Shown here: in pieces, positions 1 through 56,019 of the stretch | How positions within the stretch are numbered: position 1 is the first letter of the stretch | Layout: every line of letters starts with the position of its first letter | IMG/VR virus record: IMGVR_UViG_3300036402_000107 | Span: 1-56,019 of that record | Strand: one strand, 5' to 3' | Source: a virus | Taxonomy: Duplodnaviria; Caudoviricetes | DNA length: 56,019 nucleotides | The notes under the pieces: model-generated | What the model saw: only the letters and a program-made list of their open reading frames with translations | Databases searched by the model: none | Told to the model about the DNA's origin: nothing | Made by a program: the position numbers and the translations under genes

Positions 1-1
1 G

Positions 2-1177
2 CTGGCCCGTGCTGTCGTGTTCGGCCCGATCCTCTCCAGCGACCTCACCTTCGAGTCCGACGACGACACCCCTCCGCTCGTCGTCGACTTCATCCGATCG
101 CAATACGAGGGCGTCGCCCCCAGCCTGCGTGAGCAGCTCCTCCGCTCGCTCGACTTCGGTGCCCGCTCGCTCGAGCAGTCCTACACCCCCGTCAACTTCC
201 AAGGCCGTCCGCTCGTGGGCATCAAGCGGTTCAAGCCGCTCCGCCCCGAGAACACGCAGGTGCTCGTCGATCCGGACACCGGGGACTACGCGGGTCTCCG
301 CAACGGTGCCGTCGATCTCCTCCCCGAAGAGACGCTGCACTTCGCGTACGACATGGAGGACGACGACTACTACGGGCGTGCTCGCCTCGAGAACGTGCGG
401 GAACGGGCTTGGTGGCCGCACTACTGCCTCGAGAAGAGGCTCGGCCAGCTCGCACAGAAGGTGAGCCAGATCATCCCGATCGTCAAAGGCCCGCTCTCCT
501 CACGCGAGAAGGACACGGAAGGGAACGAGATCAGCGGCTACGACGCGGGCATGGCCCTGCTCAACGCCCTGATCACCGGCGACGGCGTGATGGTCGAGAA
601 CATGGCGTCTTCCATCGACGACGTGATCGGCAACCCGGAACTTGCCAAGATGGCGAAGTGGGACGTCGAGCCGTACGACACCGGGCAGAGTGCGACCGGG
701 ATCAGCGGGATCATCGAAGGTCTCCGCTACTACGACTCGCTCAAGCTGCGTGGCATGCTCCGCCCGGAACGCACCGCCACGGAGGGCCAGCACGGCACCA
801 AGGCGGAAGTCGCCGAGCAGGCGGACGTCGGTCTGGCGGAGGGCGACTCGCTGCACCGCCGGATGCTGCAGGTGATCAACTGGCACAGCGTCAACCGCCT
901 GCTCCTGTGGAACTTCGGCGAGCGGATGGTCGGCAAGGTGCGTCTCGTGGGCTCGCCGCTCATCGACGAGAAGAAAGCGATCTTCCGCTGGATCTGGACG
1001 ACGCTCCTCGCAAATCCGGCTGTCCTCGACCTCGTGGTCGCGAACCTCGACCTCGACGCGATCGCCGAGACTCTAGGCGTGCCGCTCATCGCCTCCGTGA
1101 ACGTGCCTGAGAACAGCCTCGTCACTCCGCCCGTCAACCCGGCACTGGCCGACAACGTGATCGCCGCCGCCGCATGA
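2..1177 (+). CDS. Portal protein (Mu gp29/DUF935-like), 5'-truncated; N-terminus is at the window end (55846-56019)
   Basis: Frame is open from position 2 (LARAVVFGPI...). On the circle it lies between TerL and the MuF-like gene. C-terminal 'TEGQHGTKAE' resembles DUF935 portals. Confidence 0.8.
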   Translation: MARAVVFGPILSSDLTFESDDDTPPLVVDFIRSQYEGVAPSLREQLLRSLDFGARSLEQSYTPVNFQGRPLVGIKRFKPLRPENTQVLVDPDTGDYAGLRNGAVDLLPEETLHFAYDMEDDDYYGRARLENVRERAWWPHYCLEKRLGQLAQKVSQIIPIVKGPLSSREKDTEGNEISGYDAGMALLNALITGDGVMVENMASSIDDVIGNPELAKMAKWDVEPYDTGQSATGISGIIEGLRYYDSLKLRGMLRPERTATEGQHGTKAEVAEQADVGLAEGDSLHRRMLQVINWHSVNRLLLWNFGERMVGKVRLVGSPLIDEKKAIFRWIWTTLLANPAVLDLVVANLDLDAIAETLGVPLIASVNVPENSLVTPPVNPALADNVIAAAA

Positions 1178-3471
1178 CCCAGCAGCTCCGCAAAGCCCTG
1201 CAGATGGAAAAGGATCGCCTCCGCTACGAGGCGATCGGGATGATCCATGCCCGTGCCGCCGCCGCCCGTGCCCGGGGTGCCGTGCTCCGTACGTGGCTCC
1301 GCACCGGCGACGCGGGGGCGGTGCAGACCGCACTGGCCGTCCACCTCTCCCCGCTGATCCCCCTCGTCACGGACGGGATGATCGCGGGGCATCTCGCGGG
1401 CGTCTCCCGGACTCAGGAGAGCGTCGTGGAGCGTGGGGAGGGTCGTCGGGGCATCCGGCTGTCCTCCGCGTACGAGAACGCCCTCCGCTTCCTAAGAGAG
1501 CGTACCGGGATGACGGCGGAGCAGCAGGAGAGCTTACGCCTACGCTACGACACGGCGGCGACGCAGGTGGTCGCCGGTGCCACCAAGCAGGCTCAGGACA
1601 AGGTGAGCCAAGCGATCCGCGAGAGCATCGAGGCTGGCGACGGCGTCAAGCGTGGTAGCACCAAGGTCGCCGCCGCAATGGAAGCGGCGGGGCTGGGAGC
1701 ACAGAAGAAGCACACCCTCGAACAGGTCTTCCGGACGCAGACGCAGCTGGCCTACTCCGCCGGGCGGATGAACAGCTTGAGCGACCCGGCGATTCAGGAG
1801 ATCCTGTGGGGCTTCGAGTACGTGACCGTTGGCGACTCCCGCGTACGCCCCGCCCACTGCGAGATGGACGGCCACAAGGCACCGAAGGAAGACCCGATCT
1901 GGTCGAGGTGGACTCCGCCCAACGGCTATAACTGCCGCTGTGCGATCCTCGAGATCTTCGACGGCGGGACGCCTTCAACCAAGACGCCGGACGTCCAGCC
2001 CGACAAGGGCTTCGCGTTCAACCCGGGCGACCTCACCGAGGGCGTGGTGGAGGCGTCGACACCGCAGCCCGTGCTGAAGCCGATGAACACGCACCCGTCC
2101 GCTCCTCCCCCGGGAGCGTCGGGCAGCCAGACGGCACCGGCGGAGTACGACGCCGAGTACGAGATGTGGGCGAACACGCTCACTAAGGACGAGTTCAGGG
2201 CTCTGCGGGAATGGGAAGCGAACCCTGCAGCGATGGCCGACATACGTCAAGTGAGTGCTGGCCTTCCTCCCCTCTACGAGTCGCAGCAGACGGCACGCGA
2301 GAACTACGACCTCTTCACGACTGCGGCCTCGAAGTGCCCGCCGTTCGAGGGCGTCACCTACCGTGGTCTGGCCGACCCGCCCAAAGAACTGATGGATCAG
2401 CTCACGAACGTCGGGGGCGAGGTCTCGATCGACAAGTACTCGTCGGCGACGAAGTCCCGCAACGCGGCGGAGTGGTACGCTTCCCGCGTTCGTGCCATGG
2501 AGCTTGGGGAGGACGTCCCGGCACGGGTCTCCGTCGTCATGAAGATGAAGACCAAGACCGGGATGGATCTCGCGGGCATCACCGGGCAGAAGGCGTCCGA
2601 GGAGGTCGTGCTCCGCCCCGGCGTCCGGTACCGGGTCGTCGGCAAGCCCGTCACCGTCACCAGCCGGATGAAGGATCTGGAGACCAAGGAGGAGAAGAGC
2701 GTCACCTACCAGCAGGTCGAGCTTGAGGAGGTGGATCCCGCCGCTCCCCCCGCACCCACCAAGAACACGCCGGTCATCGCCCCCGCCGCAGAGGAAGCTA
2801 AGCCGGGCGACAAGCCGAAACCTCAACCCGGTCGGTACACCGGAACGTTAACCTACTCTTCGGCGTCGTCCGAGCAGACCCTAACAGACGCACTTAGGGG
2901 TTCAGGGCTAAAGACCGATGACCCTCACGTCGCCATCGCCGCGATGGTGCCCGACGCAGCCCGCTTCCCCGTCTTGAAGGTGCACGCCACGAAGGACGGA
3001 ATCAACGTGAAGGCAGTCACCGGGGACGGGAGCAGGATCGACCGAACCATCCGCTCCATCGGTGGCAGGCCGGTCATGATTAACAACGAGTTCTACATTC
3101 CTAAGGAAGCACAGGGCAAGGGGTACGGCACGCAGTTCTTCTCCGATCAAGTCGAGAATGCACAGCGGGTCGGGATAGCGGAGATCAGAACTTCAGCAGC
3201 TAGAAGTGGCACAGAAAACGGTTACTACACGTGGCCCCGTCTCGGTTACGATGCGAAGCTCGAAGACTTCCGCGACTACCTCCAAGCACGACTACCTGCA
3301 GGCTTTTCATGGACCCAGAACATAAGCGATCTCATGGCGACGCCGGAAGGGCGAGCTTACTGGAAGAAGTGGGGAACCGACGCGTACCTCAAGTTCGACC
3401 TCGACCCCGATAGTCTGTCGCTAAAGGTGCTCAAAGCGTACAAGGCGGAGAAGGCGAAGCGGAATGGCTAA
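1174..3471 (+). CDS. MuF/SPP1 gp7-like minor head protein with ADP-ribosyltransferase and GNAT-like C-terminal domains
   Basis: MuF motifs 'FRTQTQLAYSAGR', 'YVTVGDSRVRPAH', 'PPNGYNCRC'. ART R-S-E motifs 'YRGL', 'YSSAT', 'SEEVVLRPG'. GNAT-like 'QGKGYGTQFF...GYYTWPRLGY'. Confidence 0.85.
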   Translation: MTQQLRKALQMEKDRLRYEAIGMIHARAAAARARGAVLRTWLRTGDAGAVQTALAVHLSPLIPLVTDGMIAGHLAGVSRTQESVVERGEGRRGIRLSSAYENALRFLRERTGMTAEQQESLRLRYDTAATQVVAGATKQAQDKVSQAIRESIEAGDGVKRGSTKVAAAMEAAGLGAQKKHTLEQVFRTQTQLAYSAGRMNSLSDPAIQEILWGFEYVTVGDSRVRPAHCEMDGHKAPKEDPIWSRWTPPNGYNCRCAILEIFDGGTPSTKTPDVQPDKGFAFNPGDLTEGVVEASTPQPVLKPMNTHPSAPPPGASGSQTAPAEYDAEYEMWANTLTKDEFRALREWEANPAAMADIRQVSAGLPPLYESQQTARENYDLFTTAASKCPPFEGVTYRGLADPPKELMDQLTNVGGEVSIDKYSSATKSRNAAEWYASRVRAMELGEDVPARVSVVMKMKTKTGMDLAGITGQKASEEVVLRPGVRYRVVGKPVTVTSRMKDLETKEEKSVTYQQVELEEVDPAAPPAPTKNTPVIAPAAEEAKPGDKPKPQPGRYTGTLTYSSASSEQTLTDALRGSGLKTDDPHVAIAAMVPDAARFPVLKVHATKDGINVKAVTGDGSRIDRTIRSIGGRPVMINNEFYIPKEAQGKGYGTQFFSDQVENAQRVGIAEIRTSAARSGTENGYYTWPRLGYDAKLEDFRDYLQARLPAGFSWTQNISDLMATPEGRAYWKKWGTDAYLKFDLDPDSLSLKVLKAYKAEKAKRNG

Positions 3472-3679
3472 GAAGACCAACGAGATCCCGCTCACCAGAG
3501 ACGACGAAGCCGCCCTGAACGTGGCGTGGGAGTCCATCGGGCCGTCCTACGTGAAGGGCTACAATGACGGCGACGCCGGACGACAGATACAAGACGTTCT
3601 CGACGCCGACTACCTGCGTGGCTACCAAGACGGAAGCGACGTCCGCTCTCGCCGCAAGACTTCACCCCGACGTCGATAG
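3464..3679 (+). CDS. Small hypothetical protein, possible immunity partner of the MuF toxin domains
   Basis: 71 aa ORF overlapping the MuF stop; repeated 'Y.KGY.DG / YLRGYQDG'. Confidence 0.5.
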   Translation: MAKKTNEIPLTRDDEAALNVAWESIGPSYVKGYNDGDAGRQIQDVLDADYLRGYQDGSDVRSRRKTSPRRR

Positions 3680-3753
3680 TTACAATGCCACATGGACCTC
3701 TTTACTTACGGCTGGCGGGGCGGGCGAGGACTAAACGTCTGCGTACCTCTCGC

Positions 3754-5178
3754 ATGCCGACGCACAAGACCGTCAAGGTCGGCGGAAAGCGAAAGCAGTT
3801 CCCGGTCGCGTACTTCTGGAAGGACGTAATCGGCGTCGGCAAGTTCCGCCACCCGATCACCGGCCAGACGTTCGAAGTCGACGAGAAGAGGATCGACGGC
3901 TGGGTCAGGAAGTACGAGAAGATGCGTGAGCAGGGGATCGAGATCCCGACGCCGGTAGACCACAGCGACAACGCCGAAGACAATCGGGGTTTCGTGGTCG
4001 GTGCCCGGCGTGTTGGTGATAAGCTTCAGCTTCTCCACCAAGTGATCGGTGAGGACGGAGCACGGCTGGCGTGCCGCAACCGTTGCTCCGTCTACATCGA
4101 CCCCGAGTTTATGGACGAGCACGGCAAGAACTGGGGCGAGGCGATCGCCCATTCGGCATTCACACCCAAACCGGTCATCAGCGGACAGGGCGAGTTCGTC
4201 CCGTTCGCGGCAAGCCGGGCTACCGGTTCGGGTAAGACACGGAAAGTCCCGGTGTTCTACCTATCGCGTTCGAAGGAGTCAGACATGGCAGCGAAGATGA
4301 AGCCCGGTAAGCGTCGCGGGAAGAAGGGCAACAGCGAGAGCAAGCTCTCGCCCAAGAAGGCCAAGAAGGTGCGAAAGCTCCTCAGCATCGAGGACGACGA
4401 GGAGGTCACCGACGAGGAACTCCTCAAGCGTCTGGCGTCCCACCCGGCGATCGCCAAGGCCGCGAAGAGGGCGGTCTCGGGCGACGACGAGGAAGAGGAC
4501 GACGACGATGAACTCGTCGATGAGGAGGAGGACACGGACGAGGACGACGCCGACGACGAGTCGGACGAGGACGACGAGGAGGAGGACGACGACGCGGAAG
4601 CCGACGACGAACTCGAGGAGGACGACTCCGACGAGGACGCCGACGACGAAGAGGACGACGAGGACGAGGACGACACCAAGAAGAAGAAGCGGAGCAAGAA
4701 CCGCAAGCGTATCCTCGCCGAGCGGAGCAAGAACCGCAAGCGGGAACTCGTGGGCAGCATCGGCTCCCTGTCCCGCGTCCCCAAGGGTGCTGACCCCACG
4801 ACCCTGACGCTCCTGCGTCGCTCCTTCAAGACCGAGCGGCAGAAGCTCATCGCCAAGGGTGCCATCACCCCGGAGGTCGATCAGGCTCTCTGCGACCTGC
4901 TGTTCAGCGGCAAGCAGTTCAACGGGCTCGCCCTCTCGCGGATGCCCGGCTCCGAAGACCCGCTCGCCTTCCGCCTGTACAGCATCCTGAAGAAGAACAA
5001 GCCGGTGCCGATGAACGGCGGACGCACCGGGAATCAGGAGGCGATCGCCCTTGGCCGCAAGGTCGTCGGCAGGAACGGCGGCGTGCTCTCCCCGCGTGAC
5101 CGCGAGGCCCTCCGCGAGGAAGTCCGGGCACAGATGGGCGTCGCCTCCAAGAAGAAGGCCAAGAAGGACGACGAGTAA
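3754..5178 (+). CDS. Capsid maturation protease/scaffold (Mu gpI-like)
   Basis: Lies before decoration and capsid genes. 'PTPVDH...NRGFV', 'CSVYIDPEF...AIAHSAFTPKPVI'. Long acidic tract. Start uncertain (3685 or 3754). Confidence 0.7.
   Translation: MPTHKTVKVGGKRKQFPVAYFWKDVIGVGKFRHPITGQTFEVDEKRIDGWVRKYEKMREQGIEIPTPVDHSDNAEDNRGFVVGARRVGDKLQLLHQVIGEDGARLACRNRCSVYIDPEFMDEHGKNWGEAIAHSAFTPKPVISGQGEFVPFAASRATGSGKTRKVPVFYLSRSKESDMAAKMKPGKRRGKKGNSESKLSPKKAKKVRKLLSIEDDEEVTDEELLKRLASHPAIAKAAKRAVSGDDEEEDDDDELVDEEEDTDEDDADDESDEDDEEEDDDAEADDELEEDDSDEDADDEEDDEDEDDTKKKKRSKNRKRILAERSKNRKRELVGSIGSLSRVPKGADPTTLTLLRRSFKTERQKLIAKGAITPEVDQALCDLLFSGKQFNGLALSRMPGSEDPLAFRLYSILKKNKPVPMNGGRTGNQEAIALGRKVVGRNGGVLSPRDREALREEVRAQMGVASKKKAKKDDE
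4285..5178 (+). CDS. Nested in-frame scaffold protein (internal start)
   Basis: AAGGAG at 4273-4278 six nt before in-frame ATG 4285, just after the protease-like domain, as in Mu gpI/gpZ. Confidence 0.6.
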   Translation: MAAKMKPGKRRGKKGNSESKLSPKKAKKVRKLLSIEDDEEVTDEELLKRLASHPAIAKAAKRAVSGDDEEEDDDDELVDEEEDTDEDDADDESDEDDEEEDDDAEADDELEEDDSDEDADDEEDDEDEDDTKKKKRSKNRKRILAERSKNRKRELVGSIGSLSRVPKGADPTTLTLLRRSFKTERQKLIAKGAITPEVDQALCDLLFSGKQFNGLALSRMPGSEDPLAFRLYSILKKNKPVPMNGGRTGNQEAIALGRKVVGRNGGVLSPRDREALREEVRAQMGVASKKKAKKDDE

Positions 5179-5243
5179 GCCTCGAGGCGTCCTAACGTAA
5201 GAGACCACTAGGGGGAAGACACAAGGAAAGAAGGACAGTTACC

Positions 5244-5771
5244 ATGAACCCGATGACGATTCTGCTTCTCATCATCACCATCGCCGCACTGCTGCTCGTG
5301 CTCGGCATGGCGACCCCGGGCATCGGCCCCCGCCCCTACGGTGCCAAGACCGGTGCCCCGCTCCGCGTCTCCGCTGACGGCCAGCCCCGGGCGGTCGTGG
5401 GCGGCATCACCATCGATTGGACGGACGCCAACATACCGACTGGAGCGGCGGGCACCGGCACGACGCTCTTGGACGGTACCTACGTCCCGCCCGGCGTCAA
5501 GTACCTCCGTCTTGGCTCGGTCGTCTTCTGGACGGTCACGGCCAACAAGCGGGACAAAGCCAAGGTCGCCCTGACCGCCACCGCCCTCGTCCGCGACCGC
5601 ACCGCCGTGCTCAACGAGACGGTGGTCGAGGGCGAACAGATGGACCTGCACGCGGGCGGTGCCTTCTACGGCGGGCGAGTCTTCCGCCAGCGTCTCAACG
5701 TCGGCGGTGCGTGGCCCACGGAGGCGGCGTTGCTCACCGCCTGCCCGCTGCTCGAACTCGTCGAGGACTAA
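5244..5771 (+). CDS. Head decoration protein (putative)
   Basis: Between scaffold and capsid; 'GGITIDW', 'G.KYLRLGSV'. SD-like AAGGA upstream. Confidence 0.55.
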   Translation: MNPMTILLLIITIAALLLVLGMATPGIGPRPYGAKTGAPLRVSADGQPRAVVGGITIDWTDANIPTGAAGTGTTLLDGTYVPPGVKYLRLGSVVFWTVTANKRDKAKVALTATALVRDRTAVLNETVVEGEQMDLHAGGAFYGGRVFRQRLNVGGAWPTEAALLTACPLLELVED

Positions 5772-5848
5772 CGCAGGACTCGACCGAAACGCGTAAGAGT
5801 GAAGGCCGGTGACGGCCACGAACCGAGACAACGAACAAGGACAGTACA

Positions 5849-6961
5849 ATGGCTCAAGGTTATGACCTACTGGCCGTCACGAGGGTGAACGAGATCACTC
5901 AGACCGTGGCGGAAGAACTCGAGATCCCGGGCTCGCTCCGGTTTCTCGACCGCACGCCCGTGGTCGCCGCCGAAGACGGCGAGATCATGGGGACGCACGA
6001 AGCGTACGTCGTGAGTGCCGACATCGTTGCCGACGATCAGGCGGCAGTCGTGCGTCAGGGCGGACGCTTCGTGCTCAACACGTCGGCGATCCCGAACATA
6101 AAGCAGGGCTCGCACATCACGCAGAGCATGCTGAACTTGCTGCGGCGGATCAACGCCGGTGGCGGCATCCCGAGCGACCGGGGTCTGATCACCGGCTACG
6201 TGACCCGGGAGATGCAGGCCAAGATCGTCTCCAACCGCATCATGATGAACCGCATGATCGCGGGCATGATGACCGATCTCTTCAGCTACACGAAGAACGG
6301 CATCATCTACGCCAACGTCTCGTGGGGCATGCCCGCCGACCTGAAGTTCAACCCGGCCACGCTCTGGACGATCGCGAACAAGGCGACGGCGACGCCGATC
6401 ACCGACCTGCAGCTGTACCTGTCGTACGCACAGCAGACCTACGGCGAGGTCTACAACCGCATCACGCTGTCGCAGACGCTCTTCAACAACGTGGTGGCGA
6501 CGGACAACTTCCGCACGTTCGCCCAGCTGTTCACGTCCGCTGCGAACTCCACCGCGACGTTCCCCACCAACGTCGGCTCCGTGATGCGTCCGCTCTTCGA
6601 GCAGGTCACCGGCCTGCAGGTCGAGATCGAGGACAACGTGTTCCGCGACGAGAACAACGACGGCACCGCAACCACGCAGCGTTTCCAGCCCGTCAACGTC
6701 GCGTACCTCTCGAACTCCGGCGACGACAACAACGCGGGCGTCTTCGACTTCGCCAACGCCATCGTCAACGAGACCGAGGTCGGGATCGTCCCGGGCACGC
6801 AGGTCATCGGGGGCGGGTTCGCCGCCCCGCAGTACGGCCCGGTCGGCTACGCCACCATCAAGGGCGACCTCAACCCCCCGCAGGTCACCCTGTGGGCGGT
6901 CACGCGTGGCTTCCCCCGCAAGAAGCGGGTCACGGCCACCGCCCGGATCACGGCCTACTAG
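5849..6961 (+). CDS. Major capsid protein (lambda gpE-like family)
   Basis: 370 aa, highly biased codons, SD AAGGA, follows decoration gene; 'WGMPADLK...W...ATPITDL'. Confidence 0.8.
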   Translation: MAQGYDLLAVTRVNEITQTVAEELEIPGSLRFLDRTPVVAAEDGEIMGTHEAYVVSADIVADDQAAVVRQGGRFVLNTSAIPNIKQGSHITQSMLNLLRRINAGGGIPSDRGLITGYVTREMQAKIVSNRIMMNRMIAGMMTDLFSYTKNGIIYANVSWGMPADLKFNPATLWTIANKATATPITDLQLYLSYAQQTYGEVYNRITLSQTLFNNVVATDNFRTFAQLFTSAANSTATFPTNVGSVMRPLFEQVTGLQVEIEDNVFRDENNDGTATTQRFQPVNVAYLSNSGDDNNAGVFDFANAIVNETEVGIVPGTQVIGGGFAAPQYGPVGYATIKGDLNPPQVTLWAVTRGFPRKKRVTATARITAY

Positions 6962-6972
6962 CCCGTGGTTGG

Positions 6973-7018
6973 CCGGAGGGCGTCCCCGAGGCTCAGGGAG
7001 CGACGGGACGCCCTCCGG
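6973..7018 (+). terminator. 14-bp hairpin after the capsid gene (terminator or mRNA stabiliser)
   Basis: CCGGAGGGCGTCCC (6973-6986) / GGGACGCCCTCCGG (7005-7018); no clear U-tract. Confidence 0.5.
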
Positions 7019-7085
7019 GGTATGCGATGGGGGTCACAGCGGTACAGAAGCTCCGAGACACTAGCACGTACGAAAGGAAGAAGTC

Positions 7086-7646
7086 ATGGCAGGCACGATG
7101 AGCAGGCAGCAGATGCAGGAACTGATCGAGGGTGGACAGTCCGTCTCCTACGGGGGGCGGATCATCCGCGACGTTCGCGACCTCCCCGCCGAGGAGGAGA
7201 TCGCCGTCACCGCCGCCGAGAAGCGGACGGCGATCCAGTCGCTCAAGCAGCAGCACGCCGACCTTGGCGAGCGGATCAAGCTGGCGGAGGCCGACGCCGA
7301 CGAGACCGAGAAGCGGGAGGCGGAGCACCGGCCGAGCAGCACGCCCAAGCCGAACGTCGCCCCCGTCACGCACACCATGGGTGGACAGCCGGCCAACCCG
7401 GTCACGACCCAGCAGCCCCCGGTGACCCGGACGGACGGCAACGTCGGCCCGGTCAAGACCGACGAGGGCACCGGCGAGGGCGAGGATCGCGTCGTCGCGA
7501 ACCGCAAGCTCTCGACCTACCGCAAGGCCGTCGAGAAGGCCGGTGTCGTCAACCGAGACGAGGTCGTCAAGTTCCTCGAAGAGAAGTACGAGGGCGTCGG
7601 CAAGGTTACGGCGGAGGAGATTGCGGACGCCCTCTCCGCCAAGTAG
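7086..7646 (+). CDS. Hypothetical virion-associated protein with C-terminal HhH-like motif
   Basis: SD AAGGA; 'EGVGKVTAEEIADAL' resembles a helix-hairpin-helix. Confidence 0.55.
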   Translation: MAGTMSRQQMQELIEGGQSVSYGGRIIRDVRDLPAEEEIAVTAAEKRTAIQSLKQQHADLGERIKLAEADADETEKREAEHRPSSTPKPNVAPVTHTMGGQPANPVTTQQPPVTRTDGNVGPVKTDEGTGEGEDRVVANRKLSTYRKAVEKAGVVNRDEVVKFLEEKYEGVGKVTAEEIADALSAK

Positions 7647-7652
7647 TCGCCG

Positions 7653-8255
7653 ATGGCCGTCCTCACTCTACAAGTTCGGGACGCGGAAGCTAGACGGGTC
7701 ATCGCTGATGCGGTGAAGATCCTGCGGCAGGGCGGAGATGGTCCCATGAAGGACTATTTCCGTCGTGCCGCAGCCCGCTATCTGGCCTTCATCCGTGCCC
7801 GCTACGTCCGTGCGTCCCGTGGCGACGGAACGTGGAAACCGCTGGCCCTCTCCACCAAGATCAAGCGGCTCCGCCGTCAGCACGGCAAGCGTTTCCACTC
7901 CGTGGTGAGGGCCGCACCGGGCAAGTCACGTGGCGAGCAGCTGGCGTCCCTCGCCGCCGGGACGAGCTTCGCGATCCTGAGGGACACCAGCACTCTCTTC
8001 GGCTCGCTGACCGAGGGTGCACCGGGGAACTCGATCGACTACGTACGCGACGGCATCCTGATCGGCACCAAGGTCTTCTACGCCAAGTACCATCAGGAAC
8101 CGAGCGTGCCGGGCCGTCCGCCCGTCCGCCAGATCTTCGTGCAGCCCGACGCGGCCACGGAGCAGGCGATCGCGATAGAACTAGCCAACGGCATCGTTGC
8201 CGCATTCGGCGGGACGCCGCCAGCAGGAGCAAGCAGTGGCGGAAGCACCCCTTGA
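7653..8255 (+). CDS. Virion morphogenesis/tail completion protein (Mu gpG-like)
   Basis: 'WKPLALST', 'ILRDTSTLFGSL', 'IGTKVFYAKYHQ...P.R' match this family. Confidence 0.7.
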   Translation: MAVLTLQVRDAEARRVIADAVKILRQGGDGPMKDYFRRAAARYLAFIRARYVRASRGDGTWKPLALSTKIKRLRRQHGKRFHSVVRAAPGKSRGEQLASLAAGTSFAILRDTSTLFGSLTEGAPGNSIDYVRDGILIGTKVFYAKYHQEPSVPGRPPVRQIFVQPDAATEQAIAIELANGIVAAFGGTPPAGASSGGSTP

Positions 8256-8763
8256 TTTCTTCTCGACTCTGCACCGGGCGGTCTGGGCCGCGTTGCAAGA
8301 CTACCAGCCCTTCACCGAACTCGTCGCCGTCCGCAACCGCGTGGACATGACCGACGACGAGTTCGAGTCCTTCCCGCCCAACGCCACCGAGGACGGCACC
8401 CCCGAACTCGTGGTCATCCAAGGCGGGTTCTCGCAGGGGTCATTCAAGACCTCAGACGCAGGCTGCGGGAGAACGCAGACGTTCGCGTTGCTGGTGACCT
8501 CGAACAGGTTGAACCCGAGGGAGATGAACCGCGTAAAGGAGGCGATGCTCGACGCCCTCCTCATGAAGGGCCAGACGCTGGGCTTGACCCAGCCGGTAAA
8601 CGGTAACAAGGTAATCGGGTGGAGCGTGGCAGGCGACGACGTGCTGCTGGCCGGTGCTTCGGAGGCACCGGGAGAAGACCGGGCAGGACAGCTTCGCTCC
8701 CAGTCGATCGGTCGCGTGACCGTCACTTTCATGAAGAACCTGCCCAAGAGGTCAAACCTGTAG
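8236..8763 (+). CDS. Putative tail terminator/completion protein
   Basis: AGGAG then GTG at 8236; immediately upstream of the tail tube gene. Confidence 0.45.
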   Translation: MAEAPLDFFSTLHRAVWAALQDYQPFTELVAVRNRVDMTDDEFESFPPNATEDGTPELVVIQGGFSQGSFKTSDAGCGRTQTFALLVTSNRLNPREMNRVKEAMLDALLMKGQTLGLTQPVNGNKVIGWSVAGDDVLLAGASEAPGEDRAGQLRSQSIGRVTVTFMKNLPKRSNL

Positions 8764-8777
8764 GAGAAGCAAAGCCA

Positions 8778-9587
8778 ATGATCGAGAACAATCAACAGCT
8801 GCTCGTCACCGGGTCGATCCTGCACCTCGCACGGATCGACGAGAGCGTCGTCCCGGCGGTGGTCGGCCCGGCACGCGACGTCGGCACCATCACCGTTGTC
8901 AACCCGGGCATGGCGTCGGACGCCATCGAACTTTTCGACGCCCGGGGAGGTCGCCGCTCGCGGATCAGCAGGCGGATTCTGAACGTGAACGAGACGGCGG
9001 AGGTCATGTGCTCCAACCTCAGCCTCGACAACCTCGCCTTCACTTTCGGTGCGGACGCCGTGCAGACCTACACGCAGTCGGCAACGCCGCTCACCGGCGT
9101 CTCGCACTACGTCTACCCCGACTCCAAGCTGCACCTTCACGACAACAGCGGCAACTACCTCTACCCGATCACGTCGGTGCAGAGCATCGGCACCCTCGTC
9201 AACGGCACGGACTTCGTGGTCACGCCCGAGGGTCTGAAGATGGGCTACGTCACCATCCTGCCCACTTCGGCCGTCGCCGCCGCCGGTGCCACCCTCAACG
9301 TCAGCTTCACCCCCGCCGCCGTCTCCGGTGCCCGCTGGTTCGCCCCGCAGAAGCAGCCCTCCGCCAAGTGCGAGGCGTGGATCTACTGGACGAGCGACGA
9401 CTACCAGACCGTCATGCTCCGCGACCACGTGCAGGTCTACGTCACCCCGGCGAACGCCGAGTTCAGCGAGACCGACTACAGCAAGATGCGGCTCAACATA
9501 GCCGTCATCAGCAACCTCGCGAACACGACGCGTCCCGCCGGTCGCTTCGTGCACCCGGTCGGTGCGATCCCGAACCGAACGATCTAG
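8778..9587 (+). CDS. Major tail (tube) protein
   Basis: AGGAG then ATG 8778; biased codons, beta-rich, precedes chaperone and tape measure genes. Confidence 0.7.
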   Translation: MIENNQQLLVTGSILHLARIDESVVPAVVGPARDVGTITVVNPGMASDAIELFDARGGRRSRISRRILNVNETAEVMCSNLSLDNLAFTFGADAVQTYTQSATPLTGVSHYVYPDSKLHLHDNSGNYLYPITSVQSIGTLVNGTDFVVTPEGLKMGYVTILPTSAVAAAGATLNVSFTPAAVSGARWFAPQKQPSAKCEAWIYWTSDDYQTVMLRDHVQVYVTPANAEFSETDYSKMRLNIAVISNLANTTRPAGRFVHPVGAIPNRTI

Positions 9588-9614
9588 CACGCCGCAACGT
9601 ACAATCCTCCGTCC

Positions 9615-9658
9615 GCTCGGCGTACCAACTCTCCAAACGCGGTACGCCGAGCTTGTTT
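9615..9658 (+). terminator. Intrinsic terminator after the tail tube gene
   Basis: GCTCGGCGTACC / GGTACGCCGAGC 12-bp stem followed by TTGTTT. Confidence 0.7.
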
Positions 9659-9687
9659 CCGGAGACCCCCGCACCGAGGAGATCGCC

Positions 9688-10230
9688 ATGGAAAACCCGC
9701 AGCAGGAACGCAAGAGATTCGCACTCGTCGTCGACGAGGAGGACGGCTACAAGATCAAGGTCTACCCGCTCGCCTACCACGTGCTCGAGCAGCACGCCGA
9801 TGCCGTGGCCTTCGTCCTCAACTCCGCAATGCGGATGGACGCGAAGGGGCTGGTAGAGGCGGCAGCGAGCGGCGACGGCTCGAAGCTCTGGACGCTGCTC
9901 GCCCCGTTCGCGGGTCGGCAGATCCTGCAGATGGTGAACTCCTGCTGCGTGCCCACGCTGGCCGAGAGCTACGCCGCCCCCGACGTGGTGGCGGAAGCGT
10001 GCGGCAAGTGGATCGAACTGTCTTTTCTCCGGCGAGGCTCTTACGACAGGCTAATCAAGACCGCCGAGAGTCTCGCAAAGGCGGCGACCGGGGAGTCCTT
10101 GGATTTGCGGAGTCGCTTGCAGAGCTTGTTAGCTTCGGCTTCTCCGAGCAGTCAATCTACGACTGTGAACGGCGGGACGGGCACCCCTGCCGAGGATGGA
10201 CAGTCCCGGAGTGGATCGAACGCCGCGTAG
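9688..10230 (+). CDS. Tail assembly chaperone (gpG-like)
   Basis: GAGGAG then ATG 9688; between tube and tape measure genes. Confidence 0.65.
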   Translation: MENPQQERKRFALVVDEEDGYKIKVYPLAYHVLEQHADAVAFVLNSAMRMDAKGLVEAAASGDGSKLWTLLAPFAGRQILQMVNSCCVPTLAESYAAPDVVAEACGKWIELSFLRRGSYDRLIKTAESLAKAATGESLDLRSRLQSLLASASPSSQSTTVNGGTGTPAEDGQSRSGSNAA

Positions 10231-10358
10231 CGATGCAGCGGGTCGATAGCCAGCGTCGCGTCAGGGAGATGAGCGACACGACGCTGGCTATCGCCGCCGC
10301 GATCGACAAGGACGGCAACCGGCAGATGCTCCAGTTCCACGCTGATCTCTTGAAGTGA
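10101..10358 (+). CDS. -1 frameshift extension of the chaperone (gpGT-like T part)
   Basis: Overlapping -1 frame ORF ends 8 nt before the tape measure ATG; candidate slip site G GAT TTG at 10101-10107. Confidence 0.5.
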   Translation, partial: GFAESLAELVSFGFSEQSIYDCERRDGHPCRGWTVPEWIERRVAMQRVDSQRRVREMSDTTLAIAAAIDKDGNRQMLQFHADLLK

Positions 10359-10365
10359 GGCATAC

Positions 10366-12636
10366 ATGTCAGAGCAGGAACGCTCCGTAACTTTCAAGAT
10401 GATCATGCAGGAGCTTGTCTCCGAGGCAGCACAGAAGGCCAGTGCTGCGATGGTCAAGACCACCGAGGACGTGAAGAAGGCCGTAGCAGCGGCCAACACC
10501 ACGACCACGGAGATGACCAAGACCGTCGACGAGGCGGCGAGGAAGTTCGAGAACACCAAGGTCGGCGTCGAGAAGACCGCCGAAGCCGCCAAAGTCCGCC
10601 TGATCCCCGCGATGAAGGAGGTCGCCAAGGAGGCGGGCAAGGCGGCGACGGAGACGGGCAGGATCAAGGATGAGGCCGAGAAGGCCACCAAGGCTACGGG
10701 CGGTCTGTTGGCCGGAAGCAAGGAGGTCGGCGACCAGATCCAGAAGATCACCAAGGTCTTCGCCATCGCCGGTGCCGCCGTCAAGGGCGTGGAAGCGGCG
10801 TGGCGTGGCGTGCAGCTCGTGCAGGCGATCGTCTCCAACGACTTCGACAAGCAGGTGGTCGCCGCCAACCGCCTGCAGAGCGTCATCGAGAGCCTGCCCG
10901 GGGGCGGTGCCGTGGTCGGCATTGGTGCCTCGATCAACAATCTGTTCACCGGGAACAAAGACTACGTCGAGGATCTGGAGCGGGCGAACAAGAAGCTCGA
11001 GGCCCACACCGAGCGGATGAAGACCGTGGGCGAGCAACAGAAGCAGATCAACGACGCCGCCAAGGGCTACCTCGAGTCCCTGAACGGGCAGGCCGACAGC
11101 GTCTTCCGCACGCAGGCTGAGATCAACGCCCGGAGTCTGGTCGAGCTTCGCAAGCAGCGTGACCTGATCGCCGAACGGATGGCCGGCACCTTCTCGCCCG
11201 CACAGCGTACGCAATTCCTGAAGGACGCCGACCAGATCATCGACCACATCGCGAACCGGCAGACCAGCGAGATGGCCCTCGCGTGGACGTCGGCCAACCG
11301 AGAGCTGGAGGCGGAGAACCTCAAGCTGATCGGCCGGACGGCGGAGGCAGACCGCGTCACCTTCAACAACTCGCTGCAGGAGAAGCAGATCGCCGCCGCG
11401 AAGATGGGCGACCGCTTCGCGGCACTGCAGGAGAAGATCAACACCGTCCTGCTCGCCGCCTTCGACAAGGAAGCGAACCGCAAGAGGCAGGAGTTCCTCA
11501 CCGGCTTCGACGCCGACCTCGACGCCCGTGCCCTCCGTGCCACGGGAGACCCGGCACAGGGGAGGCGGGCCGACACCGTCGAGCTGCAGTTCCGGCAGCA
11601 GCGGCAGCGGGTCGAGCTGAACCGCTCCATGAACGAGCAGGGCGTCGGTGCCGCCGATCAGGGGGCGATGCGTGGCCAACTGGAGAGCGTGCAGCGTCTC
11701 GAGCTTCAGCACCAGAAGGTCACGCAGGCGATCGACGCCAGCAGCGACGCCGAGCAGCGATTCGCGGAGAAGATCGAGGCGGCGAACGCTCTGGCAGGCA
11801 GCGGCAAGATCTTCGACTTCGAGGCACAGGATAGAATCAAGGACGCACAGGCACGATACAACGCCGAGATCGAGAAGACGATCGCCCTGCTCAAACAGAT
11901 GCAGGCACAGTCCACCGACCCGGCACAGCAGGACGCGATCCAGCGGCAGATCGACAACGTACAGACGTCCCAGATCAAGGCCAACGATCAGGTGCAGTCG
12001 TTCGCCAAGCAGAGTGCGTCAATCCTGCAATCGTCGCTCGAGCCAGCCTTCGCCGGGATCATCGACGGCACCATGTCCGTGAAGGATGCTTTCAAGGGCA
12101 TGCTGAAGAGCATCGCCAAGGGCTTCGCTGAACTCGCCGCTCAGCTTCTCACCAACCTGATCATCAAGAAACTGATCATGGCCGCGATCGGCGGTGGGAG
12201 TGGGGGTGGCGACTTCAGCGGTGGCGGCAGCACCTATGAGGGCGGGGGCGGCGACTTCGCCGGTGGTCAGGGCTACGCGGAGGGCGGACTCGTCACCGGC
12301 GGCGTCAAGGGCGTGGACTCCGTCAACGCCAAGCTGATGCCGGATGAGTACGTGCTCACGCCGCAGATGGTTCCCCACTTCGGCCTTGGCTACCTCGAGG
12401 AGCTTAGGCGTCGCGTCCTCTCGGGGACGGCACCGGTGCCCCGCACTACGGCGGTGGCTGCGTTTGCCACGGGAGGCCCGGTCGTGGGCTCGAGCGTGGG
12501 CACCAGCGTCTCGGGCTACCCGATCCTCCCCGCCGACGAGAGCACGTCCGACAGGCTCTTCGCCGGTGGCCCGAACGCCCTGATCTCCCACATCGGCAGG
12601 AACCGGGACGCCGTTCGCCGAGTCCTAGGCATCTGA
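10366..12636 (+). CDS. Tape measure protein
   Basis: 756 aa, Ala/Gln-rich and helical; C-terminal 'YAEGGLV.GG..GVDSV.A.L...EYVL', 'FATGG.V'. Confidence 0.85.
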   Translation: MSEQERSVTFKMIMQELVSEAAQKASAAMVKTTEDVKKAVAAANTTTTEMTKTVDEAARKFENTKVGVEKTAEAAKVRLIPAMKEVAKEAGKAATETGRIKDEAEKATKATGGLLAGSKEVGDQIQKITKVFAIAGAAVKGVEAAWRGVQLVQAIVSNDFDKQVVAANRLQSVIESLPGGGAVVGIGASINNLFTGNKDYVEDLERANKKLEAHTERMKTVGEQQKQINDAAKGYLESLNGQADSVFRTQAEINARSLVELRKQRDLIAERMAGTFSPAQRTQFLKDADQIIDHIANRQTSEMALAWTSANRELEAENLKLIGRTAEADRVTFNNSLQEKQIAAAKMGDRFAALQEKINTVLLAAFDKEANRKRQEFLTGFDADLDARALRATGDPAQGRRADTVELQFRQQRQRVELNRSMNEQGVGAADQGAMRGQLESVQRLELQHQKVTQAIDASSDAEQRFAEKIEAANALAGSGKIFDFEAQDRIKDAQARYNAEIEKTIALLKQMQAQSTDPAQQDAIQRQIDNVQTSQIKANDQVQSFAKQSASILQSSLEPAFAGIIDGTMSVKDAFKGMLKSIAKGFAELAAQLLTNLIIKKLIMAAIGGGSGGGDFSGGGSTYEGGGGDFAGGQGYAEGGLVTGGVKGVDSVNAKLMPDEYVLTPQMVPHFGLGYLEELRRRVLSGTAPVPRTTAVAAFATGGPVVGSSVGTSVSGYPILPADESTSDRLFAGGPNALISHIGRNRDAVRRVLGI

Positions 12637-12646
12637 GGAACCGACC

Positions 12647-15136
12647 ATGGCAGAACTCCCTGACGGCCCGATCATCCCCTCGCCGCTCGTCGACGCGAAC
12701 CTCCCCGCACTCGACGACCAGCTGTGGACGCCCTCCGCTGCGTTCGTGCACAACTGGCAGCAGGCGTGCCGGGTCTACAGCCAGTACACCACCGACGTCA
12801 AGCACTCCCCGTCGATGGTGAGCAGCAGGGAGGGGTTGCGTGACCGGCCCCGCAAGCTCGTCACCGCCGAGCTGCTGGCGTTGTCGACGCACGAGTTGAA
12901 GACGATGCGTTCCTTTATGTTCAGGCAGGGGCAGGCCCGTTCGCTCGCCCCGCTCTTTTGCGATCAGACCTTCCTGACCCAGCCTACGGGCTGGTCTTGG
13001 GTGGAGGGCTCGAGCGTCGGCAACGGCTCGTGGGCGTACAAGTCCAAGGTCGGCGTCTTCGACCTCTCGCGGGGCGGTCAGACGATCTTCTTCACCCCAC
13101 CCCACGACCTCGTGAAGGGCATGCTCTTCCTGTGTGCGTCCGGGACGACGCCGGTGGTCAACCGCACGACCCCCGGCGAGCCGAACAGCGACGTCGACGT
13201 CATCCTCCCCGCCGCCACGGTGGCGATCCGGCAGAATCAGGGGGCACACAACAACACGACCGGAACCAACTGGCACTTTCACCGTGGAGTCGTCGACTTC
13301 GACGTGCTCGGCGGTGCGGCGATAGACCCCGACTCGTTCGGCATCCCCACCGTGGAGCTTAACGCCCTGACGCTCGACTACCTGCTGGCCCGTGGCTGGG
13401 CGTCCGGCACCCTCGCGAGCGTCCGCTTCATGTACTTCCAGACCAGCGGGTCGTTCATCGACCTCAAGGTGCAGGCGACGGCGACGATCTCCTGCGACAC
13501 CAGCCTGCGACGCTTCTACCGTGGCGGTCGCGTGATGGTCTGCACCCCACCCAACGATTCCGCCGCCGTCCCCCGGTTCGCCATCGGCACCATCGGCACC
13601 GTGCTCTCCGGCGGACTCGCCCTCGAAGACGGCTTCGTCAACGACTTCCCGCTCGGTGCCCGCGTCTACCCGCTCATGGAGGGACGGCCGGTGCTCCGCC
13701 CCGAGATCAGCCTCGAGACCGACACCGCCGGTTCGTTGACGTACAGCGTGCAGGAGGACGTGGGCGTCACGCAGATCCCCGCCACCGCCCTCCCCGGGGA
13801 GCAGACGACGACGCAGGCCGCTTTCGGCCTCCCGGTCTTCCCCTGTCGCGGCGACTGGAAGACCAAGCCAAGGCTCTCGAGCGACCGCTCGGAGACGAGC
13901 ACCCCGAGCGGCATCACCGACGTCTCCAAGCTCAAGGGTCTACGGCCCGTGGTCGTCTGTGCCCTTGACTTCGAGTTCCTGACGAGGCAGGAGGCGTGGG
14001 ACTTCATTCGCTTCTTCGACTCGAGACGCGGGCGTCTCTTCCCCTTCATCCTGCGTCTGCCTTCGTGGGAGCTGGTCGGCGTCAACTACGGCGTAAACGA
14101 CGTCGAGTTCCGGGCGAGCGGGGACGAGCGGGATTGGTTCTTCGCACAGTACGTCTGCTTCGAGCTTGCGGACGGCAGCACGCACTTCCTGAAGGTCGAG
14201 AGCTGGGAGCGGTACGCACCGCCCAACGACAACCTCGACCACGTGACCTTCACCCAGAATCTGCCCGCCGGAGTCAACGCCCTCAACGTCGTCGCCGCCT
14301 ACTTCGCGATCTCGGCCTGCTTCGACTCCGACGCCATGCAGGAGGAGTGGAGCACGGACGAGACGATGCGGACTAGCATGGCGTTCCGCGAGTACCCCTT
14401 TGATCAGGACGTCTCGATTCCGGTGGACGACCCCCGCACCGGCGTCGAGCGGAATCCGGACGGCCCGTTCCCGGGAGACCCGGGCATGCCGCCCCCGGGC
14501 ACCGTGGTCTACTGCCAGCTGCAGGACTGCAACGGGGTGCCTGTCAACAAGTGGGTTCGGAGCAACCCGCCCCCTCCGCCCTACATCTACGACCCGGGCA
14601 CCGGTGCCGTGATGATCGTCGACTGCACGACCACCGTGGTGGGGCAGCCCCCGGGTACGGTCGTTCTCGGCTTCGAGGAGGTGCCCTTCCCCCCGGGCGA
14701 CCCCGCGAACCCGCCGTGGGTTCCGCCCTGCAACCCGGCGTCCCCCTCGTGCTTCGACTACAACTGGATGGTGACCAACTGCCCGTTCACCAAGACCGTC
14801 ACCATCAGCGACCCGTACGCCGACGCCAACAACCCCGACTATTCGTTCTCGGGCACCCACACCGTGACGCTTCAGGCGAGCGGGTCGTGGGTCGGCTACG
14901 CCCCGTCGCCGTCCGGGTCGGGCATGACCAAGCGTATCCAGCTTGCCTGCTCCGAGGGGAGCGGCGTCAAGAAGTGGTTCTGCGACCTGACTACGTCGGT
15001 GGCCGGTTTCGGCCACGGTGCGAGCTTCGAGCAGGCGTCGTCCAACGACTGCCCTGCTGACGGTGGCTACGGCTTCGTCAGCGAGTCGGGCTCGATCTCG
15101 ATGCCGAAGAGTGGGGCTTCCGTTTCCGTCTCCTAG
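12647..15136 (+). CDS. Distal tail/baseplate protein (DUF2460-like) with Pro/Cys-rich extension
   Basis: Follows the tape measure gene; 'FIRFFDSRRGRLFPF', 'CFDSD'; C-terminal Pro/Cys-rich region. Confidence 0.55.
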   Translation: MAELPDGPIIPSPLVDANLPALDDQLWTPSAAFVHNWQQACRVYSQYTTDVKHSPSMVSSREGLRDRPRKLVTAELLALSTHELKTMRSFMFRQGQARSLAPLFCDQTFLTQPTGWSWVEGSSVGNGSWAYKSKVGVFDLSRGGQTIFFTPPHDLVKGMLFLCASGTTPVVNRTTPGEPNSDVDVILPAATVAIRQNQGAHNNTTGTNWHFHRGVVDFDVLGGAAIDPDSFGIPTVELNALTLDYLLARGWASGTLASVRFMYFQTSGSFIDLKVQATATISCDTSLRRFYRGGRVMVCTPPNDSAAVPRFAIGTIGTVLSGGLALEDGFVNDFPLGARVYPLMEGRPVLRPEISLETDTAGSLTYSVQEDVGVTQIPATALPGEQTTTQAAFGLPVFPCRGDWKTKPRLSSDRSETSTPSGITDVSKLKGLRPVVVCALDFEFLTRQEAWDFIRFFDSRRGRLFPFILRLPSWELVGVNYGVNDVEFRASGDERDWFFAQYVCFELADGSTHFLKVESWERYAPPNDNLDHVTFTQNLPAGVNALNVVAAYFAISACFDSDAMQEEWSTDETMRTSMAFREYPFDQDVSIPVDDPRTGVERNPDGPFPGDPGMPPPGTVVYCQLQDCNGVPVNKWVRSNPPPPPYIYDPGTGAVMIVDCTTTVVGQPPGTVVLGFEEVPFPPGDPANPPWVPPCNPASPSCFDYNWMVTNCPFTKTVTISDPYADANNPDYSFSGTHTVTLQASGSWVGYAPSPSGSGMTKRIQLACSEGSGVKKWFCDLTTSVAGFGHGASFEQASSNDCPADGGYGFVSESGSISMPKSGASVSVS

Positions 15137-15147
15137 GAGGACTTGCA

Positions 15148-15957
15148 GTGCTAAACCCGCTCGACGTCAAGACAGCGAAACAATTCGTGACCGTGGTGAC
15201 CTTCCAGTGGGGGGTTGCCAACACGTACCGGTACGCCCGCTGGGACAGCAACTTTCTGGACGTGCTCTCCGCCCCCGAACTCGACGTCGAGACCGACAAG
15301 CAGCACGGTGGCGTTCAGGACGTCTCCTACCGGGTGACGCTCCGCACCGACCGCGTCCCGCTCGACATGCTCCTCCGTACGGGCGTCGCGTTCGCCACGC
15401 TGCAGGTGGAGATCGGCGAGTGCGACCCGACCGACTACGCCGCCACCTATCGTGTTCACTTCGTCGGGCGGGTCTCCCAGAGCGTCCGCAACGCCAAGGG
15501 TCTCCCGAACCTCGTGAGGCTCGAGGTCATCGGCTGGAAGGAGCGGATCGGCTACCCTCTCGGCCTCCTCTGCACGTCCACCTGCCAGCACGTCCTAGGC
15601 GACGCGGGGTGCGGCGTCAAGCTCAACCACTACGACTACGAGGGACTATGCAACGCCATCAACAAGGACACGATCAGCATCGTGGGTCTGCCGGACGGGG
15701 ACACGGACAGCTGGTGGGAGTTCGGTCAGGCGAGCTTCGACGGACTCGACCTCATGATCGTCGAGCAGCTCCCGAACAAGGATCTCCGCCTGATCAAGCC
15801 CCCGCCCCCCGAGTGGCTGGGGCACATCGTGCTCTGCCTCCCCGGCTGCAACAAGGAGTACGCGGGAGACTGCAAGAACAAGTGGGGCAACCAGAAGCGG
15901 TTCTTGGGTCTGGGCATCAAGATGCCGCTGCACAACCCGCAGACCGAGCCGGGATGA
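15148..15957 (+). CDS. Tail-tip protein, DUF2163/BR0599 (lambda gpL/GTA-like, Cys ligands)
   Basis: 'C.HVLGDAGC' and 'PGCNK....C..KWGN..RF.G'. Confidence 0.8.
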   Translation: MLNPLDVKTAKQFVTVVTFQWGVANTYRYARWDSNFLDVLSAPELDVETDKQHGGVQDVSYRVTLRTDRVPLDMLLRTGVAFATLQVEIGECDPTDYAATYRVHFVGRVSQSVRNAKGLPNLVRLEVIGWKERIGYPLGLLCTSTCQHVLGDAGCGVKLNHYDYEGLCNAINKDTISIVGLPDGDTDSWWEFGQASFDGLDLMIVEQLPNKDLRLIKPPPPEWLGHIVLCLPGCNKEYAGDCKNKWGNQKRFLGLGIKMPLHNPQTEPG

Positions 15958-16373
15958 ACTGGGTGGAGCAGCTGTCCCACGCCCTGCGTCGCCGGGCACG
16001 CGGGCCGTACGTCTCCTGCTGGTCGTTCGTGGTCGGGGTCATGGACGAGCTGCACGGCATCGCCCTGCCGCTGCCGCGAGCCCTGCCCACGGATCTCGCC
16101 TTCAACCGCCCGATGGAAGCGACGCGGGCGGTCGTCCGGATGCTCCGCCGCTACCCCCACACGAAAGTGGACGGGGAGATCGAGCCGGGCGACCTCGTCC
16201 TCGTGCGGGTCACCAAGGGCGTCGGCCACGCCCTGATCGCCGGGCCGACGCCCAACACGCTGTGGCACTGCGACGTCGGCGGAGTCTGGTACACCGGCGT
16301 CGGCCCGTGGAAGAGTCGCATCGTTCGAGTCGTCCGTTCGCTGTGCCGTGAAGACTGGAGAGCACGACTATGA
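15954..16373 (+). CDS. NlpC/P60-like tail assembly peptidase
   Basis: 'SCWSFV', 'PGDLVL', 'GHALI', 'LWHC'; ATG 15954 overlaps the previous stop. Confidence 0.75.
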   Translation: MNWVEQLSHALRRRARGPYVSCWSFVVGVMDELHGIALPLPRALPTDLAFNRPMEATRAVVRMLRRYPHTKVDGEIEPGDLVLVRVTKGVGHALIAGPTPNTLWHCDVGGVWYTGVGPWKSRIVRVVRSLCREDWRARL

Positions 16374-18412
16374 TCGCAGTAATGTACGTTCTGGGCATCA
16401 CCTCGCTGGTCTACATGGTCGTTTACGCGGTCGTCTCGACGGCGATCTCCTACGGCATCAGCTACTTGCTCGGCAGGATGAACAAGCCGAGACAGCAGAC
16501 CGCACAGGAGTCTCAGCCGACGCTCTCCACGCGTGGTTCCCGCCTGACCCTCCTGCTCGGCCGTCGCCGCGTCGCCCCGGTCGTGCCGTGGGTCGGTGGC
16601 CGCACCGTCAAGAAGAACAGCAAGGCACAGTACTACAAAGAGAAGGGGATGCACGCAATCTGCCTTGGCCCGATCGATGCGATCCTCGAGATCTACGACG
16701 GCAGCAAGAAGATCCTCACGCCGACCATCGGCCCGCTCTACCGGGCGACGACGCCAGCCGGGTCACAGTTCACGGTTGAAGACGTCGGCACCTTCCGCGT
16801 CTACTGGGGCGAGAACGAGCAACCCCTCGACCCGATGCTTTACGAAGAGATGGGCATCGGCAGCATGTGGCCCGGCGTCGCCTACGTCGTCTGGGACAAC
16901 AAGGCGGTGAACCCGGGGTGGATCTGGAACGACGTACAGTACGTGGTCGAGCGGATCTTGACGACCGAAACCAATCTGACCGACTCGATCCCCCACCTCC
17001 CCCGCACGACGCGTCCCCGCCGTGGGGCGATCGACGACAGCGGCGTCAACCCCGCTCACGCGATCTGGTACTTCCTCACCGCCCCGAGTCCATACGGGCT
17101 GGGCGTTCCGGCTCAATGGCTCGACGGCGGTGCCTTTGAGTACCTAGGGCAGCTGTGCGTGGCGGAGCACCTGCCCGTCAACATACTGGCGAGGGACGGC
17201 GTCAACGGCGACCAAGTCCTCAGCGAACTCATGCAGGAGGTCGGCTTCTTCATCACGCAGGTCGGCGAGAAGTTGGTGCCGATCGTCGTCCGCCCCCCGG
17301 GCAACACGACGCTCCCGCAGATCACCATCGACGCACAGCAGCAGCCCCTCCCCGAGATCACGAGGCAGCACGGCGAGACGACGCCGACGCGGAGCATGTA
17401 CCGCATCTTCGACGAGGAGATGGGCTGGAAGCTCTCCGACCTCAACGTCGACAACGACGCCGCCGCCCGCTCCCGGGGTGCTCAGCAGTCCAAGGAAGTG
17501 CAGCTGCAGAACGTCACCAACAGGCTCACCGGCACCGAGATCATGCAGCGTATGGTGCGGGACGACTCGATCGACGGCGAGACCTACAGCTTCGAGCTGA
17601 TGCGGGGTGCCCGCGACCTCTGGCCCGGTCAGCTCTTCGTCGTCCCGAACTTCGGCACGCTCCGCGTCGCCAGCAAGAAGCCGAGCTTTATGAACTCAAC
17701 GGTCAGCATCGACGCCGTTCTGGAGAACTACGGGATACGGCTGCACGACCGGTACGTCGACGGCGTCGGCGACCCCCGCACCGACGGCATACAGCCCGTC
17801 GCCCAAGACCCCTATGTGCGTCTCTTCATCGTCCCCGAGGCGATTCTCAGCGTCGGCTCCCTCTCGATGTGGGTGCTCCGCGTCCGTGCCCACGGCGGGA
17901 TCGTCAGTGCAGAGGTTATGTTCAGTGCGACCGGTGCGAGCTACGCCCGGGTCAACCGCGACGAGCCGCACGTGACCGCCGGGACGATCAACCGCCCGAT
18001 CCTGATCGACGAGGCGACCCACAACGGAGGAGTGCTCGACGCCGCCCTGAGCTTCACGCCCTACAACGGCGACACTGACGAGATCGACGACCTCGCTGGC
18101 AACGACGCGGAGTGGGAGGAGGGCGACCAGATCGCCGTGATCGACGACGAGGTGTTCCTTGTGCAGAGGCTCGCACCGGTCGAGGGCGGGTTCAGGATCG
18201 ACGGCTTCCGCCGGGCGGTCTGGGGCACGGTGCCCGCAAACCACCTGCAGGGGACACCGGTCTACATCTTCAGGATCTCCGACCGCATCACCTACACGAG
18301 GCACCTCGTCCGTGCCGGGAACACCCTGCACGTCAAGACCCTGCCCTACACTTCCACCGACGAGATGACCCTCGCCACCGTCGCCGACCACGTGATCGCC
18401 TTCCCGGCGTGA
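16370..18412 (+). CDS. Central tail tip/host-specificity protein (gpJ/GTA g15-like)
   Basis: 'PGVAYVV', 'VNPAHAIW..LT...YGLG', 'IDDEVF', 'RAVWGT.P..H..G'. Confidence 0.75.
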   Translation: MIAVMYVLGITSLVYMVVYAVVSTAISYGISYLLGRMNKPRQQTAQESQPTLSTRGSRLTLLLGRRRVAPVVPWVGGRTVKKNSKAQYYKEKGMHAICLGPIDAILEIYDGSKKILTPTIGPLYRATTPAGSQFTVEDVGTFRVYWGENEQPLDPMLYEEMGIGSMWPGVAYVVWDNKAVNPGWIWNDVQYVVERILTTETNLTDSIPHLPRTTRPRRGAIDDSGVNPAHAIWYFLTAPSPYGLGVPAQWLDGGAFEYLGQLCVAEHLPVNILARDGVNGDQVLSELMQEVGFFITQVGEKLVPIVVRPPGNTTLPQITIDAQQQPLPEITRQHGETTPTRSMYRIFDEEMGWKLSDLNVDNDAAARSRGAQQSKEVQLQNVTNRLTGTEIMQRMVRDDSIDGETYSFELMRGARDLWPGQLFVVPNFGTLRVASKKPSFMNSTVSIDAVLENYGIRLHDRYVDGVGDPRTDGIQPVAQDPYVRLFIVPEAILSVGSLSMWVLRVRAHGGIVSAEVMFSATGASYARVNRDEPHVTAGTINRPILIDEATHNGGVLDAALSFTPYNGDTDEIDDLAGNDAEWEEGDQIAVIDDEVFLVQRLAPVEGGFRIDGFRRAVWGTVPANHLQGTPVYIFRISDRITYTRHLVRAGNTLHVKTLPYTSTDEMTLATVADHVIAFPA

Positions 18413-18435
18413 CGGAGGCACGGGAGCGGGTCGGG

Positions 18436-18466
18436 GGCTACCACGACCTTCCCCGGGCGTCTCGGA
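18436..18466. repeat. Dispersed repeat, copy 1 (GGCTACCACGACCTTCCC ... GCGTCTCGGA)
   Basis: 18 bp identical to 48417-48434, and both are followed by GCGTCTCGGA. Confidence 0.6.
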
Positions 18467-18655
18467 CGCTCCCGGAGGGCAGGACGGACGAACGGAGAGG
18501 GTCGAGGTGGGGGCGGGAGGAGCAGCCGGTAGGCTCACAGGAAAGCGACGAACCATCGTCAACGAAGCCATGGAACGGGCGGGACTAGTCGCGGGTCATG
18601 AGGAAGGCAAAGCCCCCTCGTCCCATCTCTGTATGGCAGCAGGAGCAACAAGACC

Positions 18656-18907
18656 ATGAGCAAGAAGGGCTTCACCGTGCCGGTATGGCAAAAGAAACAC
18701 GCACCGGTCTGCGACTGCGGTAACGTCATGTCGCCCTGCATGGTGACCGTGGACGACGAGGGCAGGAAGCCGGAGCGTCTGCCGATGTGGCTCTGCCTCG
18801 AGCCGTCCCACGTGTGCACGGCCTCGCTCTACGTCCGGGCGATCCCCGACGACGAGCTGGAGGAGCAGTGGCGGACGCCCGCTTATAAACGAAAGCGGGC
18901 TTTATAA
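18656..18907 (+). CDS. Small Cys-rich hypothetical protein
   Basis: AGGAG upstream; CxC and 'WLC....HVC' suggest Zn binding. Confidence 0.55.
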   Translation: MSKKGFTVPVWQKKHAPVCDCGNVMSPCMVTVDDEGRKPERLPMWLCLEPSHVCTASLYVRAIPDDELEEQWRTPAYKRKRAL

Positions 18908-18946
18908 TCGGGGGGACTTGCGTCAACAGACCCCTTGTGGTATAAT
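18883..18946 (+). promoter_or_regulatory. Early sigma70 promoter P1 with upstream palindromic box
   Basis: TTATAAA-N11-TTTATAA (18883-18907); TTGCGT(18918)-17-TATAAT(18941) with extended TG. Confidence 0.85.
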
Positions 18947-19009
18947 GCGTCTTCGGTCGGGTTTCCCGATCGGCCGATCCGGCGGGTTCCGGGTTGAAAG
19001 GACGAGACC

Positions 19010-19435
19010 GTGCAGACGATCAAGACACTCCAAGGACAGTTTTTCCTCCTCAGCAACTTCGCCCCGACTCCCGTCAGCTTCGAGGGCGTCCTCTTCCCGA
19101 CCGTTGAACACGCCTTCCAAGCCCAGAAGACGCACGACAACGCCGAGCGTCGGCGGATCGCGAGCCTCCCCAAGCCCGGTCAGGCGAAGCACGCCGGGAA
19201 GCGAGTCAAGCTCCGGGAGGATTGGGAGCAGGTCAAGGTCGGGATCATGAAGGCGATTCTCGTCGCCAAGTTCGAGCAGAACGCAGCAGCACGGGACGTC
19301 CTTTATCGAACCGGCGACGCCCGGATCGAGGAGGGCAACCTTTGGAACGACACCTTTTGGGGCGTCAGCCTTAAGACCGGGAAGGGCAAGAACACCCTCG
19401 GGCTCCTCCTCGAAGAGATCCGCAACACGCTTTGA
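19010..19435 (+). CDS. NADAR (YbiA-like) family protein
   Basis: 'LSNF', 'FPTVEHAFQAQK', 'LREDWEQVK..IM..ILVAKF.QN', 'EGN.W.DTFWG', 'GKN.LG.LL..IR'. Confidence 0.9.
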   Translation: MQTIKTLQGQFFLLSNFAPTPVSFEGVLFPTVEHAFQAQKTHDNAERRRIASLPKPGQAKHAGKRVKLREDWEQVKVGIMKAILVAKFEQNAAARDVLYRTGDARIEEGNLWNDTFWGVSLKTGKGKNTLGLLLEEIRNTL

Positions 19436-19498
19436 GCCGAAACGCCCGAGAGGGCGTCTGCAGCGATCGACCCCGCTGCACTGACGAGGCAGGTTCCT
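19436..19498 (+). ncRNA. Type II hammerhead ribozyme HH1
   Basis: GCC-GAAAC-GCCC-GAGA-GGGC-GTC^(19458)-TGCAGCG-loop-CGCTGCA-CTGACGA-GGC-AGGTTCCT; complete catalytic core. Confidence 0.93.
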
Positions 19499-19515
19499 TG
19501 ACTCAGGAGACACCG

Positions 19516-19836
19516 ATGATTCTCGAGATCCAGAAGTGGCAGCAGGACGTGCAGGCCAAGAACCTGCACCGGGCGGACGTCGTGCACAAGTTCAGCGGCA
19601 TTAAGGTCGGCTTCATGACGCAGCAGACCTACAAGTGCAAGGGCGGTCTGGGAGCGACGTTCAAGATGTACGCCCTGCTCTCGAACGGCACCGACACCAC
19701 CTACGTCTGGTCTTCCTCGATCAACGGCGGCGACCTCACCCACGAGAACGAGCAGTGTGCTCGCCGGTGCGGGCTGGAGATCCTGACCCGCTACGTCGAG
19801 AAGCACGGCGTGCCCGGGGTTAAGCAGATCGCTTGA
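19516..19836 (+). CDS. Hypothetical protein (gene B of cassette 1)
   Basis: AGGAG 19505-19509, ATG 19516. Confidence 0.65.
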   Translation: MILEIQKWQQDVQAKNLHRADVVHKFSGIKVGFMTQQTYKCKGGLGATFKMYALLSNGTDTTYVWSSSINGGDLTHENEQCARRCGLEILTRYVEKHGVPGVKQIA

Positions 19837-19861
19837 CACCAACGCGTTCGTGTGGTAGAAT
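19833..19861 (+). promoter_or_regulatory. Early sigma70 promoter P2
   Basis: TTGACA-17-TAGAAT with extended TG. Confidence 0.8.
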
Positions 19862-19916
19862 CCGTGGTTGGGGGTCTGACCCGGCAGGTTCCGGGGTTCG
19901 AGAGGATCGGTGCTCT

Positions 19917-20180
19917 GTGTTCTTTGTCTTCGCTGAAGATCTCTGCTCCTGCCTCGTCGGCCCGTTCGAGACCCGCGAGGAGGCGGAGGGTCATCTGGCT
20001 TGGTGCCGTGACGAGCGGCACGACGGTGCGACCATGGAGGTCGTGTCTCGGTTCATCGCCGAGCGTCTGTCGCCGGACATGACGATGACCCCCGCCCTAG
20101 ACCGGGCGTCCTCCCCCGTCGCCAGCGACGCCCTGCAGCCGTGGGACGACCTCGACGCGAACGGCCGTCAGGTCTTCTAA
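19917..20180 (+). CDS. Hypothetical protein
   Basis: Downstream of P2, GAGG upstream; 'VGPFETREEA' motif. Confidence 0.5.
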   Translation: MFFVFAEDLCSCLVGPFETREEAEGHLAWCRDERHDGATMEVVSRFIAERLSPDMTMTPALDRASSPVASDALQPWDDLDANGRQVF

Positions 20181-20208
20181 ACCGAACAACAACTTAACGA
20201 AGATCAAG

Positions 20209-20245
20209 AGACCCCTCCCCGTGACCCGGGCGAGGGGTCTTGCGT
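20209..20245 (+). terminator. Hairpin/terminator before P3
   Basis: AGACCCCTC / GAGGGGTCT stem. Confidence 0.45.
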
Positions 20246-20301
20246 TATAAAGGGCGTCCGCGTCTATACTACTTGCGTTAACGCAAAAGCTGTGGTATAA
20301 T
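20245..20301 (+). promoter_or_regulatory. Early sigma70 promoter P3 with palindromic box
   Basis: TTATAAA-N11-TCTATAC (20245-20269); TTGCGT(20273)-17-TATAAT(20296), extended TG. Confidence 0.85.
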
Positions 20302-20364
20302 CCTCTTTCGGTTGCGGATTCGCAACCGGCCGATCCGGCGGTGAGTCCGGACTGAAAGGACTAG

Positions 20365-20769
20365 ATGATGATTCGCCAGTTCATTCCGATCGGCTTCGAG
20401 TTCCCCGGTGGCTACACTTGGTGCGTCGACGACGAAAAGAAGGAATCGCACGCCGTCTACCCTGACGGGTCGTCCAAGCCCGCGACTGAGTCTTACTCCG
20501 GTGACTTCCTGTCCTTTGCCTTAGATTCAGTCGATCAAGAAGTCTGGCTGGAGCTGACCCGCCCTCTCGTCTGGATCGACACCGGCCTCGAAGGCCAGCC
20601 GTACGTCGAGGTCTACGAGGTCTTCGTCTGCACCGCCGTGATCGACGGCGTGAAGGTGGCCCGGTACTCGAACCCGGAGAAGGACGAAATGGTCGAGGTG
20701 CCCGTGAGCGAGATCCGCACCGGTCGCGGGGTCTTCGCCGACAAGAACGTCTTCGACTGCTCCAAGTAA
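20365..20769 (+). CDS. Hypothetical acidic protein (gene A of cassette 2)
   Basis: GAAAGGA SD then ATG; stop abuts HH2. Confidence 0.7.
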   Translation: MMIRQFIPIGFEFPGGYTWCVDDEKKESHAVYPDGSSKPATESYSGDFLSFALDSVDQEVWLELTRPLVWIDTGLEGQPYVEVYEVFVCTAVIDGVKVARYSNPEKDEMVEVPVSEIRTGRGVFADKNVFDCSK

Positions 20770-20833
20770 GCCGAAACGCCCGCGAGGGCGTCGAGCGAGG
20801 ATTGACCTCCCGCTCCTGACGAGGCAGGTTCCT
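20770..20833 (+). ncRNA. Type II hammerhead ribozyme HH2
   Basis: GCC-GAAAC-GCCC-GCGA-GGGC-GTC^(20792)-GAGCG(A)GG..CCCGCTC-CTGACGA-GGC-AGGTTCCT. Confidence 0.93.
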
Positions 20834-20852
20834 CCTGACGGAGAATGACGAG

Positions 20853-21251
20853 ATGACCATCACCCAGATCAAGCGGAAGCACAACCCCCATCAACCCGTG
20901 GGCCGCTGGATTCGCCCCGCGAAGCGGATGGCGATCTACCTCAGGGATCGCTTCCAGTGCCTTTACTGTGGTGCCGACCTCCACGGCGTCACCGACCCCC
21001 GCCACATCCAGCTCGACCACAAGACCCCGGTGAGCAAGGGAGGCTCGAACCTCGAGCACAACGTCTTCACGACCTGCATGCGTTGCAACTGCTCGCGGGG
21101 ATCGAAGCCCTTCCGGTCGTTCGCGACCACGGGGGCGAAGCAGCGGGCCAAGCGTCAGCTCTCGCTCTCGCTCAAGCCGTACCTCGCCCTCGCCAAGGCC
21201 ATCTGCTCGGGGGCGGTCAGCAGGGAGCAGGCTCTCAGCGAGATCCGCTAG
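20853..21251 (+). CDS. HNH endonuclease
   Basis: 'RDRFQCLYCG...LDHKTPVSKGGSN...NVFTTCMRCNCSRG'. Confidence 0.85.
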   Translation: MTITQIKRKHNPHQPVGRWIRPAKRMAIYLRDRFQCLYCGADLHGVTDPRHIQLDHKTPVSKGGSNLEHNVFTTCMRCNCSRGSKPFRSFATTGAKQRAKRQLSLSLKPYLALAKAICSGAVSREQALSEIR

Positions 21252-21296
21252 CGTCCGTGAAACGACCGGGCACCCCCGGGGTGATGAAAGGTGACG

Positions 21297-21449
21297 ATGA
21301 TCTACCGAATCCTGCAAGCTCGCTTCGGCCGTTGGGGGCGTCGCCTCGCCCTCCTCTGCGTCGCAATCTGGGTCTTCACGCTCCTCTGCTGCCTGCTGGC
21401 CTTTGGCTGGCAGCTGTTAGGGCGTTATAAAAGCGGCGGGGCTTTATAG
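21297..21449 (+). CDS. 50-aa single-pass membrane peptide (not in the ORF track)
   Basis: TGAAAGG SD; MIYRILQARFGRWGRRLALLCVAIWVFTLLCCLLAFGWQLLGRYKSGGAL*. Confidence 0.5.
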   Translation: MIYRILQARFGRWGRRLALLCVAIWVFTLLCCLLAFGWQLLGRYKSGGAL

Positions 21450-21489
21450 CAGGCAGGGGATTGCGTAGGCTTACAGCCTGTGGTACAAT
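21425..21489 (+). promoter_or_regulatory. Early sigma70 promoter P4 with palindromic box
   Basis: TTATAAA-N11-TTTATAG (21425-21449); TTGCGT(21461)-17-TACAAT(21484), extended TG. Confidence 0.85.
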
Positions 21490-21556
21490 GCGTCCTCAGT
21501 CGTGGGATCACGACTGGCCGACCCGGCGGTGAGTCCGGGATGAAAGGACGTGCGAC

Positions 21557-21748
21557 GTGAGCGAGACGAACCTCCCCAAGTGGATCGAAGACCTGAAGGC
21601 GGACTTTATCGAGTGGAGCGGCGGCTTCGGCCCCGAGGAGTGCGAGGTCGATGAGATCACCAAGTACCTCGAAGTCAGCGAGATCGACGAGGACGACGAT
21701 CGATTCGGTGCCCTCTGGGATCTCCACAACGGCGAGCTTGAAGACTGA
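21557..21748 (+). CDS. Small, very acidic protein (gene A of cassette 3)
   Basis: GAAAGGA SD, GTG start; 63 aa, D/E-rich; stop abuts HH3. Confidence 0.65.
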   Translation: MSETNLPKWIEDLKADFIEWSGGFGPEECEVDEITKYLEVSEIDEDDDRFGALWDLHNGELED

Positions 21749-21812
21749 GCCGAAACGCCCGCGAGGGCGTCCGACCGAGACTAACCCCCGGTCGCTGATG
21801 AGGCAGGTTCCT
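21749..21812 (+). ncRNA. Type II hammerhead ribozyme HH3
   Basis: GCC-GAAAC-GCCC-GCGA-GGGC-GTC^(21771)-CGACCG..CGGTCG-CTGATGA-GGC-AGGTTCCT. Confidence 0.93.
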
Positions 21813-21833
21813 CGATCTCGAAAGGATCACGTC

Positions 21834-22991
21834 ATGGTTGCAGGAAAGATCACCCCCGCTGGTCACATGGTCAAGGGTCTCGACGGCGTTGAGCGTTTCG
21901 TCGCCCACGAGGCCGATCAGGACGGCCCGGTCACCGAGACGACGAAGACCCCGCGTCTCGCCCCCAAGAGCAAGGCCGAGAAGAAGGCCGACAAGGCCGC
22001 GAAGAAGGGCAAGCCGGTCGTCGAGACCGTCGACGCCGGTGGCGGCATCTTGGTCGACGTCGCGGACAGCAAGCCCGCGAAGAAGGCCAAGAAGGTCAAG
22101 ACCGCTGGCCCGCTCTCGACCGAGGTCTCCAACCCGGAGCAGGAGGAAGTGAAGAAGACGACGTGCAACCACGGCGTCAAGTCCAACGAGAGCATCCTCT
22201 GGGAGATCGCCGACAAGTACAGCAACGCCTGTGCGACCCGGATCTCTGACCCGTTCACGGGCGAGAGCACCGGCTTCGCGATGGTGCACGGCTGGGACGG
22301 TGCCGCCGAGCAGTGGCACTCCGTCCGCCCGGTGAGCGACCGGTACAAGCCGATCCGGACACAGGATCTCATCGAGATCGCCGTCGAGCGTCTGCAGGGG
22401 ACGCCGCTGATGGCCGAGAAGATCCGCACCGACCGCTTCGGCACTTCGCTCGAGGTCAAGATCCCGATCAACCGCCCGATCGAGATCGGCAAGGGCGTCG
22501 CGTTCGATCAGGGTCACCCGTGGACTCGCCACGGCGAGCACACCAAGCGGGACGTGCTCTACCCGGTCGTGAACATACGTAACGCCTACGACGCCACCTC
22601 CTCGATCATCGTCGACGTCGGGCTGTTCCGGATGATCTGCAGCAACGGCATGAAGATCATGCTCGCGGGAGTCGGTGCCAAGGCGATCCACACGAAGCAC
22701 GAGGTCGCCCGCGTCATCGAGACCATCGCCAAGCAGGAACTCACCGGCGACCTCGACTTCGTCCGCAAGCTCTCGGTCGCGAAGCTCGACGTCAAGGACG
22801 TCGCGAAGATCATGGGCGACCGCGTCCCCGAGAAGTGGCAGAAGGAGCTAGCGGAGTACGCCAAGCTCGGCGGGAACACCGCTTGGTCGTGGATGAACGG
22901 CCTGAGCTACCTGAGCACCCACGAGTATAGTCTCCTCCGCTCGCGTCAGCTTGACCCGATCATGACGGCGATTCAGAAGCTCGCCGCCTAG
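21834..22991 (+). CDS. DUF932-like protein with Lys-rich N-terminus
   Basis: 'VSDRYKPI', 'NAYDATSS....GLFRMICSNGM', 'IHTK', 'TAWSWMN..S...TH'. Confidence 0.75.
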   Translation: MVAGKITPAGHMVKGLDGVERFVAHEADQDGPVTETTKTPRLAPKSKAEKKADKAAKKGKPVVETVDAGGGILVDVADSKPAKKAKKVKTAGPLSTEVSNPEQEEVKKTTCNHGVKSNESILWEIADKYSNACATRISDPFTGESTGFAMVHGWDGAAEQWHSVRPVSDRYKPIRTQDLIEIAVERLQGTPLMAEKIRTDRFGTSLEVKIPINRPIEIGKGVAFDQGHPWTRHGEHTKRDVLYPVVNIRNAYDATSSIIVDVGLFRMICSNGMKIMLAGVGAKAIHTKHEVARVIETIAKQELTGDLDFVRKLSVAKLDVKDVAKIMGDRVPEKWQKELAEYAKLGGNTAWSWMNGLSYLSTHEYSLLRSRQLDPIMTAIQKLAA

Positions 22992-23073
22992 GGCCGAGAC
23001 CGCCGACCACGGACGCCCTCCCGACGCGGAGGGCGTCCTGCTCGTTGGTCTCAGACCAGAAGGGAAGCAGGAG

Positions 23074-23346
23074 ATGGACAAGACGAACAGCCACCGCCAC
23101 AAGTGTGCAGTGTGCGGCTTCGTTTGGCGTCACGCGAACGAGTCCCCCGGGCGTGACAACGACGTGGCCCACACGTGCCGGTGCGGCAACCAGCAGTTCT
23201 TCATCTACCGGGGCGAGGACAAGGCACAGGTCGCGACGTGCGGGCGTCCCTGCAGGCAGGGCGACCGACCCGTCCTCGCCCCCGGCGTCGTGTATCAAGC
23301 TTACTTCGGCGACCTGCACCCCGACAACAAACCCGGCGACCTCTAG
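23074..23346 (+). CDS. Small Zn-finger-like hypothetical protein
   Basis: AGGAG SD; 'HKCAVCGFVWRH...HTCRCG'. Confidence 0.55.
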   Translation: MDKTNSHRHKCAVCGFVWRHANESPGRDNDVAHTCRCGNQQFFIYRGEDKAQVATCGRPCRQGDRPVLAPGVVYQAYFGDLHPDNKPGDL

Positions 23347-23385
23347 CCGACGACCCGGCGTGACCCGGGCTGAAAGGAACGCAAC

Positions 23386-23877
23386 GTGAACGAAGCACAG
23401 AAGAAGATTCTCGAGAAGCACCCCGGAGCCCGGCTGCAGAAGCTGGTCTACGTCGGCGTCCGACCCGGCAACAAGACCAAGCGGGTGTACGGCTACGTCA
23501 AGGTCAGTGACGACGACCTCAAGTCAGGTAACCCGGTGGTCAATGCCGCACAGGCGATGTACTGGAAGAAGAGCCTCTACCCGGGCACGGCGGGGACGGT
23601 CATCGAGATCGTCATGGAGGAGGGGGCGGACGGCGTCTCGATCTGGAAGGCCGTAAACTACGTGGGCCGCTGGCCGAACCGCGAGCAGTGCGTCGCGTGG
23701 CAGGCGGAGCACGACGAGACGGTGGCCGACCTCGACAGCAAGAAGGACGCGATGCACGACTCGATCATCGAGACGCTGGCACCGGTCGCGAAAGCCTACC
23801 GACACTCGAACCGAGCGGGACGGGCCGTGCTCCTCGCCAAGGTCATCCGGTACCTTACGGCCTCGTCCTTCGACTAG
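23386..23877 (+). CDS. Hypothetical protein
   Basis: Preceded by a CCCGG/CCGGG hairpin and TGAAAGGA SD. Confidence 0.65.
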   Translation: MNEAQKKILEKHPGARLQKLVYVGVRPGNKTKRVYGYVKVSDDDLKSGNPVVNAAQAMYWKKSLYPGTAGTVIEIVMEEGADGVSIWKAVNYVGRWPNREQCVAWQAEHDETVADLDSKKDAMHDSIIETLAPVAKAYRHSNRAGRAVLLAKVIRYLTASSFD

Positions 23878-23935
23878 ACGCAACGCGTCCCGACCCCCCG
23901 ACGTACAACCCGGCGAAGACGACCGCTCTCGGGGA

Positions 23936-24004
23936 TTATAGAGAGCGGTCTTCTTTATAACGCAACAGGAAGTACTTGCGTTGACGACCAGCCTGTGTTA
24001 TAAT
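23936..24004 (+). promoter_or_regulatory. Early sigma70 promoter P5 with palindromic box (overlaps a terminator-like hairpin)
   Basis: TTATAGA-N11-TTTATAA (23936-23960); TTGCGT(23976)-17-TATAAT(23999), extended TG. Confidence 0.85.
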
Positions 24005-24070
24005 GCGTTCTCGGTCGGGGTTTCCGACCGAGCCGACCCGGCGACGAACCCGGGATGACGGAGACGACCA

Positions 24071-24376
24071 ATGACCAACGAGACTTTCAACGCCGCCTTT
24101 TCGCAGAAGTCCGCCTTTGCGGCCATCCGCTCGCTCGGACTGACCGTCAAGAAGACTGAGGACGGCGAGATCCGAGTGAACTTCAAGGGTCACAGCGAGG
24201 AGACCGCCTACTACACCACCGACCTGAAGGACGCTTACGACACCGCCCGTTCGATGGCTGCCCTCAAGGCGAGCAGCAGCCCCAAGAAGAAGTGTCACCT
24301 TTGCGGCGGCACCGACCACACCTCCTCGCAGTGCGAGTTCACCGGCGAAGCCGAAGCCACCGACATGAATCGCTGA
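24071..24376 (+). CDS. Hypothetical protein with C-terminal CCHC zinc knuckle (gene A of cassette 4)
   Basis: 'CHLCGGTDHTSSQC' = CX2CX4HX4C. Confidence 0.7.
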   Translation: MTNETFNAAFSQKSAFAAIRSLGLTVKKTEDGEIRVNFKGHSEETAYYTTDLKDAYDTARSMAALKASSSPKKKCHLCGGTDHTSSQCEFTGEAEATDMNR

Positions 24377-24412
24377 AACGAGACGACCCGCCCGTGGGTC
24401 ATGAAACGGGAA

Positions 24413-24475
24413 GCCGAAACGCCCTGCGGGGCGTCGGGCGGGAATGACCTCCCGCCCCTGATGAGGCAGGTTCCT
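24413..24475 (+). ncRNA. Type II hammerhead ribozyme HH4
   Basis: GCC-GAAAC-GCCC-TGCG-GGGC-GTC^(24435)-GGGCGGGA-ATGACC-TCCCGCCC-CTGATGA-GGC-AGGTTCCT. Confidence 0.93.
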
Positions 24476-24497
24476 CGACTCAAGAACGGAGGCCCCC

Positions 24498-25184
24498 GTG
24501 GCCAACAAGCTCGCAGCTGCTATCGCGTTCCGTCAGTACGCCAAGACCAAGACCCGCAAGGTCGGTGACGCCGTCGACGACCCGATCGCCGACAAGCTCG
24601 CCAAGGCCCAGTCCGCCGACGACATGGCCAAGCTCGCCATCGAGTCGGGCATCCCCAAGGACGTTGTCGAGGAGAAGGCCAAGAAGGCCCCGAACCCCGG
24701 TCAGTTCCGCATGACCATCGGGAACCTGATCCGTGGCGTTTACGCCCGGGTCGAGAAGTACCACACCCTCACGGGCGGGCGGGTCGATGCGGCGGACGTC
24801 GGGACGAAGAAGCTCTTTCAGGCGAAGATGGCGGAGTACCGCAAGGCCAACCGCCCCGTGAAGGACGGCCCGAAGCCCTCGACTGGGAAGAAGAAGACCG
24901 AGACCGCCAAGAAGGGCGGCAGGGTCGCTGCCTCCAAAAGCGGCAAGGGCGACGCTGCGGCGACTCCCAAGGGAGCACCCAGCAAGTCCGAGGCCGCTGG
25001 CCGTGGCAAGGGAAAGAAGGGTGGCGACGGTTCTGCCAAGAAGTCCCGCTGGCAGCGGAACGCCAGCAACAAGAAGGGCAAGCCCGCTGCTGACGCTGCT
25101 GACGGTGCGGGCGTGGGCGAGCAGGGCGAGCAGGAGGGCGGGCAGTCCAGTCTTGCCGAGGCAATTGCCGAAGCCAACAGCTGA
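24498..25184 (+). CDS. Hypothetical protein with Lys/Ala/Gly-rich basic tail
   Basis: GGAGG SD, GTG start; 'PNPGQFRMTIGNLIRG' core. Confidence 0.7.
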   Translation: MANKLAAAIAFRQYAKTKTRKVGDAVDDPIADKLAKAQSADDMAKLAIESGIPKDVVEEKAKKAPNPGQFRMTIGNLIRGVYARVEKYHTLTGGRVDAADVGTKKLFQAKMAEYRKANRPVKDGPKPSTGKKKTETAKKGGRVAASKSGKGDAAATPKGAPSKSEAAGRGKGKKGGDGSAKKSRWQRNASNKKGKPAADAADGAGVGEQGEQEGGQSSLAEAIAEANS

Positions 25185-25399
25185 TCTCGTGAACGCGTGG
25201 GCGGTGAGGCTGGGTGGCAACCCCCGCCTCACCGCCTTGTTTCTGGACGTCACCTTTAGAGCCTTCCCCGACGAGTGGTGCATGCGAGCTTTTGGCGTCC
25301 CCTACCCTCCGCTCTCCGTGGTCTTCGGCAACGGGTCACAGGAGCGGTACCAAGAGATGATCCGCCGCCCGGGAAGCTACGTGAAGAGAGACTGACCCC

Positions 25400-25999
25400 A
25401 TGGCCAAGACCAAGACCCCGAAACCCAAGAAGGATTACGGCGACGGCGAGCGACCCGGCAAAGAGCCACCGCTCGCCGTCGCCGTCCACCGGCGGAAGAA
25501 CCACGAACAGATGATCCTTGAGTGTGCCGAGCAGATCGAGCCGGGCTGTCCGCTCGACCCGATCGCGAGAGCCTACGGACTCCTGCAGGCTCTCGGCCAG
25601 ATGTACGACTCGCTCAGGGTCGCCGTCGACGAAGCGGTCGCCGACAAGATCCGTGCTGACGGCCCGTTTGTTCTCGGTGAGGAGAAGTTCTACGTCGGCA
25701 AGAAGAAGAACACCAAGCAGACCGCCACGCACTCCGACCTCTACCTGTTCCTGATGGACTTGACGGGCGGGGATACGGAGACGGTGATGAGCTGCCTGAG
25801 TTCCAACGCGTGGAAGCACGGCACGATCAAGAAGCTCCTCGAAGAGAAGCTGACGGAGGGGGCGGACGCCGAGATCGCCTTTCTCAAGCTCTTCGAGGTC
25901 AGGGAAGAAGACGAAGTGAAGACGGGCAAGCCGACGAAGAAGGACGGCGACTTGCAGCGAATCCCCGTGGCTCTCCTCAAGAGGCTACAACAGTCATGA
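25400..25999 (+). CDS. Hypothetical protein
   Basis: Typical codon usage; stop overlaps the next ATG. Confidence 0.6.
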   Translation: MAKTKTPKPKKDYGDGERPGKEPPLAVAVHRRKNHEQMILECAEQIEPGCPLDPIARAYGLLQALGQMYDSLRVAVDEAVADKIRADGPFVLGEEKFYVGKKKNTKQTATHSDLYLFLMDLTGGDTETVMSCLSSNAWKHGTIKKLLEEKLTEGADAEIAFLKLFEVREEDEVKTGKPTKKDGDLQRIPVALLKRLQQS

Positions 26000-26658
26000 G
26001 AGTAACACTCCTCAAGCGTCTGCTCGTCAAGAACGATGAGCACTGGTTCCGCAAGGACACGACCCTGCTCGTGCCGCCGCTCGTCGGCGAAGTCCTGTAC
26101 ATCAGGCGTCGCGAGGGCGTCCTTGGCCTCCCCGAGTCCTTCGAGGACACGGTGAGTCCGCTGCTCCGCACCGCCGTGGTCGAGGGCTCGGATCGCCTCG
26201 TGGTCTTCCTCGACTACGTGACCGAGATCTTCGAGTCCGACTACGGCCCGCTAGACCGCTCTTCGCACGAAGCGTGGGGTCACTGGTTCTACTGCTACGG
26301 CTTCGCTCCCACCGAAGAGACCGACCCCATGAAGCTCACGCCGTGGAGCGTCCCCGAGAGCCGTCAGAAGGCGGAAGCACCGAGGCACGCGTCGCCGTGC
26401 TGCGGCATGGAGAGCACCGAGACCGGGCTCGTCGGCACCGCCTACCTGTACACCTGCTACGGCTGCCGCCACATCTGGCACTACGCGGGCGGGCGGAAGG
26501 TCATCGGGACGCCGACCCAGCAGGAACCGGGCGTAAGGCTCTCGGACGCCATGGCACCGCTCGACCCCACGGCACCCCTGCAGTTCGCCGAGCACCCCGA
26601 TGGCTTCCCGGGCACCGACGAGGGCTCGCACTATATGTCCCAGACGAAGCTCCCGTGA
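25996..26658 (+). CDS. Hypothetical protein with Zn-ribbon-like motif
   Basis: ATGA overlap; 'SPCCG...YTCYGC'. Confidence 0.5.
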   Translation: MRVTLLKRLLVKNDEHWFRKDTTLLVPPLVGEVLYIRRREGVLGLPESFEDTVSPLLRTAVVEGSDRLVVFLDYVTEIFESDYGPLDRSSHEAWGHWFYCYGFAPTEETDPMKLTPWSVPESRQKAEAPRHASPCCGMESTETGLVGTAYLYTCYGCRHIWHYAGGRKVIGTPTQQEPGVRLSDAMAPLDPTAPLQFAEHPDGFPGTDEGSHYMSQTKLP

Positions 26659-26936
26659 AACGGCTGCGACCGGTCGCGGGTCAGAGGGGGAGGGCGAGTC
26701 GCGTGGCGTGGCTCGCCCTCTCCGTTTATGGAGGTCCAAGATGACCGAGGTCGCGAAGATAGCAAAGCAGATCTGGGATCGCACGAGTTTCGACGTCAGG
26801 CAGACGATCCTGACGAGCCTGATCGAGTGGCGTCTCTTCAAGCTAGGCTGGGAGGGGCACGTCACCGAAGACTTGCAAGCGTTGTTCACGGTGTACCACG
26901 AAGGGGATAACCCGTTCGACAAGTTGGAGTGGACGC

Positions 26937-27488
26937 ATGGATTCGACGAAGCGAAAGCAACAAGTGACGCCCTCGCAAGAAGGCAAGGCGACGCCGGACT
27001 GGAGCAGGATCGGCCGGAGGAGCAGGAGGAAGGGGAAGAAGTACGAGAACGTGATCGCGGGGTGCCTCCGAGACTGCATGGGTCTGAACTGGCAGACGAC
27101 GCGAAACAGCGGCCGAACCGACTTGAAGGGAGATCTGTACTGTCTCGATCGTCCGGGCTTCGTCGTCGTGGAGTGCAAGGATCGTGACACTTTCCAACCT
27201 CTGTGCATGCTGCAGGAGAATGCGGGGTTCGTCAATGAGCTTGACAAAGTACGCGACGAAACGAAAGGCCAAGGTCGTGTCGTCATCTTCTCGAAAGTCC
27301 GCCTGCTCGGCGACCTCGTCGGCGTCCTCCGCGACCCGGAGGGCAGGACGATCGACGACTTCCTCATCGGCTCGCAGCGGACGGGCATCCACGCGGGGGG
27401 CGTCCTGTGGCGGCTCGTCCGCGACGGCCTCGACTGCGACGAAGCGGAGAGACTCCTCTTCCGTGGCATCGGTGAGTCCGCAGTCTAG
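26937..27488 (+). CDS. PD-(D/E)XK nuclease, Holliday junction resolvase-like
   Basis: 'SRRKGKKYENVIA', 'GDL', 'VVECK'. Confidence 0.75.
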   Translation: MDSTKRKQQVTPSQEGKATPDWSRIGRRSRRKGKKYENVIAGCLRDCMGLNWQTTRNSGRTDLKGDLYCLDRPGFVVVECKDRDTFQPLCMLQENAGFVNELDKVRDETKGQGRVVIFSKVRLLGDLVGVLRDPEGRTIDDFLIGSQRTGIHAGGVLWRLVRDGLDCDEAERLLFRGIGESAV

Positions 27489-27972
27489 CTACGTCGCGTT
27501 GATCCGTCTAGCCCGCGACGGGCACCGCGGGGCGTGGGAGGCGATGGTGGCCCGGCTCACCCCGATGCTGCGGTCTTTGGCCCGTCGCCTTGGCCCGGTC
27601 GGGCACGAGGAGGACGCCGTGCAGGAAGCCCTGCTACGCGTCGTGCAGCAGATCGGGCGGGTCGATCTCGGCCGCGAGTCCACGGCCCGCACCTTCATCA
27701 TGAACGCGGGCGTGTTCGCGATCCGCACCTTCAACACCAAGATCATGAGGGAGAACCGACGCGACAAGCTGAAGACACACCGCACCGGCGTCGTCCAAGA
27801 CCCCGACCTCGCCGACTTCCCGCCCGTCCTGTCGCTATACTTCCGCTACATCATGGAGCACGGCACGATTCTCGGTGCCCACAAGAGCGTCGGCGACGAG
27901 TTGGGGATTCACAAGGCGTCCGCGTTCCGCCGCTTCCATCAAGAGGCGAAGACTTTCATGGAGGGACTGTGA
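27472..27972 (+). CDS. ECF-like RNA polymerase sigma factor
   Basis: 'LIRLARDGHRGAWEAMV', 'EDAVQEALL', 'TFIMN...', C-terminal 'ELGIHKASAFRR' HTH. Start uncertain. Confidence 0.7.
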   Translation: MSPQSSYVALIRLARDGHRGAWEAMVARLTPMLRSLARRLGPVGHEEDAVQEALLRVVQQIGRVDLGRESTARTFIMNAGVFAIRTFNTKIMRENRRDKLKTHRTGVVQDPDLADFPPVLSLYFRYIMEHGTILGAHKSVGDELGIHKASAFRRFHQEAKTFMEGL

Positions 27973-30311
27973 GAAGAGTAATCGTCGTCGGCGACATGCC
28001 GCAACCAGACCAGCAGCTGCAAGCCATCATGAAGGAGGTCTCCCCCGACTGTCTGTACTGGCACGTCAACGAGGTGGAGAAGTTCAAGCCGGTGACGGGC
28101 GACCTCATGGTGCCGCTCGGCAAGGCCGCGATCGAGACCGTGCTCCGCGTCGACAAGGCCAAGGTAGATGATCTCGTCGGGCAGCAGTACGACGCCAAGG
28201 TCGAGGGGGCGGACGTCAAGGTCATCTGCCAGTACCACCCCGGTTACCTCGCGAGGATGCAGGAGAAGAAGGGCGGAGCGACCGAGCGGGCGGTCAAAGC
28301 GTGGTTCGACGTGTGGGACACCGTGCAGGAGGTCTCCACGGGCGAGGAGGTCAAGATCCCTGAGGTGCTCGTCCTCACCGAGTACGAAGACGTCGTGGCG
28401 TGGCTGGAGTACCTGCGTGACACCGACCACGTGATCGGCTACGACTACGAGACTTGGGGCGTGAACCAGAGCGGGGAGAACACCGCACTCCGGCCGGAAC
28501 TGTGCACCGAGTTCGAGATCCTCACCATCGGCTGTGCCGTCGTCAGGGAAGACGGCACGTGGGACGCCTTCAGCTTCCCCTTCGACTGGCACAGGGAGGA
28601 CGGCACGTGGTACTGGACGGAGGAGCAGCAGCAGGTGATCGCCGACCTGTGGTTCGGGATCTACCTCGGCAAGAGGTCGATCGCTCACTTCTGCAAGTAC
28701 GAGCACAAGTGCAACCTCAAGCGGTTCGGCAGGACGAACGTCTCGCTCATGGACACGATGCTGGAGGACGACACCTACAACGAAGTGAACGACCACAAGC
28801 TTCACCGCGTCGGTGCCCGAATGGGTCTGCGGTGGATGCGGTACAAGAGCCTGAGCGACAAGACCCGCAAGAACCCGAAAGAAGCACCGCTGGACAAACT
28901 GCTGGAGTACAACGCCCTCGACGCCCTCTGCACGATCCTCTCGCACGTCAAGCTCGACGAACTCCTCAGCGAGCAGCAGCTCGACGGCGTGGCCCGGATG
29001 GAAGAGAGCTTCTGCTACTACCTCGCCAAGCTCGAGATGAACGGCATGCAGGTGGACGCGAACGAAGCGTCGATCGTCCGTGCCGAGCTTCGCGACGTCG
29101 AGATCCCCAAGCTGCAGCACGAGTTCAGCACCCTGCCCGAGATCCAGAAGGTGGAGCGGTGGGCACTCCGCACCATGAAGAAGTACCAGACCAAGGCGTA
29201 TCAGGAGGGACGCAAGCAGGTCGTCTTCTCCCCGAAGTCGCCGCCCATGATGAAGTACCTGTGCATGGACGTGCTGAAGCTGCCGATTCAGGAAGTCAAA
29301 GTCAACGGCAAGTACACTCTGAAGTTCGACAAGCGGACGCTCGAGCCATACGAGGAGGACGTCCCCGTCCTGACGCACCTCGTCAACCTTCGCCGCACGT
29401 CGGCGATGCTGACGGGCTTCCTCGACAAGTGGGAAGCCTTCGTCGACTCGCACGGCAAGGTGCACAGCCAGTACAACCAAGGCAAGGTCGTCACCGGCCG
29501 TCTCTCTTCGACCGACCCGCCCCAGCAGAACATACCCAAGAAGCACCGGGTGCGGAAGGTCTACGTCAGCCGGTACAAGGACGGCTGGCTCGTTAACGTC
29601 GACGTCAAGCAGCAAGAACCCCGCTTGCTCGCCGGATGGTCGAAGGACGAGAAGATGATCGAGGCGATCAACGGTGGGTACGACCTCCACGGCTTCGTGG
29701 CCAGCGAGATCTACGGCGTGCCCTACCTCGCCGACCAGACCGAGCACCGCGAGATCGGGAAGCGGATGAATCTCGGCATGATGTACGGGCAGACCGAGTA
29801 CGGGCTCGCCGCCAAGACCGGGATGACCGTCGAGGCAGCGGTGCGTCTCCTGAAGCTGTACGATCGCCGCTTCCCCCGGATCGCCAAGCAGCGTCAGGAG
29901 TGGCAGGCTTTCGCCGCCAAGCACGGCTACGCCGAAGACCTGTTTGGCCGTCGCCGCCACCTCCCCGACGCCCTCTCGAAGGACAAGTGGCTGCGGGAGC
30001 GGGCACTCCGCCAAGCCTGCAACTACCCGATCCAGCGTACCGCCCTCGTCTTCACGATGGTCTCGATGGGCGTGGCGATGCAGACCATCGAAGACGAGGG
30101 GCTCGAAGACGCGATGTGCGTCTGCGGCACCGTGCACGACTCGATCATCGGGGACGCCGCCGACGCCAAGTACCGCAAACGGCTGCAAGAGATCTTGGTG
30201 TACGGCGTGGAGATCCATAACAAGGCCGAGTACTGGAAGGACAGCGGCGTGCCCATGAAGGCGGACGTCGAGTGGGGGCGGAACCTCTACCAGCTGGAGA
30301 AGGCCGCATGA
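27969..30311 (+). CDS. polA: Family A DNA polymerase with 3'-5' exonuclease and N-terminal UDG-like domain
   Basis: ExoI 'DYET', ExoIII 'YNALD', 'TGRLSSTDPPQQNIP', motif A 'DVKQQEPR', motif B 'REIGKRMNLGMMYG', motif C 'VHDS'. N-terminal 'LGKAA...YHPGYLAR'. Confidence 0.92.
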   Translation: MRRVIVVGDMPQPDQQLQAIMKEVSPDCLYWHVNEVEKFKPVTGDLMVPLGKAAIETVLRVDKAKVDDLVGQQYDAKVEGADVKVICQYHPGYLARMQEKKGGATERAVKAWFDVWDTVQEVSTGEEVKIPEVLVLTEYEDVVAWLEYLRDTDHVIGYDYETWGVNQSGENTALRPELCTEFEILTIGCAVVREDGTWDAFSFPFDWHREDGTWYWTEEQQQVIADLWFGIYLGKRSIAHFCKYEHKCNLKRFGRTNVSLMDTMLEDDTYNEVNDHKLHRVGARMGLRWMRYKSLSDKTRKNPKEAPLDKLLEYNALDALCTILSHVKLDELLSEQQLDGVARMEESFCYYLAKLEMNGMQVDANEASIVRAELRDVEIPKLQHEFSTLPEIQKVERWALRTMKKYQTKAYQEGRKQVVFSPKSPPMMKYLCMDVLKLPIQEVKVNGKYTLKFDKRTLEPYEEDVPVLTHLVNLRRTSAMLTGFLDKWEAFVDSHGKVHSQYNQGKVVTGRLSSTDPPQQNIPKKHRVRKVYVSRYKDGWLVNVDVKQQEPRLLAGWSKDEKMIEAINGGYDLHGFVASEIYGVPYLADQTEHREIGKRMNLGMMYGQTEYGLAAKTGMTVEAAVRLLKLYDRRFPRIAKQRQEWQAFAAKHGYAEDLFGRRRHLPDALSKDKWLRERALRQACNYPIQRTALVFTMVSMGVAMQTIEDEGLEDAMCVCGTVHDSIIGDAADAKYRKRLQEILVYGVEIHNKAEYWKDSGVPMKADVEWGRNLYQLEKAA

Positions 30312-30553
30312 AACGGATCATCGGGCTGCGGACGAGAGACCTTGCTACGTTGATGGCCGCTCTCAGCGATGCTGTGCGTGACCGCGAGGGGCTGGTCGAA
30401 GCTTACACGGTCACCGACTACGGGACGAGGAGGGAGTCTCTTGACCGGGGCAGTGCTCACGCCGTTCAGGGGGCGAAAGGGGCGATCAAGAGATACGTGC
30501 GTCTTCGCTCGATGATCGCTCAGGAGCTTCGCCTAAGGAGGAACCAAGAGTGA
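30308..30553 (+). CDS. Hypothetical protein
   Basis: ATGA overlap with the polymerase stop. Confidence 0.45.
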   Translation: MKRIIGLRTRDLATLMAALSDAVRDREGLVEAYTVTDYGTRRESLDRGSAHAVQGAKGAIKRYVRLRSMIAQELRLRRNQE

Positions 30554-30788
30554 ATGCAGGAAGGCAGAAGCTCATCGAGCGGACGTGCGGCCTCCTGCAC
30601 GTCTGCCTCGAGCCTCACCAGCAGGAGAAGGACGTCGAGCGGATCTTGCGGACGTGCTCGACCGACCTCGAGATGTGGGGCATCGGCGAGGACGAGATCA
30701 TTGAACAAGACCCCGATGCGTGGCTCTGCCTGCTACTGGGCGTGGAACGAGCGGAGCATCTCGGGGGTCATGACGGAGGAGACAGACT

Positions 30789-31994
30789 ATGGCACTCAGC
30801 CCCAAAGCAAGAGCAGCAGCCAGCAGCGAACTTTCGTACACCGGAGCGGCACAGTCCTACGACGTCCCGCTCCGCAACAGTTCGCCTCTGGCTAAGGACG
30901 TCGCCCGCGTGGCCAAGCAGGTAGCCGACGACTGGCACCGGGAGAACCCCAACGCCAAGCGTCCGGCGATGGTGCAGGTGACTGATGCCCTCATGAAGAA
31001 CGCCGCCGACAAGCTCGGTCTCGAGCACGGCGTCCCTCAACTGGGCAACCACACCTTGGCGAAGCCGACCCTTGCCTCCCTCTTCGAGCCCGCGAAGCCG
31101 GGCGAGCGTCCCGACCCCCTTGCCTCTTGGAACAGGGCACGCAACGCCAGCTTCAACGGCAAGCCAGCCGTCTCCGTGCAGCCCGAGGATCAGGCATTCT
31201 ACAGCACCGAGGCCGACCCAAAGGGCACCGCTTACGCGGTCGGCAGTCTCGATCAGGACAGACTCCCGGGCTTCGGTGCAGGCCCATTCAAACAACTACA
31301 GGACGCCTTGGAATGCGTTGGACACGAGGGCGAAGCTGTGTGGCGTATCGTCCCCGGTCAGGAACCTTCAGTTATCGACGTGTGGGTTGGTGCCCGTGAG
31401 ATCAGGGGCGAGCGTTTCGTCCCGGGATGGGCTGTCAATCAAGCACGCGAGGAGTGTCATGTTATCATGGCTAAAGCAGCAGCCCCCAAGAAGAACTTCG
31501 GAGCAACAGCGGCGACGGCGTCCGCACCGACGCGACCCCCTGCGTCACCGCCTGCCCGCCCCCAACGGCAGGCGGCACCGGTGACGGAGGAAGACTTCAA
31601 GCCTTCCGACAACGACCCGCAGGACGACGACGTCAGCGGTGCGGAGGACGACGCCCCCGAGCAGGAGGCCCCCGCCGCCCCCGCCGTCCCCGCCAAGACG
31701 GCCAAGAAGCGTCCGACCGGCTCGGCACCCGCCGTGCAGGAGGGCGAGACGCTGGACGACCTCAAGCGTCGGGCGGGGGCTCCGGGCAACGGCCAGCAGG
31801 TCTTCGTCTCGGTCGGCAAGACCATCAACATAGGCGACTATGAGTCGGTGCGGATCGACGTCGGCATCTGCCGCCCGGTGGAGGACGGCCAGACCCGCGA
31901 GGAGGTCACCAACGAGGTGATCGACGAGGTCTTCGCCACCATCAACAACCTGAAGACCGACGTGCTCGCAGCCGTCGAGAGCGGAGGGTTCTAG
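30789..31994 (+). CDS. Hypothetical protein; possible internal start at 31467
   Basis: GGAG SD; C-terminal 'KTINIGDYESVRID'; Pro/Ala/acidic linker. Confidence 0.55.
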   Translation: MALSPKARAAASSELSYTGAAQSYDVPLRNSSPLAKDVARVAKQVADDWHRENPNAKRPAMVQVTDALMKNAADKLGLEHGVPQLGNHTLAKPTLASLFEPAKPGERPDPLASWNRARNASFNGKPAVSVQPEDQAFYSTEADPKGTAYAVGSLDQDRLPGFGAGPFKQLQDALECVGHEGEAVWRIVPGQEPSVIDVWVGAREIRGERFVPGWAVNQAREECHVIMAKAAAPKKNFGATAATASAPTRPPASPPARPQRQAAPVTEEDFKPSDNDPQDDDVSGAEDDAPEQEAPAAPAVPAKTAKKRPTGSAPAVQEGETLDDLKRRAGAPGNGQQVFVSVGKTINIGDYESVRIDVGICRPVEDGQTREEVTNEVIDEVFATINNLKTDVLAAVESGGF

Positions 31995-31996
31995 CC

Positions 31997-32443
31997 ATGG
32001 ATCAACGGCAGTATGACAGCATCGTCTCCGACCTCGCCCCCGACCTCGCGATCTCCCGCGACAACGTGAGCGAGGCGATGATGAACCAGCCCGAGAAGTA
32101 CGTGCACTACGCACTCGCCTACCAGCGGGCTGTGAAGCACTGCAAGCTTCTTGAGTTCAGGCTCGAGGAGGTCGAGGCCAGCATCGACCGCTGGCTCGTG
32201 AAGCGGTTCAACAAGGTGACGGAGAAGATGCTGCGTACTGCCTGCCTGACCCGGGACAACTACAAGCAGATGAAGCGTGAGCTGATCGACGCGGAAGACC
32301 GCCGAGATTCGCTCGAGTCGATCGTCAGAGCGATGGAGCACCGAAAGGACATGCTAGTCAACTTCGGTGCCACCGTCCGCGAAGAGATCCGCCTGACGTC
32401 GGGCGGTGACCACGTGAACAAGACTAGCAGCAGGAACAGGTAA
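31997..32443 (+). CDS. UvsY-like recombination mediator (putative)
   Basis: Helical 'LAISRDNVSEAMMNQPEKY..Y', 'KVTEKM', 'RAMEHRKDML'; sits next to the SSB gene. Confidence 0.5.
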   Translation: MDQRQYDSIVSDLAPDLAISRDNVSEAMMNQPEKYVHYALAYQRAVKHCKLLEFRLEEVEASIDRWLVKRFNKVTEKMLRTACLTRDNYKQMKRELIDAEDRRDSLESIVRAMEHRKDMLVNFGATVREEIRLTSGGDHVNKTSSRNR

Positions 32444-32447
32444 GACT

Positions 32448-33389
32448 ATGGCACTCAATCGTGAAAAGTTGCAGCAGGACATGGAGAAGAGCAAGAGCGA
32501 GCGTGGCGGCTCGGGCATCAACTTCGTGGGCAAGGGCACGCTTGTGCTCCGCGTCCTCGAGTTCACGGATCAGGACGGCGACCAGCAGTTCGCCCGCAAG
32601 GTCGTCAAGTGGGGCAGCACCGGGGCGGGCAACAAGCGGAAGGATCTGTGCGTGCACCGCTCGGCGACGTTCGGTGAGGACGTGCCCGACGCCGTGCAAG
32701 CCTACGGCGACCTCCTCGCCTCCCGTGGGCAGGACTCGCCCTACACCGCCCGCAAGCAGTACTTCGTCAACGGCATCGACGTCAACGCCAAGCAGAAGAA
32801 AGTCGAAATCTGGGGTCTGCCCACGAGCGTCTGGGAGCAGATCAGCGTGGTCGCCATCAATGAGCAGTGGTCTGACGTGCTCGAGCCGGAGACCGGGCAC
32901 GCGTTCGTGATTGTCGGCACCGGCGACGGGCTGGATCGCGAGTACACCGTCACCGTCGATCGCAACCCGTGGCCTGTCAGTGCGGAGCTGATGCAGCAGG
33001 TCATCGACCCGCTCGAGAAGGCCGTCGACGTCGGGCTCGAGGCCCAGTGCCGCCTGCTCGGCGTCAGCATGGAGGAGATCTTCCCGGACGGCGTGGAGTT
33101 GGAGAACGTCGACAGCATGACTGGCCCGCCCCCCGCCGCCGAGACCCCCGCCCCGCCGCCCCCGACCCGCTCGACACCCCCCGCCACGACCCGGACGGCC
33201 CCCGCTGCGGGGGGTGCACCGGCCCGGCAGGCTCAGGGAGGTACTTCCCGGGCAGCGGGAGGCCCTCCGGCACCCCGACCCCTGCCGCCACCTTCCCGGA
33301 CGGCCCCGACGCCTCCCGTGGCCCCCGGGAACAAACCGGCAGCGTCCGGCGGTCTCATCCGAGGTCTGGCCCGGGGAGCGGGTCGGTAA
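32448..33389 (+). CDS. Single-stranded DNA-binding protein (gp32-like) with Pro-rich tail
   Basis: 'LRVL', 'KQYFVNGID', 'GHAFVIVGTGDGLDREYTV'. Confidence 0.6.
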   Translation: MALNREKLQQDMEKSKSERGGSGINFVGKGTLVLRVLEFTDQDGDQQFARKVVKWGSTGAGNKRKDLCVHRSATFGEDVPDAVQAYGDLLASRGQDSPYTARKQYFVNGIDVNAKQKKVEIWGLPTSVWEQISVVAINEQWSDVLEPETGHAFVIVGTGDGLDREYTVTVDRNPWPVSAELMQQVIDPLEKAVDVGLEAQCRLLGVSMEEIFPDGVELENVDSMTGPPPAAETPAPPPPTRSTPPATTRTAPAAGGAPARQAQGGTSRAAGGPPAPRPLPPPSRTAPTPPVAPGNKPAASGGLIRGLARGAGR

Positions 33390-33487
33390 ACGAGATCGTG
33401 TAACGACAGTACCCACCTGAGGGTTATAGAGACGGGCGGAGGTACAGCGGTGAGTTGCCGTTGCCTCCGCCCCTTTTGTTCGGGAGG

Positions 33488-34585
33488 ATGACCTTGATCA
33501 AGCGGAACAAAGCTAACGTGATTATCGACGGCCAGTGGGGCAGCACCGGGAAGGGTCTGCTCGCTGGCTACCTTTACGACCGGTACCCCAGCATCCTCGC
33601 TGGCGTCTGCGACTTCATGCCGAACGCGGGTCACACCGTGCACCTTCCCAACGGCACGGTCTTCGTCTCGCGGCACGTGCCGATCGCTGCGGCCTACGGG
33701 CGGATGGCCTTCATCGGCCCCCACGCCGCGATCGACATGAACACGCTGAAGAACGAGATGCGGCATCTGCGGGACTGCCGCTCCGAACCGGGCGAGGTGT
33801 ACGTGCACCCGCTCGCCTCCGTGATCTCCCCGGACGACCTGACGGCCGAGCGGATCATCTTGGGGCGGATCGCCAGCACGCAGAAGGGTGGTCACGCCTC
33901 GACGGCCCGCAAGACGATGAGGACGAAGGACGCGTCGATCGCCGGTGACTACAAGACGGCCCTCCGCGAGATCGGCGTGAACGTCGCCGACACGCACGAA
34001 TGCGTGCAGCGGACGCTGGCCCACGGCGGGACGGTGTTGATCGAGACGGCACAGGGCTTCGATCTCGGGTTGAACCACGGCAAGGAGTGGCCCTACGTCA
34101 CGGGCCGCGACTGCCTCGTGGGTCGGGCACTCGACAACGCGGGCGTCCCGATCCGCGACTGCGGCAGCGTCATCGGCTGCATGCGTACCTTCCCCATCCG
34201 CGTCGGCAACACCGACAACGGGAACAGTGGCCCGCACTACGAAGACCAGCGGGAGCTGACGTGGGAGCAGGTCTCCGAGATCGCGGGCGAGAAGATCGAG
34301 GAGCGGACGACCGTCACCAACCGCGTCCGTCGCGTCTTCACCTTCAGCGATACGCAGGCTCGTCGCTTCTTTACGTTCGTCCGCCCCGACTACCTGTTCC
34401 TCAACTTCTGGAACCAGACCAACGCCGAGCCTCAGGGCGAGCGGAGCAAGCGTCTCTGGCACATCAAGGCACTGGCGGCTCACCACGGCTGCCAGCTCCG
34501 CCTGATCGGCACCGGCCCGAAGTCCGGCGACGTGATCGACCTCGAAGACCCGACCGCCTCACAGATTGGAGTGCTGCACCTTTGA
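33488..34585 (+). CDS. purZ: PurZ, N6-succino-2-amino-2'-deoxyadenylate synthase (PurA paralog)
   Basis: 'DGQWGSTGKG' (Ser at the PurA catalytic Asp of GDEGKG), 'PNAGHT', 'IETAQGFDL', 'RTFPIRVG', 'TTVTNRVRRVF', and 'NFWNQ' replacing the PurA 'TKLD' GTP motif. Confidence 0.88.
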   Translation: MTLIKRNKANVIIDGQWGSTGKGLLAGYLYDRYPSILAGVCDFMPNAGHTVHLPNGTVFVSRHVPIAAAYGRMAFIGPHAAIDMNTLKNEMRHLRDCRSEPGEVYVHPLASVISPDDLTAERIILGRIASTQKGGHASTARKTMRTKDASIAGDYKTALREIGVNVADTHECVQRTLAHGGTVLIETAQGFDLGLNHGKEWPYVTGRDCLVGRALDNAGVPIRDCGSVIGCMRTFPIRVGNTDNGNSGPHYEDQRELTWEQVSEIAGEKIEERTTVTNRVRRVFTFSDTQARRFFTFVRPDYLFLNFWNQTNAEPQGERSKRLWHIKALAAHHGCQLRLIGTGPKSGDVIDLEDPTASQIGVLHL

Positions 34586-35124
34586 CACTCGTCTCCTACA
34601 TCGGTTCCGTGGGTTCGGGCAAGACGACCCGCGTGAAGGACTACCCCAAGAAGGAAGGGCGTGGGGACGGCTGCATCCTCTTCATGCCCGGTCAGATCCT
34701 CCGGGCTGCGATCGGCCCGGGGTTCTTTGCGACGGAGGACGGAAACGCACCGCGTGTCTGCGATGAGTTCGTGTTCGGGCAGTGGCTGCAGCACTTCGAG
34801 TTTGCCCGGAAGACGGGGGCGGTGACGGTCGTCTCGGACGGCTGGCCGCGAACCGCCCTGCAGGCTGCAGCCCTCGTGCAGTGGCTCCACCGGAGCGGGA
34901 ACCGCATCACCGTCTACCCGCACCACCTGATCTGCTCGGAGGACGAGTGGGAGCGTCGTCTCAAGGGAGACCGTTGGCTGCAGAACCCCGAGCTGGAGGC
35001 GATCGACCGCCGACGTTACGCACAGAGCATCGAGGACTCGCTCGGCTCGATCTCTGTGCTCCGCTCCACCGGCGAACCCTTCGTCAAGGCCGTACAGATT
35101 CACATGGAGAACGCACCCCAATGA
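34582..35124 (+). CDS. Nucleoside monophosphate kinase (adenylate kinase-like)
   Basis: P-loop 'GSVGSGKTT', 'DGWPRT..QA'; TTG start overlaps the purZ stop. Confidence 0.75.
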   Translation: MTLVSYIGSVGSGKTTRVKDYPKKEGRGDGCILFMPGQILRAAIGPGFFATEDGNAPRVCDEFVFGQWLQHFEFARKTGAVTVVSDGWPRTALQAAALVQWLHRSGNRITVYPHHLICSEDEWERRLKGDRWLQNPELEAIDRRRYAQSIEDSLGSISVLRSTGEPFVKAVQIHMENAPQ

Positions 35125-35774
35125 AGACCGTTCAAGAGATCATCTCAACGCTCGCGAGATCCGTGCAGACCATGAACGGTCGGCACGGCTCGTCTCACGC
35201 CGTGACCGCTCAACTCGAGTTTGAAGAGAGCATGCTGGAACTCTTCAGGGCTAGGAACGGTGACGCCGAGTTTCGCGAGCCGATGCAGGTCATGTACCGC
35301 GACGATCTGGTGCGGACGCTGGCACCGCTGAAGCACGCCAAGCCGGGCGATTGCGGCTTCGACCTCGCCTACGCCCCCGAGAACTCGAGCGGGTCGGGGT
35401 CTTCCGCCGCGATGCTCCCCATCCGCATCCTGCCCGGCACTTTCAAGCTCATCCCCACCGGCGTCTACGTCAAGATCCCCGATGGCTACTTCGGCCTGCT
35501 CTGCGGTCGCTCCTCGACTTTCGGGAAGCGTGGCCTCTTCGTGGTCGAGTCCCGCATCGACAGCGGGTACACCGGCGAGCTGTTCGTGAAGCTCTGGCAC
35601 CCCGCTGTCTCCGGGGGCGACTTCGAGCAGCCGGTCGTCCCCGCCGTCATCGAGCCTTGGCAACGCGTGGCTCAGCTTGTGTTGATCCCCTTCAACTCGC
35701 CCCTTCTGGAGATCGTCGATGCCCTCCCCGCAACGCAACGAGGAAACACGGGTTTCGGCTCAAGCGGAGTTTGA
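35121..35774 (+). CDS. dut: Trimeric dUTPase-fold pyrophosphatase with N-terminal extension
   Basis: Motifs 'GFDL', 'GRSS', 'IDSGYTGE', 'RVAQLV', 'RGNTGFGSSG'. Confidence 0.85.
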   Translation: MKTVQEIISTLARSVQTMNGRHGSSHAVTAQLEFEESMLELFRARNGDAEFREPMQVMYRDDLVRTLAPLKHAKPGDCGFDLAYAPENSSGSGSSAAMLPIRILPGTFKLIPTGVYVKIPDGYFGLLCGRSSTFGKRGLFVVESRIDSGYTGELFVKLWHPAVSGGDFEQPVVPAVIEPWQRVAQLVLIPFNSPLLEIVDALPATQRGNTGFGSSGV

Positions 35775-36999
35775 GCTTGACCCGGAGTTCGAGTCCGCCG
35801 TCATCAGGGCGATGCTGCTCTCGCCGGGCTTCGTGTCGTCCTACCGCTCGCTGCTGACGGAGGATCTCTTCACCCGCCCGCACAACAAGTACCTGTGCAC
35901 CGTCCTGCTCCGCTTCTTCGACGAGTACCGCGAGTCCCCGAGCGTCGACGTGCTGGTCGACCTCATCCGGTGCGGCGAGTACCGGGCTCGCGGCTCGCTG
36001 GTCGAGGAGGTCAAAGAGCTGCAGCCCGTCGAGAACCTGCAGTACGTCGCCGACCGGGTCACCCAGTGGGCGAGGTGGCAGAAGATCACTTACGTGCTCG
36101 ACAACGACACGAGGGACGACCCCCGCCGCTTCGGCATCCTGATCGAGGAGGCGTCGCGGACGGGCGAGCACCTCAAGGGCGGCGAGATCGTCATGGGCTC
36201 GGGGCTGCCCGACGAGCACATCGAGTACGAGCGTACCAAGATTCTCACGCCGTGGGCCAGCCTGAACGAGCGTCTACGCGGTGGCCCCGAGTACGGTCAT
36301 CTCTGCATCATCGAGAGCTTCATCAACGTCGGCAAGACCGCCCTCCTCGTGAACGTCGGGGCAGCGGCACTCGCTCAGGGCGAGATCGTCTGCTACGGCG
36401 TCTTCGAGGACGGTGAACTCGAGATCCGCCGCCGCTTCCACCAGCACATCTCGGGGATGACGCAGGAGGAGATGATCAGCTGGCCCGAAGAGAGCCGACG
36501 CCGCGTGCAGGATTGGCTGAGCATGCACAACGGGAAGCTGTACATCAAGCGTCTCCGCTCGCGTCGTTCCTCAGTGGAGGACTTCGCGGGCTGGGTTCGC
36601 TCGGTGACGGAGCGTGAGGGCCGCGAATGCAGGCTGGCGATCTCCGACTACGCCGACCGCTTCGCGGCACCGAGGCGACGCAGCGAGGACAGGCAGGAGT
36701 ACCGCGAGATCTACGAAGAGTGCAAGCTCATGGCTCAGGATCTCGACCTCGTGCACTGGACTGCCCTACAGGCGAACCGCTCGAGCCACAATCAAGACGT
36801 CGTCGGTCTGGAGTTCACGGGCGAGAGCATCGGCAAGGCCGAGGGTGCCGACCTCGTGCTCGGTGCCGGGCAGACGGCGGAGGACGTCGAACTAGGGATC
36901 ATCAACCTGTTCTCCGCCAAGGTGCGGGGAGCGAGGAAACACGAACAGTGGAGGCTCAATGCCGACTTCGAAAGGCAACGAATCACCGAGATTGACTGA
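35719..36999 (+). CDS. DnaB-like replicative helicase
   Basis: 'TPWASLN..L.GG', Walker A 'NVGKT', 'SDYAD', 'WTALQANR', 'GESIGK...AD'. Start uncertain. Confidence 0.85.
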   Translation: MPSPQRNEETRVSAQAEFELDPEFESAVIRAMLLSPGFVSSYRSLLTEDLFTRPHNKYLCTVLLRFFDEYRESPSVDVLVDLIRCGEYRARGSLVEEVKELQPVENLQYVADRVTQWARWQKITYVLDNDTRDDPRRFGILIEEASRTGEHLKGGEIVMGSGLPDEHIEYERTKILTPWASLNERLRGGPEYGHLCIIESFINVGKTALLVNVGAAALAQGEIVCYGVFEDGELEIRRRFHQHISGMTQEEMISWPEESRRRVQDWLSMHNGKLYIKRLRSRRSSVEDFAGWVRSVTEREGRECRLAISDYADRFAAPRRRSEDRQEYREIYEECKLMAQDLDLVHWTALQANRSSHNQDVVGLEFTGESIGKAEGADLVLGAGQTAEDVELGIINLFSAKVRGARKHEQWRLNADFERQRITEID

Positions 37000-37198
37000 C
37001 AGCCAGAGGACGCTCCTGCAGCTGGCCCACGTCTCCTCGATCCTGCTCAGGTATGACGAACCGCGACTTAGGACTGCCTTTAGTGCGTACGAGGGGCTGG
37101 AACAGGACGGGTACGTCAGTCTCGTCCACGTTTCCCCCGGTAAACTGCACGTCCGTCTCACCCCCAAAGGTAAGGAAGCCATCAGCTATGCATGCTAG
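36992..37198 (+). CDS. Small winged-helix-like protein
   Basis: 'LEQDGYV...VRLTPKGKE'. Confidence 0.4.
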   Translation: MTDSQRTLLQLAHVSSILLRYDEPRLRTAFSAYEGLEQDGYVSLVHVSPGKLHVRLTPKGKEAISYAC

Positions 37199-37664
37199 CA
37201 ACACCACCATGAAGTCGTTACCGCTCGAGATCCTGCACCAGATCGCCCGGACTCCCCGGGACGGCAGCAACCTGCCGATGGCCCGCAAGCTCCTGCTCTG
37301 GATGAGGTTGCAGCACGAGAGGGCGGTCAAGCTCCCGCCCGCGTGGTACGCCAAGGCGGGCACCGCCAAGGCTTGGTGGGTCGTCGCCGACCTCCCCAAC
37401 CCGAGCGGCAAGAGCGAGAGCAACGTCGTGCAGGTCGCCTTCGTCGTCGTCGGCTTCGAGTACGGGAGGGCGATGAGCACGTGCCCGGTGACGCCCGTGG
37501 TGCACTTCGCCTGCTTCTGGGACGGACTGCCCCAGACGGTGCGGGGTTGGGGCGTGAAGGAGTACGGCGAGCAGATCGTTGAGACCGAGAAGTACGAAGC
37601 GGAGGAGCAGGTCACCTACGACGCCCCCGACAACGGCAGACCCGACAAACCCAAAAGGAAGTGA
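37189..37664 (+). CDS. Hypothetical protein
   Basis: AAGGA upstream of ATG; typical codon usage. Confidence 0.5.
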
Positions 37665-37667
37665 CCC

Positions 37668-38060
37668 ATGGCCAAGGGACGCGGAATGATCGACCTATCG
37701 TGCCGCTCGTGCGGACGCCGCTACGGCTTCACGTGGATCGAGGGAGAGCCGATCCCGCCCTGCCCGCACTGCAGGGCGATGCCGAACGAGAAGACGCAGC
37801 GGGACATGGCCCACGTCTTCGCAGTGGAGGCACTTTTGGAAAAGAACGCTCACGGCATGACCCCGTGCGAGCTGCAGAGGGCGAGGATCGCCGCCGGTCT
37901 CTCGATCGGCCAAGCCGCCAAGATCCTTGGAATCACCGTCGACGATCTGGAGAGGATCGAGGGCGGGACGCGTAAGCTCGACGTCGCCCTCGCCGTCGCC
38001 ATCGACAACGCGTATTGGCTGGCGAAACAGACGAGCGATCCCACGGGTCATGAGAGGTAG
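37668..38060 (+). CDS. Zn-ribbon plus XRE-HTH transcriptional regulator
   Basis: CxxC...CxxC then 'LQRARIAAGLSIGQAAKILGITVDDLERIEGG'. Confidence 0.75.
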   Translation: MAKGRGMIDLSCRSCGRRYGFTWIEGEPIPPCPHCRAMPNEKTQRDMAHVFAVEALLEKNAHGMTPCELQRARIAAGLSIGQAAKILGITVDDLERIEGGTRKLDVALAVAIDNAYWLAKQTSDPTGHER

Positions 38061-38072
38061 GAGGATCTGCCC

Positions 38073-38387
38073 ATGCCCATCGGTTCGATTTTCAGCGTTA
38101 CGTTCTTCGGTCTGGAGCGGAAGGACGGCAGCGACGAGGGGGAAGTCCCCTGCGTCCTCGTCTCCGTCCGCAGTTCTTCGGAGATGATCGCTACCGACGT
38201 CCGTACCGACGAGACCTTCACGGTCTCCGTCCCCCCGGGCGAGCGGTTCGACGCCCTCGTGCTAGTGACTTGGATCTTGCGGCACCTCAAGCGTCCGCAA
38301 TACGAACTGAACGAAGTGAGCATGCCGATCGTCGGGCTGCTGCACGTCGTCAGCGGCGGGGCTGTCCCCGTGAAGGAGGTAGACTGA
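38073..38387 (+). CDS. Hypothetical protein
   Basis: AGGAGG SD. Confidence 0.55.
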   Translation: MPIGSIFSVTFFGLERKDGSDEGEVPCVLVSVRSSSEMIATDVRTDETFTVSVPPGERFDALVLVTWILRHLKRPQYELNEVSMPIVGLLHVVSGGAVPVKEVD

Positions 38388-38641
38388 TGGGACGCCCGAT
38401 CACCGAGGACGAGCGGCTGTTCATCGTGCGAGTCCTGAAGGACGCGACGCAGAACGTCATGCTTCTGAGCGACTTCGAGCGATCGTTCGTGTTCGAGGTC
38501 GCGACGTCCTACGCTCGCTTCGGCTCGAAGCTGCAGACCAGCAATGCTCGAATGAGGACGCTCTACAACGTCGCCGTCAAGCTCTGCACCGACTTGACTG
38601 GCGTTCCCGAGATCGACTGGGAAGAGATGGCGGAGGAATAA
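38387..38641 (+). CDS. Hypothetical protein
   Basis: AAGGAGG SD; TGATG overlap. Confidence 0.55.
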   Translation: MGRPITEDERLFIVRVLKDATQNVMLLSDFERSFVFEVATSYARFGSKLQTSNARMRTLYNVAVKLCTDLTGVPEIDWEEMAEE

Positions 38642-39234
38642 TGAACTGTTCAGAGTGCAACGGCAACAACGCTTGTACGTGCAAGGCCACGAACCTCAGG
38701 CAGAAACGGCGGAAGCTGCGAATGATCGACCGTCTCGGAGGGAGGTGCCACACGTGCGGGTGCTCCGACCCGGCTAAGCTCACGTTCGACCACATCCACG
38801 GCGGAGGCAACGTGCATCGACGCGAGTCCGGGCGGGTGACGACCCACGCCCTCGCGGCTCAGGAGAAGGACCCCAGCAAGAAGTTCCGCCTTCTCTGTCG
38901 AACCTGCCACGCGTTCGAGGACATGCCTCGCATCCTCCACGGCGTCTCGCAGGGCGGAGACTCTGCGTTCATCAAGCAGCTGCGGAGTCTGAAGAACAAC
39001 CCGCTCCTGTGGGCCATCTTCAGCAGCGACCTGCGGGAGATGGTGCGTCTCCTCTTCCTCTGTCTTCCTGAGAACGTCCAAAAGGATGCTGGCGTGTCGG
39101 AGGAGAACGACTACTACCACACCGAGATGCAGATTGACGACTTCGACTTCGTCTCGGAGACGCTGGGTGAAGCCTACCCGGCGTTCAAGTTCATCTTCCG
39201 CGTGGCCGGTTTGGAGGAGGAGATTCAGGCGTGA
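38641..39234 (+). CDS. HNH-like nuclease domain protein
   Basis: 'LGGRCHTCG...LTFDHIHGGG...FRLLCRTCH'. Confidence 0.7.
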   Translation: MNCSECNGNNACTCKATNLRQKRRKLRMIDRLGGRCHTCGCSDPAKLTFDHIHGGGNVHRRESGRVTTHALAAQEKDPSKKFRLLCRTCHAFEDMPRILHGVSQGGDSAFIKQLRSLKNNPLLWAIFSSDLREMVRLLFLCLPENVQKDAGVSEENDYYHTEMQIDDFDFVSETLGEAYPAFKFIFRVAGLEEEIQA

Positions 39235-40211
39235 GCACTCGAGAGCTTAACAAGACGATCCTCGAGTACGTGAGGAGGGCGGTGGAGCTTGGGGACTACG
39301 AAGTCTCCGGCTTCCGCCTTCTCATGCGGTGCCCGCTCCCCGAGTGCCAAGAGGCCCGCAAACAGGAGCACTTCTACGTTAACCGCGAGTGGTATGGCTG
39401 GAAGTGCTACCGGCAGGGGGTGCAGGGCTCGCTGCGGGATCTCGTGCTGGCGAACCCCCTGCTCTGGGCACCGGTGCGGTCGCTGGACGACCGGGGGCAG
39501 GCTCGGCTCTCCGCCGACGTCCACCGGCTGCCCGACGACCTCGTCCCCCTCACCGAGGTCTCCGACCGCATCTTCGCCTCCCACCGGCGACGGGCTTATG
39601 AATACGCACTGCGGCGGGGCATCTCCCCGGCACAGATCCACGACTACAAGCTCGCCGTCAAGCAGGCCGACCCCCGCCTGTGGTTCCCCTTCTGGACGCC
39701 CGAGGGCGAGACGGTCTTCCGCATGGGCAGGCTCATCGAGACGCCGGGCGACCCGCCCGTCGAGGCGATCAAGACGTGGGACGAGGGCGTGCCCGACAAG
39801 CCGCTGTACGGCTCGCACGTCCGGAAGCCCACGGGGTTCCTCGCCCTCGTCGAGGGCGTCGTCGATCACTTCGTGACGCCGCACAGCTGCAGCCTGATGG
39901 GGAGCACGATCACGACCTCGCAGGCGGACACCGTCGAGCAGTGGTGCCGCGACGGGCTGGTCGACCGCGTCTTCGGGCTGTTCGACCCCGACGCCAAGGA
40001 CAAGGCCCGGCGTGAGATCCTGAAGCTGAGGAGGAGGGGCGTGAACGCGGCGGCGTGCTTCCTCGAGCGGACGGACAGCGACCCGGGGAAGCTTGGGGCG
40101 GGGGTGATGGGGCGGGTCAGCCGTGCTCTCGGGGCTGTGGCTTGCTCGACTCTTGCATCAAGACCGTTTCTAACACTTCACGTGCCTCCGCCAGCGTTCG
40201 CGACACCGTAG
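39231..40211 (+). CDS. DNA primase (Zn finger plus TOPRIM)
   Basis: 'CPLPEC...H...WKCYR', 'LVEGVVD', 'FDPDA', 'DPG'. Confidence 0.8.
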   Translation: MSTRELNKTILEYVRRAVELGDYEVSGFRLLMRCPLPECQEARKQEHFYVNREWYGWKCYRQGVQGSLRDLVLANPLLWAPVRSLDDRGQARLSADVHRLPDDLVPLTEVSDRIFASHRRRAYEYALRRGISPAQIHDYKLAVKQADPRLWFPFWTPEGETVFRMGRLIETPGDPPVEAIKTWDEGVPDKPLYGSHVRKPTGFLALVEGVVDHFVTPHSCSLMGSTITTSQADTVEQWCRDGLVDRVFGLFDPDAKDKARREILKLRRRGVNAAACFLERTDSDPGKLGAGVMGRVSRALGAVACSTLASRPFLTLHVPPPAFATP

Positions 40212-40659
40212 CGAGCGACAGGCCGCTGATCCTCGCCAGCTGACGCTGCGTCGCCGCACAGGGCGTCGGCGGGAAGAGACGGGCGTGGACGACCCGCGTC
40301 TGCCGACCGGAGAGACGCATGACCGCTTCCTTGAGGGCGAGGATCGAGAGCGGGTCGGGCCGCTGGTGCGGCAGGAGCGGGGAGACCTCGCCCACGGTGA
40401 AGCGGTACTGCTCGTGCCTGCGTATGTTCTTGCACTTGTTGCGGATCGCCGCGATCACCGACCCGGGGTGCGTCTTGCAGACCCGCCCCTCGTGGTACTT
40501 GCTCCGCGTCGGCCTCGCCGTCCAGTTCTGGCGGGAGAGGTGGATCAGGACTTCCTGCCTTATGTCGTCGGCGTCCCAGATGCCGGTCACGAACTTGCTC
40601 GCCTGATGCCGGATCATCTCGCCGAACCACAGGTCGAGGTACTCGATGGTGAGCTTCAT
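40117..40659 (-). CDS. ECF-like sigma factor (minus strand)
   Basis: GGAGG SD; 'DADDIRQEVLI', 'IRNKCKNIRR', 'LSGRQTRV...TQRQLARISGLSLATVSR'. Confidence 0.75.
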   Translation of the reverse strand: MKLTIEYLDLWFGEMIRHQASKFVTGIWDADDIRQEVLIHLSRQNWTARPTRSKYHEGRVCKTHPGSVIAAIRNKCKNIRRHEQYRFTVGEVSPLLPHQRPDPLSILALKEAVMRLSGRQTRVVHARLFPPTPCAATQRQLARISGLSLATVSRTLAEAREVLETVLMQESSKPQPREHG

Positions 40660-40671
40660 GCTTCCTCCGTG

Positions 40672-40711
40672 AACAAACAGGTGCCCGGGGCAGCACGACA
40701 CCCCGGGCACC
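40672..40711 (-). terminator. Intrinsic terminator between the two minus-strand genes
   Basis: 11-bp stem GGTGCCCGGGG / CCCCGGGCACC followed on the minus strand by TGTTTGTT. Confidence 0.65.
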
Positions 40712-40728
40712 GCACCTAGGAACGCCGA

Positions 40729-41133
40729 TCAGAGGGCGAAGCCGGACTCCACCAGACGCCACTCCTTGAGGAGGGCGAGGACGCGATCCCGGATCGTCAT
40801 GTTGCGGAAGCGACCGAGGAACTTGCAGATCGCCGTCTCGTGGGTCATCGGCTCCTCGAAGTCGCTGGCCCGAAACACGATCGTCGGCGAGTCGACGGGC
40901 TGATCGACGATCACGAAGTCGATGCCGTGGCCTCCTGAGCCGATCAGGGCGATCGTGTTCTCCCGGTAGACGGTGGCGACGAGGCAGATGCCGAAAGCGA
41001 CGGCCCGATAGTCGAGGGTGAAGTCCCAGTCGGCGGACGCGGGATTGGCGGGATCAGCCTTGACGCTCTCGCTGACGTGACGGTCTTGACGATCCCAGTA
41101 GTCGACGGCGAGGGGAACAGCGGACGAACCCAT
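40729..41133 (-). CDS. Hypothetical protein (minus strand)
   Basis: GGAGG SD before ATG 41133; downstream of P6. Confidence 0.6.
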   Translation of the reverse strand: MGSSAVPLAVDYWDRQDRHVSESVKADPANPASADWDFTLDYRAVAFGICLVATVYRENTIALIGSGGHGIDFVIVDQPVDSPTIVFRASDFEEPMTHETAICKFLGRFRNMTIRDRVLALLKEWRLVESGFAL

Positions 41134-41193
41134 GACAACCTCCATGGTGAGGGAAAGGCGGGACACGACGGCAACACGCCGCCGAGATCACTC

Positions 41194-41222
41194 ATTGTAC
41201 CAGACCCGGTACCCCTTGTCAA
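41194..41222 (-). promoter_or_regulatory. sigma70 promoter P6 driving the minus-strand operon
   Basis: TTGACA-17-TACAAT with extended TG on the reverse strand. Confidence 0.85.
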
Positions 41223-41275
41223 GCATGCAAAAGCGGAGGGCGAACCTCGTGCAGGTAGACAGCGTATAACCGGGT

Positions 41276-41752
41276 ATGGCAGCAGCGACCATGGAAGCGA
41301 AGAAGCCCAACCCCTACGAAGCCCCGAAGATCGACTGGCACGCGGCCGAGCGGTTCTTCCTCTTCGACCCGTCCCTCCCGTCGATCAAGGACGTCGCCGT
41401 CAAGTACGGCGTCAGCTACCTGACGGCCCACAAGCACGCGACCCGTGGCCGGTGGGTGAAGCGGCGGAGCACGGAGCACAAGAGGCTGCACGAGAGGGCG
41501 TTGGAGGAGTGCCGCAAGCTGTACGTCGAGGATCGCGTCCTCCGTCTGCGTAGGCTGACGAGGCTGATCGACGCGGCACTCGACGACGCGGTGACCGAAC
41601 CGGGCGAGGCGGTGCCCCACATCCTCAAGCTCATACGGGTCGAGCAGGAGATCATCGAGGGGCTGCCGTCCGATCGGGCACGCGACCGAGTACTACGTGA
41701 ACACGTCGATCGAGCACTGACGCTCGGCGGCTTACACAGGAGAGAAGAATGA
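41276..41752 (+). CDS. HTH protein resembling terminase small subunit N-termini
   Basis: 'IDW......F.....SIKDVAVKYGVSY.T....A.RGRW..RR'. Confidence 0.55.
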   Translation: MAAATMEAKKPNPYEAPKIDWHAAERFFLFDPSLPSIKDVAVKYGVSYLTAHKHATRGRWVKRRSTEHKRLHERALEECRKLYVEDRVLRLRRLTRLIDAALDDAVTEPGEAVPHILKLIRVEQEIIEGLPSDRARDRVLREHVDRALTLGGLHRREE

Positions 41753-42489
41753 GCGACGAGACAGGGAACGCGGGGAAGCAGAACCCCAAGCACCGGGCCA
41801 AGTACCGCGTCTTCGTGAGCGGACGGTACGCGAGCAGGAAGCGGGCGTCGGACTTCACGCAGGCCATGTGCCAGCAGAACGACCAGACCGTCTGCCCGCT
41901 GTACTGGTTCCTGCACGACCGGGACGACGACCAGCTCACACCGGCCGAGAAGCTGGGGCTGTCCACGACGATCCTCCGGGCGATCCGGGAGTGCGACTAC
42001 TTCGTGCACCTCCACGAGAACGTGCCGCAGCGGGGCGGGAACCTCGTGGAGCTGGGGATGGCCCTCGCACTCGGCAAGACCGTAATCGCCGTCCTCCCGC
42101 ACGTCGACGCCCTCGTCGCCCCGCCGACCCCGACAAAGGACGTCCCGAACCAGAAGATCCCGCCCGTCACCCGTCAGATGGTCCCCATGGGCGGCGTCTT
42201 CCACGAGCTTCCCCAGTGCTACGTGGTGAGGACGGACGACGAAGCCCTCGCCACGCTCCACCGCTGGATCGTCCGGAAGGCCAACCCCTCCCCCGAGTCC
42301 CGTGGGGTGCAGCTCGTGCCCTCCCATGTGGCCGACGTCGGGGAGGAAGGTCAGGTGGTCTACGGCGGCCTAGGGCTCGTCCCCAAGCCCGCGTCGATGA
42401 ACACGCCCGTTCTCGGCCCGGTCGCCGTGGAGTACCGGGCGGACGCGGCGGAGCAGAAGTCGCCCAAGAGTCGTAAACGCAACACGTAG
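41749..42489 (+). CDS. Nucleoside 2-deoxyribosyltransferase/nucleotide N-glycosidase-like protein
   Basis: 'VFVSGRY', 'AIRECDYFV', 'GGNLVELGMALALGKTVI'. Confidence 0.7.
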   Translation: MSDETGNAGKQNPKHRAKYRVFVSGRYASRKRASDFTQAMCQQNDQTVCPLYWFLHDRDDDQLTPAEKLGLSTTILRAIRECDYFVHLHENVPQRGGNLVELGMALALGKTVIAVLPHVDALVAPPTPTKDVPNQKIPPVTRQMVPMGGVFHELPQCYVVRTDDEALATLHRWIVRKANPSPESRGVQLVPSHVADVGEEGQVVYGGLGLVPKPASMNTPVLGPVAVEYRADAAEQKSPKSRKRNT

Positions 42490-43140
42490 ACTTCTCACTC
42501 AAAGGATAAACACGCATGGCTAAGCAGCGACCGATCAGGATAGAGCGTGGGGGGCAGATCGTGCGTCTCAACCCCGAGTGCTCGCTCTGCCACCAGCCCA
42601 CACCTTTGCACATGCTCTCAAGTGGAGTGTGCTACGACTGCCAGACCCCGGTCACGGCGTCCACCCCCATCGTGCTCTCCCGTTCCCTCGTGAACGTCGC
42701 CGCCATGAAGTCCGCCATCAAGCGGGGCGAGCATTCTGCGGGAGGTCTGTGATGAAGAAGCTGTACGGCAACTGTGTCGGTTGCCAGCACGACCTGACCA
42801 CCGGCCCGTGCGGTGGCTGCGGAGCAGAACAAGAGGTCAAGGATGAGCCTAGTACCCGTACTGCCAATCCGCTCGACGTCCCGCACCCTGCTGAACCTGA
42901 GACCCCGCACCCGAGTGCGGATCAAGACGGGCTGGATGACGGCGGGGAGCGTGGGCGTCGTGATCGGGGCGTCGATCCTCGTTGACACGGTCTGGTGGAC
43001 GCCCGTAGTGTGGGAAGATCAGGACGAGCCGGACTGGTTCCGGTCTCATGGGCTGGAGATCATCAAGTGACGCACACTGACTGGCTCATGACGGCCCTCT
43101 GTGTGGCCTTGACGATCCTTGCCCTGAGGAGACCGAGACG

Positions 43141-43584
43141 ATGAGCGACGTATGGTACGACCACCTGCACTGCAGCACCGTGGTGAAGGAAGGCGAGCAG
43201 TACATCGGGACGCTCTTCCCCGACACCGGCAAGCTGGCCCACGCTCGGCCGACCTACACCGAGGAGGACAGGGCACGGGCCGTCGCTCTCGGCTACGGGG
43301 AGGAGGGCGTCTGGCTCATGCACGTCGAACACGAGCTGCTGCACACCATCGTCTCGGAGGGCTTCGTCTACCTGTGGTCTCCCGTCCTGTACGCCGCCGC
43401 CCACGACCAGCTGGGGCAGCTCGACCGGGTCACCGGGATCGAGGACTACGGGCGACTGGAGGAGTGCAGGGTGTTCGCAGCACAGCGGCTCGTCCGGACG
43501 GGCGAACCCCAACCCCTCTGGCTCCCGGCGTGGATGACGAGAGAGTCCCTGCAGTACAAGATCGAGGGGAGGAGACGGCGGTGA
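43141..43584 (+). CDS. Hypothetical protein with HExxH motif
   Basis: 'VEHELLH'; GAGGA SD. Confidence 0.5.
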   Translation: MSDVWYDHLHCSTVVKEGEQYIGTLFPDTGKLAHARPTYTEEDRARAVALGYGEEGVWLMHVEHELLHTIVSEGFVYLWSPVLYAAAHDQLGQLDRVTGIEDYGRLEECRVFAAQRLVRTGEPQPLWLPAWMTRESLQYKIEGRRRR

Positions 43585-43968
43585 GAAGGTGGCCCAAACC
43601 GACAGGACACGGAGGCAGCATGGCACTCTGGAGCGAGACACGACGTGAGTGGTACGAAGAGGATCGCAGGCTCTTTGTCCCGGTGCACCACGGGTCGGAC
43701 GGTCTCAGCTCGTCGATTGTCGACCCCTGCAAGCCCTGCAGCCCCATCGAGCGAGGGGAGGCGAGAGGGATCGAGATCCACCCCGCTCTCGTCGAGGATC
43801 TCCTGCGGCGGGCTTGTCCCCACGCGGGCAACCCTGAACACGCATTCTACTGCCGCTTCTGCGGCGAAAGGCTCTACCGTGGTGCTCTCCCCCCGAACCG
43901 TCAACCACCAGAACGTACCCACCCGCCGACTCCCCGTCCCGCACCTCACCGAGGATCTGCAGGTCTCC

Positions 43969-44388
43969 TTGCCCGGCTACGTCTGGCCGCAAGTACGCTT
44001 CTCGGCCGACCCGGGCGGTAAGGTCTTCGAGTACGAGGCCAAGGTCGAGCGGGTCGTCGACGGCGACACCCTGTGGGCTCTCCTCAAAGAGTCCCGCGAC
44101 TTCGGCTTCGATCAGGTCGTCACCGTCGAGAAGCGTATCGACCTCCGCCTGTTCGGGCTGGACGCCAAGCACAAAGACACGCTGGAAGGGAAGGACGCCA
44201 TGCAGATGCTCATCGACGAGACGCTCCGCCCGGGTCTCCGAGTCCAGACCATCAAGGACAAGAGGGAGAAGTTCGGCCGGTTCCTCGCCGTGCTCTGGGT
44301 GGGGGACGAGGTGAAGAGCGTAAACCAGCGGATGATCGAGGCGGGCTTGGCTCTGCCGTGGAATGGTAAAGGACCGCACCCGGTATGA
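43969..44388 (+). CDS. Thermonuclease (SNase-like)
   Basis: 'RVVDGDTL', 'LRLFGLDA', 'KFGRFLA', 'VNQRMIEAGLA'. Start uncertain. Confidence 0.8.
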   Translation: MPGYVWPQVRFSADPGGKVFEYEAKVERVVDGDTLWALLKESRDFGFDQVVTVEKRIDLRLFGLDAKHKDTLEGKDAMQMLIDETLRPGLRVQTIKDKREKFGRFLAVLWVGDEVKSVNQRMIEAGLALPWNGKGPHPV

Positions 44389-44651
44389 GCGACGTGGATC
44401 TATCGATCGTCGGTGAAGACCTCTGCGTGCTGCCGCTGAAGAACGGGCTGTGGAAGTGCAGGCGGATGACGCCGTCCCGGGTCGAGCGGTGGCGTAGGGC
44501 GTGGAAAGGATGGTGGGACAGGAAGGGCGTAAGACTCGCGATCAGCCCCGAGATGTGGAGAAGAGGATGAGCGACGTGATCCACCCGATGTACCCCGTTG
44601 ACTGCGACATGCTGGGCGATCCGTCCGAAGACCATCATAAAGGAGAGCACC

Positions 44652-45479
44652 GTGGCCGAAACCGTTACACTCATGCGACCGAACTACGGGCAGCACGCCC
44701 TGCGGCTCGTTCCCGATCAGGACAACTATAAGGGCACCGGGCGTCTGCGGGCAATCGACCTGCGAGACGACCGCTTCCGTCTGGGCAAGGTAGACCGCCA
44801 GCTCAAGGCCGCTCGCGTCCTCAAGACCAGCAACGCGGGCAAGACCTTCCGGCATTGGTGGATCGACCGGGATCTCCCCATCGACCAGATGCAGACCTCC
44901 GCCTGCACCGGCTTCTCGACGGCTGGCGTGATCATGGTCGGCCCCGTTACGCACGAGGGCTACCGGACGTTCGAGGAGGGCAACAAGCTTGGGAGGAGGC
45001 TGTACGCCGGTGCCCTCGACAACGACGAGTGGCAGGGCAACGACCCGTGCTGTGGCTCCTCCGTCCGTGCCGCCGTGAAGACCGCCGTGGACGCCGGGTT
45101 CTTCAAGAGCTTCGCGTGGGCGTACACCGTGGACGAGATCGTCGAGTGGCTGCTCCGCTTCGGCCCGGGGATCTTCGGCATCGTCTGGCCCGACTCCTTC
45201 ATGCGTACCGACAAGCACGGCTACCTGCAGATCGGCGACACCGCAACGCTGAGCAACCCGCACGCGGCGGGCCACGCGATCGCAGCGGTCGGCGTGAACA
45301 CGAGCTACCGCAACCCGGACGGCACCAAGGGCTTCGTCGAGCTGCTCAACTCGTGGGGCAAGCCGTGGGGCAGGGAGGGCAACGGCACCGCCCGTCTCAC
45401 CTTGGCCACCGTGCCCGCCCTCCTCGCCGCCGATGGGGAGTTCTGCTGCCCGGTCGATCAGAAGATCAAGGCGGCGTAA
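44652..45479 (+). CDS. Papain-like (C1) cysteine peptidase
   Basis: 'DQMQTSACTGFS', 'GHAI', 'NSWG..WG..G'; AAGGAG SD. Confidence 0.85.
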   Translation: MAETVTLMRPNYGQHALRLVPDQDNYKGTGRLRAIDLRDDRFRLGKVDRQLKAARVLKTSNAGKTFRHWWIDRDLPIDQMQTSACTGFSTAGVIMVGPVTHEGYRTFEEGNKLGRRLYAGALDNDEWQGNDPCCGSSVRAAVKTAVDAGFFKSFAWAYTVDEIVEWLLRFGPGIFGIVWPDSFMRTDKHGYLQIGDTATLSNPHAAGHAIAAVGVNTSYRNPDGTKGFVELLNSWGKPWGREGNGTARLTLATVPALLAADGEFCCPVDQKIKAA

Positions 45480-45620
45480 CGATCTCTGGAAGTGCCAGCA
45501 GGACTGATCTGATCCCTGCGTTTGGCGTCCAAACCTCCGCGTCCGGCTTCACCGCTGGGCGTGGATTTAGGGCCGAGAGCTTTGACGGGCTCTCGGCCCT
45601 TCTCTTGTCCGGCTACGGGT

Positions 45621-47336
45621 ATGACGAGACAAGAAATCATTGACCGCATCAACCTAGGTGAAACCGTCAGCATCTTCACCGGGGACACAACGATGCTCCT
45701 GCATAGCGTGGCGGAGGTGCCGACGCAGGCGGTGCTTGACTCCTACTCTTACCTGAAGGCGGGGGGACGCGTGGAGTTGCTGCCCGGGGTCACGGGCAGG
45801 GGGACTCGCAGCAACCCCTACAAGGGCTGGCACACCTATCTTGCTGCGTCGACGGGGGGAGAAGTCTGGTCGTTCAGTGCCGCTTGGTACTACACCCCCG
45901 TAGAAATCCGCATCAGCAGCAGCCAAGTCAAGCTTATCGGGGTGGCCGTGGGTGCAACCTTCTTGGTGGGCGGGGATGCTAGGCCGTTCAAAGCCATCAT
46001 CCGCGTCGCCCGGCAAGACGCAGGCGAGATGACCCACGTCGAGGTCAAGGGCATCACATTCGACGGTGACGGCGTGACCGACTACGGCCTGATCCTGAGG
46101 AACGTGAACTACTCCACGTTCGACGTGGACTTCCGCAACGCGAAGTCTTGGTGCATGCGGACGAGCCGGGGGATCTGCAACGGTGGCCGCATAAGGGCGA
46201 TTGCCAGCTTGATGGACAAGCTCGTGACGCCGAACGGGCTGTACTTGGGCGAAGCACCGTTCACGATCCCCTACATCGACACCCCGGGCAGGGCGGTCGG
46301 GACTTATCCCGGAGAGGACAATTCGCCCGCTTCGTCCGACTACTACACGACCTGCAGCACGTGGGACACCATCGAGATCCAGTCGCTGCCGGGGACGGGT
46401 CTGGAGATCAACCAATCGTTCTCCGTTCTGTTCGACGCGGGGGCGGTCGAGGGGTGCAGCATCAACCTCAAGCTGCACGACAACACCTACTTCTGCATCT
46501 TCAACGGCATTAACTTCGAGCAGGCGACGTCGTCGCCCGGGATGATCGTCAGCGGCAACTCACACCACTTCAACCGGTGCGAGTGCGTCAACACGGACGT
46601 CCTGTTCGACGCGGGGAGCATGGGCGGGCACCAGTTCGACTTCTGTCGGGTGCGGGACGTCGTCGACAACGGCTCGCTGACCGCCGCGAATTATTGGCGG
46701 TGGGCGAACCCGTCGGCGATGCTCCCCGTGACGGGCACAAACCGCGACAACAACGTCCTAATCGACGGAGCGGGGCATCGGCGAAGGTACGGGACGAACG
46801 TCTACGTGGCCGAGAGCCAAGGAGGCGGGACGGTAGGTTTCACGATGCTGGTCGGCGGCGTCGCCGAAGGCGGCATGCATGCGACGACGTCCGGGTGGCT
46901 GTACCTGTCGAATCACGGGACGCTGTTCAACTATGACGACGCCTCGCTCAAAGCCAAGGCTGCGATCGCCGTCAAGGGCACGGACGTCAAGATCAACAAG
47001 AAGCTGATCGGGCACACGGGAGAACTTTCGTTCGTCGGCCTGCTGGGCGACGGCGTCACGGAGATCGCCGGTCGTCTGAACGTGATCCCCGACAACAACG
47101 ACGTATACCTGCAGAACGCCGTGGCGGGCGGGCGGGTGTACATCACCGCACCCGGGATCACCGACCTTGGGGGCGTCATCATTAAGGCGACTTACTTTCG
47201 TACGACCGGGAAACTCGGCGTCGGCGGGATCACGGCGGCGACTGGCCCGGTAGGGGCGATCGTCGGCAAGATGGAAGTCACGGACGGAGAGGGCGTCGCC
47301 AAAGGCTTCATCCCGATCTACAACGCCATCACGTAA
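45621..47336 (+). CDS. Tail spike/fibre with parallel beta-helix-like region
   Basis: Beta-rich repeats ('VEVKGITFDGDG', 'GLILRNV'); Gly-rich C-terminus. Confidence 0.55.
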   Translation: MTRQEIIDRINLGETVSIFTGDTTMLLHSVAEVPTQAVLDSYSYLKAGGRVELLPGVTGRGTRSNPYKGWHTYLAASTGGEVWSFSAAWYYTPVEIRISSSQVKLIGVAVGATFLVGGDARPFKAIIRVARQDAGEMTHVEVKGITFDGDGVTDYGLILRNVNYSTFDVDFRNAKSWCMRTSRGICNGGRIRAIASLMDKLVTPNGLYLGEAPFTIPYIDTPGRAVGTYPGEDNSPASSDYYTTCSTWDTIEIQSLPGTGLEINQSFSVLFDAGAVEGCSINLKLHDNTYFCIFNGINFEQATSSPGMIVSGNSHHFNRCECVNTDVLFDAGSMGGHQFDFCRVRDVVDNGSLTAANYWRWANPSAMLPVTGTNRDNNVLIDGAGHRRRYGTNVYVAESQGGGTVGFTMLVGGVAEGGMHATTSGWLYLSNHGTLFNYDDASLKAKAAIAVKGTDVKINKKLIGHTGELSFVGLLGDGVTEIAGRLNVIPDNNDVYLQNAVAGGRVYITAPGITDLGGVIIKATYFRTTGKLGVGGITAATGPVGAIVGKMEVTDGEGVAKGFIPIYNAIT

Positions 47337-47420
47337 AACCGGTCGCCGATGGAACTTCCAGCTGACCCACGGCGTAGAAACCGCATAAGTCGAACCTTTA
47401 CCCAACGAAAGGAGGTAGAG

Positions 47421-47606
47421 ATGGCAAACCAAACCCCGAGCAACCCGGTCGCCCGCGAGCTTGTGAAGTCGCAGCCGAGCGGGAACGCCCAAGCGGCAGC
47501 GGCACTGATCGCCGCCACGCGACGGAACGGCCCGTTCGTCAACGTGCCCGTCCGCCCCGAACCGCTGAGTGCGGCGGCAGCAGCCCGACGCAAGGCCGGT
47601 GCCTGA
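47421..47606 (+). CDS. Small Ala-rich protein
   Basis: Strong SD AAGGAGGT before ATG 47421; hairpin follows at about 47634-47663. Confidence 0.6.
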   Translation: MANQTPSNPVARELVKSQPSGNAQAAAALIAATRRNGPFVNVPVRPEPLSAAAAARRKAGA

Positions 47607-47879
47607 CCCGGCGACCCACTAAAGAGATCCACGGACGGGAGGGTCGAACCAGATCCTCCCGTCTTCGTAGAGGTGAACGATGAGCGACCCCACAGTCCCT
47701 CTCTTCGAACTGGACGTCAACCAACCGTGGAGCACCCCGGTCTTAGTGCGGGATCAGTACACGCATCCCGAGCGACTGGAGGAGCGGTTCGTCGCCGCCC
47801 GGGAAGCGTCGCTCAGCACACAGCAGAACCGGCGAGCGTACCTCGACGCAATCCGCCTGCACAGAGAGAGGAGTGAGCA

Positions 47880-48410
47880 ATGGGCAAGGCACTACCGACG
47901 AATGCTCTCGCTCTAGCCCGCGAGATCAAGGCCGTCATCGCCACCGAGAACCTGCACGTTCTCTGCCTCGAGAACAGCGGCGAGATCGTCCCGCTCGAAC
48001 GGCTGGTGGACGACCGGGACAAGCACCTGCAGCACCTCTCGTTCTGCTGGCACCCCGACGCCGAGATGGGCATCGCCAAGGTCGTCAAGTCGCACCTCGT
48101 CGAAGCGGAGTGCTCCAGCCTACAGGACGTCTCCTCCGACGCCCTCATGCTCGAACTCAAGCGGCGTTCCGACCTGTTCTTCTGCGTGATGACCCCGGCG
48201 ATCACCGACGACTGGGAGTGGCGACGTTCCTACAAGGGCGGTCACGCTTGGCCGCTGCTCGGCTTCGTGAAGCTGCACCTCGACGCCATGTCGCAGAAGT
48301 GGGCCAAGGAGGGGGAGATGACCCCCCGGGACGACGACGTCACCGACCACATGGACGACCAGAGCCCCGAGGAAGGTGCCGGAGAGGGGTCTCCGGGCGA
48401 CCGACCATAG
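47880..48410 (+). CDS. Hypothetical protein
   Basis: GAGGAG SD; typical codons. Confidence 0.55.
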   Translation: MGKALPTNALALAREIKAVIATENLHVLCLENSGEIVPLERLVDDRDKHLQHLSFCWHPDAEMGIAKVVKSHLVEAECSSLQDVSSDALMLELKRRSDLFFCVMTPAITDDWEWRRSYKGGHAWPLLGFVKLHLDAMSQKWAKEGEMTPRDDDVTDHMDDQSPEEGAGEGSPGDRP

Positions 48411-48416
48411 GGGGAT

Positions 48417-48456
48417 GGCTACCACGACCTTCCCGGAACCCTTCCCGCGTCTCGGA
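48417..48456. repeat. Dispersed repeat, copy 2
   Basis: Matches 18436-18466. Confidence 0.6.
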
Positions 48457-48475
48457 GACCCCAGAGCTTATAAAC

Positions 48476-48820
48476 GTGACCAACCCCACCCCAGAGAAGA
48501 AGCGAGGAGGACGACGCGTCGCCCGTAGCAAGCGGACGAAGCGGAAGGGCTTCACTCGCACGGCGAGTTTTGACGCAGCAAAGAGTCTGGCCAAGGTGCA
48601 ACGCGTGTTGAACCCGGCACAGATCGAGGTCTTGGTTTGGTACTACGTCGACGGCATGGACATGTCCGACATAGGGATGCTCCTAGGATGCGGCAAGAAG
48701 GCGGTCAACCACAGGCTCAACGTGATCGACCGCAAGCTGAGAAAGGCAAGGATTCGGCTCCCTAGGAGAGTTGAGCACCCGTACGCCACCGACAGCGTAT
48801 CGAACTACAACGTGATGTGA
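48476..48820 (+). CDS. sigma70 region-4-like HTH regulator
   Basis: 'LNPAQIEVLVWYYVDGMDMSDIGMLLGCGKKAVNHRL'. Start uncertain. Confidence 0.65.
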   Translation: MTNPTPEKKRGGRRVARSKRTKRKGFTRTASFDAAKSLAKVQRVLNPAQIEVLVWYYVDGMDMSDIGMLLGCGKKAVNHRLNVIDRKLRKARIRLPRRVEHPYATDSVSNYNVM

Positions 48821-48829
48821 GGTCGCACC

Positions 48830-49735
48830 ATGACGAGTCCCTACGATCCCAGCAACCCGCTCGGCTACGGCACCCCGGACTACCCGCCCCCGGGCTCCAG
48901 CCCCGAGCAGTACGCCCCCGACTACGGATTCGCGGAGCAGATGAGGGGGAGTCGTCGGCTCTCCGCCGACCTCGATCCCCAGCCCATCGGCCAGCTGCAG
49001 AGCACGACGATCATCGCCGCCATCACCGGCATCGCCGCCATGCTCGCGGGCTTCGGCGTGAAGTGGGGCGTGACCGACGAACAGAAGCGGCAGATCTCCG
49101 AGGGCATCCTCTCGCTGGTCGCGATCGGCTCGTTCGTGTGGGCGTGGGTCGGCCGAGTGCGAGCCACCAAGCAGGTTTCCGCCACCAAGCTCCTCACCGA
49201 CGCCAGCAAGAGGACGCTGCCCCTGCTCTTCGTGCTCTCCATGTGCACGGGCTGTCTGGGCAACCTCAAACAGTCGCCGATGATCCAGCTGTACGCCGCC
49301 AAGCAGGCTTACGCCGAGTCTCTGGATCAGTTCAAAGCTGCGGTGCAGTCCCGGATGATCACCGACCCGAAGGTGCTCAATGCATTCTTGAAGCTTAACC
49401 CCGAGATCCAGAGCACGCTGCTCGAGGCGACGATCAAGGCGAAGGCCGGTGACGGTCTGGGCTATCAGTTCCTCTGGGAGCAGCTGCAGGGCAAGCTGAC
49501 CCGCTTCCTCGAACTTCAGGCGTTGCCGAAGCAACAGCCGCAATCACTCCTTCAGGAACGTGACCTATGGATCCGGCCCTCATGGCTCTCATCGCTAAGG
49601 CAGCACTCTCTCTGTTTCACCTTACCGAGGCAGGACAGACGCTCGCCAACGGCGGCACTCTCAGCGAGACGCAACAACAACTCGTCGATCTTCATCTCCA
49701 GAACGCGAGCGACGGAACTACGGCTGCTGTCCTAG
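48830..49735 (+). CDS. Membrane protein (holin/spanin-like candidate)
   Basis: Two TM segments plus lipobox-like 'LLFVLSMCTGC'. Confidence 0.45.
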   Translation: MTSPYDPSNPLGYGTPDYPPPGSSPEQYAPDYGFAEQMRGSRRLSADLDPQPIGQLQSTTIIAAITGIAAMLAGFGVKWGVTDEQKRQISEGILSLVAIGSFVWAWVGRVRATKQVSATKLLTDASKRTLPLLFVLSMCTGCLGNLKQSPMIQLYAAKQAYAESLDQFKAAVQSRMITDPKVLNAFLKLNPEIQSTLLEATIKAKAGDGLGYQFLWEQLQGKLTRFLELQALPKQQPQSLLQERDLWIRPSWLSSLRQHSLCFTLPRQDRRSPTAALSARRNNNSSIFISRTRATELRLLS

Positions 49736-49805
49736 CGGAGCTGGAGCGGCAGCGGCAGGGCAACAGGCCGACTGCCTGAAACCGACTGCGGGTCTGGTCG
49801 CGGGA

Positions 49806-49848
49806 ACGGGCCGTCTCCTCAGTTGCCGAGTGAGACGGCCCGTGTTGT
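49806..49848 (+). terminator. Terminator-like hairpin
   Basis: ACGGGCCGTCTC / GAGACGGCCCGT followed by GTTGT. Confidence 0.55.
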
Positions 49849-49867
49849 ACCCTGAAAGGTGTAGAAG

Positions 49868-50464
49868 ATGCCGCCAGTCTCCCTGATGAACGACGACGAG
49901 AAGAAGGCGTACCTGATCCAGCTGCGGCGGGAAGCCGCTCACCGCTTCAAGATGCTCTGGATCAGCTCGCTCACCACCATCATCGTGACCATGCTCCTGT
50001 GCACCGTGCTGGTGGTCACGCACAACTCCGCACAGACGATCACCCTGACGGCAGTCGGCGGTCTGGCCCTCTCGAACCTCTGGCCCATGCTCAAGCGGGA
50101 GCAGAACGACCGGATCGCCGAGTACCACCGCTCGATCATCGAAGCCAAGGTGGACGTCGCCGCCACCAAGGCCCTCGAGGTCGCCGACAAGGTGAGCAGC
50201 ATCGAGGAGAAGACCAACGGCAACCTCACCAAGGCCGTGCACGAGGTCGGCAAAGAGATCATGAACGCCAAGAACTCACCGGCACCGGGGCAGGAGGCGA
50301 TGCCCAAGACCAAGGAGGAGCTGGAACAGGTCATGACCAGCTTCGCTAAGCGTTTCTGCGACGACGTGGTGCTGGCCAACCTCGAGGAGAAGATCAAGAT
50401 AGCGTTCGAGAGGGAGAAGCAGGAGAGGGAGATGAACGAACGCAACAAGGCCGAGAACATATAA
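49868..50464 (+). CDS. Two-TM membrane protein with coiled-coil (holin-like)
   Basis: Hydrophobic segments followed by 'IEEKTNGNL'. Confidence 0.5.
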   Translation: MPPVSLMNDDEKKAYLIQLRREAAHRFKMLWISSLTTIIVTMLLCTVLVVTHNSAQTITLTAVGGLALSNLWPMLKREQNDRIAEYHRSIIEAKVDVAATKALEVADKVSSIEEKTNGNLTKAVHEVGKEIMNAKNSPAPGQEAMPKTKEELEQVMTSFAKRFCDDVVLANLEEKIKIAFEREKQEREMNERNKAENI

Positions 50465-50478
50465 CCACGGAGACCGAC

Positions 50479-51669
50479 ATGCTCAAGACACGTTACAACG
50501 CGGTGTACGCGATGGCAGAGGAGGACGGCAAGGGCAGGAAGCTCCTGCAGGAGTGGTACGCCCGGGGTGCCCGCCTCTTCATCGGCTGGGCGTCCCGCCT
50601 GCAGACCAGCGGCAGAGACCCGGCGAAGGACAGGGCGGAGCAGCTGAAGTGGCGGCAGGCCGTCCGTGCTCTCGGCCCGGACGCCCGCTACGTCGACTAC
50701 CCCCTGCCCGACTGGCAGGTTCGCAACCTCGACCCGGTGACCGGAAAGGTCGTTAACACCGGAGTCCCCGCGATCCCCACGCAAGCCGACCTCGACCTCA
50801 TGCTCGACGACCCGCAGTGTCTCGGCTTCTTCGGCCCGGACGAGCCGAACCTCTCGCCGCCCACGGGCGGGAACGTCTGGCGGATCAGCCCGGCGACGTG
50901 GCACGCGTTCTGGGCACCGATCCTCGCCGCCGACCCGTTCGACGAGAAGGAGCGATTTGCCGACTTCGCGGGCCCGAAGCTCACGGGCGGGTGGCAGTAC
51001 GGCTACAAGGCCCTCGACGTCGTCCCCTACCTGACCATGCCGATGAACTACGCTGGCGGTCTGGGCGGACGGCGGATCGCCACCGTGAAGCTGTGCAACT
51101 GGCACCCCAAGAACGCCGAACCCGCCCGGTACGGCAACGACCTTCCCGCCAAGGCCGTCCGTGCTCTGGGCTGGGTCGGCGATCCGAGCGACGCCCGGGG
51201 CGTCATCCTCGAGTGTGCCGACGAGGATCTCAACAACGCGACGGGGCGTGGGCCGACCGACGCGGAGATTTGGGAGCAGAGCGAGACGGTGGACGCCGAG
51301 CGGGTCATCAAGGACGGCGGGGAGACGCAGCCCATCCTGATCAAGGCTTACTTCCCGCAGAAGCCCAAGCCCAACGCCTCGCACGAGTTCGACAACTGCG
51401 ACGATTCGCAGCACGCGATGGTCGAGCAGGTCTACCAGAAGTGGGCACCCACCGTCCTCACCCCCGAACCGTCCGAGCCGAGCAGCGACTACGAGGCCCT
51501 GCTACAGGACGTCGAAGACCTCAAGCACCTTGTCTCCCAGCAGCAGCTTCTCATCGCGTCCCAGCGTTCGACGCTCACCGTGCTGCAGGAGCAGGCGAAA
51601 GCCAACTACGGCGAGATCCAGCGTCTTGGCGATCCCTTCACTGCCAGCATAGCCAGAGTCCAGACCTGA
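50479..51669 (+). CDS. Hypothetical protein, possible glycoside hydrolase-like barrel with C-terminal coiled coil
   Basis: 'LGFFGPDEPN' resembles a GH-A acid/base motif; weak evidence. Confidence 0.35.
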   Translation: MLKTRYNAVYAMAEEDGKGRKLLQEWYARGARLFIGWASRLQTSGRDPAKDRAEQLKWRQAVRALGPDARYVDYPLPDWQVRNLDPVTGKVVNTGVPAIPTQADLDLMLDDPQCLGFFGPDEPNLSPPTGGNVWRISPATWHAFWAPILAADPFDEKERFADFAGPKLTGGWQYGYKALDVVPYLTMPMNYAGGLGGRRIATVKLCNWHPKNAEPARYGNDLPAKAVRALGWVGDPSDARGVILECADEDLNNATGRGPTDAEIWEQSETVDAERVIKDGGETQPILIKAYFPQKPKPNASHEFDNCDDSQHAMVEQVYQKWAPTVLTPEPSEPSSDYEALLQDVEDLKHLVSQQQLLIASQRSTLTVLQEQAKANYGEIQRLGDPFTASIARVQT

Positions 51670-51751
51670 GCGGGACAGAGATGGGGCGAGGGGGCTTTGC
51701 CTTCCTTGTAACCCACGGACGTATCCGGTCGTTTCACGTGCGAGTTGACGT

Positions 51752-52630
51752 ATGAGCAGAGCATCCATTCCGCCTTCACTTCCCGGGCTCGTCGCCAAAG
51801 AAGCCCTCCTGCTCTCGGCCAAGGGTCCACCCGTCCCCGAGACCCGGGGCGTCACCGTCCGCTTCATCGACGCCGCTGCCCGTGCGGCGTCGGTTCCGGC
51901 GATGCTCGGGCAGCTGGGGTTACAGTTGGACAACGGCACCCTGTGGCGATCGGTGGGGATGGACGCCGGAGACTGGGCGTCCGTCGCCGTCTCGACGGGT
52001 GCCTCGCCCTTCGTCGTGGGGCCGCTGTCCATCGACAACGGGACGATTCTGACCACGGGCGACATAGGCTTGCAGTTCGGCAGCTCTTCGACGCGGATCT
52101 TCAGCATCGGGATGGACGGTTCACTCACTGCGGGCAGGACTGCGATCATGAGGTTCGGGGACGGTGCGAATCAGCTGGAAACCTCCAACGGCGGGCCGAT
52201 GATCTTCAAGGGTCACAACGGCTTCGAGTGGTACACCTTCTTCGGCTATAACCTCGTCGCCAAGCTCGATTACAACAGCACGTTTACGGTCGGCAAGGTG
52301 CGGACGCTTACGGCGTCGAAGCCCTACGCCGCCACGATCACCCCCAACGCGGACGTGCACCAGAAGCTAAAGGTAGCCCCGCTCACCGGGGCCGTCACCT
52401 TTGACACGCCCACAGGAACCCTCTACGACGGCGACCGCCTCGAGCTGGTGTGGTCTCAGGACGCTGTCGGCGGGAGGGCGGTCGGTTTCAGCACGGGCTA
52501 TCTCTTTCCGCCCTCTGTCCCCGCTTCGCTCATCACCCTCACCGCGTCGAAGTTTTGTTACGCTACGTTCGAGTACAACGCCGATCTCGGCAAGATGGTC
52601 TGCATGCGGATCATCCCCGACGTCGGCTAA
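51752..52630 (+). CDS. Tail fibre-like structural protein
   Basis: C-terminal 'PTG...DGDRL.L...QDAVGGR.V.F..GY.F' resembles phage fibre domains. Confidence 0.5.
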   Translation: MSRASIPPSLPGLVAKEALLLSAKGPPVPETRGVTVRFIDAAARAASVPAMLGQLGLQLDNGTLWRSVGMDAGDWASVAVSTGASPFVVGPLSIDNGTILTTGDIGLQFGSSSTRIFSIGMDGSLTAGRTAIMRFGDGANQLETSNGGPMIFKGHNGFEWYTFFGYNLVAKLDYNSTFTVGKVRTLTASKPYAATITPNADVHQKLKVAPLTGAVTFDTPTGTLYDGDRLELVWSQDAVGGRAVGFSTGYLFPPSVPASLITLTASKFCYATFEYNADLGKMVCMRIIPDVG

Positions 52631-52647
52631 CACGCAGGAGTCCAACT

Positions 52648-53703
52648 ATGGCACAGCTCGCAGCCCCCACAAACTTCGTCGCCACCCAGCAGGGCTACCG
52701 CGTCGGCTTCACGTGGAGCGGCGGATTACCCCAGTACACCGCCGTCCTGCAGTTTCGGGAGACCGGGAAGGAGTGGGGCACCGGCGGGTTCGTCTACAAC
52801 GGTGCCGCCGACGTCTTCCCCTACCCCTTCTTCGCGATCAACCACAAGAGCTATGACTACCGCCTGCAGTTCGTCGACTCCTCGCTCACCAACGACCCGT
52901 CGAACTGGGTGGAGATCAGCTTCACCAGCAACTTCACGCAGGTCGCCCCGGACGCCGCCCGAGCACGCGTGAACGCGGACGGGTCGATCGAGGTGCCCTT
53001 CACCGGGCTGGCCCACGTCGGCGGCTTCGACAACCCGGGGTGGAGAGTCCGCGTCAACACCCGCTACGTCATGACGCCGGGCGGGACGCAGGTCGCCGAC
53101 GTCAACGGCGTGACCGTCTTTACCCTCGTCTTCTACGACTTCGAGATCCTGCCCACTGACAAGATCGACGTGCTGATCAGTAACCCGGGGGTGATCCTCA
53201 ACGCCGACAACAACCCGACCAGCCCGTTCACCCTGACGCAGATCGCGAACTACAGCGAGATCACGCCCAAAGGCGAGTTCCGCTACGCGACGTCAGACGA
53301 CTTCATCAGCGATTGGGGCTCGAAGTTCGCCGTCGAGTGGACGAACCTGAACCCCAGCAGCACCATCGTCGATCTCGTTCGCCTCAACTCCGCGATCTGG
53401 TGGGCACAGGACGAGGTCGATCGCCGCCTGTTCCACAGCGTCTACGCGGTGCCGCTCGAGGAGATGAGCGACGGCGACGCCCGGCTCATTCGCGACCTCA
53501 CCAACAAGCTCGCGTTGGTCTGGCTGTACGACCATCGGCCCGGCAAGGCCGTCGACAACGAGGGACGCCCGGTCAACGTGAGTACGCCGGTGCGGAAGGA
53601 AGTCGACCGGATCTTCCGGCAGATCACCAGCAACCAGACGTCTCTCTCCGCCAAACGCAGAGTGAACCGTCCCAGCGTCGTCGGCGTACAACTCCCGTTA
53701 TAG
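52648..53703 (+). CDS. Head-tail adaptor (Mu gp36/DUF1320-like) with N-terminal FN3/Ig-like domains
   Basis: C-terminal 'YATSDD...AI..AQDEVD..L...YAVPL...LA.VWLY'; N-terminal 'AAPTNFVAT....V.FTW'; AGGAG SD. Confidence 0.65.
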   Translation: MAQLAAPTNFVATQQGYRVGFTWSGGLPQYTAVLQFRETGKEWGTGGFVYNGAADVFPYPFFAINHKSYDYRLQFVDSSLTNDPSNWVEISFTSNFTQVAPDAARARVNADGSIEVPFTGLAHVGGFDNPGWRVRVNTRYVMTPGGTQVADVNGVTVFTLVFYDFEILPTDKIDVLISNPGVILNADNNPTSPFTLTQIANYSEITPKGEFRYATSDDFISDWGSKFAVEWTNLNPSSTIVDLVRLNSAIWWAQDEVDRRLFHSVYAVPLEEMSDGDARLIRDLTNKLALVWLYDHRPGKAVDNEGRPVNVSTPVRKEVDRIFRQITSNQTSLSAKRRVNRPSVVGVQLPL

Positions 53704-53715
53704 GAGACGCAACCG

Positions 53716-54282
53716 ATGGCTATGTCAACGCCCAACAAGTACAACCCCGAGATCCACCCCGTGGCGATCCGCTACATGGCCCGTGCTGGCCTCACCAACC
53801 AGCAGATGGCGGACGAGCTGGAGATCTCGCGGCGGACGCTGCAGAGCTGGCAGAACGAGTACGCCGCCGTGCATCAGGCTCTCACCGAGGGCAAGCAGCA
53901 CGTCGACAACCTCGTTGAAGAGAGCCTGCTCGCCCGTGCTCTCGGCATGGACTACGAGGAGGTCGTCACCAAGCAGGTCTTCCCCGCCGCAGACGTCGAG
54001 GAACCGGCGGGATCGACGCCCGACGTCCCGCCCGTGATCGAGCGGACGATCAGGAAGAAGAAGCTCGCCCCCGACGTCACCGCATGCATCTTCTGGCTGA
54101 AGAACAGACGGCCCGGTACGTGGCGGGACGTGCAGGATCACCGCTTCAGCGGCAAGGTGAAGGGCGAACGGGACAAGCAGAAGAAGCTGCTGCGTCCCAC
54201 GCTCCGCGACCCCAAGACCCTGCGTATCGCCAATGAGCTTGCTCGGGCCGTACAGAACGACCGCCATGCCTCGCATAACTAA
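53716..54282 (+). CDS. terS: Terminase small subunit
   Basis: 'GLTNQQMADELEISRRTLQSW', 'VEESLLARALG', 'PDVTACIFWLKNR.P..WRD'. Confidence 0.88.
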   Translation: MAMSTPNKYNPEIHPVAIRYMARAGLTNQQMADELEISRRTLQSWQNEYAAVHQALTEGKQHVDNLVEESLLARALGMDYEEVVTKQVFPAADVEEPAGSTPDVPPVIERTIRKKKLAPDVTACIFWLKNRRPGTWRDVQDHRFSGKVKGERDKQKKLLRPTLRDPKTLRIANELARAVQNDRHASHN

Positions 54283-55843
54283 AGAACAACGGGCAGCGAG
54301 CGAGGAGATGGCGGACGCGGCGTGGCTCGCCACCCCCGCCGCGATGGCCCGCTACCTCACCTCGCAACGCTGCACCGGATGCGTGAACGGGAGCACCGAC
54401 CCCCATGAACACCGCTGTTGGCAGTGGCCGCATCACCTCGACGTGCTCTCGCTGTACCTCGCCGAGGTTGCGGCAGGCACCATTCCGCGTCTGCTGGTGC
54501 ACGCTCCGCCCCGTCATGGAAAGTCTGAACTCATCAGCAGACGCTTCCCGCTCTGGTTCCTTGAGTGGCAGCAGCATCAGCGAGTCATCCTCTGCTCCTA
54601 CCAAGCAAAGATCGCGAGCCGCTGGGGACGCCGAGTCCGCAACGACATAGTCGAGTTCGAGGACGACCTCACCGTCCGCATCGCTCAGGACTCCTCCGCC
54701 GCCGACGACTGGAGCACCACCGAGGGCGGGGGCATGAAGACGGCGGGCGTCGGTGGCCCGATCACCGGCGAGGGTGCCAACGTCCTGATCGTGGACGACC
54801 CCTACAAGAACTGGGAGCAAGCGGCGTCGCAGGTCTACCGCGACACGCTCTGGGATTGGTGGGTCACCACCGCCATGACCCGCCTTGAGCCTAAGGCTGG
54901 CGTCGTGCTCGACATGACGAAGTGGCACAGCGACGACCTCTCGAGCCGGATCATCGAGAACGAGGAGGACGAAGAGGACTGGGTCGTGCTCAGCATGCCT
55001 GCGATCGCCGAAGAGAACGACCAGCTGGGGCGGAAGGTCGGCGAGCCGCTGTGGAAGGAACGCTACGACGTGCCCGACCTGCAGAAGATCATGGGACGCA
55101 GCCACTATACGTGGCACTCGCTCTACCAGCAGCGTCCCCCCGACCTCACCGGCAAGCGAGTCTACGGCGAGTACACCGGCAGGAACCTCGACGAGATCGA
55201 GCTTACGGACGAGCTGCCCCTTGACCTCTCGATCGACTTCAACATAGACCCGGGCATGCACGGCGTCCTAGGTCAGCACGATACAGACCTCGACCTCCTG
55301 ACCGCCCGTCACGTCATCCACGAGCGGGACATGAACGTGCGGCAGATGATCGACGCGATGGCCAAGCTCATCCGAACCCGGTACCGCAAGTTCCGCTGGC
55401 CGACCTTGCGGGTCTTCGGCGACGCTTCCGGGCGTGGACGCTGGGAGGGCACCGGGGAGTCGGCTTGGCAGATCGTCAAGCAGAAGCTCGAGGAGCACAA
55501 GATCCCGCACCGCTTCCTGCTCCGGGCCAACAACCCGCCCGTCGCCGATCGCGTGGAGGCGATGAACGCGGCACTCTGCGACGTGCTCGGCAAGGTGCAC
55601 TACCTGATCCACCCCGACTGCGTCCCGCTGATCGAGGACTTCACGAAGCTGAAGTGGGAGAACGGCGAGATCGGCAAGAAGGACAGGAAGCGAAGCCATC
55701 CCTCCGACGCTGAAGGGTACAGAATCCACCGTGTTCGCCCGATCTACAAGCTTCGCCAGACGATAGGCAAGGTGGGATCGGCGGACGGCACCGGACTCGC
55801 AGCGGTTGGTGCTCACGTGAAAACGACACTGTACAGGAGATGA
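54266..55843 (+). CDS. terL: Terminase large subunit
   Basis: 'PPRHGKSE', 'ITGEGANVLIVDDPYK', 'TKWH.DDL', 'LYQQRP', 'IDFNIDP', 'SHPSDA.GY'. Confidence 0.92.
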   Translation: MPRITKEQRAASEEMADAAWLATPAAMARYLTSQRCTGCVNGSTDPHEHRCWQWPHHLDVLSLYLAEVAAGTIPRLLVHAPPRHGKSELISRRFPLWFLEWQQHQRVILCSYQAKIASRWGRRVRNDIVEFEDDLTVRIAQDSSAADDWSTTEGGGMKTAGVGGPITGEGANVLIVDDPYKNWEQAASQVYRDTLWDWWVTTAMTRLEPKAGVVLDMTKWHSDDLSSRIIENEEDEEDWVVLSMPAIAEENDQLGRKVGEPLWKERYDVPDLQKIMGRSHYTWHSLYQQRPPDLTGKRVYGEYTGRNLDEIELTDELPLDLSIDFNIDPGMHGVLGQHDTDLDLLTARHVIHERDMNVRQMIDAMAKLIRTRYRKFRWPTLRVFGDASGRGRWEGTGESAWQIVKQKLEEHKIPHRFLLRANNPPVADRVEAMNAALCDVLGKVHYLIHPDCVPLIEDFTKLKWENGEIGKKDRKRSHPSDAEGYRIHRVRPIYKLRQTIGKVGSADGTGLAAVGAHVKTTLYRR

Positions 55844-55845
55844 CG

Positions 55846-56019
55846 ATGGCAGAAGCAGCAACGCCCCCTCCCATGGGCAGCAAGACCGGCCCGCAGTCGG
55901 GCAGGAACGGCAACAGGCTCGGTGCCCTAGGGGTTCCGATCGCCTACTTCGGCGGAGACACGGCGGCGACGCCCGGGAAGCGGACGCGTAAGCTCCTCTA
56001 CGGCCAATCGTTCGGCAAC
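55846..56019 (+). CDS. N-terminus of the portal protein (runs off the window)
   Basis: AGGAG SD, ATG 55846, open to the end of the window. Confidence 0.65.
   Translation, partial: MAEAATPPPMGSKTGPQSGRNGNRLGALGVPIAYFGGDTAATPGKRTRKLLYGQSFGN

Follow-up and report, generated by a model that had tools for sequence, protein, structure and literature searches.

The window, that is, the whole 56,019-base stretch of viral DNA analyzed here, has a GC content of 64.4% and is free of N throughout. In total, 61 ORFs were called in this record, leaving 5,485 bases outside ORFs, and its completeness was estimated by CheckV at 80%. We consider it very likely, jointly with the explanation of site loss given below, that the window represents the nearly complete genome of a siphophage from soil, uncultured and equipped with a PurZ-type 2-aminoadenine (Z) module. 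Only one sequencing run was found to hold the sequence, and the Logan contigs, an independent assembly of this run, differed from the record by no letter over the listed pieces, for example over the 9,669 bases at 28568-38236. Since this run is probably the record's own source, assembly error is excluded and read-level error is still possible. The genes relevant to this analysis are as follows.

20853..21251, plus strand: HNH endonuclease (Pfam and PHROG searches)
26937-27488: PD-(D/E)XK/RusA-like nuclease (family searches)
27534..30311, plus strand: family A DNA polymerase, 925 aa (Pol I model, 236 bits), outside both described DpoZ groups
33455..34585, plus strand: PurZ-like succino-amino-deoxyadenylate synthase (PHROG 1211, 3.9e-57)
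34782..35774, plus strand: Dut-like protein, candidate DutZ (dATP/dGTP hydrolase), directly downstream of PurZ (Pfam dUTPase, 1.7e-13)
41749..42489, plus strand: nucleoside deoxyribosyltransferase-like protein, weak DmtZ candidate (PF05014, E 1.5e-5, 25.5 bits against a cut-off of 28.8)
43645..44388, plus strand: SNase-like nuclease (Pfam and PHROG searches)

The coordinates of the PurZ-like ORF begin at the first TTG, and its true start may be an ATG about 11 codons further in. The P-loop of its product reads GSTGKG, with Ser at the position of the catalytic Asp13 of PurA, a replacement that serves as the hallmark of PurZ by a rule given in PMC12884076. The best match was the NCBIfam PurZ model NF038379 (210 bits, with a cut-off of 300), and PurA models scored at most 127 bits. 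By tblastn, the protein matched all eight of the PurZ phages and none of the eight non-Z phages, with stronger matches to the Vibrio/Ochrobactrum/S-2L type (5e-37 to 2e-25) and weaker ones to the actinophage type (2e-21 to 6e-11). The adjoining Dut-like protein has a dUTPase domain at approximately residues 196-329, preceded by an N-terminal extension of no assigned fold. It matches the actinophage type only: tblastn matches were found to the Dut genes of 6 of the 8 PurZ phages (2e-24 to 1e-11) and in none of the 8 non-Z phages, two of which have annotated dUTPases. Both DutZ and a role for the deoxyribosyltransferase family (DmtZ) are described in PMC12884076.

DatZ and MazZ of S-2L had no tblastn match in the genome. 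The polymerase scored 77 bits against DpoZ_1 (cut-off 500) and 32 bits against DpoZ_2, and resembles PolA of Emalyn, a non-Z Gordonia phage (4e-27), more closely than any DpoZ (1e-15 for that of Ochrobactrum phage OH). DpoZ is not obligatory for Z phages, since the annotation of S-2L contains a PrimPol and no DpoZ. Judged from its genes, a Z genome is plausible here, the PurZ with the Asp-to-Ser hallmark lying beside a DutZ-like gene. Because the polymerase is not DpoZ-like and neither DatZ nor MazZ was matched, we can only infer that the virion DNA contains Z.

No methyltransferase was found among the called ORFs (Pfam, PHROG), and six-frame searches of this record, with its estimated completeness of 80%, gave no match to PF00145 or PF01555 (C5 and N4/N6 methyltransferases). 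The HinP1I endonuclease family likewise had no match in six frames, in a search where a control scored only below the cut-off. No integrase family was found among the ORFs scanned against Pfam and PHROG, many of which have no family at all; site avoidance is strongest in phages that are not temperate. Searches for host clues returned no tRNA in the genome, and a scan of genome contigs for prophage relatives gave a single MAG contig plus a weak match to Streptomyces, and neither points to a host. Protein atlas clusters found with the papain-like peptidase as a query were mostly viral, and one was partly actinobacterial. The phage collection searched yielded no close relatives, whether judged by DNA or by the capsid protein, and no cultured relative. 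Nearer relatives are known as proteins only, with capsid identities of 89% (P0002) and 78% (P0003); relatives among the matches listed from the metagenome scan had identities of at most 44%, and those from viral scans with capsid, PurZ, or terminase as a query of at most 52%.

GCGC, a palindrome and thus counted on both strands at once, is absent from all 56,019 bases. Its expected number is 603 by base composition, 576 under a first-order Markov model, and 346 under a second-order one, while 300 synonymous codon shuffles of the 61 ORFs gave 327.3 ± 14.1 copies, with 285 in the lowest shuffle (z = -23). The initial annotation had noticed the absence by reading, had supposed that hundreds of copies should be present, and had described CGCG, GGCC, and CCGG as abundant. 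The counts bear out each of these statements (310, 310, and 485 copies of the comparison words, respectively) and reveal a stronger effect than was noted, with GCGC far below both the Markov and the codon-shuffled null and an observed/expected (O/E) ratio nowhere near 1. The deficit of CGCG is largely a by-product of the ban on GCGC, as its O/E is 0.82 instead of 0.64 when compared with a null that lacks GCGC.

GCGC is missing in each codon phase (99, 101, and 126 expected) and also in the 5,485 bases of non-coding DNA (about 54 expected by composition). In this genome, 5,545 words differ from GCGC by a single substitution. Selection against GCGC must be ongoing, since 1,019 synonymous and 473 intergenic single changes that would create a site are available and none has been realized. 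Transition neighbors are in excess (GTGC/GCAC, 723 against 564; ACGC/GCGT, 816 against 685), as expected if single mutations destroyed GCGC sites. GTGC/GCAC is the most enriched neighbor word, by 1.28-fold, and the outer-position neighbors ACGC/GCGT and TCGC/GCGA are enriched too.

Codon choice likewise depends on context. Ala is encoded by GCG in 0 of 329 cases before a codon starting with C, in 201 of 421 before A, and in 97 of 202 before T. For Arg, CGC was found in 0 of 401 cases after a codon ending with G and in 259 of 580 after C. Before a GCN codon, GGC for Gly (0/87), AGC for Ser (0/67), and TGC for Cys (0/11) are never used; elsewhere, the same codons account for 753 of 1296, 322 of 924, and 187 of 209 cases, respectively. 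Widely used substitutes are the Ala codons GCC and GCT, the Arg codons CGG and AGG, and the Gly codons GGG and GGA. Proteins are left untouched, as a synonymous codon is available for avoiding every GCGC. The codon detours proposed from reading are thus present as synonymous, context-dependent zeros for Ala, Arg, Gly, Ser, and Cys. The removal of GCGC by selection, also proposed there, agrees with replacements that are synonymous, diverse, and context-specific and with the purge of non-coding DNA as well.

GCGC is not the only word lost. Over the whole record, CCWGG was found 0 times against about 208 expected, and GGWCC in 8-9 copies against about 195. Among the 6-mers, GAGCTC (0 against 34 expected), AGGCCT (0 against 13), and GGATCC (2 against 12) are rare or absent, and CCGCGG, GCCGGC, and GGGCCC are left with 1, 2, and 1 copies, respectively. 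Six 6-mers are depleted at z between -4 and -8. GGCC is halved overall, and CGGCCG and GGATCC are partly depleted. In total, the loss is full for one 4-mer and one 5-mer and near-full or partial for seven further words, the remaining sites being dispersed along the genome with no clustering. All the strongly purged words are Type II-like palindromes of 4-6 bp, and every one of these sites has 0-2 A:T pairs. This genome is also poor in runs of C or G and in A/T-rich words.

GCGC is the specificity of HhaI and HinP1I, and the enzymes corresponding to the purged words are HhaI, EcoRII, AvaII, SacII, SacI, StuI, NaeI, and ApaI. GCGC, CCWGG, GGWCC, and GGCC are also classic targets of cytosine-5 methyltransferases. 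Some of the enzyme-site pairings used here are listed in Table S1 of PMC12944874.

The effect of Z on restriction enzymes is described in PMC12944874, according to which 47% of 147 enzymes fully cut dZ DNA, sites with 4-6 dZ resist best, and AvaII (GGWCC) and BamHI are blocked by dZ in vitro. Z is therefore only a partial shield. GGWCC and GGATCC are purged from the window despite the block of AvaII and BamHI; either the host enzymes are unlike the commercial ones, or the purge is older than Z, or the DNA is incompletely Z. A simple match of the in vitro enzyme class on dZ with depletion in the window was dropped, its result being mixed: CCWGG, sensitive to PspGI, is purged and so are the AvaII- and BamHI-resistant sites, and the sensitive TCGA, AGCT, and GCWGC are undepleted. 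The initial annotation had ascribed the loss of GCGC to an A-free site lying beyond the reach of Z. That GCGC lies beyond this reach is sound, since a site lacking both A and T offers Z nothing to alter, but the argument does not cover CCWGG, GGWCC, GAGCTC, AGGCCT, and GGATCC, which contain A/T and are equally purged. Its broader premise, that Z resists restriction mainly at A-containing sites, finds support in a graded trend among PurZ phages, presented below.

Avoidance of multiple restriction sites, with Z as a partial second layer, very probably explains the purge. The agents would be restriction-modification systems of the hosts, one of them specific for GCGC. An enzyme without sites would be unable to cut the injected DNA, and a genome gaining a site would be lost on hosts with the cognate enzyme. 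Z would probably act as a second, partial layer, useless at A/T-free sites and poor at sites with one or two A:T pairs; such partial protection fits all the strongly purged sites having 0-2 A:T pairs. The HinP1I family (PF11463), one of several GCGC-recognizing families, was found in 0 of 401 sampled genomes of one phylum, but also in 0 of 14 controls, and two further genomes gave no match, with their controls likewise silent.

Among 56 relative loci found via capsid or terminase, GCGC had an O/E below 0.5 in 7 and was zero in none. Lineage-specific purges of other palindromes were found in relatives by capsid or terminase, with varying sets of words. Together with the partial depletion of GCGC, these purges indicate that such pressure is present in this phage group. 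Relatives of the same GC content have 19-22 GCGC per kb (L021, 398 copies in 21,080 bases; L016, 334 in 15,089).

The O/E of GCGC is 0.88-1.17 in S-2L and the seven other PurZ phages, and GCGC is avoided in none of these eight; thus, its purge reflects the hosts of this phage and is no general property of Z genomes. In these eight phages, purging declines with the A/T content of a site, from 30/114 at 0 A/T positions through 26/226 at 1-2 to 0/44 at 4-6. The trend is opposite in five non-Z lytic phages, isolated on strains that also yielded three of the eight PurZ phages (6/69, 26/139, and 7/33). Taken genome by genome, this difference sets nine PurZ phages apart from the five non-Z phages, with one overlapping case (exact Mann-Whitney p = 0.002). 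The pooled non-Z counts exclude three phages: Cozz, of the genus of Emalyn (own counts 0/15 and 3/42), Armstrong, which has the gene order of Stromboli (0/15 and 0/23), and the temperate MargaretKali (1/15 and 0/30). For Molivia and Galactica, 50,000 bases each were used. We tentatively suggest, at a little under even chances, that PurZ phages as a class have a two-layer defense, in which Z shields sites according to their A:T content and purging covers the exposed ones, avoidance being displaced toward sites of 0-2 A:T pairs; under the same tentative reading, the window, having lost a whole 4-mer, would be the most extreme case. No report linking Z genomes with site avoidance was found in the literature searched, the 2021 Science papers on Z genomes lying outside it.

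Several other explanations of the purge were weighed. The phage may avoid methylation rather than cutting, as C5 marks acquired in one host would expose it to methylation-dependent (Type IV) nucleases in the next. All the purged words are known C5-methyltransferase targets, no methyltransferase was found in this record of 80% estimated completeness, and the purge extends to GGWCC and GGATCC, sites that Z already protects against the enzymes tested, which is more readily understood if cutting of unmodified sites is not the sole pressure. However, the evidence does not tell this explanation apart from ordinary avoidance, two host types are required rather than one, and orthodox Type II systems are the main cause of avoidance according to PMC6286503; we regard it as improbable. 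Less probable still is a nuclease of the phage itself that targets GCGC or some other short word; it would shred host DNA and spare a genome without that site. Three encoded nucleases of no assigned specificity (HNH, PD-(D/E)XK/RusA-like, and SNase-like) and the many family-less ORFs leave room for one, but at least eight different purged words would need several such enzymes, the six-frame search gave no HinP1I-family match (with its control below the cut-off), nucleases of these kinds are common in phages of ordinary GCGC content, and the varying word sets of the relatives are as expected from varying hosts.

Mutation without selection, by which methylated GCGC deaminates to GTGC/GCAC, agrees with the position of that pair as the top-enriched neighbor, but decay alone never gives 0 of about 330 sites while 5,545 one-step words remain; additionally, varied other replacements (Ala, Arg, and Gly codons) and enriched outer-position neighbors were found, making this very unlikely. 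We give almost no credence to an artifact in which sequencing or assembly would consistently misread or drop GCGC. The sequence is indeed held by a single run, probably the source of the record, but the independent assembly of that run agreed on the listed pieces, CCWGG, GGWCC, and several 6-mers are missing too, and miscalling predicts one dominant replacement with many amino-acid changes instead of the several synonymous codons and intact frames observed. Equally negligible is a translational codon-pair bias, the alternative named in the initial annotation, or a composition effect, with no nuclease involved. Other composition effects do exist, as in the low C or G runs and A/T-rich words, but codon-pair bias alone fails to explain an absence that extends over every codon phase, genes on either strand, and non-coding DNA; furthermore, the missing words are palindromic and relatives of the same GC content keep GCGC.

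GATC-free Staphylococcus phage K and the GGCC-poor Bacillus phages are classic cases of avoidance, and taken alone the purge is a textbook phenomenon, unusually clean and extreme, here in a probable Z-genome phage still under heavy restriction pressure. The list of purged words (GCGC, CCWGG, GGWCC, CCGCGG, GAGCTC, AGGCCT, GCCGGC, and GGGCCC) provides a profile of specificities with which the host can be sought in that soil sample. If the two-layer reading is true, the purged sites of a Z phage would reveal the host enzymes that Z fails to stop in nature; should a larger set with phylogenetic control uphold the trend, this would provide the first genomic, in-nature measure of the protection given by 2-aminoadenine. 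Site elimination is complete or near-complete in about one in ten genomes of viruses and concerns mostly orthodox Type II sites, according to Rusinov et al. (2018; PMC6286503). As in the virulent dsDNA phages treated there, palindromic Type II-like words are lost synonymously from the window with no matching methyltransferase, but breadth and depth are extreme, as GCGC should rank among the commonest words at 64% GC.

The same source reports that avoidance is relieved by base modification in T-even phages with hydroxymethylcytosine, which avoid only 2.4% of host sites as compared with 55.8% for relatives lacking the modification (PMC6286503). The window resembles the T-even phages in having a modified base, here a probable one; unlike theirs, avoidance is strong in this genome and in 7 of the 8 other PurZ phages, shifted toward G/C-rich sites. 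The trend described above, if it holds, would explain why Z phages continue purging unlike phages with hydroxymethylcytosine. With the Z phages (S-2L, phiVC8, and the actinophage PurZ0 group), the window shares a PurZ with Ser for Asp, an adjoining Dut-like gene as in the PurZ0 actinophages (PMC12884076), and, probably, Z as an anti-restriction base. It differs from them in having no DatZ or MazZ and a polymerase outside both DpoZ groups, and among the nine PurZ phages examined GCGC is avoided only here.

The tetranucleotide GCGC was not found in the 56,019 bases of the window, which has a GC content of 64.4% and contains no N. Base composition predicts 603 copies, first- and second-order Markov models predict 576 and 346, respectively, and 300 synonymous codon shuffles within each ORF give 327.3 ± 14.1 (minimum 285, z = -23). 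CGCG, GGCC, and CCGG are present in 310, 310, and 485 copies, respectively. The initial annotation had reported that GCGC was missing where hundreds of copies would be expected and that these three words were abundant; both statements are borne out, and the observed/expected (O/E) ratio of GCGC is nowhere near 1 against either the Markov or the codon-shuffled nulls. By codon phase, 99, 101, and 126 copies were expected, and none of the three phases contains any; in the 5,485 bases not covered by the called ORFs, 0 copies occur versus about 54 expected by composition. Since all codon phases and the non-coding DNA lack the word, codon-pair bias alone, raised in the annotation as a competing explanation, is insufficient. 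The window contains 5,545 words one substitution short of GCGC, and a site could be created by 1,019 synonymous and 473 intergenic single changes; the zero count is therefore an actively maintained state. The transition neighbours of GCGC are over-represented (GTGC/GCAC, 723 versus 564 expected; ACGC/GCGT, 816 versus 685 expected), which is the footprint expected of single mutations destroying sites.

The codon detours described in the annotation take the form of choices conditional on the neighbouring codon. Thus, Ala is encoded by GCG in 0 of 329 cases preceding C, 201 of 421 preceding A, and 97 of 202 preceding T, and Arg by CGC in 0 of 401 cases following G and 259 of 580 following C. Gly GGC (0/87), Ser AGC (0/67), and Cys TGC (0/11), the preferred codons in other contexts, are never used ahead of GCN. 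The gaps are filled by several alternative codons, so the amino acids remain unchanged.

Other words were compared with a GCGC-free null, in which only synonymous swaps creating no GCGC were accepted (200 shuffles).

Words depleted in the window against the GCGC-free codon shuffle (observed; expected)
CCWGG (W, A or T): 0; 208
GGWCC: 8; 195
CCGCGG: 0; 48
GAGCTC: 0; 34
AGGCCT: 0; 13
GCCGGC: 2; 49
GGGCCC: 1; 27
CGGCCG: 18; 64
GGATCC: 2; 12
GGCC: 281; 517

After conditioning on eight of the purged words, GGCC still stood at 281 versus 477 expected, in all flanking contexts. The deficit of CGCG mostly vanished under the GCGC ban (O/E rising from 0.64 to 0.82), and CGCG was rejected as a separate purge. 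All the strongly purged words contain 0–2 A:T pairs, and their residual copies are few and scattered along the genome. Conditioning on the purged palindromes also left some non-palindromic words low (GGAGCC/GGCTCC, 14 versus 58; AACATC/GATGTT, 0 versus 10.7), as well as runs of five C or G (137 versus 238). GATC (485 versus 377), CTGCAG (51 versus 26), and GCACCG/CGGTGC (141 versus 87) are enriched.

This pattern is a multi-site avoidance of Type II-like palindromes, and the window is a new, extreme case of the already known restriction-site avoidance. Complete or near-complete site elimination was described in roughly one viral genome in ten, overwhelmingly at orthodox Type II sites and in non-temperate dsDNA phages (Rusinov et al., 2018, PMC6286503). 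The attribution of the GCGC loss to selection and restriction avoidance holds, and we infer a host GCGC nuclease, as proposed in the annotation, to be the selecting agent. A nuclease encoded by the phage itself, with self-avoidance of its site, is an unlikely source, as the number of different words lost is eight or more and a six-frame profile search of the window detected no enzyme like HinP1I (one control matched only below cut-off). No C5 or N4/N6 DNA methyltransferase was found in the six frames of the window or in the scanned ORFs. Loss of sites to escape methylation marks and subsequent Type IV restriction is an improbable reading, but one that would look the same as ordinary avoidance in these data. 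Deamination alone cannot reach zero. A sequencing or assembly artefact is contradicted by the replacements, which are synonymous and spread over several codons, and by a second assembly: over the pieces listed, not one letter differs between the record and the independent Logan contigs of the run.

Relatives were collected through capsid and terminase proteins (56 loci, at most 52% identity; four pairs are the same contig from two collections). GCGC is mostly ordinary among them, with a Markov O/E of at least 0.9 in 38 of the 56 loci, below 0.5 in 7, and zero in none. In many of them, other palindromes are missing instead, such as GGWCC (0/19) and GCCGGC (0/12) in L056, GCCGGC (0/22) in L057, and GATC (0/36) in L047. 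The purged sets thus differ by lineage, as varying host enzymes would yield. Partial GCGC-specific depletion was observed in the distant relatives L008/L031, L044/L045, L028/L029, and L001 (observed/expected 24/91, 28/83, 43/128, 12/39, 47/103, and 20/96), where CCWGG is mostly normal.

The following candidate genes of a module for Z (2-aminoadenine replacing A) were found in the window.

33455–34585, plus strand: ORF resembling the Z synthase PurZ; best match to the PurZ model at 210 bits (cut-off 300), with PurA models at no more than 127 bits
Directly after PurZ, within 33455–35774, plus strand: Dut-like gene, matching Dut genes of PurZ phages
41749–42489, plus strand: weak match to nucleoside-deoxyribosyltransferase

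The P-loop of the PurZ-like ORF reads GSTGKG, which is the same Asp-to-Ser change as that common to all 147 phage PurZ sequences analyzed in PMC12884076. The ORF matches PurZ in all eight PurZ phages compared and has no match in any of eight non-Z phages. The Dut-like gene matches Dut of 6 of the 8 PurZ phages but gives no match in the eight non-Z phages, although two of these carry dUTPases; Dut-like enzymes of PurZ phages hydrolyse dATP and dGTP (PMC12884076). No DatZ or MazZ was found in the window, and its family A polymerase is not DpoZ-like, falling outside both DpoZ groups. Judging from these genes, A in the phage DNA is quite probably replaced by Z. The closest counterparts of the PurZ are of the Ochrobactrum/S-2L type (5e-37, 2e-25); its similarity to the actinophage PurZ0 type is lower (2e-21 to 6e-11), and the Dut-like gene matches actinophage PurZ phages only. 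By these matches, the Z module (33455–35774, 41749–42489, 27534–30311) is a mosaic. In PMC12884076, dutZ is reported in all 98 PurZ0 genomes and the DatZ/MazZ types in PurZ genomes, so the combination of PurZ and a Dut-like gene without DatZ, MazZ, or DpoZ may be a new arrangement. The polymerase (27534–30311, 925 aa) has a long N-terminal region, in which residues about 167–248 weakly match family 4 uracil-DNA glycosylase (TIGR00758, E 4.8e-4, far below cut-off).

The annotation had argued that GCGC was purged as an A-free site that Z cannot protect. GCGC is indeed beyond the reach of Z, because Z alters only sites with A or T. The claim that removal was needed at an A-free site alone is not borne out: CCWGG, GGWCC, GAGCTC, AGGCCT, and GGATCC were purged too. 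Of 147 enzymes assayed on dZ DNA, 47% cut it completely and the other 53% were blocked wholly or in part, with the best resistance at sites with 4–6 dZ (Yang et al., 2026, PMC12944874); in this dataset, Z is thus only a partial shield. In Table S1 of that article, AvaII (GGWCC) and BamHI are scored 'R', BstNI (CCWGG) 'PR?', and PspGI (CCWGG) 'S', with no result entered for SacI and StuI. Unlike in the window, GCGC is not avoided in the Z phage S-2L (315 versus 269 expected) or in seven other PurZ phages (O/E 0.88–1.08, versus 0).

A graded form of the Z argument receives preliminary support from a comparison of phages. Palindromic 4- and 6-mers and six 5-mers were included if their Markov expectation was 10 or more, and were scored as purged when O/E was under 0.3. 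Besides the window, the PurZ set comprised eight phages: S-2L, Arthrobacter Sergei, Microbacterium Milani, Gordonia Archimedes, Ochrobactrum OH, Micrococcus Olihed, Streptomyces Galactica (50 kb of genome entered), and Curtobacterium Parvaparticeps. They were set against five lytic non-Z phages (Molivia, Lesiram, Emalyn, Stromboli, and GreenIvy) obtained on the same Arthrobacter, Microbacterium, and Gordonia strains, with a single strain for each genus, an isolation host being distinct from the natural host range.

Purged words by number of A/T positions (0; 1–2; 4–6)
Eight other PurZ phages: 30/114; 26/226; 0/44
Five non-Z phages: 6/69; 26/139; 7/33
Window: 4/12; 4/30; 1/6

The PurZ phages purge 30 of 114 G/C-only words versus 26 of 270 words with A/T (odds ratio 3.35, Fisher p = 5.6e-5), with a higher G/C-only fraction in seven of the eight (the exception being S-2L), and the non-Z phages 6 of 69 versus 33 of 172 (odds ratio 0.40, p = 0.053). 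The direction was the same in 12 of 12 combinations of threshold and minimum expectation. Mean log O/E differences per genome separated nine PurZ from five non-Z phages with one overlap (exact Mann-Whitney p = 0.002; p = 0.003 without the window), all these statistics coming from few genomes, mutually dependent words, and an actinophage PurZ group of shared ancestry. GreenIvy, counted as non-Z, carries glycosyltransferases, and its own DNA may be modified; Stromboli has zero purged words. No paper linking Z genomes with site avoidance was found in a search covering subscription journals thinly.

Among the non-Z phages, Lesiram (L067, PP978869.1) lacks AGCT (0 versus 81 expected), one of 17 palindromes purged in this phage; 14 of the 17 contain A/T, making its purge as extreme as that of the window, though on the A/T side instead. 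GCCGGC is purged in seven of the eight other PurZ phages (L060–L063 and L072–L074; not S-2L) and GGCGCC in six; these words are very widespread targets among high-GC hosts. Five of the window's six purged 6-mers are also purged in Sergei.

The window is the complete available record; in IMG/VR it is a virus contig listed as linear, and CheckV estimates it to be 80% complete. Nearly all of the 61 ORFs, called with a GC3-based heuristic, lie on the plus strand, and family searches revealed a siphophage layout:

Structural genes: Mu-like portal, MuF-like protein, major capsid, major tail, tape measure, and tail proteins
Replication block: family A polymerase, SSB-like protein, DnaB-like helicase, and primase
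Small and large terminase: far end of the map, adjoining the portal if the map is circular

No relative was found among cultured phages at the DNA or capsid level; the proteins P0002 and P0003 come closer, with capsid identities of 89% and 78%. A single public run contains the sequence; it is a soil metagenome and probably gave rise to the record. In this run (X1), positions 20001–40000 have an exact match, 39 contigs 95–99% alike, and 34 contigs 90–95% alike, indicating related strains in the same sample. Strand asymmetry is strong, with 11,307 A versus 8,620 T on the strand bearing nearly all genes. A NADAR domain protein is encoded at 19010–19435 (PF08719, 3.1e-27); this family is tied to stripping ADP-ribose from DNA, and the gene may serve in counter-defence.

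Follow-up and report, generated by a model that had tools for sequence, protein, structure and literature searches.

The window analysed here is the whole stretch of viral DNA of 56,019 nucleotides. Four units in it (P1, P3, P4 and P5) share a repeated kit, whose elements follow each other in the order inverted repeat, sigma70 promoter, two-hairpin leader, gene A, hammerhead ribozyme, ribosome binding site (RBS) and gene B. The four hammerheads lie within 5 kb and on the same strand, among unrelated gene neighbours, and the four copies in this phage are only 71-80% identical to one another. All features given below with coordinates are on the plus strand, except the boxes, to which no strand is assigned. 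A sequence-only reading of this DNA had described a ribozyme followed by a Shine-Dalgarno site and a second gene; this is present in all four units, but the two-gene layout has to be corrected, as P3 carries three genes and P4 four.

Boxes, promoters and leaders

The inverted-repeat boxes have the form TATA-N15-TATA and are operator-like. They were found by pattern search at 18883..18907 (box 1), 20245..20269 (box 3), 21425..21449 (box 4) and 23936..23960 (box 5), so that the palindrome claimed upstream of each of the four promoters is indeed there in four of four. TATA-N14..18-TATA has four sites in 56 kb, all of them N15 and each just 5' of a TTGCGT-type promoter. For TATA-N12..18-TATA, four sites are observed against a mean of 0.04 in 200 dinucleotide shuffles. 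The tighter box patterns were derived from the sites themselves, and their shuffle rates therefore understate chance.

The predicted promoters are P1 (18918..18946; TTGCGT-17-TATAAT with a TG extension), P3 (20273..20301), P4 (21461..21489) and P5 (23976..24004), and their common motif, TTGCGT-17-TAYAAT, occurs exactly four times in the window. The predicted promoter P2 (19833..19861; TTGACA-17-TAGAAT) serves the ORF at 19917-20180. As had been stated before, it is without box and ribozyme, and its leader reaches only 11 bits against the leader model. The gap from box to minus-35 is 10, 3, 11 and 15 nt in P1, P3, P4 and P5, respectively. Because this gap varies and the promoter core lies outside the box, repression by the box is uncertain. 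Terminator-like sites number 9 against 7.5 expected, with one at box 1; GC hairpins without a U-tract precede boxes 3 and 5, and the common hairpins sit in the leader. Single-stranded DNA promoters of the Frpo type have complements of the -35 and -10 upstream and in register. Such complements are found at only one of the five promoters (P5, spacer 19), and this promoter type was rejected.

No HTH or RHH regulator is found among the ten cargo proteins by Pfam and PHROGs, nor in gene C3 and the P2 gene by Pfam. A protein with a Cys motif and an XRE-type HTH (37668..38060; HTH_31 E 4e-7) is encoded outside the cassettes, 12 kb from the units, and might be a candidate box binder.

The leaders extend over 18953..19009 (leader 1, with hairpin 1 at the predicted 5' end for an assumed start site, hairpin 2 and RBS), 20308..20367 (leader 3), 21496..21556 (leader 4) and 24011..24070 (leader 5). 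Their consensus fold recovers the two hairpins described earlier, with two-sided change in 4 of 16 pairs. Taken alone, three of the four leaders adopt this fold and leader 3 favours an alternative long hairpin of lower energy, which counts against the explanation preferred below. Hairpin 2 with an RBS also stands alone, without promoter, directly 3' of the C4 stop (23347..23385; 28.1 bits, E 1.8e-8). A weak hairpin-2-like entry together with gene C3 occupies 21260..21449, the model score of the entry being not significant. A degenerate hairpin-2-like stretch (24381..24412) appears to fill the 36-nt gap in P5, and is possibly the remnant of a lost gene. A strong terminator-like hairpin closes the region (25199..25244).

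Outside the window, the exact leader pattern has no match, and the best score of leader model R1 in 154 loci is 16.9 bits. A leader search of 80 further loci yielded one partial match, which was absent from a second search. L245 and L255 (19.5 bits) were rejected as leader matches because both fall within the last stretch of a coding frame. The full leader is thus found in no other locus, a second point against the preferred explanation.

Hammerheads and cargo genes

A search of the whole window with Rfam Hammerhead_II (RF02276; cut-off 37 bits) gave four matches, all on the plus strand, near 19435, 20769, 21748 and 24412. The type II hammerheads are located at 19436..19498 (hammerhead 1, Rfam and fold; 40.4 bits), 20770..20833 (hammerhead 3; 37.9 bits), 21749..21812 (hammerhead 4; 36.4 bits, E 9e-4) and 24413..24475 (hammerhead 5; 45.3 bits). 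Three of the four are above the cut-off, and hammerhead 4 is just below it. The predicted cuts are after 19458, 20792, 21771 and 24435, respectively. The ribozyme always follows the first gene of its unit, and the distances from stop to stem II of 0, 0, 0 and 36 nt noted earlier were reproduced.

In all four copies, the minimum-energy structure is the hammerhead, with stems I and III loop-closed and stem II open. The CUGANGA core, the GAAA and the UH cleavage site are intact throughout, and the triplet is GUC in all. Stem I differs in sequence among the copies and is fully paired in each. As read from the sequence, a pseudoknot of 4-5 pairs is possible between loop I and the 3' tail in all four; in other copies of the subfamily such a pseudoknot is common, not universal. 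The predicted 3' product begins at its extreme end with a hairpin of 7-8 pairs (stem I) in every copy.

Gene A1 (19010..19435; 141 aa) encodes a YbiA-type NADAR protein (PF08719 E 3e-27; TIGR02464 above cut-off; PDB 2b3w), and gene B1 (19516..19836; 106 aa) has no family in profile searches. In P3, gene A3 (20368..20769; 133 aa) matches itself only, among proteins of near length. Gene B3 (20853..21251) is a small HNH nuclease by Pfam, of a family often found as the first gene behind a strong promoter, and gene C3 (21297-21449; 50 aa) is a hydrophobic ORF. P4 carries gene A4 (21557..21748), an acidic peptide of 63 aa without family in Pfam and PHROGs; gene B4 (21834..22991), a DUF932 protein by Pfam, with homologues in distantly related phages; gene C4 (23074..23346; 90 aa), Cys/His-rich; and gene D4 (23386..23877; 163 aa), the last two without Pfam family. 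In P5, gene A5 (24071..24376; 101 aa) has a weak Zn knuckle (Pfam E 0.035, below cut-off; phrog_7884 E 1e-4). Gene B5 (24498..25184) has a helical N-domain and a Lys/Ala-rich tail, homologues in related phages and no clear fold match. Among the cargo labels given earlier, therefore, NADAR, HNH and DUF932 stand, and the Zn knuckle falls under the Pfam cut-off.

B5 was rejected as a regulator (model pLDDT 64; no Foldseek match at E<=0.001); its best fold match, a VIA Z of 6.7 to a death domain, is within noise for helical bundles. Atlas searches with B5 and D4 gave no usable match. The anti-defence role formerly proposed for the cargo is weakly supported: its sole basis is the one NADAR protein, of the YbiA type, and in those parts of the literature that were searched this subfamily has the weakest links to anti-defence.

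Single-query searches of IMG/VR, with the tail protein and with DUF932, found no close relatives. Homologues of B5 and B4 are 70% and 76% identical, respectively, each on a contig of 21,595 nt. In distant relatives, B4 and B5 homologues are present without a hammerhead, which also counts against the preferred explanation; the kit is therefore dispensable in the wider group. In the contigs of an RNA run that may be the source sample (about 71% of the run read), none of the listed joints falls at a leader or a ribozyme; coverage was patchy, and this result carries no weight.

Hammerheads at gene ends in other phages

The comparison set consists of 113 distinct viral hammerheads of the same subfamily. 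A gene ends at -1..+3 of the hammerhead in 94 of the 113, compared to 2.4% at random positions, and just one of the 113 has a read-through frame only. The upstream C-termini are of 93 different kinds, so that the placement behind a stop and ahead of an RBS holds across 93 different genes. Where a stop triplet is present at -1..+3, it ends a frame of >=40 codons in 94 of 101 cases, compared to 16% of all stop triplets, and nucleotide bias was rejected as the cause of the abutment. Abutment of the hammerhead on a stop is general in the subfamily, and was not found as such a rule in the literature searched.

The claim of modularity draws its support from outside the window. The unrelated phage L224 has inverted repeat, promoter, gene, hammerhead and gene in the same order, and another phage, G011, has nine hammerhead-RBS borders that are 90-99% identical. 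In the cultured Streptomyces phages VieEnRose and Alvy, 10 and 11 hammerheads, respectively, are confined to one arm. Neither the L224 order, the nine-border array nor these arms were found in the literature searched. A pattern match in L249 was discarded because it makes no plausible hammerhead.

Proposed processing of early mRNAs and its alternatives

The explanation held to be moderately probable is that cleavage parts the first cistron from those that follow, with a hairpin on each of the newly formed RNA ends, and that early genes are therefore expressed independently. Host sigma70 polymerase would start at the four strong predicted promoters. The 5'-terminal hairpin 1 likely shields the RNA end, and hairpin 2, which is conserved in sequence and precedes the RBS, is likely a protein-binding site. 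From the computed geometry, the hammerhead would cut 23 nt past the gene A stop, or 59 nt in P5. By the type II topology, the gene A RNA would then end in stem III with a cyclic phosphate. The RNA of genes B to D would begin with a 5'-OH and stem I as terminal hairpin, its own RBS lying 57-62 nt further on. Each cistron block would have fixed, structured ends, and its expression would be independent of the gene in the first slot. A dimeric phage regulator may bind the inverted repeat and later shut the units off. Secondarily, the exact common stretches of 10-24 bases might also provide borders for recombination. The self-processing early expression proposed in the sequence-only reading is well supported by this anatomy, in which transcription and cleavage are predicted, and by the precedent of tandem phage hammerheads, for which PMC3088659 reports cleavage both in E. 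coli and in vitro. Also in favour are the intact cores with divergent but paired stem I, the restriction of the box to these promoters, and the stop-abutting hammerheads and arrays of other phages.

A wider reading, which is possible and rather doubtful, takes hammerhead plus RBS as a natural, widespread border of phage cassettes that also offers homology for swaps, with one regulator acting here on both box and leader hairpin. If so, the border would standardise the ends of early mRNAs, and a captured gene could be expressed once placed behind the stop codon. The outcome would be an integron-like array without integrase, with genes swapped at the hammerhead-RBS homology, to which a single regulator of DNA box and leader hairpin across four arrays would add a second layer.

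The ribozyme could also be a timer or damper, with the 5'-OH product quickly degraded and genes B to D expressed lower or more briefly than gene A. A 5'-OH end can speed RNA decay, as for the glmS ribozyme (PMC6765202), which weighs against the preferred explanation too, and some B genes, such as the HNH nuclease, may be harmful under prolonged expression. This is unlikely, however, considering the stem I hairpin that opens the 3' product in all four copies, and the ribozyme before most array genes of G011 and the Streptomyces phages, each with its own RBS.

The sharp peak of stops at -1..+3 also speaks for a translation-gated switch, in which a ribosome at the gene A stop would cover stem II, so that the ribozyme folds only without gene A translation; downstream sequence could further capture the core strand, giving a hairpin that is inactive. 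Of 112 other copies, 32 have a predicted hairpin of this kind with the catalytic strand (p<=0.05), as do 11 of 50 tail families, but it is not significant in any window copy (p 0.07, 0.50, 0.11 and 0.15). Moreover, the gap from the annotated stop is at least 12 nt in 10 of the 11 Alvy copies and 36 nt in P5. The non-catalytic hairpin-2 module at 23347 adjoins a stop as well, and genome compaction can therefore explain the spacing. When core release was compared with opening of the gene B RBS (n=66), 17 cases were easier and 28 harder, and cleavage-activated translation of gene B was rejected as a general rule. Such gating is considered very unlikely.

It is just as improbable that the repeats exist chiefly for recombination or as elements that spread, with ribozyme activity mattering little for expression. 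Stem I varies yet stays paired in all four copies, which is unexpected from selection on sequence identity alone. Hammerheads have exact words of 13-24 nt in common with one another, and leaders of 10-16 nt; these would suit recombination, as do the near-identical G011 modules and the PeSL precedent (PMC2839356). Codon use in gene A departs a little from that in gene B (GC3s 0.83 vs 0.89, p 0.006), but does not differ from that of other small genes (p 0.17).

Finally, excision of RNA segments by ribozyme pairs and their ligation into circular or spliced mRNAs is scarcely credible: read-through between units would yield segments with 5'-OH and cyclic-phosphate ends, and one 16-kb stretch of the unrelated phage record L150 contains both an RtcB annotation and three hammerhead matches, but no RtcB is found among the window proteins scanned (a subset of ORFs), and Perreault et al. 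sought such products and detected none (PMC3088659).

Relation to known systems

The locus is a variant of the clustered phage hammerheads between variable genes described in 2011. In those prophage clusters, several pseudoknotted type II hammerheads likewise flank genes or short blocks whose identity changes, and processing of long phage transcripts was proposed for them (Perreault 2011, PMC3088659). The sequence-only reading thus overstated the novelty of the architecture, since such clusters have been in print since 2011 and counterparts are known both for repeated promoter cassettes and for operator-plus-hairpin leaders. In contrast to the 2011 clusters, each ribozyme here consistently follows the first gene of a promoter unit of its own, and box and leader are common to the units; the main text of PMC3088659 mentions neither stop codons nor Shine-Dalgarno sites.

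In the PeSL of the T4-type phages RB49 and phi1 (PMC2839356), strong sigma70 promoters also recur behind AT-rich DNA, and hairpins and an RBS stand ahead of genes of unknown function; at this locus, too, the DNA upstream of the repeated sigma70-like promoters is AT-rich and uncharacterised genes follow. In PeSL, however, the hairpins are terminators at the promoter, a genome has about 50 of them, and the relevant parts of that paper mention no ribozyme. Shuffling of cargo has been proposed and demonstrated for PeSL; for this phage it is conjectural. The acr-aca operons with Aca1 and Aca2 (PMC13551039) share with the units an inverted repeat at a strong promoter and hairpins directly behind the start site. 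Translation is blocked by Aca2, which attaches to two hairpins of the leader, and one regulator can serve several operons. In contrast to these operons, no HTH gene or anti-CRISPR was recognised in the units, and their repeat lies upstream of the -35 instead of overlapping it; the acr-aca account, in the passages drawn upon, describes no ribozyme.

The role of most self-cleaving ribozymes of bacteria and phages is still open (PMC6765202). This locus offers a clean four-fold anatomy with exact predicted cut sites.

Synthetic insulators of the RiboJ type cleave themselves to give a fixed 5' end and a hairpin before the RBS, regardless of the upstream sequence. The hammerheads here are natural, lie between genes and are of type II, and by this topology the upstream RNA would also keep a terminal hairpin, unlike with RiboJ. 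If they do insulate, phages would have evolved the synthetic biologists' trick for interchangeable parts, and early effector genes would be enriched in the slots that these borders delimit. Similar arrays exist in cultured phages, and the purpose of intergenic hammerheads is therefore testable: in the Streptomyces phages with 10-11 hammerheads, cleavage, mRNA decay and fitness are all measurable.

Anatomy of the repeated cassettes

The window record (56,019 nt, 64% G+C, a whole virus record) encodes a terminase, a major head protein, tail genes, a DNA polymerase region, adenylosuccinate synthetase and dUTPase. The cassette region lies between the tail module, which ends at 18412, and the replication genes, and its repetition is real and well beyond chance. 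The predicted promoter TTGCGT-17-TAYAAT occurs four times in the window, as the sequence-only reading had stated; all copies have a TG extension, and the palindrome upstream of the four promoters is a TATA-N15-TATA box present nowhere else in the window; a looser box pattern is observed 4 times versus 0.04 in 200 shuffles. Within the cassette units no gene for a regulator of the box was recognised; a candidate elsewhere is the XRE-type HTH gene at 37668. Box 5 (23935-23965) also holds a minus-strand promoter-like hexamer pair with a 19-nt spacer. Two sigma-70-like proteins are encoded at 27484-27972 and 40117-40662, the latter on the minus strand with its own promoter at 41194-41222.

In the leader, hairpin 1 is variable in sequence with compensating changes, and hairpin 2 is conserved in sequence. 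The proposed two-hairpin fold is taken by three of the four leaders when folded alone, but the P3 leader prefers another fold. Hairpin 2 and its ribosome site also stand alone at 23347, immediately 3' of a stop codon; look-alikes of hairpin 2 at 19875, 21260 and 24381 are weaker and non-significant.

Rfam detects Hammerhead_II four times in the window, always on the plus strand and within the cassette region; three matches pass the cut-off of 37 and the fourth scores 36.4. In every copy the core is intact, the cleavage site is GUC and stem II has 3 pairs; stem I differs in sequence with its pairing kept, and loop I and the 3' tail could form 4-5 pairs, a pseudoknot described for type II. The distances of 0, 0, 0 and 36 nt from the gene A stop to the hammerhead are correct, and the predicted cuts lie 23 nt past that stop, or 59 nt in P5, leaving 57-62 nt up to the gene B start. 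The ribozyme does follow the first gene, as had been claimed, but the cassettes are not uniformly two-gene units: three genes belong to P3 and four to P4, and therefore the ribozyme parts the first cistron from the remainder. The parts of the cassettes, their order, fold and placement are established.

Stop abutment and possible consequences of cleavage

An exact pattern for the hammerhead subfamily occurs at no fewer than 118 viral loci, which form a subset; the matches listed number 125, of which 116 are distinct and 113 have 200 nt upstream. Among these listed matches, a frame of at least 40 codons ends at -1 to +3 of stem II in 94/113 hammerheads (random-position control, 548/22,600), the 94 abutting frames have 93 different C-termini, and just 1/113 has solely a frame running into the ribozyme. 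Also among the matches listed, 94 of the 101 stop triplets at -1 to +3 end a frame of at least 40 codons, versus 16% in the same loci, which rules out base bias as the cause. Stop abutment is found in 30/43 cases in prokaryote genomes, and it is not special to the window phage. Nor is the rule universal, because in the cultured Streptomyces phage Alvy the gap to the annotated stop is at least 12 nt in 10/11 hammerheads, and in VieEnRose it is 4 nt or less in 6/11 (one of the 11 copies identified by eye).

We infer that the cassettes are transcribed, cleaved and bound by protein. With type II topology, the gene A RNA would end in stem III after the cut, and the RNA of the remaining genes would start with stem I at its 5' end, mirroring the hairpin that opens the leader. 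Terminal hairpins and 5'-OH ends slow RNA decay in hosts using RNase E; in the glmS case the opposite effect of 5'-OH ends can hold.

Release of the core makes the gene B ribosome site easier to open in three of the four window hammerheads. Among 66 other hammerheads the site becomes easier in 17 and harder in 28, and opening by cleavage is thereby ruled out as a general rule. A hairpin predicted to trap the catalytic strand is enriched in other hammerheads (32/112, 19 of them from one tail family) and is not significant in those of the window. In one hammerhead subfamily, seen at L004, L008, L095, L109 and other outside loci, the 3' tail is the exact, co-varying complement of the catalytic strand, and such a tail may form an off-state hairpin.

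Cargo genes and their origin

The earlier cargo labels hold for A1, a YbiA-type NADAR, for B3 (HNH) and for B4 (DUF932); the other cargo proteins carry no assignment. Phage NADARs are able to counter DarTG1, according to the available part of bioRxiv 2024.07.11.602962, which treats YbiA-like proteins as housekeeping. In the available text of PMC11125620, E. coli YbiA does not rescue DarT1 toxicity, and one myxobacterial YbiA is an antitoxin. Early expression of the cargo is plausible; an anti-defence role is a lead only.

Homologues of B5 (3 loci, 42-45% over ~60 residues) and B4 (4 loci, 35-36%; placed after the primase region) occur in distant relatives that have core genes in common, and scans of six loci and three records (44-56% complete) from these relatives turned up no hammerhead. 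B4 and B5 therefore look like inherited genes put into the kit in the window lineage. A search for relatives of A3 among proteins of similar length gave none. Codon use of gene A is slightly off that of gene B (p 0.006) and not off that of other small genes (p 0.17), which lends weak support to a variable first slot. Before the B5 homologue of two distant relatives (L145:9690-9790, L146:8486-8580) lies a conserved ~60-nt non-coding element with no Rfam match.

Recurrence and precedents

The same order with different cargo was sought outside the window; the architecture recurs in parts, but the leader is nearly private to the window phage. Its exact pattern has no match outside the window, and the leader model reaches at best 16.9 bits across 154 loci. 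One two-hairpin match follows an HNH gene at the outside locus L269 (22.7 bits, E 1.8e-5) and is absent from the results when the full record is searched with a less strict initial filter.

The HNH family of B3 served as an independent entry, with 80/134 loci kept by protein similarity, including the two seeds. Of the 78 loci with enough flank, 30 have a sigma70-like promoter no more than 200 nt upstream of the HNH match; the controls at the same loci give 4 antisense and 0 downstream. B3-type small HNH genes (L203-L282) often occupy the first position after a strong sigma70-like promoter. In 5/78 non-seed loci there is a hammerhead or twister above the Rfam cut-off, and further non-seed loci have one below the cut-off at E<1e-5 (two), by pattern match (two) or by eye (one); the sole control, an antisense pattern search, gives 0/80. 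B3-type HNH genes followed by hammerhead or twister ribozymes are seen in several unrelated phages.

At L224 an inverted repeat around the promoter is followed by HNH, a hammerhead 3 nt past the stop and the next gene. The unrelated virus record G011 has the closest B3 relative among the HNH loci (59%). It also has a promoter-like site and a long structured leader, followed by nine hammerhead-like-plus-RBS modules that are 90-99% identical (L283; G011:C1:36039-41600). Eight of the nine sit 2-36 nt past a stop, and a different small gene follows each. Their activity is uncertain, because all nine are below the cut-off with a variant core in which GAAC replaces GAAA.

Cultured Streptomyces phages were reached via BLAST search. 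Whole-record scans give 10 type II hammerhead matches in VieEnRose (ON526983; L143), 8 over the cut-off, and 11 in Alvy (NC_054669; L147), 10 over it, on one strand and within ~9 kb of the right arm; none is annotated in the right-arm stretches shown. The VieEnRose right arm also has three look-alike promoters, along with a short motif that recurs. In both right arms short repeated DNA motifs precede several hammerhead copies, and some annotated small genes overlap hammerheads and may be false calls.

Genes linked to ribozymes are reportedly treated by Roth (2014) and Weinberg (2015). The available part of PMC3088659 describes prophages in which several hammerheads border genes whose identity varies, and cleavage in vitro and in E. 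coli. From what is available of PMC2839356 and PMC13551039, the repeated kit has a precedent in repeated promoter-hairpin cassettes with gene shuffling, and the box and leader in one regulator acting over an inverted repeat and leader hairpins. The architecture had been thought undescribed; the full arrangement was indeed not found in the literature searched, which covered few subscription papers, but each layer has precedent. The same literature had nothing on stop abutment or on Streptomyces phage hammerhead arrays, the supplements of PMC3088659 (alignments, contexts) aside, which may include some of these cases.

The role of bacterial self-cleaving ribozymes is largely elusive, according to the accessible part of PMC6765202, and this open question becomes testable because a placement rule and cultured examples exist. 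As stated in the available text of PMC9239200, early infection by phages is blocked by aminoglycosides, and these bind hammerheads; one may speculate that the ribozyme-rich early arms of Streptomyces phages are one aminoglycoside target.

At the outside locus L079 (1440-1960 and 2550-2620) a ~50-nt intergenic stretch is repeated before successive genes, and a second, type III-like hammerhead lies upstream of the type II copy. Within a 16-kb stretch, L150 (Dulem virus 39) combines an annotated RtcB ligase with four tRNAs, a RAGATH-27 RNA and three hammerhead matches.

Follow-up and report, generated by a model that had tools for sequence, protein, structure and literature searches.

A repeated structured leader with pseudoknot potential on four tandem operons of a soil phage

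Four promoter-leader modules and the pairing of hairpin A

The window analyzed here, a 56,019-nt stretch of soil-phage DNA, carries four near-identical modules, each running from a sigma-70-like promoter through a hairpin (A), the pentamer GCCGA and a second hairpin (B) to an SD. We estimate at about 0.5 the probability that they supply a constitutive leader working with host machinery, which joins a 5'-terminal stabilizer to a structure bounding the ribosome-binding site. The first-pass annotation had described two hairpins, and these stand; however, GCCGA probably does more than link them, supplying the 5' strand of a pseudoknot formed with hairpin B that is akin to an element widespread in phages.

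The layout is fixed across the four copies (18918-19012, 20273-20367, 21461-21559 and 23976-24073; these and all further features lie on the + strand), and the elements described earlier, namely hairpin A, GCCGA, hairpin B (YCCGG-loop-CCGGR) and GAAAGGA, replaced by GACGGAG in the last copy, are present in every one. The promoter pattern TTGCGT-N15-19-TAYAAT matches five times in the window as opposed to none in 100 shuffles, and four of the five matches belong to the modules: 18918..18946 (TTGCGT, 17 nt and TATAAT, with TGTGG preceding the -10 box and a predicted transcription start), 20273..20301, 21461..21489 (-10 box TACAAT) and 23976..24004 (P5 in the first-pass annotation). Hairpin A begins 6-8 nt past the -10 box, with its core (CGGTCG/CAGTCG) separated from that box by 8 nt in all four modules, and hairpin B ends 2 nt ahead of the SD; the leader is about 40 nt long. 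GAAAGGA precedes the GTG start of a NADAR-domain gene (18996..19012; gene 19010-19435), the ATG start of a 134-aa gene (20354..20367) and the GTG start of a 63-aa gene (21542..21559), while the SD-like GACGGAG precedes the ATG start of a 101-aa gene (24057..24073). The pattern GCCGAYCCGGCG..CCGGR..GAMRG has four matches on the + strand, none on the - strand and none in a reversed control. The units are arranged in tandem on the same strand, with terminator-like hairpins between them: one followed by TTTATAA closes the unit upstream of promoter 1 (18877..18900), one lies ahead of promoter 2 (20208..20241; z -3.6), and one, again followed by TTTATAA, lies ahead of promoter 4 (23913..23954; z -4.2).

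Hairpin A had been reported to vary in sequence while keeping its pairing, and all four quoted arm pairs were found as written: CGGTCGGG/CCCGATCG at 18954..18972 (8 bp, one of them G.U, loop UUU, with a ninth pair possible between U18953 and G18973), CGGTTGCG/CGCAACCG at 20309..20328 (8 bp, loop GAUU), CAGTCGTG/CACGACTG at 21497..21516 (8 bp, loop GGAU) and CTCGGTCGG/CCGACCGAG at 24010..24032 (9 bp, loop GGUUU), the final G of the last being the first G of GCCGA. In the four-row alignment of these copies the pairing is kept in 30 of 30 cells, none being disrupted, and three of the eight pairs are changed on both sides in a compensatory manner, a level reached by 17 of 500 column shuffles; slid registers of the same alignment yield no double changes and leave 23-50% of the cells paired. 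The sample consists of four paralogous copies and has little statistical power, and it is limited to these because no other genome carrying the complete leader was found. The G.U pairs of hairpins A and B would become C/A mismatches if the opposite strand were transcribed, which points to a structure of the sense mRNA. Single-sequence folding energies are ordinary for the G+C content of the window (z -0.4 to -3.7); hence, it is covariation and position, rather than stability, that support the structure.

At the DNA level, each module is a repeat of about 150 bp in which a terminator-like hairpin is combined with an early promoter; the four repeats have a mean column identity of 73% and surround unrelated small ORFs. 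In this they are like the PeSLs, short conserved terminator-plus-early-promoter repeats between small variable early ORFs (PMC4122927; PMC2839356), which, as described for T4-like phages, are composite motifs implicated in modular shuffling (PMC4122927). Thus, the conservation might lie mainly in the DNA, as a PeSL-like mobile regulatory block offering recombination points for the shuffling of early ORFs, with the RNA folds being secondary. We consider this unlikely: PeSLs are presented as DNA recombination points (PMC4122927), whereas the block in the window additionally includes a leader that is transcribed and covaries in its pairing, and homology for recombination predicts neither the compensatory changes in hairpin A nor strand-specific G.U pairs and leaves the fixed spacing to the SD unexplained. 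A PeSL-like role could, however, coexist with a constitutive leader.

GCCGA, hairpin B and a wider phage pseudoknot-SD family

When viral contigs and GenBank phages are searched with a pattern derived from the window, they yield a multi-copy family of pseudoknots, whose carriers include 4.6-kb Microviridae and unrelated tailed phages. Its consensus is GCCG-A-SCCCGG-CGGC-UAAA-CCGGGS-A-GAAAGGA, and both of its stems covary in pattern searches in which each was freed in turn. With stem 2 freed, 16 of 95 unique matches pair at six of six positions (partner shuffles: mean 1.0, maximum 5); with stem 1 freed, 19 of 73 pair at four of four in the canonical register as against 0-2 in slid registers, the stem 1 types being GCCG/CGGC, CCCG/CGGG, GCUG/CAGC and ACCG/CGGU. 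Individual phage records carry 1, 1, 3, 5 and 2 copies, and the downstream genes are diverse, with no common neighboring gene found. A stop codon lies upstream of the fold at 37 of 45 sites (median 8 nt before it), the SD typically follows after 1 nt and the start codon lies 10-19 nt past the fold. This pseudoknot-SD element was not found in full-text literature searches and is apparently undescribed so far; the Rfam check proposed in the first-pass annotation, run against Rfam 15, matched no family to either the leader or the pseudoknot.

In the window, too, a small H-type pseudoknot can be formed from GCCGA and hairpin B, and these copies look like divergent members of the wider family, a resemblance that is partly built in because the search pattern was derived from the window. 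A ranking with model R1, trained solely on family members from outside the window, places window copies first, second, fourth and fifth within it (best E 3.6e-4). The best is at 21517..21539 (22.2 bits, E 3.6e-4; putative stem 1 GCCG/CGGU, stem 2 CCCGG/CCGGG, loop 3 GAGU), the second at 20329..20351 (15.8 bits, E 0.024; GCCG/CGGU, loop 1 A, UCCGG/CCGGA, loop 3 GAGU) and the fourth at 18973..18993 (13.3 bits; putative stem 1 CCG 18974-18976/CGG 18983-18985, stem 2 UCCGG 18978-18982/CCGGG 18989-18993). The copy at 24032..24054 is absent from the R1 matches at E<=10; its stem 2 (CCCGG/CCGGG) is intact. Stem 1 is weak throughout the window: it has 3 bp in the copies at 18973 and 23346, 4 bp (one of them G.U) in two others and 2 contiguous bp in that at 24032, and its first G may close hairpin A instead.

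The window copies share with the family the GCCGA, a G+C-rich CCGG-type stem 2, a CGG right after the 5' strand of that stem, an equal CCGG-to-GAAAGG distance and the occurrence of multiple copies before unrelated small genes in a phage setting. They differ in having a stem 2 of 5 bp, as opposed to 6-7 in the family, a stem 1 of 2-4 bp, a loop 3 of GUU or GAGU that is not A-rich like the UAAA-type loop of the family, and an SD spacer of 2 rather than 1 nt. Moreover, four of the five window copies occupy promoter-proximal 5' leaders behind hairpin A, whereas the family is mostly intercistronic, about 8 nt after a stop.

The lone hairpin-B-like units noted earlier near 19878, 21265 and 23352 are all real. 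First, at 19833..19906 an extra promoter (TTGACA-N17-TAGAAT, 19833-19861) is followed by a hairpin-B-only unit (19880-19895, CCCGG/CCGGG) and the SD GAGAGGA, with a GTG start at 19917. Second, an intercistronic hairpin at 21266..21291 (CCGGG/CCCGG, stem at 21266-21279), followed by GAAAGG, precedes a small membrane-type ORF. Third, the copy at 23346..23378 (R1 12.2 bits, the fifth best) abuts a TAG stop without a promoter or hairpin A; it retains GCCGA, a possible stem 1 (ACG/CGU), stem 2 (CCCGG/CCGGG) and the SD GAAAGGA, with a GTG start at 23386.

These units and the wider family lie flush with an SD between cistrons, even in Microviridae, a position that suggests a role in translation or decay, not in modifying RNA polymerase. 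This bears on a reading of the leader as a processive antitermination signal, by which a modified polymerase would pass the terminator-like hairpins between the tandem units. A pair of neighboring stem-loops right behind an early promoter recalls such signals, for which we take HK022 put RNA and lambda nut to be the comparison systems; however, put is longer than this leader, no boxA-like sequence was seen on reading the leader sequence, and a signal on every unit would render the terminators pointless, making this very unlikely.

Among the window copies, the GCCGA-hairpin B-SD segment is far better conserved than hairpin A, as a shared recognition site predicts, and it overlaps the ribosome-binding region. 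This would suit an operator for a phage or host RNA-binding protein that shuts off or times early translation of the first cistrons or marks them for processing, on the model of T4 RegA, which acts on about 30 mRNAs. Phages do have established multi-target translational repressors (PMC3014915). Nevertheless, we regard an operator as fairly unlikely. The RegA sites described there are A+U-rich and unstructured, unlike the leader element. No candidate RNA-binding protein was found among 30 window proteins scanned against Pfam. The protein-site option of the first-pass annotation is further weakened by the few-gene 4.6-kb Microviridae in the family, which make a phage-encoded partner unlikely for it, by the unrelated tailed phages there and by the lack of a shared neighboring gene. 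In the T4-type gene 32 leader an A+U-rich stretch separates a pseudoknot from the ribosome-binding site. That pseudoknot is likewise of the H type and lies upstream of a translation initiation region, but it is present once and nucleates the autogenous repression by gp32 (PMC3014915), in contrast to the element here, which is multi-copy, flush with the SD and placed before unrelated genes.

The smallest translational riboswitches resemble the pseudoknot in size and in having an H-type topology beside the SD. A ligand-sensing riboswitch governing SD access is, however, most improbable, given the unrelated downstream genes, an SD that lies outside the fold with no alternative pairing seen, the lack of an Rfam match and stems of G-C pairs throughout, by reason of which the pseudoknot should fold constitutively. 

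Type II hammerheads after the first cistrons

Each of the four modules has a type II hammerhead behind its first cistron: directly at 19435..19498 in module 1 (40.4 bits), and at 20769..20833 (37.9 bits), 21748..21812 (36.4 bits, just below the Rfam gathering score of 37) and 24412..24475 (45.3 bits) in modules 2 to 4. Cleavage after GUC would leave a downstream RNA starting with the stem I hairpin and an upstream RNA ending with the stem III hairpin; therefore, every predicted mRNA end in the region is a hairpin. Tandem type II hammerheads are described in polycistronic phage RNAs (Perreault et al. 2011, PMC3088659), and in the same operons as the leader they hold an equivalent slot (stop codon, fold, SD, start), with predicted cleavage leaving a 5'-terminal hairpin ahead of the next SD. 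In contrast, hammerheads are catalytic RNAs with a defined core, whereas the leader is without core motifs, and no leader position has an Rfam hammerhead score.

A proposed constitutive leader using host machinery

Of the roles offered in the first-pass annotation (translational enhancer, 5' stabilizer or protein-binding site), the fixed position fits a stabilizer combined with translation, the structure itself being supported by covariation and strand-specific G.U pairs. In Escherichia coli, ompA mRNA is stabilized by a 5'-terminal stem-loop, and in Bacillus subtilis that of the aprE leader stabilizes when combined with a strong SD. The leader is comparable in having a stem-loop no more than a few nucleotides from its predicted 5' end, with a strong SD behind it, and, as proposed, in needing no ligand or dedicated protein. 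Unlike these, it includes another conserved fold, one that could form a pseudoknot, and recurs on four operons in tandem, and its transcription start and stabilizing effect are predictions.

Accordingly framed, each module would be an early-gene cassette of terminator, host-type promoter, structured leader, first cistron, hammerhead and second cistron. Hairpin A would open the primary transcript, preceded by a predicted 0-3 unpaired nucleotides, and might shield the mRNA from 5'-end-dependent decay by the RppH/RNase E route or RNase J. GCCGA and hairpin B would form a compact hairpin or an H-type pseudoknot ending just before the SD, a divergent, G+C-rich version of the widespread phage element; this fold could sit on the 30S platform as a fixed 5' boundary of the ribosome-binding site and block nucleases or ribosomes coming from upstream. 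A simple check of SD accessibility by nested folding lent this reading no support: in six leaders the SD was no more open than when the sequence upstream of it was shuffled, 0.03-0.68 of the shuffles being equally or more open. The spread of the wider family across Microviridae and tailed phages speaks for a mechanism that is purely physical or relies on host machinery. Both parts of the leader would act constitutively, without a ligand or a phage protein.

Promoter-leader modules of the early region

Four blocks on the plus strand (modules 1-4: 18918-19012, 20273-20367, 21461-21559 and 23976-24073) align across approximately 150 nt with a mean column identity of 73%, and all the elements that the first-pass annotation listed for these leaders are indeed present on reading the sequence. 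Each block has a promoter with TTGCGT, a 17-nt spacer and TATAAT or TACAAT, with TGTGG or TGTGT ahead of the -10 box; the promoter pattern is matched five times in the window, four of these being the modules, and not once in 100 shuffles. In every copy hairpin A, the first stem-loop of the leader, starts 6-8 nt past the -10 hexamer, which by prediction puts it close to the transcript 5' end. It is followed by GCCGA, hairpin B (a YCCGG-loop-CCGGR stem-loop), the Shine-Dalgarno (SD) sequence GAAAGGA and the start codon, with GACGGAG as the SD-like sequence of the last module instead of GAAAGGA. The leader pattern has four matches, all on the plus strand, and none elsewhere in the record.

The modules belong to a stretch at 18.9-25 kb, between the tail and replication genes, whose ORFs are small, lie without exception on the plus strand and for the most part cannot be assigned. 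The record (56,019 bases, estimated completeness 80%, G+C 64%) is contained in a sole sequencing run, of a soil metagenome, and its Pfam matches comprise portal, Mu-F-like, capsid and tail proteins, the large terminase, a family A DNA polymerase, a DnaB-like helicase and an adenylosuccinate-synthetase-like protein; PolA is encoded at 27534-30311. The first gene downstream of promoter 1 codes for a NADAR-domain protein (19010-19435; Pfam E 3e-27), a candidate ADP-ribose-removing counter-defence enzyme that would be the first to be expressed. The adenylosuccinate-synthetase-like protein (33455-34585) has as its top solved structures 6FM1/6FKO/6TNH (E 7e-47) and, under the name PurZ, 7ODX (E 4e-34); we take the 6FM1 group to be phage PurZ, and from these structure matches the phage may produce 2-aminoadenine (Z) DNA.

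Terminator-like hairpins directly precede promoters 1 (18877-18900), 2 (20208-20241) and 4 (23913-23954), with TTTATAA after them just upstream of these three of the four promoters, and the block upstream of promoter 3 folds weakly (z -0.06). Such hairpins ahead of early promoters, repeated between variable ORFs, are what a DNA recombination cassette of the PeSL type would offer (PMC4122927), and this explanation, which could coexist with the one we prefer, appears improbable. Ahead of each promoter, TTATAAA/TTTATAA boxes flank the terminator-like hairpins (18883-18907, 20245-20250, 21425-21430 and 23955-23960); of the seven occurrences of TTATAA in the window five are within these boxes, all inside the 5-kb early region, and the boxes could belong to the terminator tail, form an UP-like element or serve as a binding site. 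On the minus strand, TTGCGT-N19-TATAAT also matches at 23935-23965, within the terminator/TTATAA block ahead of promoter 4; this match probably arises incidentally from the palindromic A/T boxes. A separate, very stable 11-bp hairpin (23011-23040; GGACGCCCUCC...GGAGGGCGUCC; z -5.3), with no T-run after it, separates the DUF932 gene from the ORF that follows.

In the four-row alignment of hairpin A, all 30 lettered cells are paired. Double-sided changes occur at three of the eight pairs (G-C to A-U, and C-G to U-A twice), and two further pairs are changed on one side, to G.U. Slid registers yield no double changes and 23-50% pairing, while 17 of 500 column shuffles match the observed values; covariation drawn from four paralogues is suggestive and not conclusive. 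The fold is that of the sense transcript, because the G.U pairs would become C/A mismatches on the opposite strand. Were the four sites bound by one dimeric DNA-binding protein, the half-sites should be invariant, in place of the symmetrical covariation seen. The folding energies of the leaders are ordinary for the base composition of the window.

Hammerheads after the first cistrons

In each module, the first cistron is succeeded by a type II hammerhead (19435-19498, 20769-20833, 21748-21812 and 24412-24475, for modules 1-4). Three of these match Rfam RF02276 at 45.3, 40.4 and 37.9 bits (gathering score 37) and the fourth reaches 36.4 bits; the core CUGANGA...GAAA...GUC is visible in the sequence, with stems I and III closed. 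The ribozyme overlaps or directly follows the stop codon of the first cistron in three modules, with a 35-nt gap in the fourth, and its 3' tail ends just upstream of the next SD in all four. This tail, GGCAGGUUCCU, is complementary to the stem I loop, so that the pseudoknot described for type II hammerheads could form. At 32 other viral loci a hammerhead of the same type likewise stands between a stop codon and the SD and start of the next gene, and tandem hammerheads flanking phage genes have been described before (PMC3088659; Perreault 2011). Accordingly, those of the window are of a known kind; what is striking is the strict repeat of promoter, leader, ORF and hammerhead.

Of the two RNAs that cleavage by these hammerheads would leave, the downstream one would start exactly at the stem I hairpin and the upstream one would have the stem III hairpin as its end. 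Taken together with hairpin A, these products would therefore place a hairpin at every predicted mRNA end in the region, and among the contextual arguments that the leader is a stabiliser this is the chief one.

GCCGA, hairpin B and a pseudoknot family in phages

The leader itself matches no Rfam 15 family at the gathering threshold, the three hammerheads being the sole matches in the window, so that the novelty surmised at first pass withstood this check and the leader is new to Rfam; even at E<=10, no match in 18800-24600 overlaps any leader. The GCCGA/hairpin B segment is almost invariant across the window copies, and the window alone therefore provides no test of its fold.

A pattern derived from this segment retrieved 45 loci in viral contigs, 25 of which, in contigs of 36-57% G+C, display a near-identical motif 8-10 nt upstream of a start codon: GCCGA-S-CCCGG-CGGC-UAAA-CCGGG-S'-AGAAAGGA. 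We read it as an H-type pseudoknot flush with the SD, with stem 1 GCCG/CGGC, loop 1 A, stem 2 SCCCGG/CCGGGS' and loop 3 UAAA. Loop 1 is one nucleotide, mostly A, and loop 3 consists of 3-4 A/U-rich nucleotides (UAAA, UAAU, CAAU, AUAU). The two stems were examined with search patterns that left the tested stem free, so that the counts are unbiased by selection for pairing. With stem 2 free, 6/6 pairing was observed in 16 of the 95 unique matches listed, with six stem sequences, as against a mean of 1.0 and a maximum of 5 in partner shuffles. With stem 1 free, 19 of the 73 matches listed have 4/4 pairing at the canonical register, as against 0-2 in slid registers; their types, among those listed, are GCCG/CGGC (13), CCCG/CGGG (4), GCUG/CAGC (1) and ACCG/CGGU (1). 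A 24-row alignment has double changes at seven of ten pairs, its 100% pairing following by construction from the choice of rows with perfect pairing and fixed geometry; likewise, the selected list of family sites retains only perfectly pairing ones with a G+C-rich stem 2. As public collections were scanned by exact patterns only, the family counts are those of such matches and not its full extent.

In 37 of 45 family sites the stop codon of an upstream ORF precedes the fold, at a median distance of 8 nt (about 6-13 nt), and a start codon follows 10-19 nt downstream of the fold, these geometry and reading-frame counts leaving out ten loci judged to be chance (L011, L066, L226, L257, L262, L295, L298, L308, L312 and L313). 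The spacing to the stop resembles that of recoding signals; stimulation of stop-codon readthrough by the pseudoknot was rejected, as the downstream ORF is in frame with the upstream one in just 12 of 37 cases and always comes with an SD and a start codon of its own. Five phage records hold one, one, three, five and two copies. The family stands ahead of unrelated small genes, and no common downstream gene family was found when 25 of the proteins were compared with PHROGs: a few match regulators and most have no match. These unrelated genes, together with the all-G-C stems, argue against a riboswitch, in which a ligand would govern the leader and which we consider very improbable. Members also occur between annotated genes in two GenBank Microviridae (~4.6 kb) and one tailed phage, and their occurrence in genomes as small as those of Microviridae speaks against a phage protein dedicated to the element; that the leader is an operator for an RNA-binding protein we regard as unlikely. 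In one 4.6-kb Microviridae genome (L328; MG945418.1) two SD-abutting pseudoknots precede small ORFs (927-951 and 1175-1207), the first of them starting ~10 nt past a TATAAT box, with variant stems GGGC/GCCC and GCGG/CCGC and a 4-nt middle loop.

Among prokaryotes, sampled as one representative genome per species, the family is almost absent, with 1-2 plausible sites in 18 pattern matches. L324 is a canonical member and 16 of the 18 look like chance; the remaining one, L314 (Neorhizobium), which lies before an SDR-type chromosomal gene and adjoins a divergent regulator, was also set aside as chance. In metagenome contigs, 30 of 31 leader-pattern matches likewise look like chance, falling in G+C-rich DNA devoid of a start codon or hairpin A, the exception being the canonical family member L279. 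No Rfam match was found for the external pseudoknot sites at 20 loci, and around the viral locus L009 a search at E<=10 gave partial matches only (10.7 and 12.1 bits); nor is the motif described in the full-text literature searched. Pseudoknot-bearing phage contigs also have, within 3 kb, a HEARO RNA along with twister-P5 ribozymes and a type II hammerhead (jointly, L020 4801-5012, L019 4906-4959, L020 1603-1656, L037 2172-2236 and L016 3522-3587). Additionally, many of the matches listed as L171-L278 are plain G+C-rich hairpins flush with AGAAAGG in which stem 1 is impossible, e.g. GCCCGGGCGAAAGUCCGGGC, with a GNRA-type loop, which suggests that these phages more broadly put some stable fold immediately ahead of the SD.

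The window has five GCCGA-bearing copies, at 18973, 20329, 21517 and 24032 in modules 1-4 and at 23346. In all five, stem 2 is a YCCGG/CCGGR helix of 5 bp ending 2 nt before GAAAGGA or GACGGAG, as would be expected of a family stem 2 defined as a G+C-rich helix of 5-7 bp that ends 1-3 nt before the SD. Stem 1 candidates comprise GCCG/CGGU at 20329 and 21517 (4 bp including one G.U), CCG/CGG at 18974 (3 bp) and ACG/CGU at 23350 (3 bp, compensated), with just two contiguous pairs at 24032; the first G of stem 1 may instead pair in or close hairpin A. Loop 1 is A in four copies, whereas loop 3 (GUU, GAGU, GAGU, GAC, ACGAAC) departs from the A/U-rich 3-4 nt of the family and is not A-rich. The intercistronic position of the family, behind a stop codon, is shared by the 23346 copy alone; the other four stand behind promoters and hairpin A. 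When the window is searched, with filters off, by a covariance model for which only external members were used, the model scores four copies at 22.2 (E 3.6e-4), 15.8 (0.024), 13.3 (0.12) and 12.2 bits (0.25), ranking 1st, 2nd, 4th and 5th of 57 listed matches; the 24032 copy is missing from that list, and the scores of true members are 31-60 bits. There is some circularity in the similarity, the family having been found with a window-derived pattern. For this reason, and because the stems, loop 3 and position differ, we lean towards regarding the window element as a divergent variant of the family rather than as a demonstrated member. The whole leader was not found in other genomes: the strict leader pattern has no match in viral contigs, a search with the DUF932 protein gave no relatives, and one with PolA gave a 5.3-kb contig at 40% identity and no close relative with the whole leader. 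A 64-kb viral record with same-type hammerheads (L362) has a PolA only 30% identical and lacks the repeated leader; it carries eight tandem 21-nt repeats (GCTGYGKGCTGAGGGCRAYAA; 18613-18843), unrelated to the leader.

Proposed structural sealing of early mRNAs

Structured 5' leaders that govern mRNA life and translation are known, but few have been defined in phages. We posit, with a probability of roughly one half, that the present one is a constitutive leader working via the host machinery. Hairpin A would act as the 5'-terminal stabiliser of the primary transcript, and hairpin B or the pseudoknot as a rigid 5' edge of the ribosome-binding site, for docking on the 30S platform and/or as a block to nucleases and upstream ribosomes. 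Nested folding against shuffled upstream sequence revealed no effect on SD exposure, a comparison confined to nested folds and with SD coordinates 1-2 nt off in some rows. Antitermination of the nut/put kind would make the leader an element acting on transcription; such elements either combine a boxA-type linear sequence with a boxB hairpin whose pentaloop is GNRA-like, or consist of two stem-loops of ~30 nt in which bulges are conserved. The leaders, however, have no boxA-like sequence and no Rfam match, the loops of hairpin B are 6-9 nt (CGGGUU, CGGUGAGU, CGACGAAC) and those of hairpin A 3-5 nt, the latter without bulges, which makes this explanation quite unlikely.

Beyond the constitutive leader, it is conceivable, if doubtful, that GCCGA plus hairpin B represents an uncurated but widespread class of phage cis-acting RNA: a ~25-nt H-type pseudoknot flush with the SD, common to ssDNA Microviridae and dsDNA tailed phages and acting directly on the host machinery. 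The fold might then engage the 30S platform by docking, or stack against the SD/anti-SD helix; it might also halt 5'-to-3' decay as well as ribosomes arriving from the cistron upstream. Ribosome-binding sites would in effect receive a portable 'cap'. In the soil phage of the window, combined with a 5'-terminal hairpin and hammerheads, each early mRNA would be structurally sealed at both ends. If our reading of the leader holds, these modules embody a full natural design for early-gene insulation, comprising a promoter, a 5' hairpin, an RBS-abutting fold and, behind the first cistron, a ribozyme that cuts. As both stems covary, the geometry is fixed and the range extends from 4.6-kb Microviridae to tailed phages, the pseudoknot family lends itself to direct testing as a possible host-acting element of translation or mRNA stability, and may also be useful as a compact genetic part.

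Follow-up and report, generated by a model that had tools for sequence, protein, structure and literature searches.

Four type II hammerhead ribozymes in the 56,019-nt stretch of DNA analysed here (the window) are, judged from their sequence, probably active and would split cistrons in a phage region that is driven by host promoters and probably early, a reading to which we assign a probability of roughly 0.6. We infer that the promoters are real and early, that cleavage takes place in vivo and that it affects message stability and translation. The four RNAs themselves are new examples of a known element and constitute no new class.

In order to identify the RNAs, we used the Rfam model Hammerhead_II (RF02276; curated gathering cut-off 37 bits), a check already proposed in the preliminary description. 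The model matched the window at four sites, all on the plus strand and three of them above the cut-off: hammerhead 1 (HH1, 19435..19498, 40.4 bits), hammerhead 2 (HH2, 20769..20833, 37.9 bits), hammerhead 3 (HH3, 21748..21812, 36.4 bits) and hammerhead 4 (HH4, 24412..24475, 45.3 bits). HH3 lies 0.6 bit below the cut-off, with an E-value of 8.9e-4 for the whole window, and its lower score is probably due to its 11-nt loop I. No other Rfam family was found in the window at E 0.5 or better, and RF02276 gave no match in 14 control genomes. A further model, R1, applied to the window and to 95 of the 141 fetched IMG/VR loci (L005-L099), scored HH1 at 83.1 bits, HH1 itself being part of the R1 training set. 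Read base by base, all four copies share GCC-GAAA, a CGCCC/GGGCG stem III whose loop has 4 nt, and GUC; on the 3' side of these come the stem I hairpin, CUGAYGA, GGC and, as tail, AGGUUCCU. Together they give a three-way junction in which stems I and III are capped by loops whereas stem II is open; this stem II comprises 3 bp (GCC/GGC) and is identical in every copy, and the core bases (CUGAYGA, GAAA and the A15.1-U16.1 pair closing stem III) are consensus in 4/4. The type II assignment of the preliminary description was thus borne out, together with the GAAA, GUC, CUGAYGA and 3-bp stem II that it had listed, whilst the stem III that it had termed near-identical has the same paired strands and loop length throughout. 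The NUH cleavage triplet is GUC in all copies, and the cuts predicted after C19458, C20792, C21771 and C24435 had been placed correctly, each being C17 of its triplet. The 18-mer CTGAYGAGGCAGGTTCCT occurs in the window as four exact copies plus one match with three mismatches (0.11 expected from shuffles; five reached in 0/100), and neither AGCCGAAACGCCC nor the leader 12-mer was significant alone in shuffle tests. The three-mismatch match (19876-19893) was rejected as a hammerhead because no GAAA half lies upstream of it; it is the second hairpin of the leader of P1b, a promoter-like site described below.

No two copies have the same stem I sequence, yet the stem remains paired in each of them, as had been claimed, with one bulged or mismatched A in HH2; loop I is AUCGACCC in HH1. 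In an alignment of nine hammerhead sequences (A3), six of the seven stem I pairs are changed on both sides, and the proportion of paired cells is 100% for stems II and III, 92.1% for stem I and 94.2% overall, compared with 78.3% after shuffling and 32-44% with the partners slid. The 122-sequence family alignment (A4) gave 98.1% paired versus 64.5% shuffled, a figure biased towards structure because A4 was fitted to the model. The proposed pairing of loop I with the 3' tail also proved correct: RACC in loop I (GACC in three copies, AACC in HH3) is complementary to the tail GGUU in 4/4, which gives 4-5 pairs per copy, including one G-U pair in each of the three GACC copies; in two copies a U follows RACC, the partner tail strand being AGGUU. 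This helix is 86.7% paired in A3, where its changes are one-sided because the tail is fixed. Covariation is seen across other tails: in 59 viral relatives whose loop I is 6 nt or longer, the best helix between loop and tail has a mean of 4.63 bp versus 3.46 bp with the tails permuted (1000 permutations; sd 0.109, maximum 3.83 bp), and helices of at least 5 bp were observed in 32/59 versus 10.2 expected. For another type II hammerhead, PMC3088659 describes mutation and rescue experiments in which the pseudoknot was needed for fast cleavage; the same paper reports that cleavage became about 20-fold slower when a pseudoknot of 6 bp was shortened to 4 bp. For three of the four uncleaved RNAs, the minimum-energy fold has a competing hairpin or another alternative in place of stem II, the pseudoknot being unscored by the program. 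Since core, stems and pseudoknot are intact in all copies, with compensatory changes, selection appears to act on the RNA fold and beyond mere identity of the DNA.

The gene layout around the ribozymes is unusually tidy: a promoter and leader precede the first ORF, the ribozyme is joined to the stop codon of that ORF, and the ribosome-binding site of the next ORF comes after it. The window is itself the whole record of an uncultured soil tailed phage. Promoter-like sites were located by a scan for the extended -10 element (TGKTATAAT) together with consensus reading, and the leaders were compared in an alignment (A1). The scan gave 8 matches over the whole window versus 0.99 expected (8 reached in 0/100 shuffles), and five extended -10 promoter-like sites fall within 5.1 kb; these and all genes named here lie on the plus strand. 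P1 (18918..18946; consensus match TTGCGT, 17 nt, TATAAT, with a TG extension) is followed by a conserved leader to 19009 and by the gene of a NADAR domain protein (19010..19435; PF08719, E 3.1e-27; phrog_1017; GC3 0.82) that ends at HH1, after which AGGAG and an ATG 25 nt past stem II open a 106-aa ORF of no family (19516..19836; GC3 0.91). Next comes P1b (19833..19861; TTGACA, 17 nt, TAGAAT; 11/12 consensus match). P2 (20273..20301, consensus match; leader to 20364) precedes a 134-aa ORF of no family (20365..20769; GC3 0.84) ending at HH2, with an HNH endonuclease gene (20853..21251; PF01844/PF14279; 21 PHROG families) behind it, and P2b (21461..21489, consensus match with TACAAT as -10; leader to 21556) precedes a 63-aa ORF (21557..21748; GC3 0.83) ending at HH3, with the gene of a DUF932 protein (21834..22991; PF06067, E 3.2e-7; GC3 0.91) behind it. 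Last, P3 (23976..24004, consensus match; leader to 24070) is followed by a 101-aa ORF (24071..24376; phrog_7884, E 1.2e-4; GC3 0.84), by HH4 and by a 228-aa ORF of no family (24498..25184; GC3 0.85) with GGAGG and a GTG 30 nt after stem II. Searches of the small flanking proteins against Pfam and PHROGs (loose thresholds) and a protein atlas assigned only NADAR, HNH and DUF932.

In four of the five promoter-like units a hammerhead thus stands directly after the first ORF, the exception being P1b; this placement within a repeated promoter-plus-leader cassette is a new local detail, noticed post hoc in one genome. The first base of HH1, HH2 and HH3 is the last base of the upstream stop codon (TGA, TAA and TGA, respectively), and HH4 begins 36 nt past the upstream stop with a small hairpin between; a start codon with a ribosome-binding site lies 25-30 nt after stem II in all four cases. 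A near-consensus promoter-like site is present in every one of the three intervals between ribozymes and a terminator-like hairpin in two of them (consensus matches), and hence the ribozymes look like parts of separate transcription units. Such tight packing between stop and start is backed by family-wide figures: among 134 unique viral hammerheads, the stop of an ORF with 40 codons or more lies no more than 8 nt from stem II in 107 (random positions: 198/2680), and a start codon lies within 90 nt in 124, at a median of 27 nt after stem II.

If the ribozymes split messages as we propose, each would fold during transcription, stems I and III forming as hairpins, the 3-bp stem II closing the core and the 4-5-bp pseudoknot of loop I with the tail AGGUU keeping stems I and II parallel. 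The RNA would then cut itself after the C of GUC, which would separate the distal ORFs from the promoter-proximal one and its structured leader: the upstream piece would end 23 nt past the stop codon with the stem III hairpin and a 2',3'-cyclic phosphate, and the downstream piece would begin with a 5'-OH base that is part of a stem I pair and would then contain the pseudoknot tail, the ribosome-binding site and the start codon. Both pieces could subsequently decay and be translated independently. Message stabilisation by 5'-OH ends is plausible; stabilisation of the downstream RNA has been suggested earlier (PMC3088659, PMC6765202), and the predicted products, with the 5'-OH paired in stem I and the stem III hairpin as upstream 3' end, fit such an effect. 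The layout eases testing of this message-splitting hypothesis.

A more specific proposal, which we regard as tentative and rather unlikely, is that the ribozyme is a standard intercistronic part and that the cut rebuilds, for the distal cistron, a two-hairpin 5' UTR of the type found after the promoters. Stem I would replace the first hairpin of the leader on the distal message, and after departure of the upstream fragment the freed core/stem II strand GAGG would pair with CCUY of the tail to give a second hairpin (loop CAGGUU) 14-21 nt before the start codon, which would trap the product, rendering the cut irreversible, and set the context of the ribosome-binding site. The GAGG/CCUY hairpin is the minimum-energy fold for two of the four products (HH1 and HH4), two of the five leaders contain a near-identical CCGG/CRGGUU/CCGG hairpin, and CCUY is found 3' of the tail in 19/22 members of the subclass to which these hammerheads belong. 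Elsewhere the signal is weak: CCUY follows the tail in 9/59 other pseudoknotted hammerheads (background 6.4%) and, in a second count, follows the pseudoknot strand in 5/53 (background 8.0%). The AGGUUCC tail is a minority variant, carried by 0 unique hammerheads in the free-tail sample (loci L029 and above), and no covariation is possible for the hairpin because GAGG is fixed. If true, the arrangement would be a natural counterpart of engineered ribozyme insulators.

Cleavage could instead lower expression by speeding decay, either of the distal cistrons, marked by their 5'-OH end, or of the proximal one, marked by its loss of downstream RNA, a glmS-like attenuation or shut-off of early genes that we consider unlikely. 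In its favour, HH4 has close look-alikes in eight Streptomyces phage records; actinobacteria generally have RNase J. PMC6765202 cites the glmS precedent, in which ribozyme cleavage is followed by RNase decay; by the same precedent, a 5'-OH end may act against stability where the host has RNase J. Whether such an end is stabilising or destabilising depends on the host RNases. Against attenuation, the downstream product is predicted to have its first base paired in a 6-8-bp stem, without single-stranded overhang, and the upstream product to end in a G+C-rich hairpin. A paired 5' end and a 3' hairpin are classic protective features in E. coli mRNA decay. Furthermore, a ribosome-binding site and a start follow every ribozyme, which suggests that the downstream genes are meant for translation.

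The hammerheads might also be mainly selfish or modular junctions, acting as cassette linkers or recombination promoters with little effect on expression, which we hold to be improbable. It is true that the 17-base 3' half is shared with 24 IMG/VR stretches (25 matches, 21 of them full hammerheads) and that these contigs are without shared flanking genes: when 16 window proteins were compared by tblastn with the loci that carry hammerheads, the only matches were weak ones for DNA polymerase and HNH. Flanking genes are likewise called "not constant" in PMC3088659, and one neighbour in the window is an HNH endonuclease. The intact core, stems and pseudoknot, with their compensatory changes in all copies, nevertheless speak against mere junctions, as does the HNH homologue of locus L013, which lies about 9 kb from the hammerhead of that locus. 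A link between HNH endonucleases and hammerheads was rejected on the same tblastn comparison. Hammerhead arrays of 4-9 copies are present in other viral contigs. As for the phage itself, a related-locus search with the DUF932 protein returned no relatives, the leader motif had 0 matches in IMG/VR, blastn of the 7-kb region against phages matched nothing beyond HH4 and 170 nt of the NADAR gene, and the window DNA polymerase shares no more than about 25% identity with its counterparts in cultured phages. A look-up of sequencing runs for the region 18400-25400 listed no RNA run and one DNA run, from a soil metagenome, which may be the source. Xylella phage Salvo has a NADAR homologue and no hammerhead.

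The earlier suggestion that RNA between the ribozymes is circularised, its 5'-OH and cyclic-phosphate ends being ligated to give circles of 1334, 979 or 2664 nt, is in our view very unlikely. An RtcB-type ligase joins the ends that cleavage is predicted to leave and, because stems II and III are identical in all copies, the fragment ends could rebuild a complete hammerhead; the rejoined halves, however, would be held by the 3-bp stem II only. Circularisation is poorly supported because every inter-ribozyme interval has its own promoter-like site, and these sites and the terminator-like hairpins mean that doubly cut fragments would need read-through. The fragments are, moreover, ordinary coding mRNAs, and where PMC7761336 treats hammerhead circles these are retrozymes and viroid-like agents, not phage arrays. 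Least credible of all is that the motifs are inactive look-alikes: HH3 does fall below the Rfam cut-off and some hammerhead-like phage sequences are inactive (PMC3088659, Figure S7 legend), but the inactive cases described there had core deviations, whereas the core here is consensus in 4/4 and all four copies occupy the same type of intercistronic slot as 107/134 relatives.

What hammerheads do in bacteria and phages is, according to PMC6765202, still largely elusive. The cultured Streptomyces phage VieEnRose (ON526983.1) contains 10 unannotated hammerhead matches in 7.6 kb, most in gaps between annotated genes, although one overlaps the end of gene 72 and leaves 14 nt before gene 71 begins; a position after the first ORF is not seen as a pattern there. 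This array offers a cultured host-phage pair for dead-ribozyme mutants. Its hammerheads resemble those of the window in being type II, in lying in intergenic gaps and in having the stem III of HH4, and differ in their pseudoknot (GUGG/CCAC) and stem II (GGC/GCC). An open-access keyword search found no report of the stop-codon fusion or of the VieEnRose array, although the supplementary gene maps of PMC3088659 may show stop-codon adjacency.

In 2011, Perreault et al. (PMC3088659) described both type II hammerheads in which loop I forms a pseudoknot with the 3' tail and arrays of such RNAs flanking prophage genes. The RNAs of the window share the permuted layout, the core and the short stem II with these and with RF02276, and in both the pseudoknot joins loop I to the bases immediately 3' of stem II; in contrast to the RF02276 consensus, the pseudoknot here is RACC/GGUU and not UGG/CCA, and the tail goes on with the conserved CCUY. 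The prophage arrays, such as the three hammerheads around ardA in Agrobacterium tumefaciens, are described in PMC3088659 as cutting polycistronic RNA both in vitro and in E. coli, and three type II hammerheads of Desulfovibrio vulgaris cleave in vivo (PMC8782182); for both, processing of polycistronic RNA has been proposed (PMC3088659, PMC8782182). As in these arrays, the window has several same-strand copies between short and varied phage genes. Those arrays, however, have been tested for cleavage, whereas the ribozymes of the window are known from sequence, and the window is a free phage genome in which a copy follows the first ORF of each promoter-plus-leader unit that bears one. Comparable arrangements are the RNase III sites between the early genes of phage T7 and synthetic ribozyme insulators such as RiboJ: as with these, a cut between cistrons would leave a hairpin at the upstream 3' end and provide a defined, context-free 5' end for the downstream message. 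The likeness to both is one of function alone and does not make the ribozymes members of either family; the system proposed here would be natural and would cut by RNA catalysis, with no host enzyme.

Rfam matches to the Hammerhead_II model (RF02276, cut-off 37 bits) were obtained at all four sites that the preliminary description had assigned to type II hammerheads with a loop I/3'-tail pseudoknot, all on the + strand: HH1 (19435-19498, 40.4 bits), HH2 (20769-20833, 37.9 bits), HH3 (21748-21812, 36.4 bits and thus slightly below the cut-off) and HH4 (24412-24475, 45.3 bits). No other Rfam family was found in the window at E 0.5, and RF02276 matched none of 14 control genomes. Read base by base, HH1-HH4 carry the consensus at every core position, with C17 at 19458, 20792, 21771 and 24435, exactly where cleavage had been predicted. 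Each copy shows the order A-GCC-GAAA, CGCCC, a 4-nt loop, GGCG-U, C, the stem I hairpin, CUGAYGA, GGC and AGGUUCCU, with stem III closed by an A-U pair; the GAAA, the GUC site, CUGAYGA, the GCC/GGC stem II and the near-identical stem III noted earlier are hence borne out in all four. Stem I, described as divergent yet paired, comprises 6-8 bp with a sequence of its own in each copy (HH2 includes one bulged A), and the loop I motif RACC opposite GGUU of the tail reads GACC in three copies and AACC in one; in HH2 and HH4 a fifth, U-A pseudoknot pair is possible. An 18-mer of the 3' half occurs exactly four times in the window, versus 0.11 expected.

Relatives support this structure. Scanning IMG/VR with the exact 3'-half 17-mer gave 24 stretches with 25 matches, 21 of which are full hammerheads by eye, each scoring at least 55 bits with a covariance model built from a nine-sequence alignment; a second scan with the tail left free gave at least 119 stretches, and a parser run over the window and all fetched loci found at least 134 unique hammerheads. 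In the nine-sequence alignment 94.2% of cells are paired, compared to 78.3% after shuffling and 32-44% with slid partners, and stem I changes on both sides in 6 of 7 pairs. The covariance model, run on 96 sources (the window and 95 of the 141 fetched IMG/VR loci), returned exactly four matches in the window and 122 across all sources; the 122-sequence alignment has 98.1% of cells paired versus 64.5% shuffled, a figure biased toward structure because this alignment was fitted to the model. As the tail is invariant within the subclass bearing AGGUUCC, the pseudoknot was tested on hammerheads with other tails: for 59 of these among the matches listed, all with loops of 6 nt or more, the best helix between loop and tail averaged 4.63 bp versus 3.46 bp with permuted tails (sd 0.109; maximum 3.83 in 1000), and 32 of the 59 reached at least 5 bp versus 10.2 expected (examples are UGGCC/GGCCA, UGGUC/GACCA and UCGCCU/AGGCGA). 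The pseudoknot therefore covaries, with RACC/GGUU as one of its letter-variants.

The window, 56,019 bases long, spans a complete IMG/VR virus record (CheckV completeness estimate 80%) and has 62-67% G+C; the long ORFs rich in third-position G+C are on its + strand, and no tRNA genes were found in it. PHROG and Pfam scans placed the large terminase at 54233-55843, head genes at 1174-6961, the major tail protein at 8619-9587, the tape measure at 10366-12636 and tail proteins up to 18412, after which small genes occupy 18.6 to 27 kb, followed by a sigma-70 region 2 protein (27184-27972), which may drive later phage transcription, DNA polymerase A (27534-30311) and, beyond it, SSB, a DnaB-like helicase and a primase. 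The sigma-70 region 2 ORF overlaps the listed start of the polymerase ORF. A TTG-start ORF listed at 23045-23389 has the wrong codon-position G+C (GC2 0.83, GC3 0.65), and 23074-23346 more likely gives the coding frame of this region. The only DNA run containing the window sequence is a soil metagenome, and no close cultured relative was found, the DNA polymerase sharing at most ~25% identity with its cultured-phage counterparts.

Within the small-gene stretch, a cassette of about 150 nt is repeated five times on the + strand (18870-19010, 19790-19920, 20200-20365, 21400-21557 and 23915-24071), giving the promoter-like units P1, P1b, P2, P2b and P3. Each copy combines an inverted repeat, TTATAAAG-N10-12-CTTTATAA, possibly a regulator-binding site, with a near-consensus sigma-70-type promoter-like element with extended -10 (TTGCGT or TTGACA, 17 nt, TGnTATAAT) and a conserved leader, whose first hairpin is variable and whose second is CCGG...CCGG (GCCGAYCCGGCG...CCGG), with GAAAGGA before the start codon. 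The cassette had no match among Rfam families or in IMG/VR. The extended -10 motif occurs eight times in the window versus 0.99 expected, five of these on the + strand at 18.9-24.1 kb. At some sites a terminator-like hairpin adjoins the inverted repeat: those directly upstream of three cassettes (18877-18900 from a terminator scan; 20210-20239 and, with a T-tract, 23921-23960, both by eye) suggest that the early units are short and separately terminated. The P1b leader hairpin at 19876-19893 (CCGG-CAGGUU-CCGG) shares 15 of 18 bases with the hammerhead 3' half, without the ribozyme 5' half, a similarity that could reflect shared ancestry or a function common to CAGGUU-loop hairpins.

A hammerhead comes after the first ORF in four of the five units (19010-19435 before HH1, 20365-20769 before HH2, 21557-21748 before HH3 and 24071-24376 before HH4), P1b being the exception: HH1, HH2 and HH3 each begin on the final base of the stop codon, and in all four cases a ribosome-binding site and start codon lie 25-30 nt past stem II. 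All flanking ORFs have a third-position G+C of 0.82-0.91. This tight stop-hammerhead-start packing is a property of the family: among the matches listed, for 107 of 134 hammerheads an ORF terminates at a stop codon no more than 8 nt from stem II, versus 7.4% of random positions, and a start codon lies within 90 nt of 124 of 134 (median 27 nt). The packing was not found stated in the accessible part of PMC3088659, in whose main text "stop codon" does not occur. The first early ORF, 19010-19435, belongs to the NADAR family of ADP-ribose processing proteins, and a 170-nt piece of it is 69-75% identical in DNA to Xylella, Xanthomonas and Clavibacter phage genes; it may be an early counter-defence gene.

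Cleavage, promoter activity and an effect on RNA stability are inferred for this phage. Each early transcript would be cut after its first cistron by co-transcriptional self-cleavage, with product ends deduced from type II hammerhead geometry: the upstream RNA would extend 23 nt beyond the stop codon and finish with stem III, a G+C-rich hairpin, and the downstream RNA would begin with a 5'-OH base paired within stem I and would keep both pseudoknot partners, loop I and tail, so that the two parts likely decay and are translated independently. Stabilisation of the downstream mRNAs, as proposed originally, is plausible and would depend on the host. The tail runs on as CCUY, which is able to pair with GAGG in the core and stem II strand to form a CAGGUU-loop hairpin, the minimum-energy fold for the products of HH1 and HH4 and similar to the second leader hairpin of P1 and P1b. 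Once cleavage has occurred this hairpin could trap the product, or it could set the context for ribosome binding; alternatively, the tail could pair with the ribosome-binding site downstream, as it does in the fold of HH2. Support beyond the subclass is weak. That cleavage lowers expression instead of protecting RNA appears improbable. The original interpretation is partly supported. Circularisation of fragments between ribozymes, its other inference, is unlikely as a main role: every interval has its own promoter-like site, and two also have a hairpin (P1b, hairpin 20210-20239 and P2 between HH1 and HH2; P2b between HH2 and HH3; hairpin plus T-tract 23921-23960 and P3 between HH3 and HH4), doubly cut RNA therefore needs read-through, and nothing but the 3-bp stem II would hold its ends together.

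The window array belongs to an already described kind of element, because type II arrays have been published, are common in our viral sample and are present in a cultured phage. Perreault et al. (2011, PMC3088659) described the first natural type II hammerheads, most with a loop I/3'-tail pseudoknot of at least 4 bp whose disruption makes cleavage one to two orders of magnitude slower, a defect rescued by compensatory changes, and suggested processing of long phage transcripts to operon-length or single-gene mRNAs; bacterial hammerhead roles are termed "largely elusive" in a 2019 review (PMC6765202), and Desulfovibrio vulgaris has three type II hammerheads near phage-like genes that cleave in vivo (PMC8782182). 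Our model matched 68 sources, at least 18 with two or more matches and at least eight, including the window, with four to nine, counts that are minimum values given that the loci are partial. Four IMG/VR loci each pack 7-9 type II hammerheads into a few kb, among them members of a second subclass with 4-5-nt stem I loops and no evident pseudoknot. The cultured Streptomyces phage VieEnRose (ON526983.1 41119-48713, minus strand) has 10 hammerhead-model matches in 7.6 kb, most in gaps between annotated genes and none annotated. HH4 also matched in seven other Streptomyces phage records, Roseobacter phage CRP-7 and Dulem virus 39. The window offers a clean, testable layout and directs attention to a large array in a cultured phage. 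The proposed processing would be a self-contained counterpart of RNase III cleavage in T7 early mRNA and of engineered ribozyme insulators.
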